Shown here: one piece after another, positions 1 through 64,000 of the stretch
Layout of the letters: each line of letters starts with the position of its first letter
How positions within the stretch are numbered: position 1 is the stretch's first letter
From: an uncultured Hyphomicrobiales bacterium
Lineage (GTDB): Bacteria > Pseudomonadota > Alphaproteobacteria > Rhizobiales > Hyphomicrobiaceae
Assembly: GCA_902826715.1 (NCBI GenBank)
Contig: CADEFX010000001.1
Span: 1,972 to 65,971 of the forward strand
Length of the DNA: 64,000 nucleotides
Direction: 5' to 3'
Notes under the pieces: generated by a model
What the model saw: only the letters and a program-made list of their open reading frames with translations
Database searches by the model: none
What the model was told of the DNA's origin: nothing
Translations under genes and position numbers: made by a program

Positions 1-261
1 ATGACGCTGCGCTACTACCAACCGCGCGGCACCGATCCTCAAACCCCACACGACCAGGACGAAATCTACATCGTCGCCGCCGGACGCGGTACCGTCGTCT
101 CAGGCCCCAGCGACGCCAAGCTCGATCGCAAACCCTTCGGGACGGGCGACGCGATCTTCGTCCCCGCCGGCCACGTGCACCGCTTTCTCGACTTTACCGA
201 CGATTTCGGCGTCTGGGTCGTATTTTGGGGACCCAAGGGTGGAGAAGCGCCCCAATCCTGA
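1..261 (+). CDS. cupin domain protein (may be 5'-truncated by the window edge)
   Basis: 86-aa ORF with cupin-like motifs (DEIYIVAAGRG ... GDAIFVPAGHVHRF). It starts at base 1, so the true start is uncertain. Confidence 0.6.
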   Translation: MTLRYYQPRGTDPQTPHDQDEIYIVAAGRGTVVSGPSDAKLDRKPFGTGDAIFVPAGHVHRFLDFTDDFGVWVVFWGPKGGEAPQS

Positions 262-324
262 GCTAGCATTCCGTCCTGCGGCCTGCTCCAATCAGGATCG
301 CCATCATATTCAGGAGGAAATCCT

Positions 325-651
325 ATGATCCATGAGTTGCGCGTCTATTACTGCGTCCCAGGCCGTCTGCCTAATCTGCTCAAGCGCTTCGACACCATCA
401 CGCTGAAGCTGTGGGACAAGCACAAGATCAAGCAGGCCGGATTCTGGACCGTGCTCGTAGGCGACTCCAACCAGGCCCTGTACTATCTCGTGGAATACGA
501 AAGCATGGCCGATCGCGAGAAGAAGTGGAACGCCTTCCAGGCCGATCCCGATTGGATTAAAGCCCGCGCGGAGACCGAGAAAGACGGGCCGATCGTCTCG
601 AAGGTGGTCAACTCGTTCCTGCAACCCACATCGTTCTCGTCAGTGAAGTAG
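325..651 (+). CDS. NIPSNAP family protein
   Basis: 108 aa beginning MIHELRVYY, with a typical NIPSNAP-like ferredoxin-fold pattern (YYLVEYESMADREKKWNAF). AGGAGGA Shine-Dalgarno at 312-318. Confidence 0.75.
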   Translation: MIHELRVYYCVPGRLPNLLKRFDTITLKLWDKHKIKQAGFWTVLVGDSNQALYYLVEYESMADREKKWNAFQADPDWIKARAETEKDGPIVSKVVNSFLQPTSFSSVK

Positions 652-675
652 GGATTTCCAACCGGGCGCCTCGTG

Positions 676-1641
676 ATGAAGATCGTTTTCCATGGCGCCA
701 ACGCAAGAGCGTTCGAGCCGGGTTTCGCAAGCCTGCTCGATCGCCCCCACGAGATATCGGTGGTCTCGGATGCCGCGGACAACGTCGCCGAGCGTGACGC
801 CATCGCCGCTGCTGAAGTTCTGATCGGCGTGAAGCATGACGCGACTGTGCCCAAGCCAGAGCGGCTGCGCCTCTATCACGCGCCTGCCGCCGGCACGGAC
901 GGCATCGATCGCAGCCGTCTCCCGCCCTCCGCCCCGCTGTGCAATGCCTTCGGCCACGAATACGCCATCGCCGAATACGTGATGGCGGCCGTCCTCAATC
1001 GCTTCATCCCACTCGCCGCCGCTGATCGCGACCTGCGCAAGGGCGAGTGGACATTGTGGCCGAGCCGGCCGAACACGCTGCGGCGCGAGATGGGCGACAC
1101 CACCATGGGCCTGCTCGGCTTCGGGCATATCGGCAAAGCCGTTGCCGCACGCGCCAAGGCTTTCGGTATGCGCGTTACTGTTGCCAACCGCAGCCCTGTT
1201 TCATCGCCGCTCGTCGATCAAAGCTTTGGCCTCGATCAACTCCCGGCTTTCATGGCTTCGGCCGATACCATCGTGGCATCGTTGCCTCTGCTGCCTGAGA
1301 CGCGAGGTGTTGTGCGCAAAGAGGGCCTCGCTGCTATGCGGTCCGATGCTGTCATCATTAACGTCGGGCGCGGCCCGGTCATCGACCAGACGGCGCTCTA
1401 TGAGGTACTAAAGCAACGCCGCATCGGCGGCGCTGTCATCGACACCTGGTATGCCTATCCAGCCGACGTCAACGCGACGACGCTGCCAGGCCGCATGCCT
1501 TTCCACGAGCTCGACAACATCGTCATGACGCCCCACATGTCGGCCTGGACCAACGGCACCGTCCGCCGCCGCCAGCAGACGATGGCCGAGAATATCGGCC
1601 GCCTGGAGCGCGGCGAACCGCTCCTGAACGTCATCGCCTGA
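676..1641 (+). CDS. D-isomer-specific 2-hydroxyacid dehydrogenase family protein
   Basis: NAD-binding [33 protein letters not shown], and a catalytic His region [12 protein letters not shown] at 676, directly after an in-frame GTG at 673. Confidence 0.85.
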
Positions 1642-1726
1642 GTCCCGACGCGGAGTTGGCGCTCGTGGGCCGACTATGTTACGCAACGGGACGTTTCAGG
1701 CATGGCAAGACGAAGGTAAAGCGCAC

Positions 1727-3124
1727 ATGGCCGCCGCCGGTTTTCGCACCGAATCCGACACGTTCGGGCCGATCGAAGTTCCCGCCGACAAATATTGGGG
1801 CGCGCAGGCGCAACGCTCGCTCGGTAATTTCAAGATCGGCTGGGAGACGCAGCCAAAGTCGATCGTTCGCGCATTAGGGATCGTCAAGCGCGCCTCCGCC
1901 GAGGTCAACATGGCCCTTGGCAAGCTCGATCCGAAACTCGGCGAAACCATCGTTGCTGCTGCGCAGGAGGTGATCGAAGGCAAGCTCGACGCGCATTTTC
2001 CACTGGTCGTCTGGCAGACCGGCTCGGGCACTCAGTCGAACATGAACGCCAACGAGGTCGTCTCGAACCGTGCCATCGAGATGATGGGCGGCGTCATGGG
2101 ATCGAAGAAGCCTGTTCACCCCAATGACCACGTCAACATGAGCCAGTCGTCCAACGACACCTATCCGACGGCCATGCACATTGCCTGCGCCGAGGAAATA
2201 CATCACCGCCTGCTGCCGGCCCTGCAGTTCCTGCGCAATGCCCTGAACGACAAGGCGCAGGCCTGGACTCGCATCATCAAGATCGGACGCACGCACACGC
2301 AGGATGCAACGCCCCTGACCCTTGGTCAGGAGTTCTCCGGCTACACCCAGCAGGTGGAGAACGGCATTGCCCGCATCGAGCAGACCATGCCTGCGTTGAT
2401 GGAACTGGCGCAAGGCGGCACTGCCGTGGGCACAGGATTGAACGCGCCCGAAGGCTTCGCTGAAATGGTGGCCGAACGCATTGCCGCGATTACGCAGCTT
2501 CGGTTTACATCCGCGCCCAACAAGTTCGAGGCGCTGGCCGCCCACGATGCCATGGTCTTCTCGCACGGCGCCATCAACACGGTAGCCGCGTCGCTGTTCA
2601 AAATCGCCAACGACATTCGCTTCCTGGGCAGCGGACCCCGCTCGGGCCTCGGCGAGTTGTCCCTGCCCGAGAACGAGCCCGGATCGTCCATCATGCCGGG
2701 CAAGGTCAATCCAACACAGTGCGAAGCCTTGACCATGGTCTGCACGCAGGTGTTCGGGAATAATGCCGCACTGACATTCGCGGACAGCCAGGGCCATTTC
2801 GAGCTCAACGTCTTCAATCCGGTGATGGCTTATAATTTCCTGCAGTCCGTTCAACTGCTCTCCGACGCGGCTGTCTCCTTTACCGACAACTGCATCGTCG
2901 GCATCGAGGCGCGAGAGGATAACATCAAGGCCGCGCTCGACCGGTCCCTGATGCTCGTCACGGCGCTGGCACCCAAGATCGGTTATGACAACGCCGCCAA
3001 GATCGCCAAGACTGCGCACAAGAACGGCACCACGCTGCGGCAGGAGGCAGTCGGCGGCGGCTATGTCACGGAAGCGGAGTTCGACGCCCTCGTCCGGCCG
3101 GAAAAAATGATCGGGCCGGGCTGA
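1727..3124 (+). CDS. fumC: class II fumarate hydratase
   Basis: Fumarate lyase signature [16 protein letters not shown]; N-terminus [22 protein letters not shown]; about 465 aa from the internal ATG at 1727 (the ORF track begins at 1676). Confidence 0.96.
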
Positions 3125-3133
3125 GATCGGGTC

Positions 3134-3325
3134 ATGGGAGAGATCGTCAACCTTCGCCAGGTGCGCCGGCAGCGGGCGCGTGCTGAGCGAGAGGCATCAG
3201 CTCTGGAAAACCGCATCCGCTTCGGCCGCACCAAGGCCGAAAGGATCAAGCAGAATGCCGACGCTTTGCTGGCGCACCGCCGCCTCGAGGCCGCCAAGCG
3301 GGATGCTCCCGAAGACGGCGCTTGA
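3134..3325 (+). CDS. DUF4169 family small protein
   Basis: 63 aa, MGEIVNLRQVRRQRARAEREASALENRIRFGRTKAER. This is the basic helical small protein typical of DUF4169, in the position seen downstream of fumC in Rhizobiales. Confidence 0.7.
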   Translation: MGEIVNLRQVRRQRARAEREASALENRIRFGRTKAERIKQNADALLAHRRLEAAKRDAPEDGA

Positions 3326-3337
3326 GCCGCGTTGTCG

Positions 3338-3562
3338 ATGTCGCGCCCGATCAAGCGTTCTTTCAGCATCGCCGGGCATCGGACATCGATCTCGTTGGAG
3401 GCAGCATTCTGGGCCGCTTTGCAGGACGCCGCAGCGCGTGAGCGCCTGCCTGTTGCGCAACTCGTGGCACGGATCGACGGGGACAGAGACGGTGCCAGCC
3501 TCTCGAGCGCCGTCCGCGTCTGGCTTCTGCACTACTATCGGTCGCCGACACCCGGGCTATAG
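3338..3562 (+). CDS. ribbon-helix-helix (RHH_4-like) domain protein
   Basis: KRSFSIAGHRTSISLEAAFWAALQDAA ... LSSAVRVWLLHYY pattern. ATG at 3338 (TTG at 3332 is an alternative). Confidence 0.7.
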   Translation: MSRPIKRSFSIAGHRTSISLEAAFWAALQDAAARERLPVAQLVARIDGDRDGASLSSAVRVWLLHYYRSPTPGL

Positions 3563-3571
3563 CGCCTGGCG

Positions 3572-6500
3572 TCAATTGCTGCGGTCGCGGATATCTCGCA
3601 GGATCTCGGCAGCGGTCGGCGGCCGGCCCTTGGATGCGGGCGGCGCGTTTTGCTTCGTTTCTCCGAGCGTCGTTGCTGCTCCCCAAGCACTCGCGCGTTG
3701 CTGTGCATCCGTTTCGCTGCGGCGTAACGCGTTCTGCCGGTCCTCCTCGATGCGCTGACGTTCGGCCTCTAATGCCCGCGTCCGCTCGGCCTCCACATTC
3801 GCACGCTCCTCGTCGCTGTGCCGCAGGCGTTCGAGCTCATCAACGTAGCGCTCAATCTTGCGCACGCTGAGCTCGCGTTCGAGTGCCTCGGTCTGCAGCT
3901 TCGGCTCCACCGTGCCGAGGCTGGCGAGAGGGCCGACGTAGACAACCGACACGCCCGGCAATGCGCCGGCCTTGCCCAGGCCGCCGCGCGCCGGCGCCGG
4001 CTTGGGCTCGATCCGCCATTCGCTGTCGAACACCATGCTCTCCGTGTCAATCGTCGTGCTGCCCGTGGCGCGGCCATCCGGCGTCTCAAGCACCACCGGC
4101 TCTAGCCGCACGGCGCCATCCACAATCGTCATGGCGATATTGCGCGGACCTAGAGGGACGACCCCGCCGCTCAAGCCTTCGTCCAGCTTGCGCCGCAGCT
4201 CCGCGTTCAGCGTTTCGCCGGGTGCGACCAGCGCTGCGAGTGCAGCCGCGTTGATCGCCCCTGGTGATAGACGGTTGAGCTGGGAACGGCCGAGTGCGAT
4301 CTGCCCCTTGCCGCGCGCCGCCGAAACGAGCCCTCTTGGACTGAGGCCGACGCTGCTGAAATCCAGCCCGAACGACACGTCGCCGATGGCGGCAGACCGA
4401 TGAGCAGGTCCAAACTGCTCCAATCGCGCATTCACGAGCTGCATCTCGCCGTGCGCGGAAATGCCGTCAGCCGCTTTGTTGAATTCGACGCGGGCTTCGG
4501 CCTTGCCGCCAAGCGCCTCGGCATTCCGCAGCACCAAGTTGAGTTTTCCGTCGACCGCCTTGGCTTCGATCTGCGCGTTGGCGACGGCCATATCCCGCGT
4601 CAATCTCAGGGTCGGCGTATTCACGCGAAAATCGAAATCGATTTCGGCCAGCGTGCTCATGTCGAGCGCGGCCTCGGGCCACAGCGCATTATCGCTGGGG
4701 CTGCCGCTCTTGCGTTCCTCAGTCTTGAGCCGGCTGTCTGCCAGTGTAGCAAGCAGGCGCGGAACACTGACCTCGGTGACATGGAGGCGGCCGCTGCCGC
4801 GCCGGCGCGCCCCGCCCAGTTCGAAACTTGCCTGACCCCCAGCCTCCATTCCCGCGAGCGCCAGTTGCCGGGCTTCGAGTTTGAGCGTGCCGCGGCTCAA
4901 CGAGGTTCCGAGCGTGGCTTGCAGGGGCACACCCTCCAGTCCCTGCCTGTGCGGCGATCCCATGAGCATGGCCGTGCGGCCGAGATCATCGGCCGTCAAC
5001 CTCGTCTCTCCCTCGATCGCGAGGCTGGCCGTGTCATCGATGACGATGCGTCCGCGGAACTCGCCGCCGATCCCCGCGGCATCGAACGTCAGCAGGGACG
5101 CGAGGCCCCGCGCCGGAACGCCGACGGCTCTGAAGGTCGCCACTGCGGGCGTGCCCGCGCCACGCGCGGACGCACCCACGAGTATGTCGGGCATCACTTG
5201 GGCCAGGACCGTCGAGACCTCGGCACCATCCAACGTAGCCGAGAGGCCGACCCGCTGTTCGCGCCAAGCGCCGCGTGCGTCGTCCAACGAGGCCCGGACC
5301 GTCAGGCGGCTGCTCGCTGCCATGCCATCGAGCGACAGATCGAAAGCCGGCATGCCCTGCGCACCCAGCACGAGATTGCCAGCCAGCTTAATCGGGCTGA
5401 GGACTTCGGCACGCCGCAAGGAGGGGCGCAGCTCCTGCGAAACGCCGAGTATTTCGGCGAGCTGGTCGAAACCGCGCACGGAAGACATCTGTCCGCCGAT
5501 GCTGCCTTTGGGCCTGCTCCCGGCAAGGCCCGTCACGGTGCCGCTGAGCTCGACTGTGAGATCGCCATCGCCCGAAAACTTGAGCAGTGGCAGCCTCAGC
5601 ATGTCTTGGTCGGCGACGACGTCCAGCGACACGTCGCGCAAGGTTTCCTGGCCGGCGACCAGCCGGCCCGTACGTACGTGCACTTCCGTCGTTCTCGCGG
5701 AAGCGCCGGAGGCGGCTGGCGTCGGCGAGCTTTTTGCGGCATCCGTGCCTTGCAGCAAACCTGCCACAAGATTGCCCAAGCGCGGATTTTCACCGAGCAG
5801 CGGTGTCACATCCAGCTCAGCTCCCTCCAAGGAAAGCTTGAGCAGCCGGTTATCTCGCCAGCTCCAGATCACCTCACCCGACAGTGAGTTGCCGGCAACT
5901 TGGAGCATCAAGCCCTTACCGGCCAATTGGCCGAGACCCACGCTCACATGGCCGCGCATCGCGAAGCTGCCATCCTGCATGAGTTCAGGAATGCCGTATC
6001 CCTGCGCCGCCCAAGCCAGAAACCGGTTAATGCTCGCCCCCCGCAGCGTCACATCGCCACTGAACGAACGATCGGCCTGCCCGGTCGCAAGCGCGCCTGT
6101 TGCATCGATCCGGGCACCGCCCGGCAAGCTGGCGTGAAGATGTCCGAGCTTCAGGACACCCTTGTCCTTCTCCAGCGTCAGTTGCAGGCCACTGACCGCC
6201 TCGCCGCCAAGATTGGCTTGGTCTACCGCAAACGTGGCCTGTGTTCGTGCGACGGCCGGCATCAGGTTGTCGATCGCCGCGGTCACATGCTCCAGGAGCG
6301 CAAGCGGCGATGTCTGCCCGTCGCCACGACCCGCAATGCGGTCAAGATCGAGCCAACGCGACTCCAGGTGCACGGACGCCGGCTGCGCGTCATGCCAGCC
6401 GAACTTGGCTTCGCCAGTTGCCAATTGCGGACGACCCTGGCTGTCGAATGACAGGGAGAGATTGGCAAGCGACACCTCATGCGTGTCGGCCTTGAGCGAT

Positions 6501-7336
6501 GCGCGCATGTCGAGAACGCTGCGAGCGCGAGCATTGGCGTCACTCGTCGCCGGTTCCGGAACTCCCTGAACGCCGCCGACCGGCAGACTTGCAACGAACT
6601 CCCCGGCGATCCGGGCTCTCCCCGCCGGCTCGATCAATTGGCCGTCGAGGCTGTAGCTTTCACCCGATTGCAGGGCGCGGAGCACGGCTTTGAAACGCAC
6701 AATGCCGTCCGCTTCGGGCTTTGCCGTCGACAGCCTGAATTCCCGCGCGCCGCTCAGCATTGCCAGCAGCCTGTAGGAGCCGTCGAGCGTCGACGCAGAC
6801 AACTCGGCCGTCGGCGCGTCGAAGATGGCCTTCTTGCCGTTCGCATCCTGAACGACGACCGCCCCTCCGGTAATGTGCACGGTATTGAGCGCAATGCTGC
6901 CGGGCGACAATACCAACCCGGGGCGGTTCTCGCCGAACCCGGTCCAGTTGCCGCCGCCCTTGCCATCCGCGGCGAGCGTCAGCACCGGCCGGGTCAGCTC
7001 GACCCGAGTCGCCTCGAGCACGCCCTTGAACAGGGACGCCACCTTGAGCCAGACGATGAACCCGTCCGCCCTGAAGATCGATTCGCCGGTCCTCCCGGCC
7101 CCATCGGCGACGCGGATCTGCTCGAAGCGAATGGTGGGCGTCGGCAGCAGCTCCAGATTGACGTCGCCGCCCACGCGAACCTCACGGCCGAGTTGCCGCG
7201 AAGCTTCCTCCTCGAACACGCCGCGAAAATATGTCCAGTCAACGAATCGTGGGATCGCAAACAGCGCAGCCAGAACGCAGACCACGAAAGCGCCGCTGGA
7301 GAGAAGAAATCTATTCATGACTATCCCGTGCCGCAC
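3572..7336 (-). CDS. AsmA-family outer-membrane biogenesis protein (about 1250 aa)
   Basis: N-terminal transmembrane anchor plus an AsmA-type start (FVDWTYFRGVFEEEASRQLGREVRVGGDVNLELLPTP). Long beta-rich body and a charged coiled-coil C-terminal tail. An alternative ATG start lies at 7318. Confidence 0.8.
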   Translation of the reverse strand: MRHGIVMNRFLLSSGAFVVCVLAALFAIPRFVDWTYFRGVFEEEASRQLGREVRVGGDVNLELLPTPTIRFEQIRVADGAGRTGESIFRADGFIVWLKVASLFKGVLEATRVELTRPVLTLAADGKGGGNWTGFGENRPGLVLSPGSIALNTVHITGGAVVVQDANGKKAIFDAPTAELSASTLDGSYRLLAMLSGAREFRLSTAKPEADGIVRFKAVLRALQSGESYSLDGQLIEPAGRARIAGEFVASLPVGGVQGVPEPATSDANARARSVLDMRASLKADTHEVSLANLSLSFDSQGRPQLATGEAKFGWHDAQPASVHLESRWLDLDRIAGRGDGQTSPLALLEHVTAAIDNLMPAVARTQATFAVDQANLGGEAVSGLQLTLEKDKGVLKLGHLHASLPGGARIDATGALATGQADRSFSGDVTLRGASINRFLAWAAQGYGIPELMQDGSFAMRGHVSVGLGQLAGKGLMLQVAGNSLSGEVIWSWRDNRLLKLSLEGAELDVTPLLGENPRLGNLVAGLLQGTDAAKSSPTPAASGASARTTEVHVRTGRLVAGQETLRDVSLDVVADQDMLRLPLLKFSGDGDLTVELSGTVTGLAGSRPKGSIGGQMSSVRGFDQLAEILGVSQELRPSLRRAEVLSPIKLAGNLVLGAQGMPAFDLSLDGMAASSRLTVRASLDDARGAWREQRVGLSATLDGAEVSTVLAQVMPDILVGASARGAGTPAVATFRAVGVPARGLASLLTFDAAGIGGEFRGRIVIDDTASLAIEGETRLTADDLGRTAMLMGSPHRQGLEGVPLQATLGTSLSRGTLKLEARQLALAGMEAGGQASFELGGARRRGSGRLHVTEVSVPRLLATLADSRLKTEERKSGSPSDNALWPEAALDMSTLAEIDFDFRVNTPTLRLTRDMAVANAQIEAKAVDGKLNLVLRNAEALGGKAEARVEFNKAADGISAHGEMQLVNARLEQFGPAHRSAAIGDVSFGLDFSSVGLSPRGLVSAARGKGQIALGRSQLNRLSPGAINAAALAALVAPGETLNAELRRKLDEGLSGGVVPLGPRNIAMTIVDGAVRLEPVVLETPDGRATGSTTIDTESMVFDSEWRIEPKPAPARGGLGKAGALPGVSVVYVGPLASLGTVEPKLQTEALERELSVRKIERYVDELERLRHSDEERANVEAERTRALEAERQRIEEDRQNALRRSETDAQQRASAWGAATTLGETKQNAPPASKGRPPTAAEILRDIRDRSN

Positions 7337-7550
7337 GACGGAAACGCGGCAGTCTCACCTTAGTCCTCTATGGCTCTAGAGGGGGCGGTCTGTCGCGCAA
7401 GCCCACAGGGCGTTAGGTACCGTCGCGGATTTCTTGCGATCCACGATCACGGCGACCATCGATCAGTGTTCCTCTCTGTACCAGCGCTTGTATGCCACAA
7501 TCCACACCGGCGTAGCGCACGTTTTTTGCTGGGCCACGCCGATGCGACGC

Positions 7551-8339
7551 TTACACGGCCGGGCAGAGCCCGCCGTCGACGTTGATGGCTGTGCCGGTGA
7601 TGTATGAGCCCGCGTCCGACGCCAGGAAAACGGCGAGATTGGCGAACTCCTGCGCGGTTCCGATGCGGCCCAGCGGTATGGATTTGCCCATTTCATCGTA
7701 GTAAGCCTGCATGGTGCGCCCCTTGTTCTCCTTGGCGTGCCGGCGCACCCACTGGTCACTCTCGATGCGCCCGACCAGCATGGCGTTCACCAGAATATTG
7801 TGCGGGGCTCCTTCTCCCGCCAACACCTTGGTCAGCGCCATTCCGGCGGCACGCGTGACAGCGGTCGGGGCCCGTCCAGCCTCCGGAGCCTTGGCACCGA
7901 CATTGAGGATGTTAATAATACGGCCGGACCGGCGGTCCCGCATGGCCGGAAGCGCGTGGCGGATGAGGCGAATGGCGCCGAACAGCTTGAGGTCGAGATC
8001 GGCCTGCCAGATTTCGTCGGTGATGTCGTCGAACTTGCCCGTCTGCGACGATCCGGCATTGTTGACGAGCACGTCGACATAGCCGAGAGCCTTGGTCGCC
8101 GTCTCGAAAATGCGGGTGCAGTCCTCGGCTTTGCTGACATCCCCCGCGATGGTCACGATTTTCGTTTTGGCGATTTTCTCGATGTCCCGCTTGGCCAGTT
8201 CCAGCGGCTCCTGTCTGCGCGCCGTAATCGCCACATTGGCCCCAGCTTCTGCAAACGAGCGGGCAATCGCGAGCCCTATGCCCAGGCTGGCGCCGGTGAC
8301 CAGCGCATTGCGGCCCTTCATCGACAGTTCCATGGTCAT
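7551..8339 (-). CDS. SDR family oxidoreductase
   Basis: ALVTGASLGIGLAIA Rossmann motif and NNAG. Length is about 260 aa. The start may be the ATG at 8333 or 8321. Confidence 0.85.
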   Translation of the reverse strand: MTMELSMKGRNALVTGASLGIGLAIARSFAEAGANVAITARRQEPLELAKRDIEKIAKTKIVTIAGDVSKAEDCTRIFETATKALGYVDVLVNNAGSSQTGKFDDITDEIWQADLDLKLFGAIRLIRHALPAMRDRRSGRIINILNVGAKAPEAGRAPTAVTRAAGMALTKVLAGEGAPHNILVNAMLVGRIESDQWVRRHAKENKGRTMQAYYDEMGKSIPLGRIGTAQEFANLAVFLASDAGSYITGTAINVDGGLCPAV

Positions 8340-8492
8340 TTCCTTCGGTTGCAGGCTTGCTTGGCTCAGAGTATGCGGAGCCAGGCCATCTGCAAACAGC
8401 CTTGCGCGCCGCGCCGGGACGCCTATTTGCCTGTCTGTGGACGGGATGGCGGCCGGATTGCCGCCGCAGCCAGCATGCTATAGTCGCAGTTG

Positions 8493-10922
8493 ATGTCAGC
8501 GAATCGAAGCCAGATGGCCGGGCAGACCAGGCCGGACGCGGGCGAAGACCCGCCGTTCGACTTGCCGCCCGCGCCCGCAAACCAAAATCCCTCCGTCTCG
8601 GAGCGCGCCCTGCAATCGGCGGCGCCTCCATACATGGATGGGCTCAACCCCGAGCAGCGTCGGGCCGTTGAAACTGTTGATGGGCCGCTTCTCGTGCTCG
8701 CGGGCGCCGGGACCGGTAAAACCCGGGTCCTCATAACGCGGATCGCCCACATCCTGGCGACACGCAGGGCCTTCCCTTCGCAAGTGCTTGCCGTCACCTT
8801 CACCAACAAGGCCGCGCGCGAGATGAAGGAGCGCATCGGCGGCCTTATTGGCGGCTCGGTCGAAGGCATGCCCTGGCTCGGGACGTTTCACTCCATCGGC
8901 GTGAAGATCCTGCGCCGCCACGCCGAGCTTGTTGGGTTGAAGTCCGGCTTCACCATCCTTGACGTTGACGATCAGCTCCGGCTCCTCAAGCAGGTGATCG
9001 AGGCGGCAAACCTCGACAAGGACCGCTGGCCCGCCCGCCAGCTTGCGGCGCACATCGACCGTTGGAAGAACCGCGGGCTGACGCCCGACAAAGTGCCGGC
9101 CGGCGAGGCCTATGCTTTCGCCAACGGCGATGGCGCCAAACTTTATGCGGCCTACCAGCAGCGCCTCAAAGAGCTCAACGCTGCGGACTTCGGCGATCTG
9201 CTGCTGGAGTGCATCCGCCTGTTCACCACGCGGCCGGACATCCTGGCCGACTATCACAGGCGCTTCCGCTACATCCTGGTTGACGAATATCAGGATACCA
9301 ACGTCGCCCAGTATCTCTGGCTGCGCCTGCTGGCGCAAGGCTCGCCCAACATCTGCTGCGTGGGCGACGACGACCAGTCGATCTACGGCTGGCGCGGTGC
9401 GGAGGTCGACAACATCCTTCGCTTTGATAAGGATTTTCCCGGCGCCGCCGTCATCCGACTCGAACGCAACTATCGCTCCACCGGCCACATTCTTGCCTCC
9501 GCCGCCGGCCTGATCGCGCACAACAAGGGGCGCCTCGGCAAGACGCTGTTCACCGACGGCGCGCTCGGCGAGAAGGTCAGGGTCACAGGCTTCTGGGACG
9601 ACGAGGAAGAAGCCCGCACCATCGCTTCGGAGATCGAAGGCCTGCAAACCTCGCGCGCCCGCCTGAGTGACGTCGCTATTCTCGTGCGCGCATCTTTTCA
9701 GATGCGTGCCTTCGAGGATCGCTTCGTGACGCTGGGACTGCCGTATCGGGTTGTCGGCGGCCCGCGGTTCTACGAGCGCCAGGAGATCAAGGACGCTATC
9801 GCCTACCTGGAGGTCACCGTCAATCCGGCCAACGACCTCAAGTTCAAACCCATCGTAACCCTGCCCAAGCGTGGCCTCGGCGATACGACGATCCGCGAAA
9901 TTCACAACCTCGCCCGTGCTCGCGGCACGCCCATGTTCCAGGCCGCACGCGACATCATCGAGACCGAGGAATTGAAGCCCCGCGCCCGCAAATCCCTCGC
10001 CGACGTGGTCACCACCTTCGATCGCTGGCGCGCACGCCTCAGCGAGATGAAGCACACGGACCTTGCCGAGCTTATTCTCGACGAATCCGGCTACACGGCC
10101 ATGTGGCAGGCGGACAAGAACCCGCAATCTCAGTCACGGCTTGAGAACTTGAAAGAGCTTGTGCGCTTCATGCACGAGTTCGAGACCCTGCAGGGCTTTC
10201 TCGAGCACGTGTCTCTCGTTATGGACGTAGACACCGCCGATGAAGGCGCTCGCGTCACACTGATGACGTTGCATGCGGCCAAGGGCCTCGAGTTCGGCAC
10301 GGTCTTTCTGCCGGGCTGGGAGGAAGGCCTCTTTCCGCACCAGCGCTCGCTCGACGAGAACGGCCTGGCCGGATTGGAGGAGGAGCGCCGCCTTGCCTAT
10401 GTCGGGCTGACGCGCGCGGAACGCAAAGCCCGCGTGTCGTTCGCGCAGAACCGCCGCAACCGCGGCCTCTACCAGTCTGCCACGCCCTCGCGGTTCATCG
10501 ATGAGCTGCCGACCGGTGATGTGGATGTCGTGGAGGCAAAGGGCCCGTTCAGCGGAGCCTATGCAAATTTCGGCAATACCGGCGGCTTCGGCCGGTCCAA
10601 TCCATACGGAGCAAGCCGCTTCGACGATGTGGAGACGGCGCCGTTCCGCAGTTCCTATCAAACGCCGGGCTGGCAGCGTGCCCAGCAATGGCGACCGGAG
10701 CGCAGTACGGCGCAACGGCAGAAGAAAAAGCCGCTGACACTCGAAGGCGAGCTTGTCGCCTCCTCGACGGGGCACACGTCTGATTTCAGCGTCGGCGACC
10801 GGGTCCGGCATCAGAAATTCGGGTACGGCGAGGTGACCGGCGTCGACGGCAATAAGCTGACCATCGAGTTCGAGGACGCGGGCTCAAAGCGCGTCGTCGA
10901 CAGCTTCGTGGAAAAGGGCTGA
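8493..10922 (+). CDS. uvrD: UvrD/Rep/PcrA-type ATP-dependent DNA helicase
   Basis: Walker A AGAGTGKT, motif II VDEYQDTN, VGDDDQSIYGWRGA, LERNYRS, TLHAAKGLEF, and a C-terminal FGYGEV Tudor-like tail. Confidence 0.92.
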   Translation: MSANRSQMAGQTRPDAGEDPPFDLPPAPANQNPSVSERALQSAAPPYMDGLNPEQRRAVETVDGPLLVLAGAGTGKTRVLITRIAHILATRRAFPSQVLAVTFTNKAAREMKERIGGLIGGSVEGMPWLGTFHSIGVKILRRHAELVGLKSGFTILDVDDQLRLLKQVIEAANLDKDRWPARQLAAHIDRWKNRGLTPDKVPAGEAYAFANGDGAKLYAAYQQRLKELNAADFGDLLLECIRLFTTRPDILADYHRRFRYILVDEYQDTNVAQYLWLRLLAQGSPNICCVGDDDQSIYGWRGAEVDNILRFDKDFPGAAVIRLERNYRSTGHILASAAGLIAHNKGRLGKTLFTDGALGEKVRVTGFWDDEEEARTIASEIEGLQTSRARLSDVAILVRASFQMRAFEDRFVTLGLPYRVVGGPRFYERQEIKDAIAYLEVTVNPANDLKFKPIVTLPKRGLGDTTIREIHNLARARGTPMFQAARDIIETEELKPRARKSLADVVTTFDRWRARLSEMKHTDLAELILDESGYTAMWQADKNPQSQSRLENLKELVRFMHEFETLQGFLEHVSLVMDVDTADEGARVTLMTLHAAKGLEFGTVFLPGWEEGLFPHQRSLDENGLAGLEEERRLAYVGLTRAERKARVSFAQNRRNRGLYQSATPSRFIDELPTGDVDVVEAKGPFSGAYANFGNTGGFGRSNPYGASRFDDVETAPFRSSYQTPGWQRAQQWRPERSTAQRQKKKPLTLEGELVASSTGHTSDFSVGDRVRHQKFGYGEVTGVDGNKLTIEFEDAGSKRVVDSFVEKG

Positions 10923-11095
10923 CCGCGGCCCAACCCGGATCGAGACCTGCGAACGCCCCGGTTTCGAAACATGGGCACCTACCTGCAGCCCGGATGCAAC
11001 GTGCCCTGCCCAATTCCCGATCCAATGCCGTGCCACGCTCGACAACGCGGTCTGATAACCCTTAGAAGTTTTTGAGTTTGTAGCGGGAGAGAGCC

Positions 11096-12517
11096 ATGGC
11101 AGCGGTCGATACGGCGTTGCGCGGTCCCAGTATCGAAGCATCATCTACTGTGCGCCTCGCGGCAGAGGCTACGGCTGCCGACGTGATGGCTGAGATCTTC
11201 GATCGCCGCGACACGCGGGAAAAGTTCATCCCCGTCACGCGCGAGGCCATCATGGAGCGCCTGACGCGCCCCCATTCGTGGCCGGGGCAGGACGGAGCGG
11301 AAGCGCGCCGGTTTTTCCGCTATCTGGATTATTGGCGCCAGCAGACTTACGCCGCGCGCCTCTTGGAGCTCGAAAGCGACTACGAGCCGTTCAATCCCGA
11401 CAGCGATCTTGTGGTCAGCCGCACGTTCACGCCCGAGGAGCGCTTGCGCAAGCGCGAGCGGCTCGTGGCCAACATGACGAAACTGCTGGAGCAGGCCAAT
11501 TACACGCGCATCGATACGGACAGGATCGAGCTGATTCTCACCAGCGATAGCCACTATGGCCTCGACCTGCACGTCGATCTATCGGCTTTCGACGAACTGC
11601 AGATCTTCTACCGCGGTGCCAGCAAACGCACGGAAAACCGGCCTGACTTGCGCAAGCTCTATCTCAAGCAAGCGGAGATCGAGGTCCCGATTTTCCAGCG
11701 CCTTTGCGTGGTGTTCAAGCTCAAGCCTGATGACGTTCGCATTCGCGAGGTCATGGTGGAGCGCGGTTGCAACCGCAAGGAGGCCGAGAAAATCGTCAAG
11801 CGGCTGCGCCGCATGCTGCCGCCGCAGATCAAGTCGGACTACATCTACCTGAAGCTCTTCAAGAACATGCCGCGATCCGACATCGAGATGGTGTTTCCCA
11901 ACACACGCGTACGTTTCCGCATGTTCGACAAGATCAGGCTCGGCGTGACGGCCGGCAGCGGCCTCGGCATGGGCGTGTTCGGGACCGTGGGAAAGATCGT
12001 CGTCGCGTCGAACCCGATCGCGCTGGCGGGCGCCATGCTCGGCTTGTGCGGCATCGCCTTCCGCCAGGCCACGAGCTTTCTGAACCAGCGCAACCGGTAC
12101 ATGATGACGATGGCGCAAAACCTCTATTTCCACGCACTGGCAGACAATCGCGGCGTGACGACCTTGCTCGCCAATCGCGCGGCTGAAGAAGACATCAAGG
12201 AAGAAATGCTGCTCTACAACGCCATGGCCAAGGAGCGTGTTACACGAACCGACCTGGGCGATATCGACCGCGCCATCGAGCAGTATCTCCTCAATACCTT
12301 CAACGTGTCGGTGAATTTCGACCTCGAGGATGCGCTCGGCCGCCTGCTGGCAGACGGCGTCGTCACCGAAAAGGACGGCGTCTTTCAGACGCTAGCGCCG
12401 GCAGCAGCCGCCCAGCATATCGACGTCAAGTGGGACAAGTATCTGGACGAGTTGCCCGATCAGACCAGAAACGAAGGCATCGAATTCGATCAGGACGCCA
12501 GTGAGGCAGTCACCTGA
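11096..12517 (+). CDS. DUF3754 (TMEM143-like) membrane protein
   Basis: 473 aa with a soluble N-terminal region and a central hydrophobic pair (GVTAGSGLGMGVFGTVGKIVVASNPIALAGAMLGLCGIAF). The overall pattern is recognised as DUF3754. Family assignment is from memory only. Confidence 0.6.
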   Translation: MAAVDTALRGPSIEASSTVRLAAEATAADVMAEIFDRRDTREKFIPVTREAIMERLTRPHSWPGQDGAEARRFFRYLDYWRQQTYAARLLELESDYEPFNPDSDLVVSRTFTPEERLRKRERLVANMTKLLEQANYTRIDTDRIELILTSDSHYGLDLHVDLSAFDELQIFYRGASKRTENRPDLRKLYLKQAEIEVPIFQRLCVVFKLKPDDVRIREVMVERGCNRKEAEKIVKRLRRMLPPQIKSDYIYLKLFKNMPRSDIEMVFPNTRVRFRMFDKIRLGVTAGSGLGMGVFGTVGKIVVASNPIALAGAMLGLCGIAFRQATSFLNQRNRYMMTMAQNLYFHALADNRGVTTLLANRAAEEDIKEEMLLYNAMAKERVTRTDLGDIDRAIEQYLLNTFNVSVNFDLEDALGRLLADGVVTEKDGVFQTLAPAAAAQHIDVKWDKYLDELPDQTRNEGIEFDQDASEAVT

Positions 12518-12563
12518 CGCTCATGTCTTACGTTCCACACGCGATGCGCTGCTCTGCTCTCCC

Positions 12564-13442
12564 ATGGCATTGACCAGGCTTTCGATCTCGATCGCCGACG
12601 CCCACAACGCCGACGCCTTGTCCGGCGTGCTCGAAACGCTCGATCCCGCGCCATCCGCCCAGTCGATCTTTCGCGATGAGCCGGTGAGCGGCTGGCGGCT
12701 GGATGCCTACTATCACGCCGCACCCGATCTCGCGCTGATCGTTGCGGCCGCGCAGACCATGCTGCCGTCGCTCTCGGAAGCAGACCTCGTGCTCGCGGCG
12801 GTGCCAGAGGAAAACTGGGTCGCCGTCAGCCAGGCTGCTCTGCCGCCAATCGCTGCCGGACCGTTCCTGATCCATGGCAGCCATGATCGCGCGGCCGCGC
12901 GCGGCAAGCGCTACGCCATCCAAATCGAAGCCGGAGAAGCCTTCGGCACAGCCCATCACGCTAGCACACGCGGCTGCCTTTTGGCGTTCGAGCGGATGGT
13001 ACGCAGGCAATCATTCAGGCGCGTGCTCGATCTCGGGTGCGGGTCAGGTGTGCTGGGCATTGCTGCGGCGAAGCGGCTTCCGGCTGCTTCGGTGGTTGCC
13101 ACCGATATCGATGAAGTTGCCATCGACGTGGCACGCGCCAACGCGCGCCTCAACGGCGTCGCGGGCCAGTTGACCCTGGCAGTCGCCGCCGGCGTTGACC
13201 ACGCGCTCTTGCGCAACTACCGCCGTTTCGACCTCGTCTTCGCCAACATTCTTGCCGAGCCGCTGATTGCGCTCGCGCCGCGCCTTGCCTGCCGCGTTGC
13301 ACCGGGCGGCCACGTGATCTTGTCGGGCTTGCTGAACTCCGAGAGGCACGCCGTTCGCGCGTCCTACGTCGCTTCCGGGCTCACGGCGCATACTGCGCTT
13401 TCGTTCGCCGGCTGGACCGTGCTGATCTTGCGGCGTCCATGA
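12564..13442 (+). CDS. prmA: ribosomal protein L11 methyltransferase
   Basis: SAM-binding VLDLGCGSGVLGIAAAK, FGTAHHASTRGCL and ANILAEPL motifs. Internal ATG at 12564 gives about 292 aa. Confidence 0.85.
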   Translation: MALTRLSISIADAHNADALSGVLETLDPAPSAQSIFRDEPVSGWRLDAYYHAAPDLALIVAAAQTMLPSLSEADLVLAAVPEENWVAVSQAALPPIAAGPFLIHGSHDRAAARGKRYAIQIEAGEAFGTAHHASTRGCLLAFERMVRRQSFRRVLDLGCGSGVLGIAAAKRLPAASVVATDIDEVAIDVARANARLNGVAGQLTLAVAAGVDHALLRNYRRFDLVFANILAEPLIALAPRLACRVAPGGHVILSGLLNSERHAVRASYVASGLTAHTALSFAGWTVLILRRP

Positions 13443-13451
13443 AGGCGCGCC

Positions 13452-13712
13452 TCAATCCCCCCAGCCCGGAGGGAGAAGCAGACGGCGGGCCCGCAGGTCT
13501 CGGATCTCCGGCTCTGCAATTCCGATGTCGCTCAGAACGCGGTCATCCAGGCTCATGAGATGGGCCGCCCGGCGGCGTCGCGCCCACACTGTTTTGAATG
13601 TAGCGATGGCGCTCTCAAGCAGGTTGCTGATGCGGTCCCGCAGCGCCTCTGTGGCTTCGATGCCATGACCTGCATCGAAGGGGGTCGTGGCCGCATAATT
13701 CGTTATCTTCAT
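13452..13712 (-). CDS. DUF1127 domain small protein
   Basis: C-terminal LSDIGIAEPEIRDL motif characteristic of DUF1127; 86 aa. Confidence 0.72.
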   Translation of the reverse strand: MKITNYAATTPFDAGHGIEATEALRDRISNLLESAIATFKTVWARRRRAAHLMSLDDRVLSDIGIAEPEIRDLRARRLLLPPGWGD

Positions 13713-13792
13713 GGTGGTTCCTACGCGATTGCGCGACAGCAGGCCGCCGCCTCATGCGGGAAGCGGCAGCCGGCGTTCGCTGGGCAGGCCGA

Positions 13793-14038
13793 TTACAGCC
13801 AGTAGCTATTGGCAGCGCCGTCCTTCGCGCGAACTGCCTTGATGCGATCGCCCGAGAAGCCGAGATCAGCCAGGCGCGCGTCGCTCAAGCTATTGAGATA
13901 GGCGCGGACATGCGCTTCCCCGTGAACCTTCTTCGCCTCGATCATGCGATCGAAGAAGCGGCGCATAAATCCGGGGGCAGCAGGCGCGGCTGCTGTATCG
14001 ACGGCGTCAAAGCCAAGTGCGGTCGTGTTGGTGCTCAT
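13793..14038 (-). CDS. DUF1127 domain small protein (paralog)
   Basis: LNSLSDARLADLGFSGDRI motif; 81 aa; AAGGGGA Shine-Dalgarno upstream of the ATG. Confidence 0.72.
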   Translation of the reverse strand: MSTNTTALGFDAVDTAAAPAAPGFMRRFFDRMIEAKKVHGEAHVRAYLNSLSDARLADLGFSGDRIKAVRAKDGAANSYWL

Positions 14039-14157
14039 GATATTCCCCTTTCTGGGGCTGTGTTTGCGACGGAAGCGAATCGAAGGCTGCCGTTGTCCAT
14101 AAACTTAAGTCGCATTCGCAGACGCACCAGACTTCACATTGCATCGCAGCGTATGCT

Positions 14158-14241
14158 ATATTGCATACCTTATAATTCGCAATATCAATGATTTATATAG
14201 TGATATCGAATGCTGCGTTGCAACAATATCGAGCATATTGC
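14158..14241. promoter_or_regulatory. AT-rich divergent promoter region with four copies of the heptamer ATATTGC/GCAATAT
   Basis: ATATTGC at 14158-14164, GCAATAT at 14179-14185, aCAATAT at 14223-14229 and ATATTGC at 14235-14241. There is also ATATCA-N12-TGATAT (14183-14206). The region lies between the DUF1127 gene (minus) and the aminopeptidase P gene (plus). Confidence 0.3.
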
Positions 14242-14271
14242 CTGCTAGTTGCGGGGACCTTACAAGAAAGC

Positions 14272-16092
14272 ATGTTCCAGGATTTTTCCGCTCCCGCTGA
14301 TCCCTCCCAGAGCATCGAAAGGGTCGCTCGTTTGCGATCGCGCCTGCGCGCGGTGGGCGTCGATGCCGTGGTTGTCCCGCGCTCCGACGAGCACATGGGC
14401 GAGTACGTACCGCCTTCTGCCGAAAGGCTAAAATGGCTGACCGGATTTACCGGTTCGGCCGGCTTGGCGATCATCGGCCGAACCGCCGCGGCCTTGTTTG
14501 TCGATGGGCGCTACACGCTCCAGGCTGGCACCCAGGTCGACAAGAGCACGTTTGAGGTCCTGCAGATTCCCGACAGCGAGCCGGTCGATTGGCTCGCCTC
14601 GAAAGTGAAGAAAGGCGGGATCGTGGGGTTCGACCCCTGGCTGCACACCTCCACATGGGTCACACGGACGAAGCAACTTCTCGGCAAGCACGGCCTTGGC
14701 CTGAAACCCTTCGGTCGCAACCCAGTCGACGGCGTTTGGGGACAGGAGCGACCCAGCCCACCGCTTGGCCCCGTGGTGATCCATCCGCTCAAATTCGCCG
14801 GCAAGCCAGCCGAGGAGAAGATTGCGGAGCTGCAGAGCACGCTGAACGATGCCGACGAGGACGCGGTGGTGCTGACGATGCCCGATTCCATCGCCTGGGC
14901 CTTGAACATCCGCGGCTCGGACGTGCAGCACAATCCAACGCCGCTGGCGTTCGCCATTCTGCATGCCGCCGGCAAGCCTGAGCTTTTTATCGATCGGCGA
15001 AAGCTGTCAGCTGACGTCCGCAAATACCTGAACGGCATCAGCCGCCTGCGTGAGCCAGGCGAACTCAAGGAGCGCATCGCTGCACTGAAAAAGGCCAGGA
15101 AGCGCGTCCGCATTGACGACACCAGCGCCGCCTTCTGGTTTCGCCAGCAGCTTGGCGCTACGAGCAAGCTCGTCGTCAACGCGGCGGATCCTTGCGTGCT
15201 GCCCAAAGCCCGCAAGAACAAGGCCGAGATTGCCGGCGCTCGTACTGCGCACGTGCGCGACGGCGTGGCCATGGCCCGGTTCCTGGCTTGGCTCGATCGC
15301 GAGGCTCCCTTAGGTCAGGTCGACGAAATCAGCGCTGTGACACACCTTGAGTCTGTGCGCGCCGAAACCCAGGTCCTCAAGGAAATAAGTTTCGACACGA
15401 TCTCTGGATCGGGCGCCCACGGTGCCATTGTGCACTACCGCGTGACGGCCGCCACCAACCGCAAGCTCAAGTCTGGAGAGCTGTTCCTGCTCGACTCGGG
15501 CGGCCAGTACGAGGACGGCACGACCGACGTGACGCGGACGGTGGCCATCGGACTACCCACACAGGAGATGTGCGAACGCTTCACCCTGGTCTTGAAAGGT
15601 CACATCGCCATTTCCGCCGCGCGCTTTCCAAAGGGCACGGCCGGCGCCCATCTCGATGCCTTCGCGCGTCAGGCGTTGTGGCAACAGGGCCTCGATTTCG
15701 ATCATGGCACCGGACATGGCGTCGGCAGCTATCTGTCTGTGCACGAGGGGCCGCAGGGACTATCGAAGCGCTCCCACGTTCCTCTTGAGCCGGGCATGAT
15801 CGTGTCCAACGAGCCTGGCTACTACAAGGCCGGCCATTACGGCATCCGCATCGAAAATCTGTTGATCGTGACAGAGCCCGAGACGATCCCCGGCGGCGAT
15901 CGCAAAATGATGGGCTTCGAGACGCTGACCCTCGTGCCGATCGATCTTCGCTTGATCGAGCCCAAGCTCCTGGCGGCCGGCGAGATTGCTTGGCTGAACG
16001 CCTACCATGCGCGGGTCCGCGACGTCATCGGCCCGCATCTCGTGGCCGATCGCAAATGGCTGGAAGCCGCGACCGCACCGCTTCGCACTTAG
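14272..16092 (+). CDS. aminopeptidase P family (M24B) Xaa-Pro aminopeptidase
   Basis: C-terminal M24 metal-ligand motifs LLDSGGQY, HGTGHGVGSYLSVHEGP, SNEPGYY, IRIENL. Long N-terminal creatinase-like domains. Internal ATG at 14272. Confidence 0.9.
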   Translation: MFQDFSAPADPSQSIERVARLRSRLRAVGVDAVVVPRSDEHMGEYVPPSAERLKWLTGFTGSAGLAIIGRTAAALFVDGRYTLQAGTQVDKSTFEVLQIPDSEPVDWLASKVKKGGIVGFDPWLHTSTWVTRTKQLLGKHGLGLKPFGRNPVDGVWGQERPSPPLGPVVIHPLKFAGKPAEEKIAELQSTLNDADEDAVVLTMPDSIAWALNIRGSDVQHNPTPLAFAILHAAGKPELFIDRRKLSADVRKYLNGISRLREPGELKERIAALKKARKRVRIDDTSAAFWFRQQLGATSKLVVNAADPCVLPKARKNKAEIAGARTAHVRDGVAMARFLAWLDREAPLGQVDEISAVTHLESVRAETQVLKEISFDTISGSGAHGAIVHYRVTAATNRKLKSGELFLLDSGGQYEDGTTDVTRTVAIGLPTQEMCERFTLVLKGHIAISAARFPKGTAGAHLDAFARQALWQQGLDFDHGTGHGVGSYLSVHEGPQGLSKRSHVPLEPGMIVSNEPGYYKAGHYGIRIENLLIVTEPETIPGGDRKMMGFETLTLVPIDLRLIEPKLLAAGEIAWLNAYHARVRDVIGPHLVADRKWLEAATAPLRT

Positions 16093-16107
16093 GCAAACAG
16101 AGCACCA

Positions 16108-16953
16108 TCACTTCAGCGCATTGAGTCGGTTCTCCGCAGCCGTCACGCCCGCCGCAAGCGCTTTGGCGTATAGCGTGCGCGCACGCTCCACCTCGGCCCT
16201 GACCTCCCGTGTGCCTGTGGCCGCGAGAATGTTTGGGTCGTAGGTCTCGGCCAGGGCGAACAGACCGCGCGGATTGTCGGCGAGCAGCGCCTCACCCAAG
16301 ATCTCGCGCGCCCGCAGCATGTTTCCCTCGCCGATCATCTCCTGCGCGCGCGTGAGCAGTGAATCGACTTCCTCCTCCCGGCGCCTTTCGGGGTCTGGCC
16401 GCGCGGCTGGCTGTTGGATTGCGGCCAGTTGACCCGCGCTGGCAATGGACTGCGGTGCCGTTTCAACCGGCCGGACCGCAGCCGCCTCCGCCTTCTGCTC
16501 AACGGCCGGTTCTGTTTTCTGCGGCGTGACAGGCTTTTGCGCGACGGCAGATCGCAACAAAGCCGTCGGGTCGCCGAGGCGTCCCGTCAGCCACAAAACG
16601 CCCGGCAGCACGAGCACGAGGCCCAATGTCATGCCTAGAAGACCTGCCTTGAGCTGATGGACGAACCAGCCCCCCTGCTCTATTGGCGCTGCACGGAACG
16701 CCGAAGGCATCCGCAGAGGCTCGTCGTCATAGGGCAACTCGGTATAGATCGTCGGCGTATGCGCCGGAAGCGCTCCTCCCTGCTTTGAGGGCACAAGTAA
16801 GACAGAGTCGGCGCGGGCTACGTGTTGATGGTCGAAGTCGCGTTGCAGACGCTCTGTCAGCGCCGTGGAAGTTGTCGTCTTCGACACGCTACGGCCGTCT
16901 CCGCTGTGTCGCGGAAAACCTGCCGCGGCAGGTTTTCCAACTGATGATGTCAT
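16108..16953 (-). CDS. hypothetical single-pass membrane protein with a C-terminal Sel1/TPR-like helical repeat
   Basis: One transmembrane segment (LLGMTLGLVLVLPGVLWL), a Pro/Ala/Gln-rich linker and a C-terminal LFALAETYDP...ARTLYAKA helical repeat. GAGGAG Shine-Dalgarno 7 nt upstream of the ATG. Confidence 0.55.
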   Translation of the reverse strand: MTSSVGKPAAAGFPRHSGDGRSVSKTTTSTALTERLQRDFDHQHVARADSVLLVPSKQGGALPAHTPTIYTELPYDDEPLRMPSAFRAAPIEQGGWFVHQLKAGLLGMTLGLVLVLPGVLWLTGRLGDPTALLRSAVAQKPVTPQKTEPAVEQKAEAAAVRPVETAPQSIASAGQLAAIQQPAARPDPERRREEEVDSLLTRAQEMIGEGNMLRAREILGEALLADNPRGLFALAETYDPNILAATGTREVRAEVERARTLYAKALAAGVTAAENRLNALK

Positions 16954-17271
16954 TCACGGTCTCCTCTTTCGGAGAGAGGATACGTGCGGGCCGCCCCAAC
17001 CCAATGTTGGCGGCAGCTTTCAAAGGCCTTCGAATATTCGTGTGGAACGTGCAATACCAATGGACCGCTCACGTACCCACCACGCATTCGTCGGCCGGAC
17101 TGCCGTCGCCACAACGGCTGGCGTAAATTCGAAACCAGGATGCGACCTTCCCCACCGGCAAAGTACACAGCAAGCGCCGGAGAGACAAACAGAAATACGT
17201 GAGACGCGTGACTTGCATCGATGGGCTCGGCACGATCCTAACCTGCGCGCTGAGAACGAAGAGAGGTGACG

Positions 17272-17853
17272 ATGGTACCGCTGGTGATGGGTTTGGCATT
17301 GTTCATCGGTGTTCATCTCGTGACGACGCAAACCGATCTGCGACAGGGCCTCACGCAGCGCGTGGGGCTGGGCCCGTACAAGGGCTTATACTCACTCTTA
17401 AGTTTTGCCGGTTTCGCGCTGATCGTTCTCGGCTATCACAAGGTGCAGTTGGCGCCCGGAAAAAATCCGGTGCTGTGGGATCCGCCACTTTGGGGCCGGA
17501 ACGTCAACATGCTGTTGATGCTGCCGGTGTTTCCGCTGCTCGTTTCGACCTACTTGCCTGGCCGCATCAGTTCTGCAGTGCGGCACCCGATGATCACTGC
17601 TGTGAAATTCTGGTCGCTCGCCCACTTGTTCGTGCGTGGCGACGCTGCGTCTCTTTTGCTGTTTGGGGGGCTGCTCGGGTGGGCCGTGTTCGACCGCATC
17701 TCCCTGAAACAGCGGGAGGCTGCTGGTCTCGTCTCGGTGCGAACGGGCCCGGCGCGCAACGACGTCATCGCCATCATTGTGGGGCTTGCGATCTATGGCG
17801 TTTTCCTGAAGTGGGGCCACGCCCTGCTGATCGGTATTCCGCTTCTGCCCTGA
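17272..17853 (+). CDS. NnrU family membrane protein
   Basis: About 190 aa, multi-transmembrane, VPLVMGLALFIGVHL...YKGLYSLLSFAGFALIV pattern. ATG at 17272 after an in-frame GTG at 17266. Confidence 0.75.
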   Translation: MVPLVMGLALFIGVHLVTTQTDLRQGLTQRVGLGPYKGLYSLLSFAGFALIVLGYHKVQLAPGKNPVLWDPPLWGRNVNMLLMLPVFPLLVSTYLPGRISSAVRHPMITAVKFWSLAHLFVRGDAASLLLFGGLLGWAVFDRISLKQREAAGLVSVRTGPARNDVIAIIVGLAIYGVFLKWGHALLIGIPLLP

Positions 17854-18029
17854 CCCCCGGGCTGGAGCCACGAAAAAGCCGAAAATCGTGTCCACCAAGG
17901 CGGTTGCGATGCAATCTTTACGCGCGCCGGGTGACCGTTCCTGCCTTTCGCGGCCGCACGGGAGTCTATATGAATGGTCCATGCTTGCAGTCTCCATCTG
18001 CCGGCGGAGCATTCTGAGGACAGCACCTG

Positions 18030-18731
18030 ATGGCCGACGGCACGGATACCTTTATCCGCGAAGTTCAAGAGGAATTGCGGCGGGAGCAGTTGCTCCGCAT
18101 TTGGCAGCGCTACGGAACCTATCTCATCGCAGCCGTGGTTCTTCTGGTGCTTGCCGTGGCCGGCTACAAGTATCTGGAATACTATCGCATTTCGACAGCG
18201 GAAGCGGCCGGCGCCAGCTACCGCGCCGCCATCGCTCTGAGCGAGCAGGGGAAGCCCGAGGATGCGCAGAAGGCACTCGAAGGCATCGCCGGCAAATCAT
18301 CTTCCGGCTACGGTGCCCTGGCCGGTTTGCGCCTCGCCGCTGCCTCTGCCAAGGCCGGGAAGACCGCCGAGGCGGTCGCCGGATTCGATGCAATCGCCAA
18401 GGGCAGCGCCGGCGATGAACTCCTGCGCGATCACGCCGCACTTCAGGCTGCGATGTTGAGACTGGACACGGCCGACTGGACGGAGATGCAGAATCGGCTC
18501 AACGATCTCACCAATGACAAGAACGCGTGGCGTTTCTCGGCCCGCGAGCTTCTGGGCTTGGCCGCCTACAAGGCGGGGCGTACGGCGGATGCCCGCAAGA
18601 CATTCGAGCAGTTGCTCGGAGATCAGGGGACGCCTCCATCGATGGTCGAACGTGCGCAATTGATGCTCAACGTTTTGACCGAAGCAGACGTCGCGAAGGG
18701 TACCGGCACAGCGCCGGCCAACGCGAAGTAG
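18030..18731 (+). CDS. YfgM-like tetratricopeptide-repeat membrane protein
   Basis: N-terminal FIREVQEELRREQL followed by one transmembrane segment and TPR-like helices. It sits immediately upstream of bamB, as in other proteobacteria. Confidence 0.75.
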   Translation: MADGTDTFIREVQEELRREQLLRIWQRYGTYLIAAVVLLVLAVAGYKYLEYYRISTAEAAGASYRAAIALSEQGKPEDAQKALEGIAGKSSSGYGALAGLRLAAASAKAGKTAEAVAGFDAIAKGSAGDELLRDHAALQAAMLRLDTADWTEMQNRLNDLTNDKNAWRFSARELLGLAAYKAGRTADARKTFEQLLGDQGTPPSMVERAQLMLNVLTEADVAKGTGTAPANAK

Positions 18732-18743
18732 GGGTCGCGATTG

Positions 18744-20075
18744 ATGAAGCTTTCAGGGGCAAACACAATCCGGGCCGTGGCCTTGGCACTGACCGTTGGT
18801 GCCGGAGGTTGCTCGGATGGTCCAAGTTTGCCCCGATTGGGCGACCTCAATCCGTTCGCCGAGAAGGAGCAGCCCCTCCCCGGCAAGCGCATTCCTGTCG
18901 CCCTGTCCGAGAGCAAGGCTGGGCTGGAGACCGCTACAATTGATCGGCCGGTTACGCTGCCGGCACCCCACCAGAACGATGCCTGGTCGCAGCCCGGCGG
19001 CGGCGCGAACAACGCACCGGGGCATCTCGTTCTCGGCAACGCCGTGCGCACGGCCTGGAGCGCAGACGCCGGCAAGGGATCGAGCTCCTATGGGCGGCTC
19101 ACTGCCAGCCCCATCGTCTCGGATGGCCGGGTTTACACACTCGACGCGGAAGGCAAGGTCTCCGCATTTTCCGCGTCGGGATCGTCGGCCTGGCGCGTAT
19201 CTTTGACGCCCGAGAAGGAGAAGGACTACAAAGGCTTCGGCGGCGGCCTCGCAGCCGAAGGCGGCCGCATCTACGCTGCGACAGGCTTCGGCTACGTCTA
19301 TGGACTGGACGCTCAAAGCGGCAAGAAGCTGTGGGAGAAGAACGTGGGCTCGCCGATCCGCGCGTCACCCACTGCCGCCAACGGCAAGGTTGTGGTCGTT
19401 ACCTCCGATGGTCTCGTGTACGCACTCTCCGCTGCCGACGGTCAGGAGGTCTGGAATCATCGCGGCCTGCCTGAACGCTCGAGCATCCTGTCCAACGCGA
19501 GCCCCGCCATCGACGGCGATGTTGTCGTCGTGCCCTACCCCTCCGGCGAGGTCATAGCCTTGCGCGCGACGGACGGGCAGCCGGTCTGGACGGAATCACT
19601 GGCCCGCACGCGCACGGCCTCGTCGCTCAGCGCCATGAGCGATGCTGCCCGTCCTGCCATCGATGGCGGGACGGTTTACGCCGTTGGTCACGCTGGCCGC
19701 ATGATCGCCACCTCCCTGCGCTCCGGCGAGCGCCTGTGGTCGCTTAACGTCCCTGGTATTCAGGCCCCCTATGTCGCTGGTGAATATTTGTTCGTCGTCG
19801 ACACGGGCGGCCAACTGCTGGCCGTCGGCCGCCGCGACGGCAAGGTGGCCTGGTCGACGAAGCTGCCCAATGCCACGACGTGGTCAGGCCCAGTGCTGGC
19901 GGGAAGCAAACTCTGGCTGACCTCGAACAAGGGACAGCTTGTGGCCGTGGATGCAGCCAGCGGGAAGGTGGAAAACCAGCAGGACCTGGGATCGCCGATC
20001 TACATAGCGCCCGTGGTCGCGGCGGGCCGCATGTATGTCCTCACCGACAAAGCCCGGCTGATCGCACTGAACTAG
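18744..20075 (+). CDS. bamB: outer membrane protein assembly factor BamB (PQQ-like beta-propeller lipoprotein)
   Basis: Lipobox LTVGAGGC. Repeated beta-propeller blades (GRVYTLDAEGKVSAF, GRIYAATGFGYVYGLD, GKVVVVTSDGLVYAL ...). Confidence 0.85.
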   Translation: MKLSGANTIRAVALALTVGAGGCSDGPSLPRLGDLNPFAEKEQPLPGKRIPVALSESKAGLETATIDRPVTLPAPHQNDAWSQPGGGANNAPGHLVLGNAVRTAWSADAGKGSSSYGRLTASPIVSDGRVYTLDAEGKVSAFSASGSSAWRVSLTPEKEKDYKGFGGGLAAEGGRIYAATGFGYVYGLDAQSGKKLWEKNVGSPIRASPTAANGKVVVVTSDGLVYALSAADGQEVWNHRGLPERSSILSNASPAIDGDVVVVPYPSGEVIALRATDGQPVWTESLARTRTASSLSAMSDAARPAIDGGTVYAVGHAGRMIATSLRSGERLWSLNVPGIQAPYVAGEYLFVVDTGGQLLAVGRRDGKVAWSTKLPNATTWSGPVLAGSKLWLTSNKGQLVAVDAASGKVENQQDLGSPIYIAPVVAAGRMYVLTDKARLIALN

Positions 20076-20237
20076 TTAAAGCGATCCTGCTTTTGCCGCT
20101 TGGCTGGCCTGATATGACGGCTTTGTGACGCCGGCGGCGAGCAGTTTTGCCTCTCGCCGATCATAATTTTGTACACTCATGGCTGCGGTTGCCGCTGCGG
20201 TGCTCGTTGTGTCGGCGGTCATCGGGGAGCCTTTTTC

Positions 20238-22088
20238 ATGCGTCTGCACCGTCGGCACCTTTTTGCGGCGCCGCTCGCGATCCTGATCGCTGCGGCTTAT
20301 CCGGCTATTGCACAGGAAGAGGCGCGGCCGGTTCAGAGCGAAAGCGCGAAACCCGATGACGCGCGATCGTCCCCGGCAGAAAGCCAGGCTGAGACAACGC
20401 TACCTGCTCGCTCCCAAGGGCAGGAGGCAACCTCCCAGAAGCAGCCGCTCCCGGATCAGACCGACAAGCCAATCGAGCAAATAGAGAAATCGCAGGCCGT
20501 CACGCAGCGCACCGAAACGGCTCCGTCCCGCGACGAGAAGACACCGGCGCAAGAGAAGGCCGCTGCCAATCCGACACCGGCCGTGGGCAAGACGGCCCCT
20601 CGCGCCGCCCGCATTGCGCCTCTGCCAGCTGACTCCGTCACCACTCACACGCTCGATATCGCCGGTCGCACGCTGCAATTTGAAGCCGTCGCCGGCACCA
20701 TTCCACTCAGCAACGCTGAAGGCCGTGTTCAGGCGCGCATCGCCTATATTTCTTACACCGCGAAAGATGCGGACGCGAAGTCACGCCCCGTTGCGTTCGC
20801 ATTCAATGGAGGACCGGGCTCGGCTTCCGCATGGCTACACCTGGGAACGCTGGGTCCATGGCGCTTGCCGATGGATGGAGACTCGGCGCGGCCCTCGGCC
20901 CCCGGCATCGTCATTCCCAATTCCGAGACCTGGCTCGATTTCACCGATCTTGTGCTCGTCGATCCGGTCGGCACCGGTTTCAGCCGGTTCGAGGACGAGA
21001 CCGAAGCGCAGACCGACACGCCCGGCGCGGGCGAAGGCGGGGGCAACCGACGCTCGACGAGCCAGTCCGACGTCAAGAAGCAGTATTGGTCCATCAACGG
21101 CGACGCGAACGCTTTTGCGAGCTTCATCGCGCAATGGCGGACGAAAAACGAACGCCATGCATCGCCAAAAGGGATTGTCGGCGAGAGCTACGGCGGTTTC
21201 CGGGGGCCCAAGATCGCGCGCATCCTGCAGCAGGAGCACGGCGTCGGCGTCAACCTTCTCGTGCTCGTTTCACCTGTGCTCGACTATAGTTTCCTGCGGC
21301 GCCAGCGCCATCTGCCGTTCAACGCGGCGACGCTTCTGCCGTCGCTGTCAGCCGCGAGCCTCGAGTTACGTGGCAAGACGCCGACGGCGGCGCTGATGCG
21401 AGAAGCTGAAGACTATGCCCGCGGCGAATACCTGACCGACATGCTGCGCGGCCCGCGCGATACGGCCGCCGCCGCCCGCGTCGTGAAGCGCGTTGCCGCC
21501 CTGACCGGCCTGCCGGCGGCAACCGTCGTCAAGTATGGCGGTATGCTGGACAGTCCTGGGTACAGGCGAGAGATCAATCAGGAAGGGCACAAGGTCGCCA
21601 GTGCCTACGATGCTTCCATCAGAGGCCTCGATCCGGAGCCGACCTCTCCGAATTCCGGTTACCAGGATCCCTTTGTTACGGCACTTCGAGCACCGCTGAC
21701 CGGCGCCATCCACAATCTTTACGGCCAACTGAAATGGCTCCCCGATGCGCGCTATCAACTTGCGAACTCGGACGTGAGCGGCAACTGGCAATACGGCAAT
21801 TCGCCCGCGCCACCCGAGGTCGTCTCCGACCTGAAGTCCGTTCTGGCGCTCGACTCGCGCGTGCGCGTCCTCGTCGCTCACGGTTACACGGACTTGGTGA
21901 CCCCTTATTTCGCCAGCACGATGGTGCTCGACCAATTACCAACGTATGGCGATGCGCGCCGCGTGGTTCAGGTCACCTACGCCGGTGGACACATGTTCTA
22001 CAGCCGGGATGCCTCGCGCGCCGCCTTCCGCGAGGACGTCCTCATCATGCTGGCCGCGAGCCTGAACGGCGAGCCGCAGGCGCGCTAA
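20238..22088 (+). CDS. peptidase S10 (serine carboxypeptidase) family protein, secreted
   Basis: Signal peptide MRLHRRHLFAAPLAILIAAAYPAIAQ. Catalytic Ser motif GESYGG, NGGPGSAS, and C-terminal His region YAGGHMFY. A low-complexity linker of roughly 100 aa follows the signal peptide. Confidence 0.8.
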   Translation: MRLHRRHLFAAPLAILIAAAYPAIAQEEARPVQSESAKPDDARSSPAESQAETTLPARSQGQEATSQKQPLPDQTDKPIEQIEKSQAVTQRTETAPSRDEKTPAQEKAAANPTPAVGKTAPRAARIAPLPADSVTTHTLDIAGRTLQFEAVAGTIPLSNAEGRVQARIAYISYTAKDADAKSRPVAFAFNGGPGSASAWLHLGTLGPWRLPMDGDSARPSAPGIVIPNSETWLDFTDLVLVDPVGTGFSRFEDETEAQTDTPGAGEGGGNRRSTSQSDVKKQYWSINGDANAFASFIAQWRTKNERHASPKGIVGESYGGFRGPKIARILQQEHGVGVNLLVLVSPVLDYSFLRRQRHLPFNAATLLPSLSAASLELRGKTPTAALMREAEDYARGEYLTDMLRGPRDTAAAARVVKRVAALTGLPAATVVKYGGMLDSPGYRREINQEGHKVASAYDASIRGLDPEPTSPNSGYQDPFVTALRAPLTGAIHNLYGQLKWLPDARYQLANSDVSGNWQYGNSPAPPEVVSDLKSVLALDSRVRVLVAHGYTDLVTPYFASTMVLDQLPTYGDARRVVQVTYAGGHMFYSRDASRAAFREDVLIMLAASLNGEPQAR

Positions 22089-22100
22089 CCTGACCGCACC

Positions 22101-22841
22101 TCACGTCTCTGCGCCGCCGTTCACCTGGATCATCTGTCCGTTGATGAAAGCACCCGCGTCCGACGCAAGCAGCGCTACGGCCGCCGCAACCTCGTCAGGC
22201 TTGCCAAGCCGCCCCACGGGCACGCGCGCTTTCATCGGCGTGATATGCGCCGCCTGTACCGCGTCCTGCTCCTCGCCCATGATCGGGCCCGGCGACACGA
22301 TGTTGGCCGTGATCCCCTTTGGCCCGAACTCCTTCGCCAGCGCCTTGGTCAAACCCCATGACGCATGCTTGGATGCCGAGACGTGCGCGCGGCCGTTGTA
22401 GCCGTGGATCGCGTTCATGCCTGCGAAATTAATGATGCGGCCCCAGCCCTTGCCGACCATGCCCGGCAGCAGCACGCGCGACAGCCAGTACGACGCATCG
22501 AAATTGATCGCCATGACGCGGCGCCACTCGTCTTCCCTGAGTTCCAGGAAGCCGCCGTCCTCGCGTACGGCCGCATTGTTCACGAGCACGTCCACCGTGC
22601 CGAACTTGGCAAGGCTTTCCTCGGCCATGCGCATGCAGTCCGCGCGCTGGCCTACATCGCCCATCGCCACCAGCGCCTCAACACCCAGGTCGCGCGCTTC
22701 GTTCGCCACTTTCTGCGCGGCCTGCCGATCCTGCGATCCATTGATCACGACATTGTACCCGTCTTTCGCCAGCGTCAGAGCGCAGGCGCGCCCTATATTC
22801 TTGTTTGACCCCGTAATCAGCGCCGTACGCTTGCCTGCCAT
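22101..22841 (-). CDS. SDR family oxidoreductase
   Basis: ALITGSNKNIGRA, NNAA, and the S...Y/K catalytic region. The start ATG at 22841 lies 2 nt after the stop of the upstream molybdoenzyme gene. Confidence 0.85.
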   Translation of the reverse strand: MAGKRTALITGSNKNIGRACALTLAKDGYNVVINGSQDRQAAQKVANEARDLGVEALVAMGDVGQRADCMRMAEESLAKFGTVDVLVNNAAVREDGGFLELREDEWRRVMAINFDASYWLSRVLLPGMVGKGWGRIINFAGMNAIHGYNGRAHVSASKHASWGLTKALAKEFGPKGITANIVSPGPIMGEEQDAVQAAHITPMKARVPVGRLGKPDEVAAAVALLASDAGAFINGQMIQVNGGAET

Positions 22842-22843
22842 CT

Positions 22844-24928
22844 CTAATTGACCTTCCTGATCCACACATGATTGTCGTGGAATGCACCACCGCCGAACGG
22901 CGCAGGCTGGTCCGCGCCCGTCAGCGTGTTGATACCTTCCCCGTTTTCGAATTGATCGTTGGGCGCGATGCTTTCCACGATCACCACGCCGCGCCGGACG
23001 CCGTCGAACGACCGCGCCTGGATCCGGATTTCGCCGCGCCTGTTGCCCATGGCGATGCGCTCGCCATTGTTCACGCCCAGCTTCTCCAGATCGAGCGGAT
23101 GAATCATCGCCGAAGGCGGTCCCTCGCGCCTCTGGCTCGATGGCGTCTCGTTGAAGCTCGAATTCAGATATCCGCGCGCCGGCGACGTCGCGAGCCGGAA
23201 CGGATGCGCGTCATCGGCTTCCTCGATCACATTCCAGAAATCCGGCAGCACCGGCATCTCGCGATGCGGACCCATCGGCCCGGCATTGGCCATCTTCACA
23301 GCGGTCCAATCGGGCGAAAAATGAAACTTGCCGTCCGGATGCGCAAAACCGTTGAGGAAGTGTGCCGTTTCGAAATCCGGCTGACAGTCGATCCACTTCT
23401 CGGATTCGAGATTGTCGAGCGTGCCCCATCCGGAAACCGCCAGTGTCTCATCCACGATCTCGCGCGGTGTCATGTGGAAACCGCGATGCTCCGCGCCCAC
23501 GCGGCGCGCCAGATCGCAGATCACGTCATGGTTGCTCCAGCATTCGCCCGGCGGCTCGATGAGCTTGGGGCCGAGCAGGATGTGCTGGTTGCCGCCCGAC
23601 TGATACACGTCGTCGTGCTCCAGGAACATCGTCGCTGGAATGACCACGTCGGCCATCTGCGCCGTCGCCGTCAGGAACTGCTCGTGCACGCACACGAACA
23701 GATCCTCGCGTCCAAACCCCTGTTTCACCTTACGCTGTTCCGGAGCCACCTGCACCGGATTGGTGTTCTGGATCACCATCGCCTTGATCGGCGGGCCGTC
23801 GCGCAAGTCGAACGGGTCGCCCGTCAGCACCGGGCCGACGCGCGTCTGGTCGAGTTGGCGAATGCCCGGCTTTTTCGCATCGAGCCCTTCGATCAGCGCC
23901 TTGTTCCAGTGATAGATGGCATTGTTCTTGTGGAACGCCCCGCCGCCCTCGTTGAGCCAGGCACCCGTGATCGCCGGAATGCAGGAGGCGGCATGCATCG
24001 ACACCGAGCCGTTGCGCGAGCGCGCAAAGCCGTAGCCCAGCCGGAAGTAGCTGCGCGGTGTCTCCCCCACCCACTTGGCAAAGGTCTCGATATCCGCCAC
24101 CGGAATGCCCGTGATGCCGCTCGCCCATTCTGGCGTGCGGGTCTTGAGATGCTGCTCGAGCTCCCGCGGCTTGTCCGTGTATTGCTCCAGATACGGCCAG
24201 TTGGCGTAGCCATCGCGGAACAGCACGTGCATCACACCGCAGGCCAGCGCCGCATCCGTGCCCGGCCGCAGCACCAGCCCGAGATCGGCTTGGTCCATCG
24301 TGCCGTTACGATAGACATCCACCACCACCAGCCTCGCGCCGCGCTCCTTGCGCGCCCGCGTCACGTGCGACATGACGTTGACCTGGGTGTTGACAGGATT
24401 GGTACCCCAGATCGTGACCAGATCCGACTTGGCCATTTCGCGCGGATCGGGCCCCCGGGCGGCGCCGGCGCCGGCAAGAAATCCGGCTTCGGCCAGGGTC
24501 GTACAGATGGTCGAATACTGTCCCGCATAACCTTTGGCATTGCGCAGGCGATTGATGCCGTCGCGCATGACCAATCCCATGGTGCCGGCGTAATAGTAGG
24601 GCCAGACGCTCTCGGGCCCGAAGTCGCGCTCGGCTTTGAGCATCGCCTCGGCCGTGAGGCTCATGGCCTCCTCCCAGCCGATGCGCTCGAACTGGCCCGA
24701 CCCTTTCGGCCCTTTGCGCTTCAAAGGAAACAGCAGGCGATCCGGATGGTGCACGCGCTCGCCATAACGCGCGACCTTGGCGCAGACCACGCCGGCCGTA
24801 TAGCTGTTGGACTTGGCTCCATGGACGCGTCCGATCCGCCCGTTCCCCAGGAGCTCCACCTCGAGCGCGCAAGTGGACGGGCAATCGTGTGGGCAGGCCG
24901 AATACCCGATGGGTACCTTCGCATCCAT
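22844..24928 (-). CDS. molybdopterin-dependent oxidoreductase (bis-MGD family, N-terminal 4Fe-4S)
   Basis: N-terminal Cys cluster CPHDCPSTC; WGTNPVNT; C-terminal molybdopterin dinucleotide-binding-like domain. ATG at 24928 with a GGGAGA Shine-Dalgarno. Confidence 0.87.
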   Translation of the reverse strand: MDAKVPIGYSACPHDCPSTCALEVELLGNGRIGRVHGAKSNSYTAGVVCAKVARYGERVHHPDRLLFPLKRKGPKGSGQFERIGWEEAMSLTAEAMLKAERDFGPESVWPYYYAGTMGLVMRDGINRLRNAKGYAGQYSTICTTLAEAGFLAGAGAARGPDPREMAKSDLVTIWGTNPVNTQVNVMSHVTRARKERGARLVVVDVYRNGTMDQADLGLVLRPGTDAALACGVMHVLFRDGYANWPYLEQYTDKPRELEQHLKTRTPEWASGITGIPVADIETFAKWVGETPRSYFRLGYGFARSRNGSVSMHAASCIPAITGAWLNEGGGAFHKNNAIYHWNKALIEGLDAKKPGIRQLDQTRVGPVLTGDPFDLRDGPPIKAMVIQNTNPVQVAPEQRKVKQGFGREDLFVCVHEQFLTATAQMADVVIPATMFLEHDDVYQSGGNQHILLGPKLIEPPGECWSNHDVICDLARRVGAEHRGFHMTPREIVDETLAVSGWGTLDNLESEKWIDCQPDFETAHFLNGFAHPDGKFHFSPDWTAVKMANAGPMGPHREMPVLPDFWNVIEEADDAHPFRLATSPARGYLNSSFNETPSSQRREGPPSAMIHPLDLEKLGVNNGERIAMGNRRGEIRIQARSFDGVRRGVVIVESIAPNDQFENGEGINTLTGADQPAPFGGGAFHDNHVWIRKVN

Positions 24929-25021
24929 GGTGCGTTCTCCCAATGTCGTTACCGGAGAATAGCCGTGCCGATCCGCCAGAGGGAGAGGCTTCTTGGAATG
25001 ATTATTGAGAACTTGGGAAAG

Positions 25022-26929
25022 CTAGGCAACCTCTGGCCGATACTTATTCTTCGGTACGAAGCCCGACCGCTCCGCCTGGCGCGGCGCGCGGACCCAGACC
25101 TCGCGGTTGGGGTGCAAACCGCCACCGCGCGTGGCAGGAACAGCCGTGTGGCGCGCACGGTGCAGCAGGCGGGTGTCGGCCGCGCCGCAGTGGGGATGGA
25201 TGCCGCCGTTGCCGGCGACCACCTTATCCCAGGCCGCCTTGCGCGCGGCGAGCACGGCGGGATTGGCTAGCGCCGAACAGTTGAGCTCGTTGCTGTTCAG
25301 GTCGGCGACGATCTCATCGCCGTCCTCGATAAAGGCGATGGGGCCGCCGAGCGCCGCCTCCGGGCCCACATGACCGATGACGAGGCCCACCGAGCCGCCC
25401 GAGAAACGGGCGTCTGTCATGAGCGCAACCGTGATGCCGCGCTCGCGGCAGAGCGCGGTGATGCGCGAGGTTGGATCGAGCATTTCGGGCATGCCCGGCG
25501 CGCCGCTCGGGCCCTCATAGCGCACGATGATCATATCGTTGTTCTGAAAGCTGCCGGGATCTTTATCGAGCGCATTGATCAAGCCCTGCTCCCCTTCGAA
25601 GACGCGCGCCTTGCCTCGGAAGACATTGTTCTCAAGGCCGCCCTCGTAGATCTGCGCCTTGCTCATCGCGCCCTTGCTCTGCAGGCCATTGTCGACACCG
25701 GCGAGCTTGAGGATCGCCGAGAAATCCGGGGACAGGTTGCCGCCGAGCACACGCAAGCCGCCCGTCGGCTTGTAGGGCTTCTCGACGGGATAGACGACCT
25801 TGCCATCGGCGCGTTTGGCACCCAGGCGCTCGACCTGGCGGCCCAGCGTCTCGCCCGTGCAAGTCAGCACATCGCCATTGAGGAGCCCCGCCTCCAGCAA
25901 CTCGTGCACGATCACCTGAACGCCGCCGACGGCGTCGATATCGACCATCGAGTATTTGCCGTATGGCCGCGCATCAGTGAGTACCGGCACGAGATATTGC
26001 GAGAGGTGGTTGAACTCCTCCGGTGTCATGACCTCCTTCCAGAAGTCGGCGTAGCCGGCCGCGCGCGCGATCTCGGGCGCGTGCAACACTACGTTGGTCG
26101 AGCCGCCGATCGCCATCGCAACAATCACGGCATTGCGGAGCGAGTCGCGCACGACGATGTCGCGTGGCTTCACATCCTTCTCGATCAGCTTTGCCAGCAG
26201 GTCCACCAATTCAGCCGGGAATTCGTTCAGCCGGCGCGGATCGTCCGACGGCGGCGCCACCATGTGCAGCGGCTGCATACCGACGACGCCGATGAACGTC
26301 TGCATTGTGTTGTAGGTGAACATGCCGCCGCAGCTGCCGAACCCTGGGCAGGCATGACAGGCAATGTGGTAGCGGTGCTCGGGATCGGGATGCCCCGCGA
26401 CCTGGTAAGCACTTACGAGGTCAATCTTTTCACCCGTCGTGGGGTCGGTGCCGGGATGGATGGAGCCGTCCGACATCATGATTGCCGGCTGGTTGTGCTC
26501 GAGCAGCGCGGCGAGCGTCCCCACCGGCGGCTTGTCGCAAGCAACGACGGCGATCGTGCCGGCAAGGCCCGTCGCGCTCAGATGCTCGCAGAGCGCGTCG
26601 TGAGTCACCTCGCGACCGATCAAGGAGTAGCGCATCTCGCGCGTGCCGTTGCGGATGCCGTCTGATGTCGCGATCGTGTATTCGGGTTGGACAAGGCGCA
26701 GCTTGAGCTGCCCCGGCCCCTTGCCGACGCACGCCTTGAGGCGCGCGTGGATTGCATCGACTTTGTCCAGGACGCCCAGGTAGCACTGGCTGTCGCCCTT
26801 CGTGCCGACCACGCCGACCGACGGTTCGTGGATAAGCTCCGGATCGGTTCCAAGCTCGCGCGCGATACCCAGGGTCTGGGTCGAACGGCCCGGATGGCGG
26901 TCGATGAGCACGACATTTGAGTTCTTCAC
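25022..26929 (-). CDS. IlvD/Edd family dehydratase (sugar-acid/dihydroxy-acid dehydratase-like)
   Basis: ATSDGIRNG, VVACDKPPVG, RYEGPSGAPGMPEML and TDARFSGGS motifs. GTG start with an AGGAG Shine-Dalgarno. Confidence 0.9.
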   Translation of the reverse strand: MKNSNVVLIDRHPGRSTQTLGIARELGTDPELIHEPSVGVVGTKGDSQCYLGVLDKVDAIHARLKACVGKGPGQLKLRLVQPEYTIATSDGIRNGTREMRYSLIGREVTHDALCEHLSATGLAGTIAVVACDKPPVGTLAALLEHNQPAIMMSDGSIHPGTDPTTGEKIDLVSAYQVAGHPDPEHRYHIACHACPGFGSCGGMFTYNTMQTFIGVVGMQPLHMVAPPSDDPRRLNEFPAELVDLLAKLIEKDVKPRDIVVRDSLRNAVIVAMAIGGSTNVVLHAPEIARAAGYADFWKEVMTPEEFNHLSQYLVPVLTDARPYGKYSMVDIDAVGGVQVIVHELLEAGLLNGDVLTCTGETLGRQVERLGAKRADGKVVYPVEKPYKPTGGLRVLGGNLSPDFSAILKLAGVDNGLQSKGAMSKAQIYEGGLENNVFRGKARVFEGEQGLINALDKDPGSFQNNDMIIVRYEGPSGAPGMPEMLDPTSRITALCRERGITVALMTDARFSGGSVGLVIGHVGPEAALGGPIAFIEDGDEIVADLNSNELNCSALANPAVLAARKAAWDKVVAGNGGIHPHCGAADTRLLHRARHTAVPATRGGGLHPNREVWVRAPRQAERSGFVPKNKYRPEVA

Positions 26930-27061
26930 AGAGGGCTCCTGCGGCGCGTTCGGTAGGCGACAAGCGGTAGTCGGCGGACCAAGCCAGTGAGAAGCGCTTT
27001 ATGGCCGCTAACAGCCCCAACAGGCAAGGGCAGGCTTCCCGATCCTTCTCCGGCCCCAGAC

Positions 27062-28150
27062 CTACGCCCGCATCCCCTCCAGCCCCTTCCAATCGAAGGC
27101 GACGCCGTGGCCCGGGCGGTCGGGCGCGATGGCATTCCCCTCGACGATCTTCATGGGCTCCGCGATGTACCGGTCTATGCCGAAGCCGTGCGTTTCCAGA
27201 TAGCTGCGGTTGGCGCAGGCCGCCAGCAGCTGCACCGTTACGTCGTGCGCACCATGTGACGTCACCGGCAGGTTGAAGGCCTCCGCCAGATGCGCCACCT
27301 TCATGAACACTGTCACGCCGCCGCAGTTCGTCACATCGGGCTCGGGATACGTGACGCCGCCCGACGCCACCATGTGCTTGAACTCCCACAGCGTGCGCAT
27401 GTTCTCGCCGGTCGCAATCGGCAGTCCGCTGTCGCGCACGATGCGCACGTGTCCCGCCACGTCGTCCGGAATCGTCGGCTCCTCGAGCCATACCAGCTCG
27501 AAGGGCTGGAACGCCCGTGCCCGGCGGATCGACTCGTCCACGGTCCATTTCATGTTGGCGTCGACCATCAGCGGAAAGCCGTCGCCCAGGTACTCGCGCA
27601 TGGCTTTGATGCGCGCGACATCTTCGGACATGCGGTCGCGCCCGACCTTCATCTTGATGGCCCGGAAGCCCTTGGCGAGATTTCCTTCCGTCTGCTTCAG
27701 CAGCGCCTCGGTCGTGAAATCCAGGTCGATGCCCCCGGCGTAACAGGGCACGAGCGGATCGTAGCCACCGAGCAGCTTCCACAGCGGCAGCTTCGCGCGC
27801 TTGGCCTTTAAATCCCACAGCGCGATATCGAGCGCCGACAGGGCCAGCACCGACGGACCGCCGCGGCCGCCGTAGTGCAGGCCCCACCATACCTTGTTCC
27901 AGACCTGCTCGATGCGATCTGCTTCCAAGCCCGCGACGATCTCGGGGATATCGCGAGACAAAGTGGCGTAGATCGCGCCGCCGTTATGGCCGGTGGTGTA
28001 GGTGTAGCCCATGCCTTCTTCACCGTCGGCATCGCGCACGCGGACGGTGATCAACTCGAACGCCGTCATGATCCCGTGCGTGGAATCCGACAACGGCTCA
28101 TCGAGTGGAATGCGATAGTGTCCGGCCGTCACGGCCGCGATCTTTGCCAC
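27062..28150 (-). CDS. mandelate racemase/muconate lactonizing enzyme family (enolase superfamily) protein
   Basis: KMKVGRD, metal ligands in MVDANMKW / WLEEP / IATGEN. About 362 aa. GTG start with a GGAGGAAG Shine-Dalgarno. Confidence 0.9.
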   Translation of the reverse strand: MAKIAAVTAGHYRIPLDEPLSDSTHGIMTAFELITVRVRDADGEEGMGYTYTTGHNGGAIYATLSRDIPEIVAGLEADRIEQVWNKVWWGLHYGGRGGPSVLALSALDIALWDLKAKRAKLPLWKLLGGYDPLVPCYAGGIDLDFTTEALLKQTEGNLAKGFRAIKMKVGRDRMSEDVARIKAMREYLGDGFPLMVDANMKWTVDESIRRARAFQPFELVWLEEPTIPDDVAGHVRIVRDSGLPIATGENMRTLWEFKHMVASGGVTYPEPDVTNCGGVTVFMKVAHLAEAFNLPVTSHGAHDVTVQLLAACANRSYLETHGFGIDRYIAEPMKIVEGNAIAPDRPGHGVAFDWKGLEGMRA

Positions 28151-28176
28151 GGGCTTCCTCCCCGGAAGGGTTGTTG

Positions 28177-29178
28177 TTAGTACGTCGCGAAGATGCGCCG
28201 GATCTCGCCCGGTTCTTTGGTCTTGGTCAGTGCCAGCGACAGGAGGATGCGTGCCTTCTGCGGCGTCAGGTTGTCCGCCGTCAGGAAGCCTGCCTCGCGG
28301 ATCTTGCTGGAGTTGAACACGCGGCCCGATCCCGCCCGCGATGACATCATCACGACAACACCCGCCGCATGTGCCTCCTTCAGAACGTCCATCTCGGAGG
28401 GCGATAGCATGCCCGGCGCAAACGCCGCCATGACGATGCCCTTGGCACCGGCCGCGACGAAAGCGCGAACGGCGGTGCCGTCATCGCCGGCGTACGAGTA
28501 AGCGATGTCAACGCGCGGCAGCGCATCGAGATTGCGGATGTCGAATTCCGTATCAGGGGCTCCCTTGCGGATCGGCTTGCGGTAGAACACGACGGCATCG
28601 CCGTCTGCATGTCCCAAGACTCCGAAATCCGGGCTGCGGAACGTCTGCAGCCGCGCCGTCGATGTCTTCGTCACCTCGCGCGCCGACTGGATCTCGTCAT
28701 TGAGACACACGAGCACGCCCAGGCCGCGCGCCTCCGCGGAGGCCGCTGTGCGCACAGCGTTGACGAGATTGAGCCCCGCGTCTGTCGACAGCGCACTGGC
28801 CGGCCGCTGCGAGCCGACCACCACGATGGGAACTTTCACCTTAGCCGTCAGATGCAGCGCATAGGCCGTCTCCTCCAGCGTCGCCGTGCCGTGCAGCACC
28901 ACGATGCCCGCCAGATCGGGATGCTCCGCCACCGCCTTGTCAGCCGCAAGCACCACGTGCTTCCACTCGGGAAAGGCGACGGCTGTGCTCGGCACGGCCT
29001 TGAACCGCACCGGGATCACGTCGGCAACAGATTTCACGTCGGAGAATTTCTCGACCATCTCGTCGGCCTGCAGCATCTTGCCAGTGGCCGTGTATTCGTA
29101 GAGATCGAGCGGGCCTTTGCCGATCGACGTAATGGTGCCGCCGGTGCCGATCACCGCGACTTTCGGTTTGCTCGTCAT
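28177..29178 (-). CDS. L-asparaginase/glutaminase family (type II-like) protein
   Basis: VAVIGTGGTITS catalytic Thr motif and HGTATLEETA. Internal ATG at 29178 with a GAGGATGG Shine-Dalgarno. The longer ORF to 29577 overlaps the DUF3303 gene and is rejected. Confidence 0.87.
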   Translation of the reverse strand: MTSKPKVAVIGTGGTITSIGKGPLDLYEYTATGKMLQADEMVEKFSDVKSVADVIPVRFKAVPSTAVAFPEWKHVVLAADKAVAEHPDLAGIVVLHGTATLEETAYALHLTAKVKVPIVVVGSQRPASALSTDAGLNLVNAVRTAASAEARGLGVLVCLNDEIQSAREVTKTSTARLQTFRSPDFGVLGHADGDAVVFYRKPIRKGAPDTEFDIRNLDALPRVDIAYSYAGDDGTAVRAFVAAGAKGIVMAAFAPGMLSPSEMDVLKEAHAAGVVVMMSSRAGSGRVFNSSKIREAGFLTADNLTPQKARILLSLALTKTKEPGEIRRIFATY

Positions 29179-29201
29179 GTGGCCATCCTCACTTTTCTTG
29201 A

Positions 29202-29504
29202 TTACGCCTTGCGCGCCGGGCCAGTCTCTCGATCGATCACTGCATAGGCCGTCGCCGAGGTCTCCTTCGACGGCGACACCGGTATGATCTCGAACTCGGC
29301 CAGATCCGACCATTGCATGGTCCATTCCTGCAGCAAGCGGAGATCGTCGCACTCCATGAGCTGGAAACAGCGATCGAAGTTGCCCTCGATCCAACTGCCG
29401 TGGACGCTCAACCCTTCCGGCGCCATGCGGCCCTTGTCGCGAAAGCGCTGATAGATCGCTCGAGCGTTCTGATCCTTGAACCGCTCGATCACCATGAACA
29501 GCAT
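29202..29504 (-). CDS. DUF3303 domain protein
   Basis: MLFMVIERFKDQNARAIYQRFRDKGRMAPEGL...CFQLMECDD pattern recognised as DUF3303. About 100 aa from the internal ATG at 29504. Confidence 0.68.
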   Translation of the reverse strand: MLFMVIERFKDQNARAIYQRFRDKGRMAPEGLSVHGSWIEGNFDRCFQLMECDDLRLLQEWTMQWSDLAEFEIIPVSPSKETSATAYAVIDRETGPARKA

Positions 29505-29519
29505 CACACGCTCCGCGCT

Positions 29520-29650
29520 TTCGATCCCCCTCTCCCCGTCCTTCACGGGGAGGGGGTTGGGGTGGGGGCAGCTGCATACTCTATGGGTAAGGGCCTGCCC
29601 TCATCCTAACCTTCTCCCCGCGAGCGGGGGGGACGGGACCCAAAGCATCG
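29520..29650. repeat. GC-rich palindromic REP-like intergenic element (two hairpin modules)
   Basis: CCCCCTCTCCCCG-tccttca-CGGGGAGGGGG (29526-29556) and CTCCCC-gcgagc-GGGGGG (29614-29631), joined by ...CCCTCATCCTAACCTTCTCCCCGCGAGCGGGG... This resembles the short palindromic intergenic repeats common in Rhizobiales. Only one copy is present in this window. Confidence 0.4.
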
Positions 29651-29692
29651 CGGGGCTCCGCGACTGTCCACCGAGCTCATGACGACCTTGCC

Positions 29693-30625
29693 CTAGAACG
29701 CGACCTTGTCGCCGCCCTTCAACTGCAACGCCACACGCGCCTCGTCGGGCGAGGCGATCTCAAGGCCGAGCCCTTCGATGATCTGGCGCACGAGGCGCAC
29801 CTGCTCGGCATTGGACTTGGCAAGCTTGCCGCGTCCGGCCCAGAGCGAATCCTCCATGCCGACGCGAACATTGCCGCCCATGGCCGCCGACATCGCCGCG
29901 ATGGGAAGCTGGTTGCGCCCGGCGCCCAGCACCGACCAATGATATTCATCGCCGAACAGCCGGTCGGCCGTGCGCTTCATGTGCGCTACGTCCTCGGGAT
30001 GCGGGCCGATGCCGCCAAGGATGCCGAACACCGACTGGATGAAGAATGGCGGCTTGACGATGCCGCGGTCGGCGAAATGGCGCAGCGTGTAGAGATGCCC
30101 GATGTCGTAGCACTCGACCTCGAAGCGCGTGCCGTTCTCCGCGCACGTCGTCAGGATGTACTCGATATCGGCGAACGTGTTCTTGAAAAATCCGGCACGG
30201 GTGCCCTCGATGTAGGGCCGCTCCCAGTCGAACTTGAACTCCTTCTGCCGCGCCAGCATTGGGTAGAGGCCGAAGTTCATCGTCCCCATGTTGAGACTGG
30301 CGACTTCCGGCTTGAATATGGCCGCCGGGCGCACGCGCTCTTCCACCGTCATCGTCATGGCGCCGCCGGTGGTGATGTTGATCACGCAGCCCGAGCGCTG
30401 CTTGATGACCTTCAGGAACGGCGCGAACGCGTCGGTGGACTGATCCGGCTTGCCGGTCTTGGGGTCGCGCGCATGCAGATGCACGACCGCCGCCCCGGCT
30501 TCGGCCGCCCCAATGGCCGCGTCGGCGATTTCCTCGGCCGTAATCGGCAGATGCGGCGACATGGATGGCGTGTGGATCGAGCCCGTGACCGCACACGTGA
30601 TGATGACCTTCTTCGACTTAGCCAT
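29693..30625 (-). CDS. 3-keto-5-aminohexanoate cleavage enzyme family (BKACE, DUF849) protein
   Basis: VIITCAVTGSIHTPSMSPHLP, VVHLHARDP and NITTGG motifs; 310 aa. Confidence 0.87.
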   Translation of the reverse strand: MAKSKKVIITCAVTGSIHTPSMSPHLPITAEEIADAAIGAAEAGAAVVHLHARDPKTGKPDQSTDAFAPFLKVIKQRSGCVINITTGGAMTMTVEERVRPAAIFKPEVASLNMGTMNFGLYPMLARQKEFKFDWERPYIEGTRAGFFKNTFADIEYILTTCAENGTRFEVECYDIGHLYTLRHFADRGIVKPPFFIQSVFGILGGIGPHPEDVAHMKRTADRLFGDEYHWSVLGAGRNQLPIAAMSAAMGGNVRVGMEDSLWAGRGKLAKSNAEQVRLVRQIIEGLGLEIASPDEARVALQLKGGDKVAF

Positions 30626-30637
30626 GGTCCGATCCTC

Positions 30638-31576
30638 TCAGCTCTTGAAAGACTTTTGCGCCCGCTTGTGCGCCTGCAACGCCGCCAGGCGCTCATCGCG
30701 CCAGCGGCTCTTCGCGGTGATCTCAGTGCTGCTCAAAGGCTCACCGGCCGTCGCCGCCGCGCGCGCGATATTCTCCCGCGCCCACACATCCGGCGTGACC
30801 GGGCGCGACGACAGCTTCAGCAGCAGCTCGCCGTACCGCCCGCAATAGTCGAGCGTCCCACCCGGAGCATTGAGCTCGATGGTCTCGAACGGCCCCATGA
30901 AGCTCCAGCGCAGGCCCAGGCCATGGGCGATGGTCTTGTCCAGGTCGCTCGCCGAGCAATACCCCTCTTCTACTAGGCGGAACGCCTCCGACAGCAGCAC
31001 CGCCTGCAGGCGATTGAGGATGAACCCGTCGATCTCCTTCTTCACCTCGACCGGCACCTGGCCGACGCTGTCGAAGATCGCTCGTGCTTTCGCTACCGTC
31101 TCGGGCGAGGTCCACGGCGCCCCGCACAATTCGACGATCGGCACCACATGCGGCGGATTGACGGGATGCGCCACGAGGCAACGCGCCCGGCCTTTCAGTT
31201 TTTCTGTGAAGTGCGAAGCGACGATGCCGGACGTGGAGGATGCGAGCACGATATCCTTCGGCGCCGCCGCGTCGAGCTTGGCCCACATGGCGACCTTGTC
31301 GTCGACGCGCTCGGGCCCGCTTTCCTGCACGAAGTCGACGCCGCTCACGCACTCTTCCAGCGAGGCCGCCGAACGAACGCGGGCAGCCGCCTTCTCCGGC
31401 TCCTTCACGAGCCCATGCCGCGCCAGATCATGTAACGACTCGCCCACTAGCTTGGGCGCAGCAGCGGTGGTCACCGGATCGGCGTCCCACGCTTTCACGT
31501 CCCACCCGGCCCGAGCGAACACATTAGCCCACGCCCGGCCGATCAATCCCACGCCCACCAGACCGACCGTCGGCAT
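30638..31576 (-). CDS. 3-hydroxyacyl-CoA dehydrogenase family protein, L-carnitine dehydrogenase-like
   Basis: Rossmann VGLVGVGLIGRAWANVFARAGWDVKAWD, and a C-terminal 3HCDH domain (GFILNRLQ). Internal ATG at 31576 gives about 312 aa. Confidence 0.83.
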   Translation of the reverse strand: MPTVGLVGVGLIGRAWANVFARAGWDVKAWDADPVTTAAAPKLVGESLHDLARHGLVKEPEKAAARVRSAASLEECVSGVDFVQESGPERVDDKVAMWAKLDAAAPKDIVLASSTSGIVASHFTEKLKGRARCLVAHPVNPPHVVPIVELCGAPWTSPETVAKARAIFDSVGQVPVEVKKEIDGFILNRLQAVLLSEAFRLVEEGYCSASDLDKTIAHGLGLRWSFMGPFETIELNAPGGTLDYCGRYGELLLKLSSRPVTPDVWARENIARAAATAGEPLSSTEITAKSRWRDERLAALQAHKRAQKSFKS

Positions 31577-31739
31577 GCACTCCTCCATTTCGCGTCTTTG
31601 CCGGCGAGAGTAGCACGCAGCCACGGCGACGCCAGTTGCGTTCGTGGGCCTTGCGAACCAATGGGTCCCGGCAATGAATGACGACAAGCCCGAGGATGAC
31701 ACTGCAGGTGGCGCAGCTGGGGCTCACACGGATCAGCGG

Positions 31740-32749
<1,010 letters not shown>

Positions 32750-32753
<4 letters not shown>

Positions 32754-33781
32754 GACGCGGCGCTCGCGGGCTCGGGTTGAGAGAGAGGATGATAGCAGCG
32801 CAGCGTGTGCAGATCGCCCACCGCGGTTTCGCTCGGACGGAGCGCCGAGCATTCGCCGGTGGCGCGATCACAGCGCGGATGGAAGCGGCAGCCTGCGGGC
32901 GGATTGACGAGGGCCGGAATCTCGCCGCGGATGCCGCGGATGCCGTGCTCCCGGCTCGGCAGGCTGTCGAGCAGGCTGCGCGTGTAGGGGTGGCTCGGAT
33001 GCGCGAAGAAGCGGCCCGCCGGCGCCGTCTCGACCTCCTGCCCAGCGTAGAGGACACAGATGCGGTCGCAGATCTCGTGAGCAGCACCGAGATCGTGGGT
33101 GGTGAAAAGCACAGAGACGCCGCGCTCCCGCGTGAGCTGACGCAGCAGCTTCAGAATTTGGGCCTGGATCGTGACATCTAGGGCCGTCGTCGGCTCGTCG
33201 GCGATGATGAGCTTGGGGTCCGTCATCAGCGCCATGGCGATCATGAGGCGCTGGCGCTGTCCGCCGGAGACCTCGTGCGGATACTTGGCGAGCATGGCCT
33301 CGGGATCGGGAAGCTGCACGGTCTTCAACAGCTCGATCACCTTCACGCGGTCGGCCTTGCGGCGGGTGCGGGCGTAGCGACTAAGGCCACTCGAAGGAGG
33401 CGCGAGGGGCGACTTCCACTTCATCAGCTCCATGATCTGGCTGCCGATGGTGAAGACGGGATTGAATGACGTGAACGGATCCTGCGGCACGAACGTGATG
33501 GTGCGGCCGCGGACGCGCGTGGCGATGTCGGCGGGATCGGCCTGCAGCAAGTCCTCGCCTTCGAAGCGGATGCCGCCGCTTTCGATGTGCGCGGCATTGG
33601 CCGGCAGAATGCCGAGAATGGCGCGCGCGAGCGTGGTCTTGCCGCTACCCGACTCGCCGACGAGCCCAACGATCTCGCCGCGACTCATGGCGAACGTCAC
33701 ATGATCGAGCACCTGCACGCGTCCGGCATCGCTGGAGAAGCTGACGGTGAGATCGTCGACGGCGAGGAGGCGGTCGCTCAT
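32750..33781 (-). CDS. ABC transporter ATP-binding protein (DppD/OppD-like)
   Basis: Walker A GESGSGKTT, VSGGQRQR, IIADEPTTALD. There is a 4-nt start/stop overlap with the permease gene. Confidence 0.9.
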
Positions 33782-34632
33782 TGCCGGCTCCTGCGCGTGC
33801 GCGGATCGAGGATGTCGCGCAGGCCGTCGCCGAGCAGATTGAAGCCCATGACGACGAGGAAGATCGCGACACCGGGGGCCGTCGCGTACCACCAGGCGTC
33901 AGGGAGAAATTCGCGGCTCTCGGCGATGGTGCGGCCCCACTCGGGCGTCGGCGGCGGTGGTCCAAGGCCGAGGAAGCCCAGGGCGGCGGCGGTCAGGATG
34001 GTGCCGCCCATGCCGATGGTGGTGCGCACGATGATGGAGGAGGAGATGTTGGGCAGCACATGCAGAAACAGGACGCGCATGGGCGAGGCGCCGAGCGCGA
34101 TGGAAGCTTCGACATAGGTATTGTTCAGGGCAGAGCGGGTTTCCGCATAGACAAGGCGCGCCCAGAACGGCCAGTAGGTGATCGAAAGCGCAAGAATGAC
34201 GTTCTCGATCGATGGACCGAGCGTCTGGGCGATGGCGATGGCGAGCACGATCTGCGGCACGGCGAGGAAGATGTCGGAGACGCGCATCAGCAGATCGCTG
34301 AACCACGTGCGATAGTAGCCGGCCAGCAGGCCGATCGGTACGCCTATCAGCACGGAAGTACCGACCGCGATCAGGGCGATGACGATGGTGATGCGCGCAC
34401 CGAACAGCAGGCGGCTGTAGATGTCGCTGCCCATGCGATCGGTGCCGAGGAAATGTGTCGCGCTTGGGCCTTGGAGACGCTCGGCCGGGTGGAATTCCGC
34501 TACATCGGCAGGATGCGTGGCGAGGATCGGGGCGAGCAGCGCCACCAGGATGAGGCCGACGATCAGCAGGGCGCCGAAGAGCGCGGTCTTGTCCCTGGCC
34601 AGCCGCTGCAAAAGGAAGAGGGCGGTCTGCAT
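33778..34632 (-). CDS. ABC transporter permease (DppC/OppC-like)
   Basis: Multi-transmembrane; EAA-type loop YVEASIALGASPMRVLFLHVLPN. Internal ATG at 34632. Confidence 0.9.
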   Translation of the reverse strand: MQTALFLLQRLARDKTALFGALLIVGLILVALLAPILATHPADVAEFHPAERLQGPSATHFLGTDRMGSDIYSRLLFGARITIVIALIAVGTSVLIGVPIGLLAGYYRTWFSDLLMRVSDIFLAVPQIVLAIAIAQTLGPSIENVILALSITYWPFWARLVYAETRSALNNTYVEASIALGASPMRVLFLHVLPNISSSIIVRTTIGMGGTILTAAALGFLGLGPPPPTPEWGRTIAESREFLPDAWWYATAPGVAIFLVVMGFNLLGDGLRDILDPRTRRSRQ

Positions 34633-34636
34633 GGGT

Positions 34637-35641
34637 TCAGCCAGCCCCGCGCGGATCGATGGTGCCGTGCAGGATATCGACGAGCAGATTGACCAGAATG
34701 AAGATGGTCCCCGTGATGAGCGTGAAGCCCATGATGCCGTTGTAGTCGGAGCGCAGGATGGAGTTGACGGCATAAAGGCCGAGGCCCGGCCAATCGAACA
34801 CGCTTTCGACGACGACGGCACCGGCGAGCAGGATGCCAAAGATCAAGCCGATCTGCGTTACGGTGCCTATGAGGGCGTTGCGCAGCACGTATTTCCAGAC
34901 GATGACGCGCTGCGGCAAGCCCATGGCCTGCTCGTAGAGCACGTAGTTCGAATTGATGGCGTCGAGAACGCCGGCGCGGGTGAAGCGCACTATGGTGGCC
35001 ATGGCCGGAAAGGCGAGCGTCATCACCGGCAGGACAAGATGGGAGACGACGTCCGAGAAGATGTCCCAGTCGCCCTGGATGATGGCGTCGATGACGAAGA
35101 AGCCGGTCACCGGATCGGGACCCCAGCTGTCGGCGCGCCCCTGCAGCGGCGTCCAGCCGAGCTTCATGGCGAACAGCAACTGGAACAGGATCGCGAGCCA
35201 GAAGCTGGCAATGGCGAGGCCGGACACCGTGAAAAAGCGCAGCGCATGATCGATGAATGAATTGCGCCGTGCGGCGGCGATGACGCCGAGCGGAATGCCA
35301 AGCAAGGCCGCGATGACGATGGTGATCAAGGTGAGTTCGAGGGTGGCCGGCACGCGCGTCAGCAGATCCTCGGCGATCGGCCGCTGCGTATAGAGGCTGG
35401 TGCCGAAGTCACCGGAAACGACGGATTTGAGATAGCGCCAGAACTGTACGGGCAGGGGCTGATCGAGTCCGAATTTCTCCTTGATGGCATCGATTTGAGC
35501 CTGCGTCGCGCCTTCTCCCGCCAGCACCACCGCCGGATTGGCTGGAATGATATGGCTGACGGTGAACACGATCAGCAGCAGGCCGACGAGCGTGGGCACG
35601 AACCACGTCAATCGTTTCAGGACAAGAGCGATGATGCGCAT
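34637..35641 (-). CDS. ABC transporter permease (DppB/OppB-like)
   Basis: MRIIALVLKRLTWFVPTLVGLLLIVF start typical of DppB/OppB; EAA-type loop YEQAMGLPQRVIVWKYVLRNA. Confidence 0.9.
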   Translation of the reverse strand: MRIIALVLKRLTWFVPTLVGLLLIVFTVSHIIPANPAVVLAGEGATQAQIDAIKEKFGLDQPLPVQFWRYLKSVVSGDFGTSLYTQRPIAEDLLTRVPATLELTLITIVIAALLGIPLGVIAAARRNSFIDHALRFFTVSGLAIASFWLAILFQLLFAMKLGWTPLQGRADSWGPDPVTGFFVIDAIIQGDWDIFSDVVSHLVLPVMTLAFPAMATIVRFTRAGVLDAINSNYVLYEQAMGLPQRVIVWKYVLRNALIGTVTQIGLIFGILLAGAVVVESVFDWPGLGLYAVNSILRSDYNGIMGFTLITGTIFILVNLLVDILHGTIDPRGAG

Positions 35642-35723
35642 GTCGCGCGTGAGCCTTTGGCCGTCGATGAAAAATCAAAGGCGGCGGCTCGATCGAGCCG
35701 CCGCCTTGCACAAACTCAAATCG

Positions 35724-37298
35724 TCAGTTCTCCATGGACGCCCAGCGCATCTCCTGGCCGTCGCCGATCGGGCAGAAGCGGACTCCAGTGACTTTCTTGT
35801 TGAAGGGTCCGAACCACTTGGTGTTGTAAACGAAGATACCGCCCGCATCCTCCATGACCATGGTCGACGCTTTTTCGTAGTTCTTGCGGCGGACTTCCTG
35901 GTCGGTGGTCTCCAGGGCTTCCATCAGGAGCTTGTCGACCTCGGGATTGCAGTACCAGCTGTTGTTGCGCTGGCCGATCTGATTGCAGGCATACATCTCG
36001 CCGACCCAGTTGTTCGGATCGGCGTAGTAGGTCGACTTCCACAGGAAGAGGATGTCGTACATCTGCTCCTTGTCGCGCATCCGAGTCGAGACGACCGACC
36101 AGGGATCGGATACGATCTTGGTCTTGATGCCGATCTTGTTGAGGCCGGCCTGGAAAAGCGCTGCCGATTGCTCAGTCTGCTGGTAGCCCTGCATCCAGGC
36201 TATGTTGATCTCGCGCGGCGGCTTGTCCATTTTGGCCAAGTACTCCTTGGCCTTGTCCAGGTCGTAGGTGTAGCCCTTGACGCCCTTGGGGGCGCCCCAG
36301 ATGTTATTGGGGAGCGGCACCGGATTACGCGCAACCGAGTCCGACAGGATGTTCTTGTTGAAGCCGTCGTAATCGAAGGCGTAGGAGAGCGCCTTGCGGA
36401 AGTTGATGTCGTTCATCGGCTCGCGGCCGTTGTGGATAATGGCATAGAAGATGCGGGTCGACTCGGCTTCGCCAATGTAGATATCCTTGGAGTCCCGCAG
36501 ACGCTTGATCTGATCCTGCGGCAGGTATCCATCGGTGCCGTGGAAGTCGCCCTTGAGCAGTCCGAGCACGCGGCTGTTGAGCTCGATAACGGTGCGGAAC
36601 TCGATCTCGTCTATGGGCTTCGGCCCCCAGCTCTTGTTCCAGTGATCCTTGAAGCGCTCGGCGGTGAAGCCGATGGCGGGGTCGTAACGGCGCAGCGCGT
36701 AGGAGCCCGAGCCGGCCTCGTTCTTGGACAGCCAGACCTTGCCCCAGTCGCCGTCCTTCTCGTTCTTCTTCACGAGCGCCGTGTTTAGAACGTGAACCTC
36801 CGGAACGATGGCCAGGAAGATGGCGGACGGTTGGGCGAGATGGAATTCGACGGTGTAGTCGTCGGGGGCCTTCGTCGTGCCGGGCTTGATGAGCGGCGCA
36901 AAGAGCGGCGCCGACTGGCCGCCAGCGGCGAGGATGCGCTCCATCGAATAGACGACGTCGGACGCCTTGATCTCCGTGCCGTCGTGGAATTTGGCGCCCT
37001 TGCGCAGCTTGAAGGTGTAGATCTTGCCATCCGGCGAGATGGTGTAGCTCTCGGCCAGCCACGGTTCGATCTTGGCGGGATTGTCGAGCCAGCGCAGCAG
37101 GCCGTCGTACATGTTGATGCGGGACGCGACGCGGCCGACATCGAGGATCATGTGCGGATCGAGGTTGTCGTAGGGGCTGGCGTTGGCGAAGACAAACTTC
37201 GTTTTCGCGCCGGCCGGTGCCAGTGGCATGGCAATGGCCGCTAGCAAGGCAAGTGCGCCGAGCCCAAACGCCTTCAGCATGCTTCGACGTCGTATCAT
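35724..37298 (-). CDS. ABC transporter substrate-binding protein, family 5 (peptide/opine/nickel type)
   Basis: Signal peptide MIRRRSMLKAFGLGALALLAAIAMPLAPAGA; about 525 aa; SBP_bac_5-like pattern (LAESYTISPDGKIYTFKLRKGAKFHDG). GGGAGAGGA Shine-Dalgarno. Confidence 0.9.
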   Translation of the reverse strand: MIRRRSMLKAFGLGALALLAAIAMPLAPAGAKTKFVFANASPYDNLDPHMILDVGRVASRINMYDGLLRWLDNPAKIEPWLAESYTISPDGKIYTFKLRKGAKFHDGTEIKASDVVYSMERILAAGGQSAPLFAPLIKPGTTKAPDDYTVEFHLAQPSAIFLAIVPEVHVLNTALVKKNEKDGDWGKVWLSKNEAGSGSYALRRYDPAIGFTAERFKDHWNKSWGPKPIDEIEFRTVIELNSRVLGLLKGDFHGTDGYLPQDQIKRLRDSKDIYIGEAESTRIFYAIIHNGREPMNDINFRKALSYAFDYDGFNKNILSDSVARNPVPLPNNIWGAPKGVKGYTYDLDKAKEYLAKMDKPPREINIAWMQGYQQTEQSAALFQAGLNKIGIKTKIVSDPWSVVSTRMRDKEQMYDILFLWKSTYYADPNNWVGEMYACNQIGQRNNSWYCNPEVDKLLMEALETTDQEVRRKNYEKASTMVMEDAGGIFVYNTKWFGPFNKKVTGVRFCPIGDGQEMRWASMEN

Positions 37299-37378
37299 GT
37301 CATCCTCTCCCTTTACTCCCGACGCTACATTCCGCGGCCGCCGGATCCCAGTACAAGTTGCGATTTCAGGCAATGTGC

Positions 37379-38137
37379 TCAGACATTGAACTGAAATCCG
37401 TCGATGATGAAGTCCTGCCCGGTGATAAAGCAGGGATCCACGGTTGCCAGGAAGGCGACGAGCTCGCCGATATCCTTGGGTGACCCCACGCGATGCAGGG
37501 CAACACCCTTGATCAGCTCCGCTTCACGCGCGTAGAGCGTGGAATTCTTGCCCACCTCCGTCTTGATGAGGCCGGGGCAGATGCAGTTGATGCAGATGTC
37601 GGGTCCGAGCTCTTTGGCCAGCGCACGCGTCATGCCGATGATGCCGGCCTTGGCAGAGGCGTAGGCGAACCGGGAGACGGCCGCCGTGACGCCGCCGGAG
37701 TGGGCGTTGAGCGAGGACATGGAGACAATACGCCCGAACTTTGCGGCCAGCATGTGCGGTGCGGCAGCCTGTATGTAGTTGAAGCAGCTCTTCAGGTTGA
37801 CGGCGATGGTGGAGTCGAACTGCTGCTCCGTGATCTCGAGAATACCCGTGGCCATGGAGCGGCCGGCGTTGTTGACGAGCACGTCGAGGCGGCCGAACTC
37901 GTTGACGACGCCAGCAACGACCTCCTTGGCGCGGGCATGATCGGCGACATCGGCCTCGAACGTCAGGCACGGCACGCCCATCGCCTCGATTTCGCGCTTG
38001 GTACTGCTCATCTCGGCTGCGAGGACGTCCACGAGCGCCACGGCGTGGCCGCGCTGGGCGAGTGCATGGGCACATCCACGCCCAATACCGCGCGCTCCGC
38101 CGGTGACAATGGCCACGCGCCGGTCGGCGACCGACAT
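37379..38137 (-). CDS. SDR family oxidoreductase (first gene of the minus-strand operon)
   Basis: VAIVTGGARGIGRG, NNAG, YASAKAG catalytic motif. Internal ATG at 38137. Confidence 0.87.
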   Translation of the reverse strand: MSVADRRVAIVTGGARGIGRGCAHALAQRGHAVALVDVLAAEMSSTKREIEAMGVPCLTFEADVADHARAKEVVAGVVNEFGRLDVLVNNAGRSMATGILEITEQQFDSTIAVNLKSCFNYIQAAAPHMLAAKFGRIVSMSSLNAHSGGVTAAVSRFAYASAKAGIIGMTRALAKELGPDICINCICPGLIKTEVGKNSTLYAREAELIKGVALHRVGSPKDIGELVAFLATVDPCFITGQDFIIDGFQFNV

Positions 38138-38300
38138 GTGCAACCCTCCTATGTCTTGGTCTGTCATTTTGTCGACAATATTGACGAAGGACCCCGACAA
38201 GGTCAATGAATTGACATCGACGACGGTTTGGCGTTGCAGGGAAAAAAATGGTCTTGAGAGATGGAAGTGGCAGCTGCTGCGGGCGACGGAGCCTGCAGTC
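38138..38300. promoter_or_regulatory. divergent control region with two operator-like palindromes
   Basis: Perfect 10-bp palindrome TTGTCGACAA (38169-38178) and 14-bp GTCAAT-GA-ATTGAC (38202-38215), plus an extra ATTGAC at 38180-38185. The region lies between the two divergent catabolic operons. Confidence 0.4.
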
Positions 38301-40352
38301 GTGACGTACCGCGTCGGGGTGGATATCGGGGGCACGTTCACGGATTTCTGCGTGCTGGGCGAGACGAGCGGGGACATCAAGACGCTTAAGGTCCTATCGC
38401 AGCCCGACAAGCCCGGCGCCGAGGTGATCGAAGGGCTGAAGGAGTTGGAGCGCCGCTACGGCATTCCACCCGCGGATATTTCCTACTTCACGCATGGCAC
38501 GACGGTGGGCGTGAACACCGTCATCCAGCGGCGCGGTGTGCCGCTAGCCCTTTTCACGACGGAAGGGTTCGAGGACGTGCTGGAGGTGGCGCGCCTCAAG
38601 ATGCCGGATCCTTATGATCTTTTCTCGCGCCGACCTGAATCGCTGAGCCCGCGGGAACGCGTGTTCGGCATTCGCGAGCGCGTTCTGGCTGACGGCAAAA
38701 TCGATACGCCGGCCGATGCCGAAAGCGTCATCCGAGCCATCGATCGCGCTCAGGCGGACGGTGCGCAGGCGATCGTGGTCGCGTTCCTGCACTCCTATGT
38801 GAACGCCGCTAATGAGAGGCGGGTCCGCGACTTGATCCGGGAGCGCTCGCCGGAGATGTCGATCACCTTGTCGTCGGAAGTCTGGCCGGTCATCCGCGAG
38901 TACGAGCGGACGGTGACGGCGACGGTTGCGGGATACGTGCAGGCGCGGGTTGCAAACTATCTTTCCACCTGGCAGGCCGCACTGAAAGAAGCCGGCGTCG
39001 CGTGCGAGCCGATGATTACGAAGTCGAACGGTGGCGTCATGCGCGCCGAACTCGGCAAGACGGCGCCGATCCAGATGCTGCTGTCGGGGACCGCGTCAGG
39101 CGTGATCGGGGCGAGCCGGATCGCGGCGCAGACGGGCGTGTCGAGCGTGCTGAGCTTCGACGTGGGCGGGACGAGCGCCGACGTGGCAATAATCCATGAC
39201 GGCAAGCCGGCATTCGGCACGGGCGAGCGGGTCGGAGATTTTCAGATCCACATTCCGACTGTTTCGGTGTCGTCGATCGGCGCGGGCGGCGGATCTATTG
39301 CGCGCGTGGACGAATTCAATGTGCTGAAGGTCGGGCCAGAGAGTGCCGGCTCCAATCCGGGACCTGCCTGTTACGGCCGCGGCGGGGCAAACGCGACCAT
39401 CACTGATGCGTATGCGGTGTGCGGATTTCTGGGATCGGGAGATCTCGGCTACGGTGCGGTGACGCTCGACCTCAATCGGGCGCACGAGGTCGTGGGCGAG
39501 GTTGCGGGCAAGCTCGGCATGGGTGTCGAGGCGGCAGCGGAGGCCATCATCAAGGTGTCCGTGTCGGGCATGTTCCTGGAGATATCGAAGCTGTTCTCGC
39601 GGCACGGCGCCGATCCGCGGCACTTCGCGTTGCTGCCGTTCGGCGGCGCGGGACCGATGACGGCTTGCCTGCTGGCGCGCGACCTGGGTCTCGAACGCAT
39701 TATCGTGCCGCCGACACCCGGCGTGCTGGCGGCGTTCGGCGGACTGGTGGCCGACATCCGCAACGATTTCATCCGCACGGCCTTTGTCGACCTGGACAAG
39801 GCGGGGCTGACGAGCCTCAAGGGGCACGCGGCCGACCTGGCGCAGCAGGCGCGAACGTGGCTCACGGAGGAGCAGAAATTCAAGGGCCATGCCCGTCTGC
39901 AGTATTCGGCCGACATGCGCTATCGGGGCCAGTCCTACGAGATCGAGGTGCCGCTGCAGGAAGCGTGGATCGAGACCGGCAATCTGCAGGCGGTCGGCAA
40001 CGCCTTTCATGCCGAGCACGAACGCGTCTACGAGCACGCGGACGCGAAGGCGCCGGTGCAGATCGTCAATCTGCGACTGGTGGTTTCCGGCGCCTCGCCA
40101 CAGCCCAAAGTCAAGCGAGCGGAGCTGATGAGGCGGGCTGCAACACCGGTGGCCGAAACGCGCGTGTTTTACGATGGGGCACATGTGTCGGCCGGTATCT
40201 ATGATCGCGACAAGCTCGTGCCGGGCGAGCGGTTTGCCGGGCCGGCGATTGTCCGGCAGAGCGATTGCACGACGTGCCTGGTCGGCGGCTTCCGCGCGAC
40301 GGTCGACGAATTCTCCAATCTCATCATCACACGCGACGCGAGCGCTTCATGA
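38301..40352 (+). CDS. hyuA: hydantoinase/oxoprolinase family protein, A subunit (copy 1)
   Basis: YRVGVDIGGTFTDF, a second ATPase motif FDVGGTSADV, and SIGAGGGSIA. A GTG start at 38301 gives about 683 aa. The ORF-track start at 37998 overlaps the divergent SDR gene. Confidence 0.87.
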   Translation: MTYRVGVDIGGTFTDFCVLGETSGDIKTLKVLSQPDKPGAEVIEGLKELERRYGIPPADISYFTHGTTVGVNTVIQRRGVPLALFTTEGFEDVLEVARLKMPDPYDLFSRRPESLSPRERVFGIRERVLADGKIDTPADAESVIRAIDRAQADGAQAIVVAFLHSYVNAANERRVRDLIRERSPEMSITLSSEVWPVIREYERTVTATVAGYVQARVANYLSTWQAALKEAGVACEPMITKSNGGVMRAELGKTAPIQMLLSGTASGVIGASRIAAQTGVSSVLSFDVGGTSADVAIIHDGKPAFGTGERVGDFQIHIPTVSVSSIGAGGGSIARVDEFNVLKVGPESAGSNPGPACYGRGGANATITDAYAVCGFLGSGDLGYGAVTLDLNRAHEVVGEVAGKLGMGVEAAAEAIIKVSVSGMFLEISKLFSRHGADPRHFALLPFGGAGPMTACLLARDLGLERIIVPPTPGVLAAFGGLVADIRNDFIRTAFVDLDKAGLTSLKGHAADLAQQARTWLTEEQKFKGHARLQYSADMRYRGQSYEIEVPLQEAWIETGNLQAVGNAFHAEHERVYEHADAKAPVQIVNLRLVVSGASPQPKVKRAELMRRAATPVAETRVFYDGAHVSAGIYDRDKLVPGERFAGPAIVRQSDCTTCLVGGFRATVDEFSNLIITRDASAS

Positions 40353-42355
40353 GCATCGATACGATCACTCTGGAGATCCTGAAGAACCACGCGCGGGCAG
40401 CGGCCGAAAGCATGGCGTTCACGCTCTATCGGACCGCGCACGCGACCTTCGTCAAGGAAACGGAGGACTTCACGACCGGATTGACCACGCCGGCCGGCGA
40501 GACCTACGCGACGCCAATCGAGCTGGGCGCCACATGGTTCGTGGGGCTCAACTACGGACCGGTCATCCGCGCGATCCCGCATTACGACGAAGGCGATATC
40601 TGCATTACCAACGACCCCTACTCAGGGTTCGTGTGCACGCACTCGCCCGACATCCACATCTGGAAGCCGATTTTTCACGAGGGCGAGATCGTCAGCTTCT
40701 CGGTCGGTCATATCCATCACACGGACATGGGCGGCGCGGTGCCGGCGTCATTGTCCCGGTCCCTGACCGAGGTGCATCAGGAAGGCATCCGCATCCCGCC
40801 GACCAAGATCATGACCAAGGGCGTGGTCAACCAGCAGGTGCTCGACATCCTGATGGCCAACGTGCGCGCGCCGGAGCAGAGCTGGGGCGATCTGAAGGCG
40901 CAGATCGCGTCGTGCAACACGGGCGAGCGCAAGGTGCGCGAGATGATCGCCAAGTTCGGCGTCGCAACCTTCAAGCAGGGTATCGAGGATCTGCTCGGAT
41001 ACGCCGAGGCGCAGGCGCGTGCCATCGTGCGGCGCATTCCCGACGGCGCCTATCAGTTCGCCGATTACATGGATGAGGATGCGGTCGACGGCAAGCCGTG
41101 CCGGCTGAACCTCATGATGACGGTCAAGGACGGCAGCCTGCACTTCGATTTTACGGGCTCGGACCCGCAGCTTGAATCGTCGCTCAACATTCCGACCGGT
41201 GGCGACGAACGGCATACGCTGCTGTGCGTCGGGCTGGTGTATGCGCTGTATTCCTTGGACCCGACGCTGTTCCTCAACTCGGGGATCGCGCGCATCCTGT
41301 CCTCGACACTGCCCAAAGGGACGATGATCAATCCGCAATTCCCGGCGGCAGTCGGGATGCGCACACTGTCGGCCAAACGCCTGCAGGGCGTCATTCTCGG
41401 CGCGTTCGCGCGGGCGTTGCCGGGCGAGATGCCGGCGGCATCGGCGTCTGGCGGGCCGATCATGAACGTCAACACCACGGACAATCGCACGGGCCGGCGC
41501 CTGATGGCGGCGATCAACCCGATGGTTGGCGGTGCGGGCGGGCGGGCGATGGAGGATGGCGCGGACGGCTCGGGGGCCAACCAAGGCTTCCTCAAGAACA
41601 CGCCGGTGGAGATCAACGAGGCCGAGGTGCCGCTGCGGTTCGAACGGTATGGACTGGCCAAGGACTCAGGCGGGCCCGGCAAGCATCGGGGCGGGCTCGG
41701 GACGGAGATGAAGTTCGAGGTGTTTGCGCCCAACACGCGGGTGACGGCGCGCAACCGCGACCGCACGGTGTTCGCGGGATGGGGCATGCGCGGCGGCAGG
41801 GTGGGGGCCAACTCGGCGTTCTGGCTCAATCCCGGATCGAACCGCGCCTTTAACTTGAGGAATACCGATATCGTGAAGGTCGGCCCCGGCGACGTGGTGT
41901 ATGTGGCTTGTGGCGGGGCGAGCGGTTACGGCGATCCGCTAGAGCGCGACCCGCGCAAGGTCGCGCTGGATGTTCGGCGCGGGTATGTTTCGGCCGACAA
42001 GGCGCGCGAGGACTACGGCGTGGTGATTGTCGATGGTGCGGTGGATGCTGCCGCCACGGCGTCGCTGCGCAAGGAGCGAAAAGCGGAGAGCCAGAAGGGC
42101 GAACCTGCCATCTTCGACTACGGGGCCGCCCGCGATGCGCATGAGGCGATCTGGACCGAGAAGAGCTACGCGACACTGACCAAGCTGCTGGCGGCGCAGC
42201 CGGTGCATTGGCGCTTCTACCTGAAGCACCGCGTGTTCGATGCCATTGCGGCCCTGCCGGACGGCGAACGCAAGGGCGACGGCAGCGACGTGGCGCGGAT
42301 ATTCGCCAAGCTGATCGAGGAATTTCCGCAGCTCGCGGCGCAGGCGGCGGAGTAG
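40349..42355 (+). CDS. hyuB: hydantoinase B/oxoprolinase family protein (copy 1)
   Basis: MSIDTITLEILKNH start, ITNDPYSG, NTPVEINEAEVPLRFERYGLAKDSGGPGKHRGGLG. The ATG overlaps the hyuA stop (ATGA). Confidence 0.9.
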   Translation: MSIDTITLEILKNHARAAAESMAFTLYRTAHATFVKETEDFTTGLTTPAGETYATPIELGATWFVGLNYGPVIRAIPHYDEGDICITNDPYSGFVCTHSPDIHIWKPIFHEGEIVSFSVGHIHHTDMGGAVPASLSRSLTEVHQEGIRIPPTKIMTKGVVNQQVLDILMANVRAPEQSWGDLKAQIASCNTGERKVREMIAKFGVATFKQGIEDLLGYAEAQARAIVRRIPDGAYQFADYMDEDAVDGKPCRLNLMMTVKDGSLHFDFTGSDPQLESSLNIPTGGDERHTLLCVGLVYALYSLDPTLFLNSGIARILSSTLPKGTMINPQFPAAVGMRTLSAKRLQGVILGAFARALPGEMPAASASGGPIMNVNTTDNRTGRRLMAAINPMVGGAGGRAMEDGADGSGANQGFLKNTPVEINEAEVPLRFERYGLAKDSGGPGKHRGGLGTEMKFEVFAPNTRVTARNRDRTVFAGWGMRGGRVGANSAFWLNPGSNRAFNLRNTDIVKVGPGDVVYVACGGASGYGDPLERDPRKVALDVRRGYVSADKAREDYGVVIVDGAVDAAATASLRKERKAESQKGEPAIFDYGAARDAHEAIWTEKSYATLTKLLAAQPVHWRFYLKHRVFDAIAALPDGERKGDGSDVARIFAKLIEEFPQLAAQAAE

Positions 42356-42358
42356 CGC

Positions 42359-43135
42359 ATGGACATCGCCTTCGAAGGGCAGACGGTCGTCGTAACGGGC
42401 GTGGCGCGTGGCATCGGCCGTGCCATCGCGCGAGGCTTTGCCGAGCGCGGCGCGCATGTGCAAGCGCTGGACATTCTGGCGGACGGGTTGGCTGAATGTG
42501 CGCGTGATGTTGCGGCGGCGCGCGGCGGATCGGTGACGACGCATCAGGTCGATCTCGGTGATGCGCCGGCCGTGACTGCGACGATCCGCAATATCGAGGC
42601 GAAGGCGCGGGCTGGTGCGATCGATGTTCTGGTGCATGCCGCCGGCGGCATTCGCGGACGGACCAAGGCGCCGATCGAGAATGTCTCCGATGAAGACTGG
42701 CGCACCATCATGGATGCGAACGTGACGGCTGCGTTTCATCTGGCACGGGCAGTGGCGCCGGCCATGAAGGCCGCGGGCAAAGGGCGGTTCGTTGCCATTT
42801 CCTCGCAGGCGGGGCTGGGCGTCAGCCTGACCGGAATCCAGGCCTACGGCACGGCGAAGGCGGCGGAGATCGGTTTCGTCAAGCAGCTTGCAGCGGAGCT
42901 GGGAGCCTCCGGCATCACCGTCAACTCTGTGGCGCCGGGGTTCATGCCCACGAGCCCGGACTACGTGAAGCAGTGGGAAGGGTACAGCGCGGAGCGGCAG
43001 AAGCAGATCGTCGAGTCGATTGCGCTGCGGCGCATCGGCAAGCCGGAGGACATCGCGCATGCCGTGATGTTCCTGGCGTCGGACTATGCCGGATTTATCA
43101 CCGGGCAGACGCTGCTCGTCAGGGGAGGCCCCTAA
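42359..43135 (+). CDS. SDR family oxidoreductase
   Basis: VVVTGVARGIGRAIA, YGTAKAA catalytic motif; 258 aa. Confidence 0.88.
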   Translation: MDIAFEGQTVVVTGVARGIGRAIARGFAERGAHVQALDILADGLAECARDVAAARGGSVTTHQVDLGDAPAVTATIRNIEAKARAGAIDVLVHAAGGIRGRTKAPIENVSDEDWRTIMDANVTAAFHLARAVAPAMKAAGKGRFVAISSQAGLGVSLTGIQAYGTAKAAEIGFVKQLAAELGASGITVNSVAPGFMPTSPDYVKQWEGYSAERQKQIVESIALRRIGKPEDIAHAVMFLASDYAGFITGQTLLVRGGP

Positions 43136-43136
43136 G

Positions 43137-45209
43137 GTGGCAGGACAATCGCGAGAGGGTTTCGCCCTCGCGCTCGACGTGGGCGGCACCTTCACCGACG
43201 TGATCCTGGCCGACCGGCGCAGCGGGCAATTCACAGTGACGAAGTCGTCGTCGGTCCCGAGCGACCCCGCGAGCGGGTTCTTCGGTGGCGTCGATAAGAT
43301 CCTGGCGTTGGCGAAAGTGGCGCCGAAGAACGTGAGCGTGGTCCTGCACGGCTCGACGCTGGCGACCAACGCCATTCTGGAGGCGAAGGGCGCGCGCACA
43401 GGCCTCGTGACGACGCGCGGCTTCCGGCATGTGCTGGAGATCGGCCGGGCCGATATCCCGCGCAACGCCAACCTCTACGGCTGGGTCAAGCCGAAGCGGC
43501 CCGTGCCGCCGCGGCACGTGTTCGAGGCGAGCGAACGCGTGCTTGCGGACGGGACGGTGCATGTCGCGCTGGCGGAGGCGGAGCTGGCAGGGATCGCAAA
43601 GCAGATCCGCGACGAGGATTTGGCGGCGGTGGCCATCGTGTTCCTCAACAGCTTCGCCAATCCGGCGCACGAGCAGCGTGCTGCGGCTGTTCTGCGCGAC
43701 CTGCTGCCCGGCGTGGAGATCGCCGTCTCGAGCGACGTGCTGCCCATCTTCCGTGAGTACGAGCGTACGCTCGCCACGGTGATCAATGCCTCGGTGCAGC
43801 CTCTTGCCGGCAGATACGTCAAGCGTTTGTCGCAGGGGCTCGACGAGCGCAAGATCGTATCGCCGTTCTTCATCATGAAGTCGAACGGCGGTGTCTTTCC
43901 CCCTGCCGAGGCGTCGCGGCAGCCGGTGTATCTGGCCCTCTCAGGGCCGGCGGCGGGCGCACGGGGAGCGGCCCACATCGGCCGAATCGCCGGATACAAG
44001 GATCTCATCACCATCGACATGGGCGGCACCAGCGCCGACGTGGCGCTGATCCGCGACGGCGAGCCCGTCACGGCGACGTCCGGGCGCGTCGGCGAATTTC
44101 CCCTCGCACTGCCGATCGTCGATATCCATGCCATCGGCGCGGGTGGAGGTTCGATTGCTGCGGTGGGCCCGGAAGGTGCCTTGACGGTCGGACCGGAAAG
44201 CGCCGGCGCCGATCCGGGGCCTGCAGCCTATGGCAAGGGCGGGCGCCGCGCGACAGTGACGGATGCCAATCTCGTGCTCGGCCGCGTGCCGCCGCATTTG
44301 CTCGATGGAGAGATTGCGCTGCATCGCGTCGAGGCTGAGGCAGCGATCCTGCGGGACGTGGCGGCGCCGCTCGGCGTATCGCTGGAAGACGCGGCGCGCG
44401 GCATTGTCGAGATCGTCGACAACAATATGGTCGGTGCGCTGAAGGTCATGTCGGTGGAGCGGGGGCTCGCACCGTCCGACTTCACGCTGTGTGCCTTCGG
44501 CGGGGCCGGGCCGGTACACGGTAGCCGTCTGATGCGGCTCCTCGGGGCGCCGCGGCTGCTCATTCCCCGGCATCCCGGCATTCTCTGCGCCATGGGCTTG
44601 CTGGCGACGGATCTCAAGTACGACTTCGCGGTGACGCGGCTGCAGCGCGGCGGCCGCTACGACCTGGAGGCCATCGAGGCGACGCTGCGCGACCTGGAGC
44701 AGCAGGCGCACGCGCGGCTTGAGACAGATGGCGTGCCGCCGGAACGGCGGCAGATCATTCGCGCCGCGGATTTGCGTTACGCACATCAAGGCGTGGAAAT
44801 ATCGGTGCCCATCGGCGAGGGGCGCATGACGCAAGCCTCGGCGGATGATCTGGTCGACCGCTTCCACGAGCAGCATCAACAGCTCTACACGTTCGCGGAC
44901 CGCAAAACGCCGGTGGAACTGGTGAACCTGCGGGTCTATGCCAACGGGCTGATGGATCATGTGACGCTGCCGGAGATCGGGCGGGCGCCGGCGGGTGAAA
45001 AACCACCGGCGAGCGGCATGCGGCCGGCCGCGCCGGAAGGCTCGGCCATCGCCGAGGTGCCGGTGTACCGGCGCGAGCGATTGCTGGCCGGGCATGTCAT
45101 CATCGGGCCTGCCATCGTCGACCAGCTCGACTGCACGACGGTGGTCCTGTCGGGGCAGGTAGCGACGGTGGACCGGGTCGCCAATCTCACCATCGAGGAG
45201 GCGCGCTGA
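43137..45209 (+). CDS. hyuA: hydantoinase/oxoprolinase family protein, A subunit (copy 2)
   Basis: FALALDVGGTFTDV, IDMGGTSADV, AIGAGGGSIA. GTG at 43137, 1 nt after the SDR stop. Confidence 0.87.
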   Translation: MAGQSREGFALALDVGGTFTDVILADRRSGQFTVTKSSSVPSDPASGFFGGVDKILALAKVAPKNVSVVLHGSTLATNAILEAKGARTGLVTTRGFRHVLEIGRADIPRNANLYGWVKPKRPVPPRHVFEASERVLADGTVHVALAEAELAGIAKQIRDEDLAAVAIVFLNSFANPAHEQRAAAVLRDLLPGVEIAVSSDVLPIFREYERTLATVINASVQPLAGRYVKRLSQGLDERKIVSPFFIMKSNGGVFPPAEASRQPVYLALSGPAAGARGAAHIGRIAGYKDLITIDMGGTSADVALIRDGEPVTATSGRVGEFPLALPIVDIHAIGAGGGSIAAVGPEGALTVGPESAGADPGPAAYGKGGRRATVTDANLVLGRVPPHLLDGEIALHRVEAEAAILRDVAAPLGVSLEDAARGIVEIVDNNMVGALKVMSVERGLAPSDFTLCAFGGAGPVHGSRLMRLLGAPRLLIPRHPGILCAMGLLATDLKYDFAVTRLQRGGRYDLEAIEATLRDLEQQAHARLETDGVPPERRQIIRAADLRYAHQGVEISVPIGEGRMTQASADDLVDRFHEQHQQLYTFADRKTPVELVNLRVYANGLMDHVTLPEIGRAPAGEKPPASGMRPAAPEGSAIAEVPVYRRERLLAGHVIIGPAIVDQLDCTTVVLSGQVATVDRVANLTIEEAR

Positions 45210-47023
45210 TGCGAGGGGCCGCAGACATATCCTCTCCGGCGCAGGACCGGATTACGCTGGAGCTTGTGAAGGGCGCGCTCGGAGCGGCGCGTTCCGAGAT
45301 GGAGGCGCTGATCGCGCGGACATCGATGTCGCCATTCATTCGCGAGAAGAAGGATTTCTTCACGGCATTCCTCGACCGTGATGGCAATCTCGTGGTGTCG
45401 ACCGCTCTGACGCTGGCGGGCAATCTGGTGGCCGCGATCATCGAGCAGTATCCGCGCGAGGACATGCGCGACGGCGACCTGTACTGGTACAACGATGTGT
45501 ACGCCTCCAAGGGCGGCGTGAGCCAGGTCAACGACACGGTGTTCGTGATGCCCGTGTTCGACGGCGGCCGCCTCGTGGCGTTCGCGGAGGCCTGGGGCCA
45601 TTTGTGGGACGTGGGCGGCACGTATCCGGGCTCGGTCAGCCCGCACGCCACCAGCGTCTTTCACGAAGGCATCATGATCCCGCCGGTGCGCGTGATGCGC
45701 GACGGCGTCATCAACGACGAGGTGGTGCGCATCTACCAGCGCAATTCGCGCTTTCCCGAGATGATGAAGGGCGATCTCAATGCCATCATGGCGGCCTGCA
45801 AGCTCGGCAAGCAGCGGCTGCAGGAGACGATCGAGCGCTATGGCGGGGAGGCCGTCGAGGCGGCGTTCGCCGAGATGCTGCGGCGCAACGAGGCCGCGCT
45901 GCGCCGGCAGATCGAAACGCATGTGCCCGACGGGCAATGGCGATTTCGCGATTGGATCGATTCAGACGCTGCAACCGATAATGCGTATTACGTCGAGGCG
46001 CAGCTCCAGAAGAAGGCGGGCAAGCTGGCGATCGATCTGTCAGGGTCTTCAGACCAGGCGCTGGGGTCCATCAACTTCGTCATGGATGACAGCGTCATCG
46101 GCCACATCCTCGGCCTCTACATGACGCGCGACGATCCGAGCGTCGGCATGAATGCGGGTTTCACGCGTGCCATCGACACCATCGTCAAGAGGCCGGGCAG
46201 CATCGTGTGGCCGGATTTTCCGGCGGCTGTCGGATTGCGCTCGCACACCATGCTGCGCGTAACGACGGCATTGCAGGGTGCGTTGGCGCAGGCGACGGGC
46301 GGCAAGGCGTCCGGCGCGTCGGCGGTGTATGTGCTCTACTACCTGCGCAGCCTCGACAAGGAGACGCGGGCGCCGCTGCTGTGCGTGGACGGCCTGGCCG
46401 TGGGCTTCGGAGCGCGATCGACCGCCGACGGCATCGACGCGGTCTACTACGTGGCGCAGGAGAACTAGCCGGTCGATTTGGGCGAGATGGAGTTCGGCAT
46501 TCGCATCGAAAGCTTCGGCGTGCACCTGGACTCGGGTGGCCCCGGGCGCTGGCGCGGCGGCTGCGGGATCGTGCGCGATGTGCGCGTGCTCGTCGATGAA
46601 GCGACGCTGGGCGTGCGCATGGACAATTGCCGGTACCCGGCGTTCGGCGTCAACGGCGGCATGAGCGGCAGTGGCGGCGGCTTCATTCTCAATCCGGGAA
46701 CGCCGGAGGAGCGGCATTTGCCGACCATGAGCGACGGGCACAGGCTGAAGAAGGACGATCTGCTGCGTGTCATCACGCCAGGTGGCGGTGGCTGGGGATC
46801 ACCACTGGATCGGCCGGCGGAGGATGTGCTGGCGGATGTGCGCGACGGGTTCGTGTCGGCAGAGCGTGCGTTCGATGTCTACGGTGTGGTTCTGGGCGCT
46901 GATGGGCGCAGCGTCGATGCGGCGGCGACGACGGAGCGGCGCGCTGCGCTGCCGCGCAGCAGCAAGATGTTTCATCGCGGTACGTACTACGACGCGGTGG
47001 ACGATCTCGCGGCTCGCGGCTAG
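45209..47023 (+). pseudogene. hyuB: hydantoinase B/oxoprolinase family gene (copy 2) interrupted by an in-frame TAG at 46466-46468
   Basis: ORFs 45209-46468 and 46478-47023 are in the same frame. Together they align colinearly with copy 1 (copy 1 KN-T-PVEINEAEVPLRFERYGL...DSGGPGKHRGG versus copy 2 EN-*-PVDLGEMEFGIRIESFGV...DSGGPGRWRGG). The start overlaps the hyuA copy 2 stop (TGATG). Confidence 0.6.
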
Positions 47024-47218
47024 GCCACCGAGGCGACGTCACGCAGTTGTGGCCCTGGATCGGCGCTCGCGCTTGGCGAGCGTCATGGCGATACCTGGAT
47101 CGTGAGGCTCCGGTTCCGCGCGCGACGGGGGAGCCAAAGTCCGCGCGGCCGCCGGTCCGCTTCAATATGAGCCGGAAACGCTTTAGCGTGTGTTCGATAA
47201 CGTCGTTGGGGAAACGCC

Positions 47219-47986
47219 ATGATCACGCTGCCAACTCCGCCGAGCTTTCGTCTGGATGGAAAGCGCGCGCTCGTGACGGGGGCGGGGCGCGGCATCGGAT
47301 TGGCGGCGGCCGCGGCGCTGGCGGACGCGGGCGCACATGTGGTGCTGGCGGCGCGGACGCGGGACGAGATCGATGAGGCCGCTGAGGCGATCCGCGCCAA
47401 GGGCGGATCGGCGGAGGCGCTGCCACTCGATGTGACGAATCTCGATGCGGTGCAAAAAGCCATCGGCAAGCAGGCGCCGTTTCACGTCCTCTTTAACAAT
47501 GCGGGCGGCAACCGGCCGCAGCCGTTTCTGGCGTTCAAGATCGAAGATTTCGATTTCATCATGGATCTCAACGTGCGCGCCGCCTTCGTCACGGCCCAGG
47601 CGGTGGCCCGGCGCATGGTCGAGGCTAAAATCGCCGGCTCGCTCATTCACACGACATCGCAGATGGCTTTCACGACGGGACCGGGACGCACAGTGTATTG
47701 CGCGTCGAAGGCGGCGGTGGAGGCGTTTTCGCGCGGGATTGCCCTGGAGTTGGCGCCGCACGGCATCCGCTCCAACACCCTCGCGCCGACCTTCATCGAA
47801 ACGCCGATGTCCAAGTCGTTTCTGGAGGATAAGGCGCTCAAGGACTTCGTGATGGCCAAGATCAAGCTCGGCCGCATCGGGCAGGTCGAGGACCTGACGG
47901 GCGCGATCGTGTATCTGGCGTCAGATGCGTCGTCGCTGATGACCGGCACGCATATGCTGATTGATGGCGGGTGGACGCTGGGGTGA
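47219..47986 (+). CDS. SDR family oxidoreductase
   Basis: ALVTGAGRGIGLAAA, NNAG, YCASKAA; 255 aa. Confidence 0.88.
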   Translation: MITLPTPPSFRLDGKRALVTGAGRGIGLAAAAALADAGAHVVLAARTRDEIDEAAEAIRAKGGSAEALPLDVTNLDAVQKAIGKQAPFHVLFNNAGGNRPQPFLAFKIEDFDFIMDLNVRAAFVTAQAVARRMVEAKIAGSLIHTTSQMAFTTGPGRTVYCASKAAVEAFSRGIALELAPHGIRSNTLAPTFIETPMSKSFLEDKALKDFVMAKIKLGRIGQVEDLTGAIVYLASDASSLMTGTHMLIDGGWTLG

Positions 47987-49747
47987 CTACAGCGGTCGCT
48001 TGGCCGCTGCGGTCTGATAGCCGGGCGCTTCGTTGTCGTCGAGACCTGGATCATCGGGAGGGCGTGGCGACACGAACATGCGTGGCGTCTCGGTCATGGT
48101 ACGGGACAGCGTGCTCTTCACAAGCGGCGTGTCAGCGGTGGCGAATGCGGCTGTATGCGGCGCAGACGACGTGCTCGTCGTGCGCTCGATGCTGGCGCGA
48201 GCCTGAACGGGATTGGGCTTTCCCGTTTCGACGGACGTTGTGACCGCCGCATCGCTTTCAGCTCGGACTGGTGCCTTATGGGGTTGAACGGAGGCACCGC
48301 CATCGACCGAAACTTCTCGCTCTTTTGGTGGGACGATAACCGCCGCTTCCGACGCGTCCATGGCAGCGGTGACAGGCTTCGACTCGATGGCTGTCTCGGG
48401 CCGGGCGCCGAGCGCCACGAACTCCTCCAGCTTGGCGGCAAGCAAGGCTTGATCGCCCTTGTCGACCGATTCAACCGGGACCTTCCATTGGAAGGTGTCG
48501 AGCGCGCCGGTGACCGGTGAGATCGCGGCCCATTGTTCCGAAACGACACCGTCGGCGGTCCACGCCGGGTCGCGCGGAGCGTTGACGGCGCGCGCGAGCC
48601 ATTCACGCACACGGCCAGCATCGTTGTGCTCCTCGCCCTCGATGCGTGCCATCAGCGTGCAGACGCGCTGCGTGAGCTGGTTTTCAAGCAACGGCAGAAG
48701 GGCCTTGCGGGCCGCGTCCCAGTCGCGTGCGTCGATGGCGGCAGTGGCGACCGCAATCGGACCTTCGACCGAATGCGGTGTGGAGCGCGCGAGCCGCTGG
48801 ATGCGATCAAGACGGTCGCGTGGGCTGTCGCCAGGGCGGGCGAAGGCGTAGGCCATGGCCAGATCGGGATGCGGCGCGAGCTTCCATGTCTTCTCCAACG
48901 CCTTGGCCGCTTTGGCGGTGCTGCCGCGCGAGGCGAGGATGCGACCCGCGATGACCCCAGCCGGAATGAGATCAGGCGCGAGAGTGTGGGCTTCACTCGA
49001 AAGTGCCAACGCTTGGTCTATGCTGCTGTCCTCCAGCTCCTGCGCTTGCGCGGTCAGGAGCACTGCGCGCCGCCGGTCGGCGGTGCCGCGATCGACGTGG
49101 CTATGCTTGCGGGCAACGGCGAGCGTTTGCAGTGCACCGGGCCAGTTGGACGCCATGCACTGCAGTTCAAACAGGGCATGGGCGGGCCAGCCGAGCTTCG
49201 GGTTGAGCCTGAAGGCGCGCTCGGCGAACTGGCGCGCGGCGATGGGCTCGCGCGCCTGCTCGGCGGCGAGGAAAAGGCCGCGCAGGCCAAGTTGCTCGGT
49301 GTCGGGTGAGCCAAGCATGGCCTCGAAAATGCGGCGGGCGGTGGTGCGATCGCCGGCGAGCTGAGCCGCTTGTGCGCGCAGCAAATGTGTCAGCGGCTCG
49401 TTTGGCAGAGTCCTGCGCGCCTGGAGAGCGAAGCGCGTCGCCAGATCGCTGTCGCCGGCGCCGACGGCGATCATGCCGCCCGAGAGCGCGTCGAGGCCAC
49501 GCTTCTGGCGGCGCTGCGTGAAGAAGCGGCCAACGACGGCCGGACTTCTCCAGGCCTGGCGGAAGATCGCCCACGCCACGATGGCGAGACCCAGCAGCAG
49601 CGACAGCAGCACGACGGCGCGGAACAGGCTCGTTTGCACCTGGTAGCCTTGCCACGTGAGCAAAAGATCGCCCGGCCGGTCGGCGAGCCAGGCGAGCCCG
49701 GTCGCCAGGACGGCAACCCCTACGAGAAAAACGACAAGACGTAGCAT
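47987..49747 (-). CDS. hemY: HemY-like heme biosynthesis-associated TPR membrane protein
   Basis: HemY_N-type start (two transmembrane segments, LTWQGYQVQTSL, FFTQRRQKRGLDALSGGMIAVGAGD) followed by TPR-like helices. It is the last gene of the hemC-hemD cluster. Confidence 0.83.
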   Translation of the reverse strand: MLRLVVFLVGVAVLATGLAWLADRPGDLLLTWQGYQVQTSLFRAVVLLSLLLGLAIVAWAIFRQAWRSPAVVGRFFTQRRQKRGLDALSGGMIAVGAGDSDLATRFALQARRTLPNEPLTHLLRAQAAQLAGDRTTARRIFEAMLGSPDTEQLGLRGLFLAAEQAREPIAARQFAERAFRLNPKLGWPAHALFELQCMASNWPGALQTLAVARKHSHVDRGTADRRRAVLLTAQAQELEDSSIDQALALSSEAHTLAPDLIPAGVIAGRILASRGSTAKAAKALEKTWKLAPHPDLAMAYAFARPGDSPRDRLDRIQRLARSTPHSVEGPIAVATAAIDARDWDAARKALLPLLENQLTQRVCTLMARIEGEEHNDAGRVREWLARAVNAPRDPAWTADGVVSEQWAAISPVTGALDTFQWKVPVESVDKGDQALLAAKLEEFVALGARPETAIESKPVTAAMDASEAAVIVPPKEREVSVDGGASVQPHKAPVRAESDAAVTTSVETGKPNPVQARASIERTTSTSSAPHTAAFATADTPLVKSTLSRTMTETPRMFVSPRPPDDPGLDDNEAPGYQTAAAKRPL

Positions 49748-51489
49748 TACCGGTCTCCCTTCTGACCGGTAGCGGGTGCATTGACGAGCGACGCCTTGAG
49801 CGCGGCATCGACGGCCGCGAGCGATGTCTGCACGGCCTGCCGCGCCTCCACCTTCTTCAACCAGTCCTGCGCCGGAATGGCAGCGCGCGGCGACAGTTTG
49901 CCGGCTTCGGCAAGGACGTCGCTGAGGCGGTTCTCCTTTAGCGCCGTTTCCATGCGCCCGACGATGGCCTCGGTGGAGGTATCGCTTGGGGCATGCGTGA
50001 CCTTGCGGACGCGGACGATGGTGCGGGCACCGGAGAGCAGGCGATCCATGAGCGAGGCCTCGGGCTGCTCGGCGTCCGCATCGATGATGGCGTTGGCGAC
50101 GGTCTGGAACTCGCGCGCGAGTTCTGCCTCGAGAGGTACGCCCTCGTGCTGATAGCGCTCCAGCGCGCCAAGATCGAAATTGGCGCCACCGCGTTTCTTT
50201 ACGGCGGCAAGTTCAGCGGCATAGCTGCCACCGCGATCGAGGGCGCGCTTCAGGTTGCCGAGCTCGAGCGAGAGGACAATGCGCTCGGCCGCCGTCTTGC
50301 GATCGCCGTCGGCGCGGACAACGCCTTGCAGGCTTTCCTCCACCGCCGCGACCTTGTTGGACAAGGGCGTAACGGCCGAAGCCGTACTCTTGAGCTGCCC
50401 TTCCACGGCGTCGATGGCGGTCTTGAGTGCAGCGGTCTCCGTTTGGAGTGTTCGCAGGGTTTGGTCCAGACGATCCGTGCCGGCTTTGAGCGTGTCGACG
50501 CGCTGCCCTATGCGCGCTGTCTCAGAGCGGCTGCCTGCAAACTCGCGGTCAAGGCGCTGGACGCCAAATTTGGCCGCTTCGCTGGCTTCGGTGATCAAGG
50601 TTGTCTTGGTATCGATCTCCTGGTCCAGATCCTTGCGCAACATGGAGAGGCGGGTCGACAAGGCCCCTTCGAGATCGTTGAGTTTGCCTAGGATCTGCGC
50701 CAGTTGCGGAATGCGTCCGGAAGACTGCGGATCGGCGGCGGCCATGGCGGCGAGCGCCGTGAGCTGTTCCTGCAGCTTGTCGAGGCGGCCTGCCGCCTCG
50801 CGATCGGGCGATTGGGCGATGGAAGTGCGGAGCGCATTCGTCTGCTCGGTCAGTTTCGCTTGCGAGTCCCGCAGGGCGCCGACGGCGCGATTGAGATCGG
50901 CGACCTGGGTCAATCCCGTTTCCAGGCCGGTCAAGCGCTTCGCGGCATCTGCTGGCAGGGCATCGCCCTGCTTCGCCTGCTGCTCGACCGCCGCGATCCG
51001 GGCATTGAGGGATTGCACAAGATCGGCATTGGCCGACCGCGGATCTTGAGATGGCGCCAGGGCAAGGCTGCCGATAAGCGCGAGAAGGCCACCCGCCACG
51101 CCCGCGATGGCATGAGACGCGTAGCTGCTCCAATCCCTGGGTTGCAGTGCTGCCGCACCGGCCGGATCTATGGCGCGATGGCCTGTGGCACCGAGGGCGG
51201 GGCGCGATGGGGACACGGCTGCAGCCGCTGCGGACACGCGGGCCGCCGCTTCGGATTGGTCGTTCCTGGGCGCAGCTCCGGGCGACGATGACGAACTCGA
51301 TGTCGCCGAACCCCCGGCGGAGGGCTTTGCAGCAGTTTTGGCGTCGCCGGAAGGTTCCGCGCTGCCCGAGGACGCCGTGCGCACCTCGGTCGCCTTGAGA
51401 TCCAGCGTCGCGTAAGGACGCTTGGCGCCGGCCGCGTCGTTGCCGCGCTTGTCCGGACCCTTCGGCGGCGGGTCTTTCTTATCGGTCAT
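49747..51489 (-). CDS. mitofilin/Mic60-like (COG4223) membrane protein
   Basis: Low-complexity N-terminus, one transmembrane segment (HAIAGVAGGLLALIGSLAL), a long coiled coil, and a C-terminal mitofilin-like block (MDRLLSGARTIVRVRKV...IVGRMETALKENRLSDVLAEAGKL...DWLKKVEARQ). It lies between hemD and hemY. AGGAGG Shine-Dalgarno. Confidence 0.7.
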   Translation of the reverse strand: MTDKKDPPPKGPDKRGNDAAGAKRPYATLDLKATEVRTASSGSAEPSGDAKTAAKPSAGGSATSSSSSSPGAAPRNDQSEAAARVSAAAAAVSPSRPALGATGHRAIDPAGAAALQPRDWSSYASHAIAGVAGGLLALIGSLALAPSQDPRSANADLVQSLNARIAAVEQQAKQGDALPADAAKRLTGLETGLTQVADLNRAVGALRDSQAKLTEQTNALRTSIAQSPDREAAGRLDKLQEQLTALAAMAAADPQSSGRIPQLAQILGKLNDLEGALSTRLSMLRKDLDQEIDTKTTLITEASEAAKFGVQRLDREFAGSRSETARIGQRVDTLKAGTDRLDQTLRTLQTETAALKTAIDAVEGQLKSTASAVTPLSNKVAAVEESLQGVVRADGDRKTAAERIVLSLELGNLKRALDRGGSYAAELAAVKKRGGANFDLGALERYQHEGVPLEAELAREFQTVANAIIDADAEQPEASLMDRLLSGARTIVRVRKVTHAPSDTSTEAIVGRMETALKENRLSDVLAEAGKLSPRAAIPAQDWLKKVEARQAVQTSLAAVDAALKASLVNAPATGQKGDR

Positions 51490-51571
51490 TGCCTTGACCT
51501 CCTGCACCAAACGCCGTCTTTGCCTGCTCGCACCGGCGCCCGCATCGTTGGCTTGCCTCGAAGGCGATGAG

Positions 51572-52306
51572 CTACTCGTCCCATTGTGCTGCCGTCAACT
51601 CTATCTCGGCAAGCAGGCCGTCGAGTGTTGGGCGCTCGGGGATGGCGACGGGGACCTCGCCAAGCGCCGCAAGGCCTCGAACTATGGCGCTGGACATGCA
51701 GAAATGCACAATTTTAGGGAGTGCGTAGTTCAGGCGGTACCGGGCCACGAGATGGGCATAAATGCGGGCTGTTTGAGGCGACATCAAAATGACGCCCTCG
51801 ATGTCCCCGTCGGTGAAGGCGTCGATGGTCGATGGCGAGAAGGCTTGTGCCGCCTCCATGCGATAGACGGTCGGTTGCAGCACCCGGAAGCCCAGCAGTT
51901 CCAGCTCGGATTTGATGTCGAAAGCCAGTGTGTCGCCGGCAAGGTGAACCAGCAGGCCATCCGTGGAGTCCTGCGTGGCTGCGATGGCCGGCACGAGGTC
52001 GGCAGCGCGTCCTGCGCCGACGAGGATGCGCTCGAAGCCCATGTTGCGCGCTTCCGTGGCGGTGGCCTTGCCGACGACGAAAATCGGAACGTTCCGCGCC
52101 GCGGCGAGCGCGGGCGAGCCGCGCAAGGCGCGCAGCGCGTTGCGGCTGGTGGCAATAAGGGCGGAGGCACCGTCGAGGTCGATGGGGTCGGCGTCTTCAA
52201 AGGACAGGCGCATGAGGGGCTCGACAATGGTATCGTGGCCATTCTGCTCCAGTCGTCCGGCGAGCTTCATGGCGTCCGGCTCGGGCCTAGTGACGAGCAG
52301 ATGCAT
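51572..52306 (-). CDS. hemD: uroporphyrinogen-III synthase
   Basis: [11 protein letters not shown] start; about 244 aa HEM4-like; immediately downstream of hemC with a 1-nt overlap (TGATG). Confidence 0.83.
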   Translation of the reverse strand: MHLLVTRPEPDAMKLAGRLEQNGHDTIVEPLMRLSFEDADPIDLDGASALIATSRNALRALRGSPALAAARNVPIFVVGKATATEARNMGFERILVGAGRAADLVPAIAATQDSTDGLLVHLAGDTLAFDIKSELELLGFRVLQPTVYRMEAAQAFSPSTIDAFTDGDIEGVILMSPQTARIYAHLVARYRLNYALPKIVHFCMSSAIVRGLAALGEVPVAIPERPTLDGLLAEIELTAAQWDE

Positions 52307-53235
52307 CAGTTGAGCGCTCGGAAGAAATCGGGGCCGGCGCGGCCGACCAGCTCGGCGGCCAGATCCTCACCCATGCGCAAGGCCTCCTGCGGCGGGCCTT
52401 CGCGCTGCGAAACGTGGGACTGTGCACCATCGGGCGTGAGAATTTCACCCGACAGATGGAGACGCCCGTTGCTCAGTGTCGCCAAGCCGGCGATCGGCGT
52501 GCGGCAGGAACCGTCCAGCTTGGCCAGCATGGCGCGTTCGGCGGCAACGCAAATGGCGGTTTCCTGGTGATTGATGGCGCCGAGCAGGGCGGCGGTGGCA
52601 TCGTCAGCGGCGCGGATTTCGATGGCGATAGCGCCCTGGGCCACTGCGGGCAGCATGACGTCCGGCCCGATGGGCGAGGTGATGCGGCCTCGCAGCCCGA
52701 GGCGATTGAGACCAGCGCATGCGAGCAGCGTGGCGTCGGCATCGCCGGCCTCGAGCTTGCGCAGGCGCGTCTCGACGTTGCCGCGCAGCCCGGTGACGCG
52801 AAGATGCGCGTGGCGGCGCAGGATCTGCGCCTGCCGGCGGAGGGAGGACGTGCCGACTGTCGCCCCCCGGGGCAAGGTGTCGAGCGAGGCGTGGCGCGGG
52901 CTGATGAAGGCGTCGCGAACGTCCTCTCGGGGTGGATAGGCAGTGATGATCAGGCCGTCTGGCAGGATGGTCGGCATGTCCTTGGCAGAGTGGACGGCCA
53001 GATCGATGGCGCCGCTCAGCAGGGCCTCCTCGATCTCCTTGGTGAACAGGCCCTTGCCGCCGGCTTCGGAGAGCGGCCGGTCCTGAATCCGGTCGCCGGA
53101 CGTGGTGATGGGAACGATGTCGAACTCCGTTTCAGGCAGGTCGTGCGCCTGGGCCAGACGGAGGCGCACCTCGCGGGCTTGCGCCAGCGCCAGAGGCGAG
53201 CCACGGGTGCCTATGCGTCGTCTCACTGCTTGCAC
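52306..53235 (-). CDS. hemC: hydroxymethylbilane synthase (porphobilinogen deaminase)
   Basis: [47 protein letters not shown] and a C-terminal [11 protein letters not shown] motif. A GTG start at 53235 (or 53226) gives about 309 aa. Confidence 0.9.
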
Positions 53236-53381
53236 GGTGCCGGTTTCCGGTGCTAGGCCCAAGCCAGTCGGGCGCCAAGCGACCCCTTGTAGCCCGCGGC
53301 GCTTCGCAATCGCAAACCCTTCCGGACACAGGCCTAATCTTGGGCGCGGGCAAACCCTCAAAGCAGCACGGCGACAGCCTC

Positions 53382-54455
53382 GTGCTCGGTATCGAGACGA
53401 GCTGCGACGAGACGGCGGCGGCGGTCGTCGGGCGCGACGCTGCGGGGCGCGGACGGATTTTGTCGAACATAGTGCGCTCGCAGTGGGAGAAGCACCGGGC
53501 CTATGGCGGCGTGGTGCCCGAGATTGCGGCACGGGCCCATGTCGAATGCCTCGACGCGATCATCGGCGAGGCGATGGCGGCGGCCGGGGTAGACTGGGAT
53601 GATCTCGACGGCGTGGCGGCCACGGCAGGTCCGGGGCTGGTCGGCGGATTGATCGTCGGGCTGATGACAGCGAAAGCGATCGCACTTGCCCGGGGCATAC
53701 CGTTGATTGCTGTGAACCATCTGGAGGCTCATGCGCTGACGGTTGGACTGACGGACGGCATAGCGCCGCCCTACCTGCTGCTGCTGGTCTCAGGAGGGCA
53801 TACGCAGCTGCAACTTGTGCTCGGCGTCGGCCGCTACGAGCGGCTCGGGACGACGATCGACGACGCGCTGGGCGAAGCCTTCGACAAGACAGCCAAGCTG
53901 CTCGGCCTCGGCATGCCGGGCGGTCCGGCGGTCGAGAAGGCTGCTGCGGCGGGCGATGCGTCCCGGTTCGCATTGCCGCGGCCCATGATAGGCCGGAGCG
54001 AGCCGCATTTCTCCTTTGCCGGCCTCAAAACGGCCGTCCGGCAGCAGGCGCAGGCATTGGTACCGCTGAGCACGCAGGACGTTGCGGATTTGTGCGCCGC
54101 CTTCGAGGCTGCGGTCACGGACGTTGTCGTAGACCGGACACGTTGTGCCGTGAAGATGACGCGTGAGCGATATGATTCGCCTGCTTGGCGCACGTTGGTC
54201 CTGGCAGGGGGCGTAGCGGCCAACATGCGCATCAAAGCCGGACTGACCGCCCTTGCCGCCGCCGAAGGATGCCAAATCTTTGTCCCCCCGCCGGCCCTTT
54301 GCACGGACAATGGAGCTATGATCGCGTGGGCAGGGTTGAAACACTTGGCTGAGGGGCGAACGGATCCGTTGACGCTTCCGGCACGGGCGCGCTGGCCTCT
54401 CGACCCGGATGCTGTGCCGGCCGTCGGTTCGGGGCGGCTTGGGGTCAAGGTCTGA
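53382..54455 (+). CDS. tsaD: tRNA N6-adenosine threonylcarbamoyltransferase
   Basis: [48 protein letters not shown]. The start is uncertain: GTG at 53382 gives about 357 aa; in-frame TTG at 53340 and GTG at 53250 are alternatives. Confidence 0.88.
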
Positions 54456-54481
54456 GGGCGATCCATATCGGGGATTGAAGA

Positions 54482-55798
54482 ATGCGGATTGTCGTCATCG
54501 GATCAGGGTATGTGGGGTTGGTCTCCGGCGCCTGCTTTGCCGATTTCGGTCACGAAGTGATCTGTGTCGACAAGGACGCGGACAAGATCGCCAAACTGAA
54601 GGCGGGCGCCATTCCGATCTACGAGCCGGGGTTGGATGCGTTGGTGGCCTCCAATGCCGAGGCTGGCCGGCTGACGTTTGCCACCGAGCTGGCAGCTCAG
54701 GTGGCGGATGCCGACGTGGTGTTTCTGGCGGTCGGCACGCCGTCGCGGCGCGGCGATGGGCACGCCGATCTCACCTACGTGTATCAGGCGGCAAAGGAGG
54801 TGGGCGATTGTGCCAACGACGGGCTGGTGTTGGCCACGAAATCGACCGTACCAGTCGGCACGGGGGACGAGGTCGAGCGCATCGTGCGCAAGGCGCGGCC
54901 CGACCTTGCCTTCGACGTGGTCTCGAACCCCGAGTTTCTTCGGGAAGGCTCGGCCATCGAGGATTTCAAGCGCCCCGATCGCGTCGTGATCGGGGCCGAC
55001 AGTCAACGCGCGCGCGATCTCATGACGGAGGTTTACCGGCCGCTGTATCTCAATCACTCGCCCTTGATGTTCACCGACCGGCGAACGTCGGAGCTGATCA
55101 AATATGCGGCCAATGCGTTTCTGGCGGTGAAGATCACCTACATCAACGAGATGGCGGACTTGTGCGAGCAGGTCGGCGCCAACGTGCAGGAGGTGGCGCG
55201 CGGCATCGGCCTCGACAACCGCATCGGCTCCAAGTTTTTGCATGCGGGACCCGGATACGGTGGCTCGTGCTTCCCCAAGGACACGCTGGCGCTGATCAAG
55301 ACGGCGCAGGATTACAATGCGCCGACGCGCATCGTGGAGACCGTGGCCGCGGTCAACGAGCAGCGTAAGCGTGCTATGGGACGAAAGGTGATTGCCGCGT
55401 GCGGCGGCAGCGTGCGGGACAAAACAATTGCGATGCTGGGGCTGACGTTCAAGCCGAATACGGACGACATGCGTGAGGCGCCATCCATCGCCATCGCCAC
55501 GGCTCTGCAGGATGCGGGTGCACACGTGCGGGGATTCGACCCGGAAGGGATGGAGCAGGCGCGTCCCGTGCTGCCCGGCGTCGAACTGTGCGACAACGCC
55601 TACCAATGCATCACGGGCGCCGACGCGCTGGTGATCGTTACTGAGTGGAACGAGTTCCGCGCGCTTGACCTGAAGCGGGCGCACAAGCTGCTGAAATCGC
55701 CGGTCGTCGTCGACCTGCGCAACATCTACAGGCCCGACGAGATGGCGCGGCTCGGCTTCACCTACACCAGCGTGGGGCGGAGCAGTCGCAAGGACTGA
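54482..55798 (+). CDS. ugd: UDP-glucose 6-dehydrogenase
   Basis: MRIVVIGSGYVGLVSGACFA, NPEFLREGSAI, catalytic GPGYGGSCFPKD; 438 aa. Confidence 0.92.
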   Translation: MRIVVIGSGYVGLVSGACFADFGHEVICVDKDADKIAKLKAGAIPIYEPGLDALVASNAEAGRLTFATELAAQVADADVVFLAVGTPSRRGDGHADLTYVYQAAKEVGDCANDGLVLATKSTVPVGTGDEVERIVRKARPDLAFDVVSNPEFLREGSAIEDFKRPDRVVIGADSQRARDLMTEVYRPLYLNHSPLMFTDRRTSELIKYAANAFLAVKITYINEMADLCEQVGANVQEVARGIGLDNRIGSKFLHAGPGYGGSCFPKDTLALIKTAQDYNAPTRIVETVAAVNEQRKRAMGRKVIAACGGSVRDKTIAMLGLTFKPNTDDMREAPSIAIATALQDAGAHVRGFDPEGMEQARPVLPGVELCDNAYQCITGADALVIVTEWNEFRALDLKRAHKLLKSPVVVDLRNIYRPDEMARLGFTYTSVGRSSRKD

Positions 55799-55808
55799 GG
55801 CGCCAGCG

Positions 55809-57116
55809 TCAGTGCGTCTCGGTGGCTTTTGTGCTCTCGGCGCGCGCAGCCTGCTCGCGGCCGAGAAGGAGGCTCAGCGCGAGCCATGCGACGGCAAACG
55901 GCAGCGCCACGACGGCGACGACCGAGGCCGGGGCGCCGAGGCCGCGGGCGAGGCCATTGATGAGCCAGCCGCTGGCGGCATCGCCGCCGCGGAAAACGAC
56001 GGTGTCGATGAAGTTCTGGGATTTGTATTTTTCTTCCGGGTGGACGACCGTGTAAAGCACGCGCATGCCAGGGTTGGCTATGGCGAAGGCGATGGCGCGT
56101 TCGGCGACCATCACCGCGACAATGACGGGGAGACTCGGCGCGAAGCTCAGAGCGATGAGCCCGATGGTGGCCGACAAAGGCAGCGTGGCGATGCTCAGAC
56201 CGACGCCCAAACGCTGAAGGAATTGGGCTGTCAGGGCGAGCTGGCCGAGCACCGTCAGTGTATTGACGATGAGGTCCATGCGGGCAAACAGCTGCACGCG
56301 CTGGGTGCGGTCGCTCATGGTCTCGCCGATGATGCGGGCCTGCTCCAGGTAGAAGAACGTGCCGATCAGGTTGGCGAGCAGCACCCACAGGGCGATCTTG
56401 CGCAGATAAGGTGACTGCAACGTGCGTCTCGCGCCGGCGAGCAGGGAGCCCCCGGTCGGGGCGTCGGCGGTGGCGGACGTTTCTTCGCTGATGTGCCGGC
56501 GCAACGCCACGGCGCAGGCAATCGCCAGGGTCAACAGCACGGCAGAAACGAGCAGAAGGTTCGTCGGCCCGGCGATTGAGACAAGGCTATGGGTCAGGAG
56601 CGGCCCTGTGATGGCGCCCGCACTGCCACCCGCGGCGATGAAGCCGTAGAGACGTTTGGCTTGCGCATGGGTCCATGCGTCCGACATGACGCTCCAGAAC
56701 AGCGACACGACAATGAGATTGAAGATGCTCACCCAGACGAAGAAGGCGGATGCGTGCAGCGCCGACGTGCCGCCCAATGTGAAGAGGAGCCAGAAGGCAA
56801 CGAGGTTGACGACGAAAAAGCCGTAGACGATCGGCACGACGTGGCTGCGGGCATGCGTTGCGACGATCCACCCGAACAGCGGCACGACGGCGAGCATCAC
56901 GACGAAGACGACAACGAACAGCCACTGCAGGCCGTCGGCGCCGACGGTGACGCCCATTTCGTCGCGGAGCGGCCGCAGGATGTAGTAACTGCAAAGCACG
57001 CAAAAGAAATAGGCGAACGACCACAGCATGGCTGCGATCTCGCCGGGCTCGATAGAGACGAGGCGCGAGAGGCGGTCCGCGGCGGTCGCGATCGGGCGGG
57101 GCACTAGGGCGGTCAT
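55809..57116 (-). CDS. MFS-type transporter related to the TLC (ATP:ADP antiporter / NTP exchange) family
   Basis: About 11-12 predicted transmembrane segments. The N-terminal block IEPGEIAAMLWSFAYFFCVLCSYYILRPLRDEMGV resembles the conserved TLC-family start (E..K......F......Y.ILR..KD). Confidence 0.65.
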   Translation of the reverse strand: MTALVPRPIATAADRLSRLVSIEPGEIAAMLWSFAYFFCVLCSYYILRPLRDEMGVTVGADGLQWLFVVVFVVMLAVVPLFGWIVATHARSHVVPIVYGFFVVNLVAFWLLFTLGGTSALHASAFFVWVSIFNLIVVSLFWSVMSDAWTHAQAKRLYGFIAAGGSAGAITGPLLTHSLVSIAGPTNLLLVSAVLLTLAIACAVALRRHISEETSATADAPTGGSLLAGARRTLQSPYLRKIALWVLLANLIGTFFYLEQARIIGETMSDRTQRVQLFARMDLIVNTLTVLGQLALTAQFLQRLGVGLSIATLPLSATIGLIALSFAPSLPVIVAVMVAERAIAFAIANPGMRVLYTVVHPEEKYKSQNFIDTVVFRGGDAASGWLINGLARGLGAPASVVAVVALPFAVAWLALSLLLGREQAARAESTKATETH

Positions 57117-57228
57117 GACGATCCGGGGTGACGGGCGGAAGGCATCGTAAGGGGAGGCGGCGGAGTATCCAAGCTGTGTCGGCGGTGCGCCTTGCTCTCG
57201 GCGCGAGCGTCAGCTAGGGCTCAGCGTC

Positions 57229-58815
57229 ATGAAGCTTTACCGTGCCTTCGCGACAGTCGGCGTTCTCACGCTTGTGAGCCGCATGCTCGGTTTTGTCCGC
57301 GATATTCTGCTGGCGGCAATCCTCGGCACGGGGCCGGTTGCCGAGGCATTCGTGGTGGCATTCCGATTCCCCAATCTGTTCCGCCGCTGGTTCGGCGAGG
57401 GCGCGTTCAATGCCGCCTTCATCCCGTTGTTCGCCAAGAAACTCGAGGACGAGGGCCGGGATGCGGCGCGGGCGTTTGCCGAGCAGGCAATGTCGGGACT
57501 CACGTTCATTCTGCTGCTGTTGTCAGCGGTTTGCATGATCGCCATGCCTTGGCTGATGTACGTGCTGGCGCCGGGCTTTGCCGACACGCCGGAGAAGTTC
57601 GATCTCGCCGTGCTGATGTCGCAGATCGCGTTTCCGTACCTGCTGTGCATGTCACTCGTGGCGCTGCTGTCGGGGGTGCTGAATACGCTCGGCAAGTTCA
57701 TCGAGAGCTCAATGATCTCCGTCGTGCTCAACCTGACGCTGATCGCGGCCATGCTGATCGCGCTGATCCTGGGCTATCGTAACGACCGTGGCGCCGGTCT
57801 CGTCATGGCGTGGGGTATCTTCGCGGCCGGCATTCTGCAGCTCGCGCTGCTGCTCGACGGCGCGCGCAGGAACGGTCTGGTCCCGAAGCTGCGCTGGCCT
57901 CGTTACAGCGACGACATGCGACGGCTCGTTACGCTCGGGGTGCCGGGCATCATTGCCGGTGGTGCGACGCAGATCAACATCGTCATCGGCGGCATGATTG
58001 CGTCGTGGCAAGACAGTGCGGTGTCCTACCTCTACTACGCGGACAGGCTGTACGAACTGCCGCTGGCGATCGTCGGCATTGCTATCGGGGTGGTGCTGCT
58101 GCCCGAAGTGTCGCGTGGCCTGCGCACGGGGGATCACGCGGCCGTCATGGACAGCCAGAATCGGTCGCTGGAGTTCGCGATGCTGCTGACGGTGCCGGCG
58201 GCCGTGGCACTCGCCGTCATTCCGTTTCCCATCGTCAGCACCTTGTTCGAGCGCGGGCAGTTCACGGCATCGGACACGCGCGCAGTGGGGGCCGCTTTGG
58301 CGATCTTCGCCATCGGGCTGCCGTCGTTCGTGCTCATCAAGGTGTTCTCTCCGGCGTTCTTCGCGCGCGAGGACACTGCCACGCCGATGCGCTACGCGGC
58401 GGTGAGCCTGGGCGTGAATACGGCGGGCTCCATTGCGCTGTTCCTCCTGTTCCGCCGTTTGGGGGTGATGCCGCACCTGGGCATAGCCGTGGCCACGACG
58501 GTCGGCGGGTGGCTGAACGCCTACCTGCTCTGGTCTGCTCTGCGGCGCAGGGCGCATTTCGTAGTGGACGCGCGCCTTAAACAGGCGTTGCCCATGATCA
58601 TCGTTTCCAGCATTGCGATGGGCGCGCTTCTCTGGGTTCTGGCCGCGGTGTTTGCCGAGGAGCTGGCGTCGGGAAGTAGCCTGCCGATCCGATTAGGAAC
58701 GATGGCGGGAGTCATAGCGGCGGGTCTCATCGTTTACTTTACGGTGGCGCACGTTACTGGGGCGGTGCGGCTCGGGTCGCTCAAGGCGGCCTTCACCCGG
58801 GGTCAGCCATCCTGA
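57229..58815 (+). CDS. murJ: lipid II flippase MurJ (MviN)
   Basis: LTLVSRMLGFVRDILLAAILGTGPVAEAFVVAFRFPNLFRRWFGEGAFNAAFIPLF, a canonical MurJ N-terminus; 528 aa, polytopic. Confidence 0.93.
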   Translation: MKLYRAFATVGVLTLVSRMLGFVRDILLAAILGTGPVAEAFVVAFRFPNLFRRWFGEGAFNAAFIPLFAKKLEDEGRDAARAFAEQAMSGLTFILLLLSAVCMIAMPWLMYVLAPGFADTPEKFDLAVLMSQIAFPYLLCMSLVALLSGVLNTLGKFIESSMISVVLNLTLIAAMLIALILGYRNDRGAGLVMAWGIFAAGILQLALLLDGARRNGLVPKLRWPRYSDDMRRLVTLGVPGIIAGGATQINIVIGGMIASWQDSAVSYLYYADRLYELPLAIVGIAIGVVLLPEVSRGLRTGDHAAVMDSQNRSLEFAMLLTVPAAVALAVIPFPIVSTLFERGQFTASDTRAVGAALAIFAIGLPSFVLIKVFSPAFFAREDTATPMRYAAVSLGVNTAGSIALFLLFRRLGVMPHLGIAVATTVGGWLNAYLLWSALRRRAHFVVDARLKQALPMIIVSSIAMGALLWVLAAVFAEELASGSSLPIRLGTMAGVIAAGLIVYFTVAHVTGAVRLGSLKAAFTRGQPS

Positions 58816-58872
58816 CTTGCGCCGGTGCGGCCTTTCACGCCATAACGCGCCGTCCCGAGAAGGAAGTAGACG

Positions 58873-59913
58873 ATGATGAAGCTTACGCCGCGCGTATTTT
58901 CCGGCATGCAACCAACCGGCAACCTGCATCTGGGCAATTACCTGGGAGCGATGGTGCGCTGGGTGGAGATGCAGAAGAGCCACGAGTGCTTGTACTGCAT
59001 CGTCGACATGCACGCGATCACGTTGTGGCAGGAGCCGGCCGAGCTCAGGCAGTCCATCCGTGAAGTTGCGGCGGCCTACATTGCCAGCGGCCTCGATCCC
59101 AAGCGCTCGATCATCTTCAACCAGTCTCAGGTGGCGCAGCACGCGGAGCTGGCCTGGATCTTCAATTGCGTGGCGCGGCTGGGATGGCTCGATCGCATGA
59201 CGCAATTCAAGGAGAAAGCCGGCAAGGAGAAGGAGCGCGCCTCGGTCGGGCTCTACGCCTATCCGGTGCTGATGGCGGCGGATATCCTGCTGTATCGCGG
59301 CACGCACGTGCCCGTGGGCGAGGATCAAAAGCAGCACCTGGAGCTGGCACGGGATATCGCGCAGAAATTTAACAATGACTATCGCGATTCAATCGTCGCG
59401 AGCGGCTACGCCGATGGCTTGTTCTTCCCGCTGCCCGAGCCATTGATCCAAGGGCCGGCGACGCGGGTCATGAGCCTGCGCGACGGTACCAAGAAGATGT
59501 CGAAGTCGGACCCGTCGGACCTGTCGCGCATCAACATGAGCGACGACACGGATGCCATCGCGCGCAAGATCCAGAAGGCCAAAACCGATCCCGAGCCTCT
59601 GCCCTCCGAGGAGGCGGGTCTTGAAAGACGGCCGGAGGCAGACAATCTCGTGGGTATCTACGCGGCGCTTGCTGATACGACGAAGGAGGAGGTATTGGGC
59701 CAGTTCGGCGGCAGCCAGTTCTCGGTCTTCAAGAAAGAGCTGGCGGAGGTGGCCGTCGCGCGCGTTGCACCGGTCAACGCCGAGATGCAACGGCTTCTGG
59801 GCGATCCGGCGGAGATCGACCGCATCCTGGCGAATGGAGCGAGCCGGGCGCGGACCTTGGCGCAACCAATCCTGACCGAGATCAAGAACATCGTCGGGTT
59901 TATTCAGAGTTGA
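58873..59913 (+). CDS. trpS: tryptophan--tRNA ligase
   Basis: [17 protein letters not shown] (HIGH-type), [15 protein letters not shown]; 346 aa. Confidence 0.96.
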
Positions 59914-60006
59914 GCCGAAATGCACTCAGGTGTTTGCGCGCGATCATCTGAACAATACCCGCGCGATTGTTGTTGTTGCGGTCTAGCCTGCATGGCAGCA
60001 TGAGCT

Positions 60007-60510
60007 ATGGCCAAGAAGAGACGTGTCTACGAGCAAGGTCACTTGCGCAAATACCTGGTGGTCGTCGATGACTTGCCGGAGGTGGAAACCGCGTTGAACT
60101 TCGCGGCAAGTCGCATTGCCCACAGCGGCGGCGTCCTAGTCATGCTCTACGTCATCGAGCCGCAGGACTATCAGCACTGGGTGGGCGTGCGCCAAGTCCA
60201 GCTCGAGGAAGAAACCAATACGGCCAAGGCGGTCTTCCGGCTGAACCGGCGCAAGCTGAACAACGCAGGGTTTGATGCTATCGTGAGCGAGGAAGTCATC
60301 CGCGAGGGCAAGAAGGCGGAGGAAATCATCAAGCTCATCGACGAGGACGAGGATATTGCCATTCTGGTATTGGGCGCCTCGCCGGATGCCAAGGGGCCAG
60401 GCCCGCTCGTGTCGTCCCTTGCGGCCGGCAAGGTGGCGGGAACTTTTCCCATCCCCATAACCATCGTCCCCGGCGATCTGACCCTGGATGATCTGCGCGC
60501 ACTGGCGTAA
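60007..60510 (+). CDS. universal stress protein (UspA) family protein
   Basis: 167 aa, YLVVVDDLPE ... ILVLGAS ... PITIVPG pattern of the Usp alpha/beta fold. Confidence 0.78.
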   Translation: MAKKRRVYEQGHLRKYLVVVDDLPEVETALNFAASRIAHSGGVLVMLYVIEPQDYQHWVGVRQVQLEEETNTAKAVFRLNRRKLNNAGFDAIVSEEVIREGKKAEEIIKLIDEDEDIAILVLGASPDAKGPGPLVSSLAAGKVAGTFPIPITIVPGDLTLDDLRALA

Positions 60511-60644
60511 AAGCAGCCCGGCGTATCTTGACGGCGCCCTGGAGTTTTGACGCCATAGCGCCTATATATTAGAATTGTTCCAAAGCAGAGTTTGGCCATG
60601 CCGCGCTTGTTGTGTGGGCCGCCAGTCTCGGGAGACAGAATCGC

Positions 60645-61205
60645 ATGTTCATCCAGACCGAGCCGACACCCAATCCTTCGACGCTGAAGTTCATCCCCGG
60701 CAAGGCGGTGCTAGCGGATGGGACCGTGGATTTTCGGGGGGCGGATGAGGCTGTGCACTCACCGCTGGCACAACGGCTGTTCGCCGTCGACGGCGTTACG
60801 GGCGTGTTCCTGGGGTCGGATTTCATCTCTGTCACCAAGGGCGAGATGGAATGGCAGCATCTGAAGCCGGCCGTCCTGGGTGCAATCATGGAACATTACA
60901 TGTCCGGCGCGCCCGTGGTCGAGGGCGCGGAGGCTTCGGGCGACGGGCCTGCCGAAGGCGAGTATGACCCGAAGGACGAAGAGACGGTCAACACCATCAA
61001 GGAGCTGCTTGAGACGCGCGTGCGTCCGGCGGTCGCCAATGACGGCGGCGACATTACGTTCCACGGCTTCAAGGATGGCATGGTCTATTTGCATATGCGG
61101 GGGGCCTGCGCCGGCTGCCCGAGTTCGACGGCGACGCTGCGGGGCGGCATCGAGCGGCTGCTGCAACACTTTTGCCCCGACGTGCACGAGGTGCGCCCCG
61201 TCTAG
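60645..61205 (+). CDS. NifU/Nfu-type Fe-S cluster scaffold protein (Nfu_N + NifU C-terminal domains)
   Basis: MFIQTEPTPNPSTLKFIPG start, C-terminal GGDITFHGF...MRGACAGCPSS CxxC motif. Internal ATG at 60645. Confidence 0.88.
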   Translation: MFIQTEPTPNPSTLKFIPGKAVLADGTVDFRGADEAVHSPLAQRLFAVDGVTGVFLGSDFISVTKGEMEWQHLKPAVLGAIMEHYMSGAPVVEGAEASGDGPAEGEYDPKDEETVNTIKELLETRVRPAVANDGGDITFHGFKDGMVYLHMRGACAGCPSSTATLRGGIERLLQHFCPDVHEVRPV

Positions 61206-61288
61206 CACGATCATGTATCGGGCTTAACTTGACCCGGATCGGGATCGGCCTAGGCTTTTCGCTACGTTTCACGTGAAGCGAGGAGCCG

Positions 61289-61885
61289 ATGATGTCTGCG
61301 CCCGTGTCTGATGCTGTCCTTGACCAGATCTATCGATCGGCGCGGACAAACAACAAATGGCAGGCGAAGGATGTGCCTGACGATCTCCTGCGCGATATAG
61401 TCGATCTGGCCAAGATGGGGCCGACGAGTGCGAACTGTCAGCCGGCGCGGTTCCTGTTCGTGAAGTCGCCGCAGGCCAAGCAGCGCCTGAAGCCGTTCCT
61501 GTCGTCGACCAATGCTGAAAAGACCATGCAGGCGCCGGTGTGCGCGATCATCGGCTACGATCTGCGATTTTACGAGCACCTGCCGCGACTGTTTCCGCAC
61601 AACCCGACGGCACGCACTTGGTTCGAGGGCAACGAAGCCCACATCATGACGACGGCGCTCAGGAACAGCTCGCTGCAGGGCGCCTACCTGATTCTCGCTG
61701 CGCGGGCGCTGGGCTTGGATACCGGTCCGATGTCGGGCTTCGACAATGCGGGTGTCGACAAGGAATTTTTTGCCGGAACATCGGTAAAGTCGAATTTCAT
61801 ATGTAGCCTGGGCTATGGCGATCCGGCCGGCGTCCATCCGCGCGGACCGCGTTTCGCCTTCGACGAGATGGCAAAGATCCTTTGA
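61289..61885 (+). CDS. nitroreductase-family protein, malonic semialdehyde reductase RutE-like
   Basis: LDQIYRSARTNNKW, MGPTSANCQPARFLFV, GLDTGPMSGFD motifs; 198 aa; AGGAG Shine-Dalgarno. Confidence 0.82.
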   Translation: MMSAPVSDAVLDQIYRSARTNNKWQAKDVPDDLLRDIVDLAKMGPTSANCQPARFLFVKSPQAKQRLKPFLSSTNAEKTMQAPVCAIIGYDLRFYEHLPRLFPHNPTARTWFEGNEAHIMTTALRNSSLQGAYLILAARALGLDTGPMSGFDNAGVDKEFFAGTSVKSNFICSLGYGDPAGVHPRGPRFAFDEMAKIL

Positions 61886-61898
61886 TGCAGCGAGGCCG

Positions 61899-62591
61899 AT
61901 GAGCCTTCTCGCCTTCGATACGTGTTTCGGTGCTGTGTCCGTTGCTGTCGGCAGGCAACAGGCGGACGGCGGCTGGCTTACGCATGAAGCCTACGAAGAG
62001 ATGGCGGTCGGCCAGGCCGAGCGGCTGATGCCGATGATCGACGAGGTGATGCGGGCCGCGGGCGTGGATTTCACGCAGGTATCGAGGATCGCGGTCACGC
62101 GGGGGCCGGGCTCGTTCACGGGCGTGCGCGTCGGCGTGGCGTCGGCGCGGGCGCTTGCGCTGGCGACAGGTGCGGAGCTGGTGGCAACGACGAGCCTTGC
62201 CGTCGTGGCCGCAGCCGCCGATGGAGAGTTGGAGGGACGTGGCAATACTCTGTTGGCCGTCGTCATGGATGCACGGCGCGGTGGCCTCTACATGCAAGTT
62301 TTTGGGAACCATGCGCGCGATGAGCTGACGGCCGCGTCCGAAGTGACGCCTGAGGCTGGTGCGGCGCTCCTTGCGGGCCGGCACGCGATCGCGGTGGGTT
62401 CGGGCGCCCAAGCGCTCGCCCGGGCGGCCGGCGAAGGCCTAGTCGAGGTGCGAATGCCCGGCATGCAGCCACGCGCCACCTCGCTTCTTGCGATAGCGTC
62501 CGAACTTCCTCCGGTCGAAACGGTGACACCGCTGTACATTCGCCAGCCGGATGCCAAGGCGCAGGCACACGGGAGCTTGTTGAAAGGCTGA
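61899..62591 (+). CDS. tsaB: tRNA threonylcarbamoyladenosine biosynthesis protein TsaB
   Basis: LLAFDTCFGAVSVAV, VTRGPGSFTGVRVGVASARALAL. Internal ATG at 61899. Confidence 0.85.
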   Translation: MSLLAFDTCFGAVSVAVGRQQADGGWLTHEAYEEMAVGQAERLMPMIDEVMRAAGVDFTQVSRIAVTRGPGSFTGVRVGVASARALALATGAELVATTSLAVVAAAADGELEGRGNTLLAVVMDARRGGLYMQVFGNHARDELTAASEVTPEAGAALLAGRHAIAVGSGAQALARAAGEGLVEVRMPGMQPRATSLLAIASELPPVETVTPLYIRQPDAKAQAHGSLLKG

Positions 62592-62598
62592 TTGCGAC

Positions 62599-63081
62599 GT
62601 GCCCGAGAAGCGACATCTGCTCCATCTGCAGCCGGCGACGCCGGAATTTGCCGGCGATATATCGGCCCTGCACAGCAGCCTGTTCGAGAAGGCATGGGAC
62701 GCGGACGGCGTGCGGCGTCTCCTTGAGCATCCGGCATCCGTTGCGCTGGTTGCGACGGCGGAGCGGCCGTGGCGTGTGATCGGATTCATTCTGGCGCAGC
62801 TGACGGCCGATGAGGCCGAGATTCTGTCGCTGGGCGTCGGGGTCATGTCGCAGCGCGCGGGCATCGGCAAGATGCTCGTGCAAGGGCTGATCGAGATGGC
62901 GCAGCGCAAAGGCGTGAAGCGGATCTTTCTCGACGTCGCGGCCAGCAACGCTGCGGCCATCGGTCTTTATCGCGCGATGGACTTCGCTGAGATGGGCCGG
63001 CGCAAGGAGTACTACAGCCACAACGGCGGACGCCGCGAGGATGCACTGCTGATGGTGCGCGACCTTGGCGAGAGTTCATAA
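62599..63081 (+). CDS. rimI: ribosomal-protein-alanine N-acetyltransferase (GNAT)
   Basis: GNAT acetyl-CoA motif VMSQRAGIGKMLV, FLDVAASNAAAIGLYRAMDF. It is adjacent to tsaB, as is usual. GTG start. Confidence 0.83.
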   Translation: MPEKRHLLHLQPATPEFAGDISALHSSLFEKAWDADGVRRLLEHPASVALVATAERPWRVIGFILAQLTADEAEILSLGVGVMSQRAGIGKMLVQGLIEMAQRKGVKRIFLDVAASNAAAIGLYRAMDFAEMGRRKEYYSHNGGRREDALLMVRDLGESS

Positions 63082-63257
63082 GCGGTCGAATTTCGCCACT
63101 AGGGCTGGATCGCTTGAGAAAACCCCGATCTTGAGCGTTGCGCCTGGATTGTGTTCAAGAAGTTATCGCTTCCATAACGGCAACGCATTTCCGCCTTCTC
63201 CTTGCGCAGCGCAGGGTTACGCTGGCCGACAAACATCAGAAGGCACAAGGAGGACGT

Positions 63258-63905
63258 ATGCCCCTCAAGGACAAACTCGACGAAACGCGTACCGGGTCGG
63301 CCAAACGCCGGACCGCCGAGCAGCGCGCCATAATGCAGCGCGCAACCGAAGATCTTCGCGCCTCCGGCATTCTCGACACCGTGCTGAAGGCCGGTCAGGT
63401 CATGCCCGCCTTTACCGGCACCAGCCATGACGGACGCACGATCGGCTCCGCCGGCCTGCTCCAGCAAGGGCCGCTGGTGCTGTCATTCTTCCGCGGACAC
63501 TGGTGACCGTATTGCCGGCATGAGCTGGATGCTCTGCAAGCAATCTACGCTGACATCAAAACTGCCGCTGGCGAAATCGTCGTGTTATCGAGCGAGACCG
63601 GCGATGTCTCCGGCCAGATGGCCGCCAAGCAGGGCCTGACGTTCCCGATCGTGCAGGACGCGGGGCTTGCCATCGCGCGATCGTTTGGGCTTGCCTTCAC
63701 GCTGCCCGACGACCTGAAAGCCCTGTACCAGAGTTTCAGCATCGACCTACCGAAGAACACCGGCCACCCCGCCTGGGAGCTGCCGATGCCTGCGCGCTAT
63801 GTGATCGACAGAAACGGGATGGTCCGCTCCGCTGAGGTTGACCCGGACTACACGGTTCGCCTCGAGCCCGCGGACACGCTGGCGATCGTGCGGAGCTTGG
63901 GTTGA
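63258..63905 (+). CDS. peroxiredoxin-like (PRX_like2, thioredoxin-fold) protein with an in-frame TGA at 63504-63506; candidate selenoprotein (UPYC redox motif)
   Basis: ORFs 63138-63506 and 63582-63905 are in the same frame, and the sequence between them is also open. The joined product reads ...GPLVLSFFRGHW[TGA]PYCRHELDAL...LPMPARYVIDRNG...DPDYT, colinear with the PRX_like2 family, whose Cys forms read WCPYC. ATG at 63258 with an AAGGAGGA Shine-Dalgarno. Confidence 0.6.
63511..63544 (+). promoter_or_regulatory. candidate bacterial SECIS hairpin
   Basis: Numbering the U of UGA as 1: pairs 8-41, 9-40, 10-39, 11-38, 12-37; a 2x2 internal loop; pairs 15-34, 16-33, 17-32; bulged U18; pairs 19-31, 20-30, 21-29, 22-28; apical loop UGGAU (23-27). 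This compares with E. coli fdhF, which has bulged U17 and loop G23 U24. Confidence 0.5.
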
Positions 63906-64000
63906 CAGGCAGGCCATCCACAAAGTTCCGAGATGTGGTCGCTTGCGCACCAAAATGAGCAAGTGGACTGGTCACTAAAATGCTATCTCGGGCTCCCGAG

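Follow-up and report, generated by a model that had tools for sequence, protein, structure and literature searches.

Gene content and layout of the locus

The window, a 64,000-nucleotide stretch of a draft assembly of an uncultured Hyphomicrobiales bacterium, carries a run of 20 consecutive genes (Table 1), of which 14 lie on the minus strand and 6 on the plus. The run is bordered by bamB (18741-20075) together with an S10-like peptidase gene and, at its other end, by hemY (47987-49747). The original prediction, which treated the run as a catabolic supercluster between core genes, had named families for all 20 products, the DUF3303 protein included; Pfam and NCBIfam bore these out, and the gene set, as claimed, matches no characterised pathway. 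It had also described two divergent, tightly packed and translationally coupled operons. The point of divergence and all four ATGA/TGATG start/stop overlaps (32750-32753, 33778-33781, 40349-40352 and 45209) are real, and many neighboring genes overlap or stand 0-26 bp apart, but tight packing does not extend throughout. The minus-strand array is interrupted by gaps of 78, 132, 188, 163 and 82 bp and the plus-strand array by one of 195 bp; these gaps coincide with the cassette borders described below, and two of them contain dispersed REP-like repeats.

The predicted lack of a local regulator and of mobility genes holds, in that Pfam assigns no DNA-binding, integrase or transposase domain to any of the 20 products. 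A tRNA search found none, an Rfam search returned zero matches, a repeat search gave no meaningful flanking direct repeats, and GC, GC3 and codon usage lie within the range of the genome. With neither integrase, transposase, tRNA target, flanking repeats nor deviant composition, a genomic island or mobile element is not supported.

Table 1. Genes and sequence features of the 20-gene block (window coordinates)
Feature	Position	Strand	Basis or remark
SDR a (short-chain dehydrogenase)	22101-22841	-	Pfam adh_short_C2, 185 bits
Cytoplasmic molybdopterin (bis-MGD) oxidoreductase, N-terminal 4Fe-4S domain (Mo enzyme)	22844-24943	-	Pfam Molybdop_Fe4S4, Molybdopterin, Molydop_binding
IlvD/Edd-family dehydratase	25022-26929	-	Pfam ILVD_EDD_N/C
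Enolase-superfamily enzyme, acid-sugar dehydratase/cycloisomerase type	27062-28150	-	Pfam MR_MLE_N/C
Asparaginase-type amidohydrolase, 333 aa	28177-29178	-	Pfam Asparaginase, Asparaginase_C
DUF3303 protein	29202-29504	-	PF11746, 108 bits
Dispersed REP-like element in 188-bp gap	29514-29692	.	Cassette border; 20 matches at other loci of the same genome
BKACE (beta-keto acid cleavage enzyme)	29693-30625	-	Pfam BKACE PF05853, 364 bits
NAD-dependent beta-hydroxy-acid dehydrogenase (3HCDH family), BKACE partner	30638-31576	-	Pfam 3HCDH_N/3HCDH
Junction of left and importer halves, 163 bp	31577-31739	.	REP-like core 31682-31704; cumulative GC-skew minimum 31602
DppF, ATPase of peptide/opine-type ABC importer	31740-32753	-	Pfam ABC_tran and oligo_HPY
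DppD, ATPase of the same importer	32750-33781	-	Pfam ABC_tran and oligo_HPY
DppC, permease	33778-34632	-	Pfam BPD_transp_1
DppB, permease	34637-35641	-	Pfam BPD_transp_1
Strong hairpin, then T-rich run, after binding-protein gene	35678-35707	-	13-pair stem, 10 G-C pairs
Family-5 substrate-binding protein (SBP)	35724-37373	-	Pfam SBP_bac_5, 251 bits
SDR b, first gene of importer transcription unit	37379-38137	-	Pfam
Divergent control region, palindromes conserved within genus	38138-38300	.	Alignment of G000, G004 and G002
HyuA1	38301-40352	+	Pfam
HyuB1	40349-42355	+	Pfam
SDR c	42359-43135	+	Pfam
HyuA2	43137-45209	+	Pfam
HyuB2, broken by in-frame TAG	45209-47023	+	Pfam HyuB 1-397 and 412-519 on two same-frame ORFs
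SDR d	47219-47986	+	Pfam; after 195-bp gap; stop abuts hemY stop

SDR a starts 2 bp past the stop codon of the Mo enzyme, for which no NCBIfam model reached its cut-off (top model Fdh-alpha, 232 bits against 666) and which has FdhF (144 bits) as its top match in the PDB. The dehydratase is not IlvD at equivalog level, scoring 379 bits against 618 for TIGR00110 and staying below cut-off in NCBIfam. Similarly, the enolase-superfamily enzyme fails as an L-talarate/galactarate dehydratase (262 bits against an NCBIfam cut-off of 500), although its superfamily membership holds; in the PDB it matches the "putative racemase" 2OVL at 473 bits and 3,6-anhydro-L-galactonate cycloisomerase at 335 bits. 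The asparaginase-type gene has a GAGGA ribosome-binding site before its start codon, and its product has no long N-terminal extension before the asparaginase domain. For the DUF3303 protein we found no solved relative.

BKACE and its partner dehydrogenase, 12 bp apart, belong to the families proposed for them. BKACE scores 553 bits on the NCBIfam equivalog NF053538, above its cut-off of 430, and aligns over its full length with PDB 8RIO (477 bits), BKACE15 from Paracoccus denitrificans, of which it is a close relative. The substrates of BKACE15 were determined in vitro, and its physiological role is itself not established (PMC11961710). The dehydrogenase, which has an ATG start with a GGAGGAG site, passes its own model (NF004783, 395 bits against 347), and the pair resembles carnitine-type dehydrogenase-BKACE pairs. 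The enzymes would act in sequence, with a medium-chain beta-hydroxy acid oxidized to the beta-keto acid, which BKACE may then convert with acetyl-CoA to acetoacetate and an acyl-CoA. Unlike BKACE15 and the carnitine-type pairs, the BKACE here has neighbors that differ from genus to genus, its orthologs in other genera (71-85% identity) lying in varied surroundings.

The importer half encodes every part of a Dpp/Opp-type system: the family-5 binding protein, a pair of permeases and a pair of ATPases that carry the oligo_HPY tail. In both Hyu pairs the HyuA subunit combines the Hydant_A_N, Hydantoinase_A and Hydant_A_C domains and HyuB is a separate protein, and the two pairs are only 30-35% identical to each other. 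HyuB2 is interrupted by a TAG codon at 46466-46468, where four congeners have a tyrosine codon (TAT/TAC).

Distribution of the genes in related genomes

We searched 40 relatives by whole-genome DNA comparison, among them five Hyphomicrobiaceae of the same genus (G001-G005); the sources of G004 and of the loci L028 and L029 are MAGs, other drafts may be too, and their assemblies could contain errors. The 20 genes are not adjacent as a set in these relatives, and the parts of the block lie at separate loci in all five congeners. In G004 the importer/Hyu half occupies C91:9828-26444, the left half C91:92900-101056, and the IlvD-like gene contig C17; the IlvD-like slot of the left half holds instead what reads, from its translation, as a GNAT-like ORF. 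In G005, SDR a and the Mo enzyme are on C42 and the genes from enolase through dehydrogenase on C57. Certain groups do travel together. SDR a adjoins the Mo enzyme in all five congeners, and G001, G003 and G004 keep together not only this pair but also enolase-asparaginase-DUF3303 and BKACE-dehydrogenase, for which reason the left half could be one functional unit in the genus. G001, G003 and G004 have their IlvD-like orthologs (89-92% identity) on other contigs, the DUF3303 ortholog in G004 is 93% identical, and homologs of SDR d (76-77% identity) occupy other loci in G001 and G005.

SDR a and the Mo enzyme match at separate places in other genera, and none of the enolase orthologs (60-79% identical, 10 genomes) has another block gene within ~10 kb, while in G019, a member of another genus, the enolase, BKACE and dehydrogenase genes are neighbors. 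Across 11 importer loci (G002, G004, L028, L029, the Paroceanicella plasmid pD4M1A, G352, G144, G307, G217, G342 and G197), left-half genes were found within ~10 kb of the importer cassette in 0 of 11.

These data indicate that the block does not encode one pathway but is a lineage-specific mosaic, its catabolic cassettes having been inherited independently, a reading to which we assign a probability of about 0.78. The DNA and its genes are real, and at least five separately inherited cassettes have been set side by side by chance. The order along the locus would be SDR with molybdopterin oxidoreductase (cassette 1); the IlvD-like dehydratase, in the slot of the GNAT-like ORF of G004 (cassette 2); enolase-superfamily enzyme, asparaginase-type amidohydrolase and DUF3303 protein (cassette 3); beta-hydroxy-acid dehydrogenase with BKACE (cassette 4); the importer, with SDR-SBP-DppBCDF facing HyuA1-HyuB1-SDR (cassette 5); HyuA2-HyuB2 (cassette 6); and a lone SDR (cassette 7).

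The junction between the two halves

Cassettes 1-4 appear to have been joined to cassettes 5-7 by a rearrangement or an assembly join at the REP-like repeat in the 163-bp junction. Among the genomes compared, the two halves adjoin in this assembly alone. Blast maps show each arm of the window to be colinear with G004 and G003, the one as far as 31640-31655 and the other from 31736 onward, and the cumulative GC-skew minimum falls inside the junction, whereas in G004 the skew is uniformly negative over both halves. The REP-like core has at least 32 exact occurrences in the genome. The join arose by a recent inversion or is the product of a chimeric MAG contig.

The second of these, in which the true chromosome would take the left half on into an AMP-ligase gene, the arrangement of G003 and G004, and the importer half into other genes, is a serious possibility that we rate at somewhat below even odds. 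The genome is fragmented (412 contigs, N50 18.6 kb), its close relatives G004 and L028/L029 are likewise MAGs, a short dispersed repeat stands at the end of the junction, and the skew flips exactly there. Moreover, contig C354 begins 25 bp inside the ligase gene, C29 begins inside the SDR gene that adjoins the neighbor of dppF in G004, and the bin holds no sequence between these contig ends and the junction, although a real inversion predicts this pattern of contig ends equally well. Against a chimera, the junction is clean and intergenic with both flanking genes intact, and the repeat core is just ~21-45 bp long. In G002, too, the DppF-side breakpoint adjoins a rearranged partner, which suggests a true recombination hot spot.

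A single supercluster is not supported, because the parts separate in same-genus genomes and the junction is unique and coincides with a skew flip at a REP-like repeat. That all 20 genes form one two-operon system that imports one N-containing cyclic amide or peptide-like compound and degrades it stepwise is highly improbable. The genes are contiguous and often closely spaced, every one comes from a catabolic or transport family, and the junction has no predicted terminator-like site, so that the adjacency, if real, could permit co-expression; but the wide gaps fall at the cassette borders, the IlvD-like gene is elsewhere in congeners, and the parts do not co-occur in the wider alphaproteobacterial samples. 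Comparative synteny, GC skew and the junction repeat thus dissolve the apparent 26-kb supercluster, and adjacency of genes in one draft MAG is weak pathway evidence. The useful remainder is a defined 9-11-gene cassette of importer and ATP-dependent hydrolase, to which the proposed import and breakdown of an N-containing cyclic compound can be confined: import and lactamase-type ring opening fit the importer/Hyu half, not all 20 genes.

Proposed function of the importer/Hyu cassette

Cassette 5 alone (SBP-DppBCDF, SDR, HyuA-HyuB, SDR), with cassette 6 as an alternative partner, is a conserved system. Binding-protein homologs (55-67% identity) occur in 8 of 400 sampled Alphaproteobacteria, and the cassette is scattered over several families and plasmid-borne in one case. 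In that case, Paroceanicella profunda pD4M1A (NZ_CP040819, 73681-86847), nine adjacent genes match SDR b, SBP, DppBCDF, HyuA1, HyuB1 and SDR c at 54-73% identity (59-73% for DppBCDF; 54-61% for HyuA1, HyuB1 and SDR c). They run in one direction in the order IclR-HyuA-HyuB-SDR-polysaccharide deacetylase-SBP-permeases-ATPases-SDR, whereas the window has a divergent arrangement with neither IclR nor deacetylase and adds HyuA2B2 and SDR d. The layout recurs in G144, G307 and G217, and in other Alphaproteobacteria the cassette usually carries both additional genes. Copies of SDR b (66-75% identical) accompany the importer in other genomes, and in G352 a HyuA2B2-like pair (61-65% identical) adjoins the same importer. 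Related cassettes have an IclR gene in place of the control region, in which the alignment of G000, G004 and G002 retains GTCGACAATATTGAC and GGTCAATGAATTG; expression here may be set at these palindromes by a regulator encoded elsewhere.

The cassette most likely encodes an uncharacterised pathway that takes up a polar cyclic amide and opens its ring in an ATP-dependent step. The binding protein and DppBCDF would import a substrate of lactam, hydantoin or imide type, HyuA/HyuB would spend ATP to open the ring, and the SDRs may oxidize hydroxyl groups of substrate or product. A fuller version, in which a polar cyclic amide or imide pathway uses HyuA1B1 and/or HyuA2B2 as two different ring-opening enzymes, a PuuE-like polysaccharide deacetylase and IclR are usual elsewhere, and the local regulator has been lost in this genus, has in our judgment about an even chance of being correct.

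Two-subunit ATP-dependent relatives of this kind include caprolactamase CapAB of Pseudomonas jessenii, N-methylhydantoinase and 5-oxoprolinase (PMC8453981). The Hyu proteins of the block share the two-subunit architecture with all Pfam domains, find their top NCBIfam and PDB matches in this hydrolase branch, and like CapAB come without an extra carboxylase subunit. They are not CapA/CapB at equivalog level: HyuA1 and HyuB1 score 479 and 264 bits, and the Hyu proteins together 264-534 bits (479-534 and 264 for the two models), against cut-offs of 1000. The locus also differs from CapAB-type systems in having two Hyu pairs of low mutual identity, and in their coupling to a Dpp-type importer and SDRs, with a polysaccharide deacetylase in relatives. 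Since acetone and acetophenone carboxylases are HyuA/B-type enzymes too (PMC8453981, PMC5214803), the SDRs could supply ketones from secondary alcohols and BKACE accepts beta-keto acids, the Hyu pairs might be ATP-dependent ketone carboxylases that link both halves of the block, but this is very improbable given PDB scores of 241/211 bits on the N-methylhydantoinase/hydrolase side against 119/87 for carboxylases (acetone carboxylase Acx, 87), caprolactamase models at 479-534 bits against 243-247 for carboxylase models (Apc models overall 131-247, cut-offs 1250-1500), no block product matching a carboxylase small-subunit family in Pfam, an importer type that fits polar solutes, and a BKACE never near the importer cassette in other genomes sampled.

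We also considered the AgaA system of Agrobacterium, which handles the lactam opine agropinic acid with a family-5 binding protein and a Dpp-type ABC system. The binding protein of the block matches AgaA (6HLX), among other PDB entries. The Ti-plasmid neighbors of AgaA presumably include Hyu-like lactamase genes, although our literature search found no paper linking AgaA or agropinic acid with Hyu-like lactamases. The assignment is not supported: the binding protein scores higher against DppA (155 bits) than against AgaA (112 bits).

The pD4M1A cassette has a generic annotation only and is not characterised. The cassette recurs in cultured bacteria such as P. profunda D4M1, in which ordinary genetics could identify its substrate. 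Even one new HyuA/HyuB substrate would aid annotation, because very few members of the family have known substrates; in the genome studied here ~14 HyuA/HyuB pairs are present, of which several lie next to family-5 ABC systems.

Gene content and setting of the block

We called genes across the block at 22101-47986 from an ORF listing and GC-frame analysis, supported by Pfam and NCBIfam scans, and obtained 20 genes. The gene content as originally predicted was correctly read. All four of the start/stop overlaps that had been claimed are real, but the view that the genes form two uniformly tight operons fails, with gaps of 78, 132, 188, 163, 82 and 195 bp lying within the arrays. Two ORF calls were rejected: a 181-aa ORF at 46478-47023, considered as DUF3303, is the C-terminal piece of HyuB2, and a 466-aa 'asparaginase' ORF is over-extended.

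Genes of the block (ORF calls with Pfam/NCBIfam assignment)
Feature	Coordinates	Strand	Remark
SDR a	22101-22841	minus	
Molybdopterin oxidoreductase	22844-24943	minus	
IlvD/Edd-family dehydratase	25022-26929	minus	
Enolase-superfamily enzyme	27062-28150	minus	
Asparaginase-type amidohydrolase	28177-29178	minus	
DUF3303	29202-29504	minus	
BKACE (beta-keto acid cleavage enzyme)	29693-30625	minus	
3HCDH-type dehydrogenase	30638-31576	minus	
DppF, DppD, DppC, DppB	31740-35641	minus	
Family-5 substrate-binding protein (SBP)	35724-37373	minus	
SDR b	37379-38137	minus	
HyuA1	38301-40352	plus	
HyuB1	40349-42355	plus	
SDR c	42359-43135	plus	
HyuA2	43137-45209	plus	
HyuB2	45209-47023	plus	in-frame TAG inside
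SDR d	47219-47986	plus	

In line with the predicted bamB and hemY sides, a yfgM-like gene/bamB and an S10-like peptidase lie to the left of the block, and to its right are hemY, a Mic60-like gene, hemD and hemC. The peptidase is a 639-aa serine carboxypeptidase (20169-22088) coming after bamB, a place where der is expected from other Alphaproteobacteria. The predicted absence of regulator and mobility genes also held, Pfam finding neither DNA-binding nor mobility domains in any of the 20 products; tRNA and Rfam scans found nothing, and a repeat scan of the flanks gave no meaningful direct repeats. GC, GC3 and codon usage of the block are ordinary and match the rest of the genome, so we rejected a compositional signal of recent transfer. 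The gene content of the block is ordinary.

The BKACE scores above the cut-off of the NCBIfam equivalog for 3,5-dioxohexanoate:acetyl-CoA acetone transferase and is close to Paracoccus BKACE15 (PDB 8RIO), which acts in vitro on C5-C6 beta-keto acids and has no known physiological role (PMC11961710). For the enolase member, the nearest matches are an uncharacterised 'racemase' (PDB 2OVL) and 3,6-anhydro-L-galactonate cycloisomerase. The IlvD-like protein, under the equivalog cut-off, lies nearer true dihydroxy-acid dehydratases than sugar-acid dehydratases, and the molybdopterin enzyme had no close characterised relative among its NCBIfam and PDB matches.

Arrangement in relatives and the junction at 31577-31739

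DNA searches of 40 related genomes and blast maps of fetched neighbourhoods, the named close relatives being Hyphomicrobiaceae MAGs, revealed that the parts of the block are differently arranged in the same genus (G001-G005). SDR a with the molybdopterin enzyme, the enolase, asparaginase and DUF3303 genes, and BKACE with the dehydrogenase are neighbours in G001, G003 and G004; in G005 the first pair is on one contig and the rest on another. Orthologs of the IlvD-like gene (89-92% identity) are on other contigs of G001, G003 and G004, and in G004 its slot is taken by a small ORF that reads as GNAT-like. As in the window, the importer/Hyu half adjoins hemY in both G002 and G004; it was not found beside the BKACE end in any relative examined by these searches and maps. 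Both halves are on a single 144-kb contig of G004, 66 kb apart. The best matches to HyuA2B2 and SDR d in G001 and G005 are at separate loci, and these genes are missing from the cassettes at two further fetched loci (L028 and L029). BKACE orthologs of 71-85% identity outside the genus differ in their neighbours, enolase, BKACE and dehydrogenase are kept together only in G019, and ten genomes with an enolase ortholog (60-79% identity) have no other block gene within ~9 kb of it. With parts at separate loci in congeners and the halves apart, the original prediction of a 26-kb catabolic supercluster is not supported.

Left-arm homology to G003 and G004 stops at 31640-31655, and right-arm homology to G004 and G002 starts at 31736-31745. 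The G004 order would become that of the window through a single inversion between the DppF and dehydrogenase ends. Both expected partner ends of the assembly are broken, contig C354 beginning 25 bp within the AMP-ligase gene and C29 within an SDR lying past G004's DppF neighbour, and the ligase and metallophosphoesterase genes were not found in the bin. A chimeric contig and a real inversion account for this pattern equally well. Either way, whether through inversion or chimera, the adjacency of the two halves is not an evolved unit.

Of the two measures originally proposed for comparison, codon usage is ordinary and GC skew flips inside the block, in a sharp polarity switch in mid-contig. The cumulative G-C minimum, for the window and for the whole contig, is at 31602 (contig position 33573); skew is negative in 26 of the 31 1-kb windows to its left (mean -0.046) and positive in 31 of the 32 to its right (mean +0.086). 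Because skew is uniformly negative across both halves in G004's own arrangement of the same genes, we take the flip as a recent orientation change and reject a replication origin as its cause.

In G002 (contig C10, locus L017) the DppF and AMP-ligase genes are separated by two genes that read as a hicA/hicB-like toxin-antitoxin pair, just past the DppF stop and at the very breakpoint that is rearranged in the window. A REP-like hairpin repeat has its core within the junction, at 31682-31704, and the repeat is also present in the dehydrogenase-ligase spacer of G003; exact 13-mer cores number at least 32 in the source genome, and 64 with one mismatch allowed. The core reads GGGTCCTCGG-ACAAG-CCCGAGGATGACAC, and copies are often inverted pairs with a spacing of ~100 bp. 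Another repeat family, of the CCCTCTCCCCG...CGGGGAGGGG type, occupies 29514-29692.

The importer/Hyu cassette

SDR b, the SBP and DppBCDF, facing HyuA1, HyuB1 and SDR c, have counterparts 54-73% identical on the Paroceanicella profunda plasmid pD4M1A, in the order IclR, HyuA, HyuB, SDR, polysaccharide deacetylase, SBP, two permeases, two ATPases, SDR. In contrast to that plasmid, the cassette in the window's genus has neither IclR nor deacetylase. Among 400 evenly chosen Alphaproteobacteria, eight have SBP homologs of 55-67% identity: three (G144, G307, G217) share the pD4M1A layout with IclR and deacetylase, G352 combines a HyuA2B2-type pair (61-65% identical) with SDR b, importer and deacetylase, SDR b and the importer occur in G342 and G197, a short contig of G206 carries just the importer, and in G222 the SBP match alone passed the coverage filter. 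These neighbourhoods show the two Hyu pairs to be alternative partners of the importer. The importer/HyuAB cassette is conserved but uncharacterised, and is a modest, testable lead. Plasmid HyuB homologs of 52-55% identity in Paracoccus, Agrobacterium, Azospirillum and Thalassobaculum were set aside, their neighbours being unrelated.

The Hyu proteins, whose family background is given elsewhere (PMC8453981), resemble N-methylhydantoinase and caprolactamase more than the carboxylases. We infer that the cassette would take up a polar cyclic amide, open its ring using ATP and carry out SDR oxidation steps. A link to agropinic-acid catabolism was rejected, as no paper in the literature searched mentions both and the SBP has a closer match than AgaA. 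The source genome (4.8 Mb) has ~14 HyuA/HyuB pairs, several beside family-5 ABC systems (~14 HyuA and 14-16 HyuB paralogs, on C10, C12, C19, C63 and other contigs); C63 has three pairs, and C12 and C19 each have one directly beside a family-5 importer.

A cognate IclR in this genome was rejected, since the cassette-linked IclR has no ortholog there and only two IclR-family genes occur elsewhere. Palindromes in the divergent region (at 38169-38215) are kept in an alignment of the three congeners holding the cassette. Promoter and terminator scans of the block stayed at background level except for a hairpin between the binding-protein gene and dppB, at 35678-35707, where a 13-bp G+C-rich stem is followed by a T-rich run; we read it as the usual device that would raise the binding protein's share of transcript.

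The SBP is 92% identical to that of G002 and 84% to that of G004, nearly all other block proteins being closer to G004, a pattern that may point to diversifying selection on this protein or to allelic exchange. Off the cassette, the source genome has a 64% identical homolog of the cassette-linked deacetylase (C193:7310-8197), which adjoins genes read as mutS- and glnD-like.

An in-frame TAG at 46466-46468 interrupts HyuB2 where four congeners have the Tyr (TAT or TAC) of a conserved QENYP motif. The two fragments are 91% and 87% similar to G004, level with neighbouring genes, so that the stop is either very recent or a base-call error. Three further amino-acid changes fall in the six codons after the TAG, in an otherwise conserved motif.

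Follow-up and report, generated by a model that had tools for sequence, protein, structure and literature searches.

The window, that is the whole 64-kb stretch of DNA analysed here, carries on its forward strand a single reading frame of 215 codons at positions 63258-63905 that is interrupted by one internal TGA at 63504-63506. Its translation reads MPLKDKLD...FFRGHW-stop-PYCRHELDALQ...DPDYTVRLEPADTLAIVRSLG-stop, which places the internal TGA in the context FFRGHW-U-PYC. A preliminary description of this DNA had proposed both the interrupted frame and the motifs GPLVLSFFRGHW-stop-PYC, LPMPARYVIDRNG and DPDYT, and all of these are found in the translation. The frame opens behind a Shine-Dalgarno-like sequence, AAGGAGGA, which can be read from the forward strand at 63247-63254 and is followed by CGT and then ATG. 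The ribosome-binding site that had been suggested earlier is therefore present before the ATG, but the spacer measures 3 nt and not the four nucleotides given for it. The N-terminal coding part (63258-63503, forward strand) comprises 82 codons for a two-helix extension, the first beta strands and the FFRGHW segment that precedes the interruption. The TGA itself (63504-63506, forward strand) is proposed from the translation and from the homologous codons to be a selenocysteine codon, specifying residue 83 as the first member of a U-P-Y-C motif. The TGC at 63513-63515 (forward strand) encodes Cys86, the partner (resolving) Cys of UxxC, which is invariant in the alignments. The C-terminal coding part (63507-63902, forward strand) adds 132 codons, including those for the cis-Pro/Arg segment LPMPARYVID (63780-63809) and for DPDYT, and the terminal stop, a second TGA at 63903-63905 on the same strand, lies at the conserved end of the family. 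A mechanical list of open reading frames breaks the gene into the two fragments that the earlier description had cited, 63138-63506 and 63582-63905; the first in-frame start past the TGA is a GTG at 63582, 26 codons downstream. With a GC3 of 0.79 the gene agrees with its neighbours in the window.

The fold of the encoded protein runs across the interruption. When Cys is placed at the TGA, the translation matches the Pfam family AhpC-TSA (PF00578) over residues 46-191 (E=5.5e-22; 78.5 bits against a cut-off of 26) and Redoxin (PF08534) over residues 44-199 (E=5e-17; 62.5 bits against a cut-off of 26.6). Since the AhpC-TSA match extends from residue 46 to residue 191, one domain covers both sides of the stop. 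The window protein stays below the cut-off of every NCBIfam model: SelL_rel_redox (NF040769) scores 26.1 bits against 120, redoxin_TUGYCR (NF053656) 19 against 100, the thiol peroxidase model 24.6 against 140 and the ResA model 41.5 against 170. The full-length homologues bear the NCBI name 'peroxiredoxin-like family protein', and the motif features of PRX_like2 are found in the window protein. Members of PRX_like2 (cd02970) carry a CxxC motif on a peroxiredoxin-like fold without the Pro and Thr of the peroxiredoxins. Cys-containing PRX_like2 proteins from Rhizobium terrae, Herbaspirillum, Caulobacteraceae and Bauldia have the same length and the same N-terminal helical extension as the window protein at 41-49% identity, and share with it the motifs FxRGxW-C-PYC, LPMPARYV and DPDYT. 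They differ in having TGC or TGT at the site in question and no conserved hairpin after it.

Structure was modelled for a Cys homologue, P0009, which is 49% identical to the window protein. The AlphaFold (AF2) model has a pLDDT of 94.8 and shows two helices (residues 3-15 and 25-40) that lie against a fold of the peroxiredoxin type. In structural comparison it matches Bcp4, BcpB, PrxQ and AhpE best and ResA next. The BCP/PrxQ/AhpE proteins (PDB 3hjp, 5epf, 4gqf and 1xvw) are the closest folds to the model, with TM scores of 0.8-0.9 when normalised to the target, but their signature PxxxTxxC is absent from the window protein. By sequence, the nearest solved structures are thiol-disulfide oxidoreductases of the ResA/TlpA type (PDB 4nmu, 3c71 and 1su9), whose GTWCKPC corresponds in the alignment to GHWUPYC and whose cis-Pro segment PLPTSFLID corresponds to PMPARYVID. 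ResA and TlpA, however, are extracytoplasmic proteins anchored to the membrane, without the two N-terminal helices of the window protein. Alignment with the E. coli BCP sequence sets Sec83 against the Thr of the BCP TxxC motif and Cys86 against the peroxidatic Cys45, while Arg79 occupies the position of the peroxiredoxin Pro. With Arg79 at the Pro and Sec83 at the Thr of PxxxT/SxxC, the protein is not a canonical peroxiredoxin. The preliminary description had placed the TGA at the catalytic Cys, which is correct in the sense of the first Cys of a thioredoxin-type CxxC but not in the sense of the peroxidatic Cys of canonical peroxiredoxins, where the position is held by Thr. The position is the same as that of the Sec in glutathione peroxidases. 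Judged from its sequence, the predicted product is a peroxiredoxin-like scaffold with a thioredoxin-type redox pair and Sec at the nucleophilic first position.

Relatives were sought among 5.8 billion proteins, and further loci were taken from GTDB genomes and JGI metagenomes; together they indicate that the interruption is a property of a whole group of genes. Every one of the closest matches (63-78% identity) is a C-terminal fragment, 123-134 amino acids long, that starts just past the CxxC, and the full-length matches, which carry WCPYC, are only 41-49% identical to the window protein. On every contig fetched for these fragments an 82-amino-acid ORF ending in TGA lies immediately upstream, and translation through the TGA yields ...FFRGHW-stop-PYC.... 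The loci from metagenomes were seeded with the pattern FTLPDDLK, the sole pattern able to match TGA-bearing genes, and because this is the seed the search was blind to the codon at issue. Among the loci from metagenome-assembled genomes (MAGs) and soil metagenomes that bear the motif [RK]G.W.P.C, 88 out of 93 have TGA at the homologous codon. The remaining five have TGC or TGT and are either at most 40% identical to the window protein or a paralogue. The TGA-bearing members reach down to 46-48% identity (the LTVFRG[ST]W-stop-PYC group). A separately found locus, L100, which is 40% identical, also has TGA in its DNA, although its protein had been called with the TGA as Trp. Recurrence of the same TGA in 88 independent loci and in L100 is far beyond what chance would give. 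Carriers with names include the Hyphomicrobiaceae MAGs L007 (87% identity) and L008, an uncultured Rhizobiaceae MAG (L009) and a MAG labelled 'Proteobacteria bacterium' (L001); many others lie on contigs without known taxonomy from soil metagenomes.

As had been predicted from the window alone, position 83 aligns with the first Cys of the WCPYC of full-length homologues, and it does so in all 49 true Cys forms. The position of Cys86 is invariant in the family alignments, as are P176 and P178, and R180 is nearly so (at least 90%). In a neighbour-joining tree the 67 distinct Sec forms fall into one clade that contains only four Cys forms. Genomic neighbourhoods vary among the related loci and no conserved neighbourhood points to a substrate; the tsaB-like and rimI-like genes of the window have no match in any related locus. 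The expectation that automated annotation would fragment such genes is borne out as well: relatives are recorded as an 82-amino-acid ORF together with an ORF of about 125 amino acids, or else with the TGA translated as Trp. By inference, P0002 was translated with the TGA read as Gly.

Both parts of the gene are maintained. Of the 88 TGA-bearing loci, 77 contain the whole gene inside the contig, and 72 of these 77 are intact and free of any other lesion: their start codon, which is ATG except for GTG in two, precedes the TGA by exactly 81-82 codons, and 131-135 codons follow it. In nearly all relatives the ATG stands 82 codons ahead of the TGA, sometimes 81, and most relatives end with TGA at the same place as the window gene. 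Nei-Gojobori estimates over 67 distinct sequences (952 pairs with dS of 0.1-1.5) give a median dN/dS of 0.31 upstream of the TGA and 0.31 downstream; for the window gene against L007 the values are 0.26 upstream and 0.16 downstream. Additional lesions occur in eight of all related loci: L005 and L006 have a +2 frameshift immediately behind the TGA, L078 has an additional TAG, L041, L068, L069 and L081 have frameshifts, and L067 has a duplication of 11 amino acids. These could be assembly errors at low coverage or occasional decay. The obvious degradation of close relatives that would have marked a pseudogene is thus not what the set of complete genes presents.

Directly after the TGA the mRNA can fold into a SECIS-like hairpin. 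In the minimum free energy (MFE) structure the upper stem-loop (63518-63537, forward strand) consists of GCA, a bulged U, GAGC, the loop UGGAU (63526-63530), GCUC and UGC. It sits on an extended stem (63508-63549, forward strand) whose lower helices, UUGC/GCAA and CGUA/UACG, are less conserved. Counting the U of UGA as 1, the 5′ strand is formed by G15 C16 A17, the bulged U18 and G19 A20 G21 C22, the loop by U23 G24 G25 A26 U27 and the 3′ strand by G28 C29 U30 C31 followed by U32 G33 C34. The MFE structure has an energy of -17.1 kcal/mol for 67 nt, which does not differ significantly from that of shuffled sequence (z = -0.9), and for this reason comparative evidence was relied on for the hairpin.

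Comparison of relatives shows strong constraint at the RNA level in this region. Synonymous-codon identity reaches 0.86 at alignment columns 89-94, as against a gene mean of 0.54. These columns, 5-10 codons past the UGA, are the highest six-codon window of the gene, and each of the seven top-scoring sliding windows shares columns with the stretch 85-96. None of the 67 distinct sequences departs from the codons GAG, CUG and GCU. In a set of 31 representative sequences the four core pairs are kept throughout, apart from a change of G-C to G-U at positions 19/31, and for the lower three base pairs one or the other of two registers is maintained. The bulged-U register is used by 18 of the 31, including one compensatory change of C-G to U-A in L021; the other 13 use a bulge-free register in which the amino acids of codons 88-89 vary but pairing with U32 G33 C34 is kept. 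As the lower stem uses two registers, RNAalifold retained just the invariant 4-bp core, and classic covariation is sparse (one compensatory pair) because that core never varies. Several relatives also have the UGC/GCA lower stem. Of 51 distinct Sec forms, 50 have the hairpin in the MFE structure computed by RNAfold (mean -11.9 kcal/mol over 33 nt); of seven distinct Cys forms none has it, and several of these (e.g., L097 with ELQALQ) encode the same E-L-x-A-L-Q peptide by other codons. In the divergent L100 the hairpin has been re-built as CUGGAGC / UGGACGC / GCUCCAG, with a different 3′ strand and a loop that begins at nucleotide 23 with UGG.

The hairpin resembles the SECIS element of E. coli fdhF and the bacterial SECIS (bSECIS) consensus in its location directly after the UGA, its small apical loop and its G[G/U] at loop positions 2-3. 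Another feature that it has in common with fdhF is a short upper stem with a bulged U beneath it on the 5′ side. The fdhF element differs in being unrelated in sequence and in having the loop GGUC in place of the five-nucleotide UGGAU of the window. Published bSECIS criteria ask for a loop of 3-9 nt with G within its first two positions followed by G or U, a stem of 4-16 bp, a distance of 16-37 nt from the UGA and an MFE of -7.5 kcal/mol or lower (PMC13188914). The window hairpin agrees with all four, having a 5-nt loop with G at position 2 followed by G/U, a stem of 4+3 bp, a spacing of 19 nt and an energy of -13.7 kcal/mol or lower. The SECIS element that the selenoprotein hypothesis predicts is accordingly represented by a conserved hairpin that fits the bSECIS model at the right distance.

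The machinery for selenocysteine insertion is not seen in the window. ARAGORN finds no tRNA in the 64 kb, Rfam at gathering thresholds gives no match, and selA, selB and selD are absent by tblastn with E. coli sequences, the SelB and SelD queries being run without a positive control. A decayed selA fragment adjoins the gene in L028 and L030 and is the sole tblastn match in any fetched locus. The Sec-decoding trait, with selB and a nested selC, is documented in diverse Rhizobiales (PMC8124441). No second selenoprotein candidate appears among the TGA-interrupted frames of high GC3 in the window, a screen whose threshold (GC3 > 0.75) also missed the TGA at 63504. Genome-wide reassignment of UGA was considered and rejected, as TGA also serves as the terminator of the gene and of most orthologues, placed at the conserved C-terminus. 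In these genomes UGA can therefore be taken to mean stop everywhere but at the site marked by the SECIS.

Taken together, the alignment of Sec and Cys forms, the clade-wide UGA, the equal selection on both halves and the SECIS-like hairpin make it very probable, as far as sequence comparison can tell, that 63258-63905 is a single functional selenoprotein gene encoding a cytoplasmic, 215-residue protein of the PRX_like2 type with the UGA at 63504 recoded to Sec, as the preliminary description had proposed. One competing account is a pseudogene, in which a PRX_like2 gene was inactivated by a TGC-to-TGA nonsense mutation and at most fragments are made. A single stop does split the fold, the Sec machinery does not lie in the window and a few relatives carry additional lesions. 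The same TGA is nevertheless present in 88 loci, down to 46% identity and in unrelated genomic contexts, and a nonsense allele is not expected to persist across such divergence; moreover, dN/dS is 0.31 on either side, 72 of 77 complete genes are free of further lesions and an extra constraint at the RNA level sets in right past the stop. For the window gene a pseudogene is therefore very unlikely, and at the level of the clade this account is effectively refuted. Two separate genes, an 82-amino-acid protein and one of about 107-128 amino acids that share a split thioredoxin fold, are exactly what gene callers report in relatives. A start at GTG 63582 would, however, discard PYC and most of helix alpha1, the starts called in relatives differ (LQAVY, MELDALQ, MQAIY, MTPYC) with none conserved, and the codons between the TGA and the called starts are under amino-acid as well as synonymous constraint. 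Equal purifying selection in the same frame on both halves excludes independent genes no less than a pseudogene, and a pair of genes has only a very slight probability.

Reading through the UGA with a standard amino acid would leave the gene whole. The residue could be Trp or Cys, supplied by a near-cognate or suppressor tRNA, or Cys carried on tRNA-Sec, and the conserved hairpin would then be a generic stimulator of read-through. Sec insertion is inferred, its machinery was not found in the window and some pipelines did translate relatives with the TGA as Trp, all of which leaves room for such decoding. Against it, the site is that of the nucleophilic Cys of CxxC, where Trp or Gly would abolish the redox centre, and the hairpin geometry with its G[G/U] loop fits the SelB-dependent bSECIS model. 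The use of UGA to end this gene and most orthologues speaks for the standard genetic code, and UxxC peroxiredoxin-like selenoproteins are a documented class (PMC1088965, PMC2398784). Decoding as a standard amino acid is accordingly judged improbable. An error of sequencing or assembly that turned TGC into TGA in the record needs only a single-base difference, yet the same codon stands in 88 independent assemblies and such an error has a negligible probability.

If the selenoprotein reading is correct, the hairpin just 3′ of the UGA would recruit SelB carrying Sec-tRNA(Sec), with the loop UGGAU beginning 19 nt past the UGA as the ribosome arrives there, and Sec would be inserted at the UGA at 63504. 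The selenolate at the N-terminus of helix alpha1 would then be placed to attack a disulfide, a sulfenic acid or a peroxide. A selenenylsulfide with Cys86 would follow and be re-reduced by a cellular thiol reductant or reducing system. Because Sec occupies the first motif position, as in glutathione peroxidases, on a peroxiredoxin scaffold, the protein might act not as a disulfide reductase but as a peroxidatic selenol of the glutathione peroxidase style that brings its own resolving Cys.

Catalogues have listed peroxiredoxin-like selenoproteins with UxxC since 2004-2005, and marine metagenomes contain them in abundance (PMC1088965, PMC2398784). The 'Prx-like protein' of the Sargasso Sea has UXXC in 21 of the 22 sequences of that family (PMC1088965), the Global Ocean Sampling (GOS) survey lists 225 sequences of 'Prx-like 1, pfam00578, UxxC' (PMC2398784), and a 'Prx-like thiol:disulfide oxidoreductase' was found in 28 genomes in 2016 (PMC5029168). 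By description, the window gene fits this family of Prx-like thiol:disulfide oxidoreductase selenoproteins (PF00578-related, UxxC/UxxU, 1-2 Sec; reference WP_010940744.1). It shares with the Prx-like selenoproteins of Kryukov, Zhang and Gladyshev a distant homology to PF00578, UxxC in place of TxxU and one Sec, and, like the window gene, these have widespread Cys homologues (PMC1088965, PMC2398784, PMC13188914). Their distribution is different: they were reported chiefly in Deltaproteobacteria (Geobacter, Syntrophus, Desulfotalea) and in metagenomes from the sea, whereas the clade of the window gene is found in Hyphomicrobiaceae and Rhizobiaceae MAGs and in soil. A 2026 review also lists a cd02970 'peroxiredoxin-like family protein' as a selenoprotein with a UxxS motif (PMC13188914). 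That protein carries the same NCBI family name as the Cys homologues of the window gene and has Sec first in its redox motif, but its UxxS contrasts with the UPYC and invariant second Cys of the window protein. The window gene would thus be a further UxxC selenoprotein of the Prx-like kind, possibly from an uncatalogued subfamily. We suggest only tentatively that this subfamily is a distinct one, defined by PRX_like2, U-P-Y-C and a conserved SECIS of its own (GAGCUG-GNN-GCU), with the nearest families compared by description. It appears to be common in soil metagenomes and in Hyphomicrobiales MAGs, which belong to a class for which no selenoprotein but FdhA was assumed for a long time; the sole selenoprotein family found in Alphaproteobacteria as of 2006 was FdhA (PMC1794560).

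Every relative examined is either split into two ORFs or translated with the TGA as Trp, and as a consequence inventories of redox enzymes and estimates of selenium use in soil bacteria are under-counted. The lack of an NCBIfam model above its cut-off and the GenBank relative P0052, annotated as a fragment of 127 amino acids, suggest that automated NCBI annotation misses such genes. The 67 distinct sequences and their conserved SECIS could seed a family model that would fix hundreds of records, and a predicted Sec-dependent thiol/peroxide oxidoreductase would be added to Hyphomicrobiaceae- and Rhizobiaceae-like MAGs. To specialists the gene will come as no surprise, its main value being the annotation fix and a well-populated family with a clearly defined SECIS. 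The Rhizobiaceae MAG L009 provides a natural pair of Sec and Cys paralogues in which the catalytic benefit of selenium can be compared.

In a neighbour-joining tree of 67 selenocysteine (Sec) forms of the peroxiredoxin-like protein and 101 full-length database forms (99 with Cys and two with Trp at the Sec site), the Sec forms are nearly monophyletic. Four Cys forms, P0016, P0027, P0065 and P0108 (the last from Bauldia litoralis), are nested within the Sec clade. Their placement suggests either occasional Sec-to-Cys reversion or noise in the tree. The two forms also occur together: an uncultured Rhizobiaceae MAG (L009) carries a Cys paralogue at 444-1136, with the motif WCPYC and the codon TGT, and a Sec form at 3001-3648, on the same strand and about 2 kb apart. 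Between the members of this natural Sec/Cys pair are two ORFs, one EamA transporter-like and one GST-like, both assigned by eye.

In the window the selenoprotein gene lies downstream of housekeeping genes (57229-63081) including murJ (57229-58815), trpS (58873-59913), a tsaB-like gene (61815-62591) and a GNAT/rimI-like gene (62599-63081). This upstream context was found in none of the related loci and the neighbourhoods of the selenoprotein gene are therefore variable. Across the full 64 kb of the window (positions 1-64000), ARAGORN found no tRNA genes and no Rfam family scored at or above its gathering threshold. On two soil metagenome contigs a decayed selA fragment lies approximately 430 nt downstream of the TGA-bearing gene (L028, 1613-1953; L030, 1678-1946). 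The fragment matches the Pfam SelA profile with E=5e-23 but only over positions 93-151 of 367, and its tblastn pieces are spread over three frames. Either the gene was once linked to the sel operon and the fragment is what remains of that linkage, or the Sec trait may be decaying in the lineage of these contigs; both readings are tentative.

Some TGA-bearing relatives are damaged. In two ENA assemblies of a single organism the TGA is followed by CCCCC in place of CCC (L005, 3208-3215; L006, 3232-3239). The result is a +2 frameshift immediately behind the Sec codon; the hairpin is undamaged, as is the ORF downstream. The gene could have become a pseudogene recently, the extra bases could be an assembly error in a homopolymer, or there could be another cause. 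Six further relatives carry other lesions, namely an extra TAG (L078), frameshifts (L041, L068, L069 and L081) and a tandem duplication of the 11 residues AVRNGDPSWRL (L067); most of these lie on short, low-coverage contigs.

Mistranslated selenoproteins are present in public protein sets. The second W in the RWWPYC motif of P0061, a 216-aa JGI 'peroxiredoxin', corresponds to TGA in the DNA (L100, 475-1125), indicating that the gene was called under a code in which TGA specifies Trp. Similarly, the Gly in the SWGPYC motif of P0002, a member of the L044-L047 subgroup, is probably a mistranslated TGA.

Follow-up and report, generated by a model that had tools for sequence, protein, structure and literature searches.

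An in-frame UGA interrupts a gene near the end of the window, the 64,000-nucleotide stretch of contig DNA from an uncultured Hyphomicrobiales bacterium that was analysed here, and a hairpin can form in the mRNA directly downstream of this codon. The locus therefore raises the question of whether the UGA is a true stop or is read as Sec under the direction of the hairpin, which the first-pass annotation, made from the single sequence, had interpreted as a SECIS-like element. On the sequence comparisons reported below, the hairpin is very probably a bacterial SECIS (bSECIS) within a Prx-like UxxC selenoprotein gene, in which the UGA at 63504 would be read as Sec. The SECIS interpretation is supported in that the hairpin is conserved together with the TGA, absent from Cys forms of the gene and more stable than synonymous shuffles of the same segment.

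The predicted protein carries the active-site motif W-U-P-Y-C, with the TGA occupying the position of the first Cys of the redox CxxC (W-C-P-Y-C). Exchange of Sec and Cys at a redox-active Cys is the classic signature of a selenoprotein. An AGGAGG Shine-Dalgarno sequence (63248-63253) lies four nt upstream of the ATG, and the translated product matches the Pfam families PF00578 (AhpC/TSA; 5.5e-22) and PF08534 (Redoxin; 5.1e-17), whereas no NCBIfam model reaches its cut-off for the 215-residue protein; its closest solved relative is the thiol-disulfide oxidoreductase ResA. In all likelihood, as judged from motif and domain content, the protein is a peroxiredoxin-like (AhpC/TSA fold) thiol:disulfide oxidoreductase with its nucleophilic Cys replaced by Sec. 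Gene callers divide it into an 82-aa N-terminal product (63258-63506) and a 107-aa C-terminal product (63582-63905); none of the in-frame starts lies just 3' of the TGA, the first one being the GTG at 63582. The window's own gene is present in nine independent assemblies, with the 82-aa and 107-aa call each time, and across public gene calls (L107-L113 included) an 82-aa N-terminal ORF is accompanied by a C-terminal ORF of 107-134 aa.

The gene is preceded on the same strand (60612-63081) by genes for a NifU/Nfu-type protein, a nitroreductase, a TsaB-like protein (PF00814) and a GNAT acetyltransferase (RimI-like), and past the window end (L107) it is followed by a Bac_luciferase-family oxidoreductase on the minus strand and then a cupin. 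Neighbours vary among the ortholog loci, those of the L111 and L112 orthologs being unrelated to the window's, and no conserved synteny with sel or other selenoprotein genes was found among these loci.

Positions in the RNA are numbered with the U of UGA as 1, so that position 8 corresponds to 63511 and position 41 to 63544. The mRNA segment at 63504-63557 begins UGA CCG UAU UGC CGG CAU GAG CUG GAU GCU CUG CAA GCA AUC, and all the parts listed in the first-pass annotation, namely a 12-bp hairpin from nt 8 with its stems, a 2x2 internal loop, a bulged U18 and the loop UGGAU, are present in it. RNAfold returns this structure as both the MFE and the centroid fold, at -17.1 kcal/mol for the 47-nt segment, with -14.9 kcal/mol for the hairpin alone (nt 8-41) and -8.1 kcal/mol for the 20-nt core (nt 15-34). 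The internal loop (CG/AA) separates the lower stem from the GCA/UGC helix (15-17/32-34), the core starts at nt 15 (63518), 11 nt past the UGA, and the apical stem GAGC/GCUC is formed by nt 19-22 and 28-31. Coordinates are collected in Table 1.

Table 1. Predicted features of the locus, given in window coordinates; nt positions are counted from the U of UGA.
Feature	Position	Strand	Basis or remark
Predicted selenoprotein gene, 215 codons, Sec at codon 83	63258..63905	+	Readthrough translation of one TGA; PF00578
In-frame UGA, putative Sec codon	63504..63506	+	Opposite the first CPYC Cys when aligned with Cys homologs
Full 12-bp interrupted hairpin, putative SECIS	63511..63544	+	nt 8-41; RNAfold MFE and centroid
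Lower stem, 5' arm AUUGC	63511..63515	+	nt 8-12; overlaps the Tyr and Cys codons of UxxC
Lower stem, 3' arm GCAAU	63540..63544	+	nt 37-41; RNAfold and ortholog pair counts
Conserved core GCA[U]GAGC-UGGAU-GCUCUGC	63518..63537	+	nt 15-34; putative SelB-binding minimal SECIS
Bulged U18, putative counterpart of fdhF U17	63521	+	Bulged register in 55/69 orthologs
Apical loop UGGAU	63526..63530	+	nt 23-27; U23 and G24 invariant, then G25

The published bSECIS consensus comprises a loop of 3-9 nt, an upper stem of 4-16 bp, a UGA-to-loop distance of 16-37 nt, an MFE <= -7.5 and a G at one or both of the first two loop positions, with G or U as the usual next base (PMC13188914). The window element agrees with it in every respect, having a loop of 5 nt, a stem of 4 + 3 bp, the loop start U-G-G, a distance of 19 nt and an MFE of -17.1. 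Its stability was compared with several kinds of shuffled sequence. Only 2 of 200 dinucleotide shuffles of the 47-nt segment were as stable as the observed sequence (z = -2.72), and the same held for 0.14% of synonymous-codon shuffles with uniform codons (z = -3.2) and for 1.0% when codons were weighted by window usage (z = -2.4); in the comparison with synonymous shuffles, which had been named as a check, the observed fold is thus the more stable. The accompanying argument that such a hairpin would hardly form by chance at this spacing is weak for one GC-rich sequence. Downstream of 344 of the 1,624 TGA triplets on both strands of the window (21%), a fold passes the loose bSECIS consensus, 95 (5.9%) pass with an MFE <= -17.1, and 18% of the 47-mers taken 3' of random TGAs in the window reach the stability of the target. 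This false-positive rate agrees with the published observation that bSECISearch hits scale with GC content (PMC12013277). Because 21% of window TGAs pass the consensus, the hairpin of a single sequence is weak evidence; it is lifted above chance because it is conserved in orthologs, and the decisive evidence for a SECIS is comparative, not fold stability.

In a protein search, the closest relatives (63-78% identity) are C-terminal fragments of 123-134 aa and full-length relatives are only 40-50% identical, a pattern to be expected when gene callers stop at a Sec codon. When genome and metagenome DNA was scanned, a TGA was recovered at the same codon, within the same architecture, in 83 related loci down to approximately 45% protein identity, consisting of L001-L003, from Hyphomicrobiaceae and Rhizobiaceae MAGs, and 80 metagenome loci; the clade occurs both in soil metagenomes and in MAGs of Hyphomicrobiales. 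The full-length Cys homologs found number more than 100, and a scan of viral contigs for Cys-form DNA gave no matches. A neighbour-joining (NJ) tree was built from 79 Sec forms and 121 Cys forms; in this tree, which is rough and without bootstrap support, the Sec forms are nearly monophyletic, 74 of the 79 falling in one pure clade, and the smallest clade holding all Sec forms includes only two Cys forms (L114 and L115). Since the orthologs share a phylogeny, counts among them do not represent independent events.

Conservation of the RNA was assessed on an ungapped alignment of 69 distinct 54-nt segments from Sec forms. Columns 19-24 (GAGCUG), 28-30 (GCU) and 32 are invariant, and the apical stem is present in all 69 sequences, either as GAGC/GCUC or, with a G.U pair, as GAGC/GCUU. 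The loop is UGGAU in 34 sequences, UGGAC in 15, UGGAG in 11, UGGAA in five, UGUAC in two, and UGUCA and UGGCA in one each; positions 24-25 read G-[G/U] throughout (G-G in 66/69, G-U in 3/69), and the UGA-to-loop spacing is fixed at 19 nt (positions 4-22) in 69/69. Sub-apical pairs occur in every ortholog, in one of two registers. In 55 of the 69, window included, nt 15-17 pair with nt 32-34 and nt 18 is bulged, whereas in the other 14 nt 16-18 pair with nt 32-34 in a continuous helix with no bulge, and Asn-Ala or a similar pair of residues replaces Arg-His. The GCR trinucleotide of this bulge-less RH-to-NA subclade lies one position further 3' and still pairs with UGC. With the 4 bp of the apical stem and 2-5 further pairs (three in the window), the total reaches at least 6 bp in 69/69. 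All 69 elements agree with the bSECIS consensus in loop, stem, G-[G/U] and spacing, and 61-62 of them in MFE (<= -7.5), the remainder lying between -5.2 and -7.3; the optional N1-N2 closing pair (23.27) is formed in 18/69 and is absent from the window (U.U).

Covariation among Sec-containing orthologs, another check that had been suggested, is found in part. Pair 9.40 covaries (CG 35, UA 17, UG 8), with a Fisher p of 7e-5 for column 9 against column 40, uncorrected for phylogeny, and pair 16.33 is CG in 52 sequences, UA in two and UG in one (variant states in L072 and L067); the covariation score exceeds those of all 500 shuffles. The invariant apical stem gives no covariation because it never varies, and its support comes instead from synonymous-site constraint. 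Only about half the orthologs can form pairs 10-12/37-39, and the lower stem is therefore clade-specific and auxiliary. Of the hairpin as originally drawn, the upper 7 bp and the loop are thus conserved clade-wide, whereas AUUGC/GCAAU is confined to the window's sub-clade. Run on the 69 sequences, RNAalifold retains nothing but the invariant apical stem of 4 bp, since the register of the sub-apical and lower stems changes between subclades; pairing was therefore assessed from pair counts and from folds of the individual sequences.

Synonymous-site constraint was measured on a codon alignment of 79 Sec genes as the fraction of identical codons among sequence pairs sharing the amino acid. This fraction is 0.89 at codons +5 to +10, the highest value of any 6-codon window in the gene, vs 0.52 elsewhere, and it rises to 0.99 for His-CAT and 1.00 for Glu-GAG, Leu-CTG and Ala-GCT. 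GCT represents only 8% of the Ala codons in the window ORFs and is used in every Sec form, and its U pairs with the A of GAG. These values show RNA-level selection on the synonymous sites of the putative SECIS region.

The Cys homologs provide the counterpart to these observations. The motif GAGC-N5-GCUY is present in 62/62 Sec forms vs 0/19 Cys homologs from diverse bacteria, many of which encode E-L-x-A-L with a scattered choice of Ala codon (GCC 5, GCG 5, GCA 3, GCT 2). Closer still are the Cys forms L114 and L115, nested in the Sec clade, where ELYAL is written GAG CTC TAT GCC CTG with no hairpin; the Sec forms L082 and L089 write the same residues as GAG CTG TAC GCT YTG. The codon at the Sec position is TGA in Sec forms and TGC or TGT in Cys forms. 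The first-pass annotation had held that a hairpin preserved in Cys-containing orthologs would be a codon-composition artefact, and no such preservation is seen in the 19 homologs or in L114 and L115. A covariance model (R1), built from the 69 elements with L111-L113 outside the training set, scores Sec forms at >= 53.7 bits (L111-L113 included) and Cys forms at <= 24.5 bits, whereas generic folding energy separates the two groups poorly (MFE p = 0.047, z-scores p = 0.085). Searched with R1, the window holds no second element; the best other match, at 54672-54718 (+), reaches 13.8 bits (E ~1.3) and was treated as noise. Nor did a search for further TGA-split coding regions in the window yield a second selenoprotein candidate.

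Some further observations concern genes related to, or adjoining, the Sec and Cys forms. Cys-form loci (L091, L094, L095, L097, L105 and others) often adjoin a divergent LysR regulator, a carboxymuconolactone decarboxylase (AhpD-like), a glutathione S-transferase or an SDR oxidoreductase, which suggests an oxidative-stress/detoxification module in their neighbourhood that the Sec forms do not visibly share. In L073, a second tandem selenoprotein gene appears to lie at 900-1480 (TGA at 1100-1102), just 3' of the Sec gene of the main family (TGA at 462); it would encode a redoxin with a signal peptide (MAKWIVAMALVLAAISDGATAQ...) and the motif FFRSAAW-U-PYC, its frame is intact through the TGA, and it has a hairpin of its own, GCAGCU/AGCUGC with the loop GGUCG, in which G24-G25 recurs. 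In L031, L044 and L054, this second family is represented by Cys versions without the hairpin, located 1.7-1.9 kb from the Sec gene.

The machinery for Sec insertion was also sought around these genes. ARAGORN detected no tRNA-Sec in the window or in 44 loci, and tblastn with E. coli SelA, SelB and SelD queries found no selA, selB or selD in the 64-kb window; on all locus flanks, the same search returned a single match, a degraded SelA fragment in L017. The same queries recover selA (1e-134) and selB (1e-121) on pSymA of Sinorhizobium meliloti, so the negative search is meaningful for the 64 kb examined. PLSDB lists no features for this region of the plasmid, in which the fdoG UGA with SECIS_3, selA and selB are present (L116:1962-2020, 7101-8444 and 9252-11129). 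The L017 fragment (1552-1900; YDLTTGTRGERD...EIGGSFR...VGTTNRTH...KVRTSNF) is interrupted by stops, lies ~300-450 nt 3' of the Sec gene, shows 58% identity to E. coli SelA over 59 aa and is absent from sibling loci; it may be what remains of an earlier link of the Sec machinery to this gene, or it may be an artefact of assembly. Carriage of fdoGHI-selABCD is common among Rhizobiales/Hyphomicrobiales (PMC8124441), and by analogy we infer that the source genome is Sec-competent.

Against this evidence, other accounts of the hairpin can be weighed. It might be a by-product of codon composition and conserved residues, the TGA being a true stop and the locus a pseudogene or two small genes, and both the 21% of window TGAs followed by bSECIS-like folds and the two ORFs annotated by gene callers fit such a view. 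Yet the TGA falls inside the catalytic CxxC of a single thioredoxin-fold domain, and 83 loci share it along with an intact downstream frame. In Cys forms that encode the same residues, codon choice is scattered and the hairpin is missing, the synonymous sites of the gene are frozen only in the SECIS region, and the TGA is not followed at once by a start, the first in-frame GTG being that at 63582; we regard this account as exceedingly improbable. Synonymous constraint alone does not identify a function, and the conservation could in principle be due to a role in mRNA stability, targeting by an sRNA or programmed pausing, unrelated to UGA decoding. Such a role is very improbable in view of the strict co-occurrence of the element with the TGA (Sec 62/62 vs Cys 0/19), its absence from Cys forms nested in the Sec clade and its register to the UGA, fixed in 69/69.

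There is also the possibility that the hairpin stimulates SelB-independent readthrough of the UGA, by near-cognate Trp or Cys, and not Sec insertion. Downstream structures can in principle promote stop-codon readthrough, and Sec machinery was not found in the 64 kb; however, the conserved features are those described in the literature as SelB determinants, namely a G-[G/U] loop, a bulged U six nt upstream and a start 11 nt after the UGA (PMC8659212, PMC13188914). The site is moreover the redox-active Cys, and the order is known for selABCD (PMC8124441), which leaves this explanation very unlikely. Genome-wide reassignment of UGA to Trp or Gly was considered and set aside, given that the alignment of Cys with TGA falls precisely on the redox Cys. 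A database protein, P0002, shows Gly in place of Sec and looks like a gene call made with UGA as Gly (code 25); its Gly was read in this way and not as a sign of reassignment.

Under the preferred reading, in which the hairpin is a bSECIS and the UGA is decoded as Sec, the lower stem would melt as the ribosome nears the UGA, and the 20-nt core (nt 15-34) would remain in its folded state at the entrance for the mRNA, 11 nt beyond the UGA. The winged-helix domains at the C terminus of SelB, which bears GTP as well as Sec-tRNA(Sec), would then bind to the loop G and to the region of the bulge, and SelB would bring its Sec-tRNA to the A site, competing with release factor 2. SelB binding and the actual insertion of Sec are steps that we infer from the conserved element. 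The known mechanism of Sec insertion is unchanged by these findings.

At the level of annotation, the locus would be described as one 215-residue selenoprotein in place of the 82-aa and 107-aa products, and the same correction would apply to at least 80 metagenomic and MAG orthologs. More tentatively, and with somewhat less than an even chance in our estimation, these genes may form a large uncatalogued Prx-like UxxC clade in soil Hyphomicrobiales and relatives, with a SECIS subtype of its own (GCA[U]GAGC-UGGNN-GCUCUGC) that lies outside Rfam, and always split by gene callers. If this is true, Sec use in the largely aerobic soil Alphaproteobacteria extends beyond formate dehydrogenase, and the split between bulged (55) and bulge-less (14) elements implies that the bulged U, which E. 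coli cannot do without, is not a strict requirement for SelB in these bacteria. The two kinds of ortholog constitute a natural variant series for SelB recognition, and the alignment with its covariance model could seed an RNA family that is missing from Rfam.

Among known elements, that of E. coli fdhF was the one to which the hairpin had been likened. According to Liu et al. (1998), as cited in PMC8659212, the minimal fdhF element spans nt 15-31, 11 nt from the UGA, its bulged U17 and loop G23-U24 are SelB contacts, and its lower stem is worth only ~25% of readthrough. Both elements lie in coding sequence directly 3' of the UGA, with an upper stem-loop from nt 15, a single bulged U on the 5' strand 6 nt before the loop G, and a lower stem that is dispensable or variable. 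They differ in that U17 and G23 of fdhF correspond to U18 and G24 here (+1), and in the size of the core, which is 20 nt here and 17 nt in fdhF, the apical stem here having 4 bp and the loop 5 nt (UGGAN). Moreover, the loop dinucleotide is G-U in fdhF and G-G in the window and in 66/69 elements in total, 14/69 orthologs here have no bulge, and the host gene is a redoxin here and a formate dehydrogenase there. The proposed likeness thus stands for the start at nt 15 and for the bulged U and the loop G, offset by one; the loop dinucleotide has G-G in place of G-U, which the general bSECIS model accepts.

Within the same bacterial order, fdoG on S. meliloti pSymA (UGA at L116:1965) served as a control. 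Its element (Rfam SECIS_3, RF01989; L116:1962-2020) also begins at nt 15 and has U17 bulged, an apical stem of 5 bp and the loop GUU with G23-U24; the SelB that reads it is presumably of the same type as for the window element. The two nevertheless have no detectable sequence or profile similarity: SECIS_3 scores 81.6 bits on pSymA fdoG, as a positive control, whereas no Rfam SECIS family matches the window element at the gathering threshold or at E <= 10. The bacterial SECIS models of Rfam are specific to gene families, SECIS_3 being limited to the FDH family.

The closest precedent for the gene itself is the Prx-like UxxC family (pfam00578; 'Prx-like protein' in PMC1088965, 'Prx-like 1' in PMC2398784), a recognised family of bacterial selenoproteins since the Sargasso Sea and GOS analyses (PMC1088965, PMC2398784), whose UxxC/UxxU members (PF00578) were considered 'predicted with high confidence' in a 2026 review (PMC13188914). 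Members described so far, with Geobacter WP_010940744.1 among the published references, have their sources in marine metagenomes, in Deltaproteobacteria (Geobacter, Syntrophus, Desulfotalea) and in Asgard archaea (PMC1088965, PMC2398784, PMC13188914). In Alphaproteobacteria, FdhA was the sole selenoprotein reported in 2006 (PMC1794560), and formate dehydrogenase was still described as the primary use of Sec in 2021 (PMC8124441); the window gene would thus bring a thiol oxidoreductase into the Sec repertoire of the order, for which formate dehydrogenase has been described as the main or only selenoprotein (PMC1794560, PMC8124441). With the described Prx-like selenoproteins it shares the PF00578 domain, Sec as the first residue of a thioredoxin-like UxxC, numerous Cys homologs and a bSECIS that follows the UGA directly. 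It differs from them in its occurrence in soil metagenomes and Hyphomicrobiales MAGs, in the N-terminal extension of ~45 residues carried by the window clade, and in that the closest database relatives of this clade are Cys forms named 'peroxiredoxin-like family protein'. Both the family, Prx-like UxxC, and the mechanism are known, and the gene is therefore best placed as a new member of that family, possibly representing a new clade.
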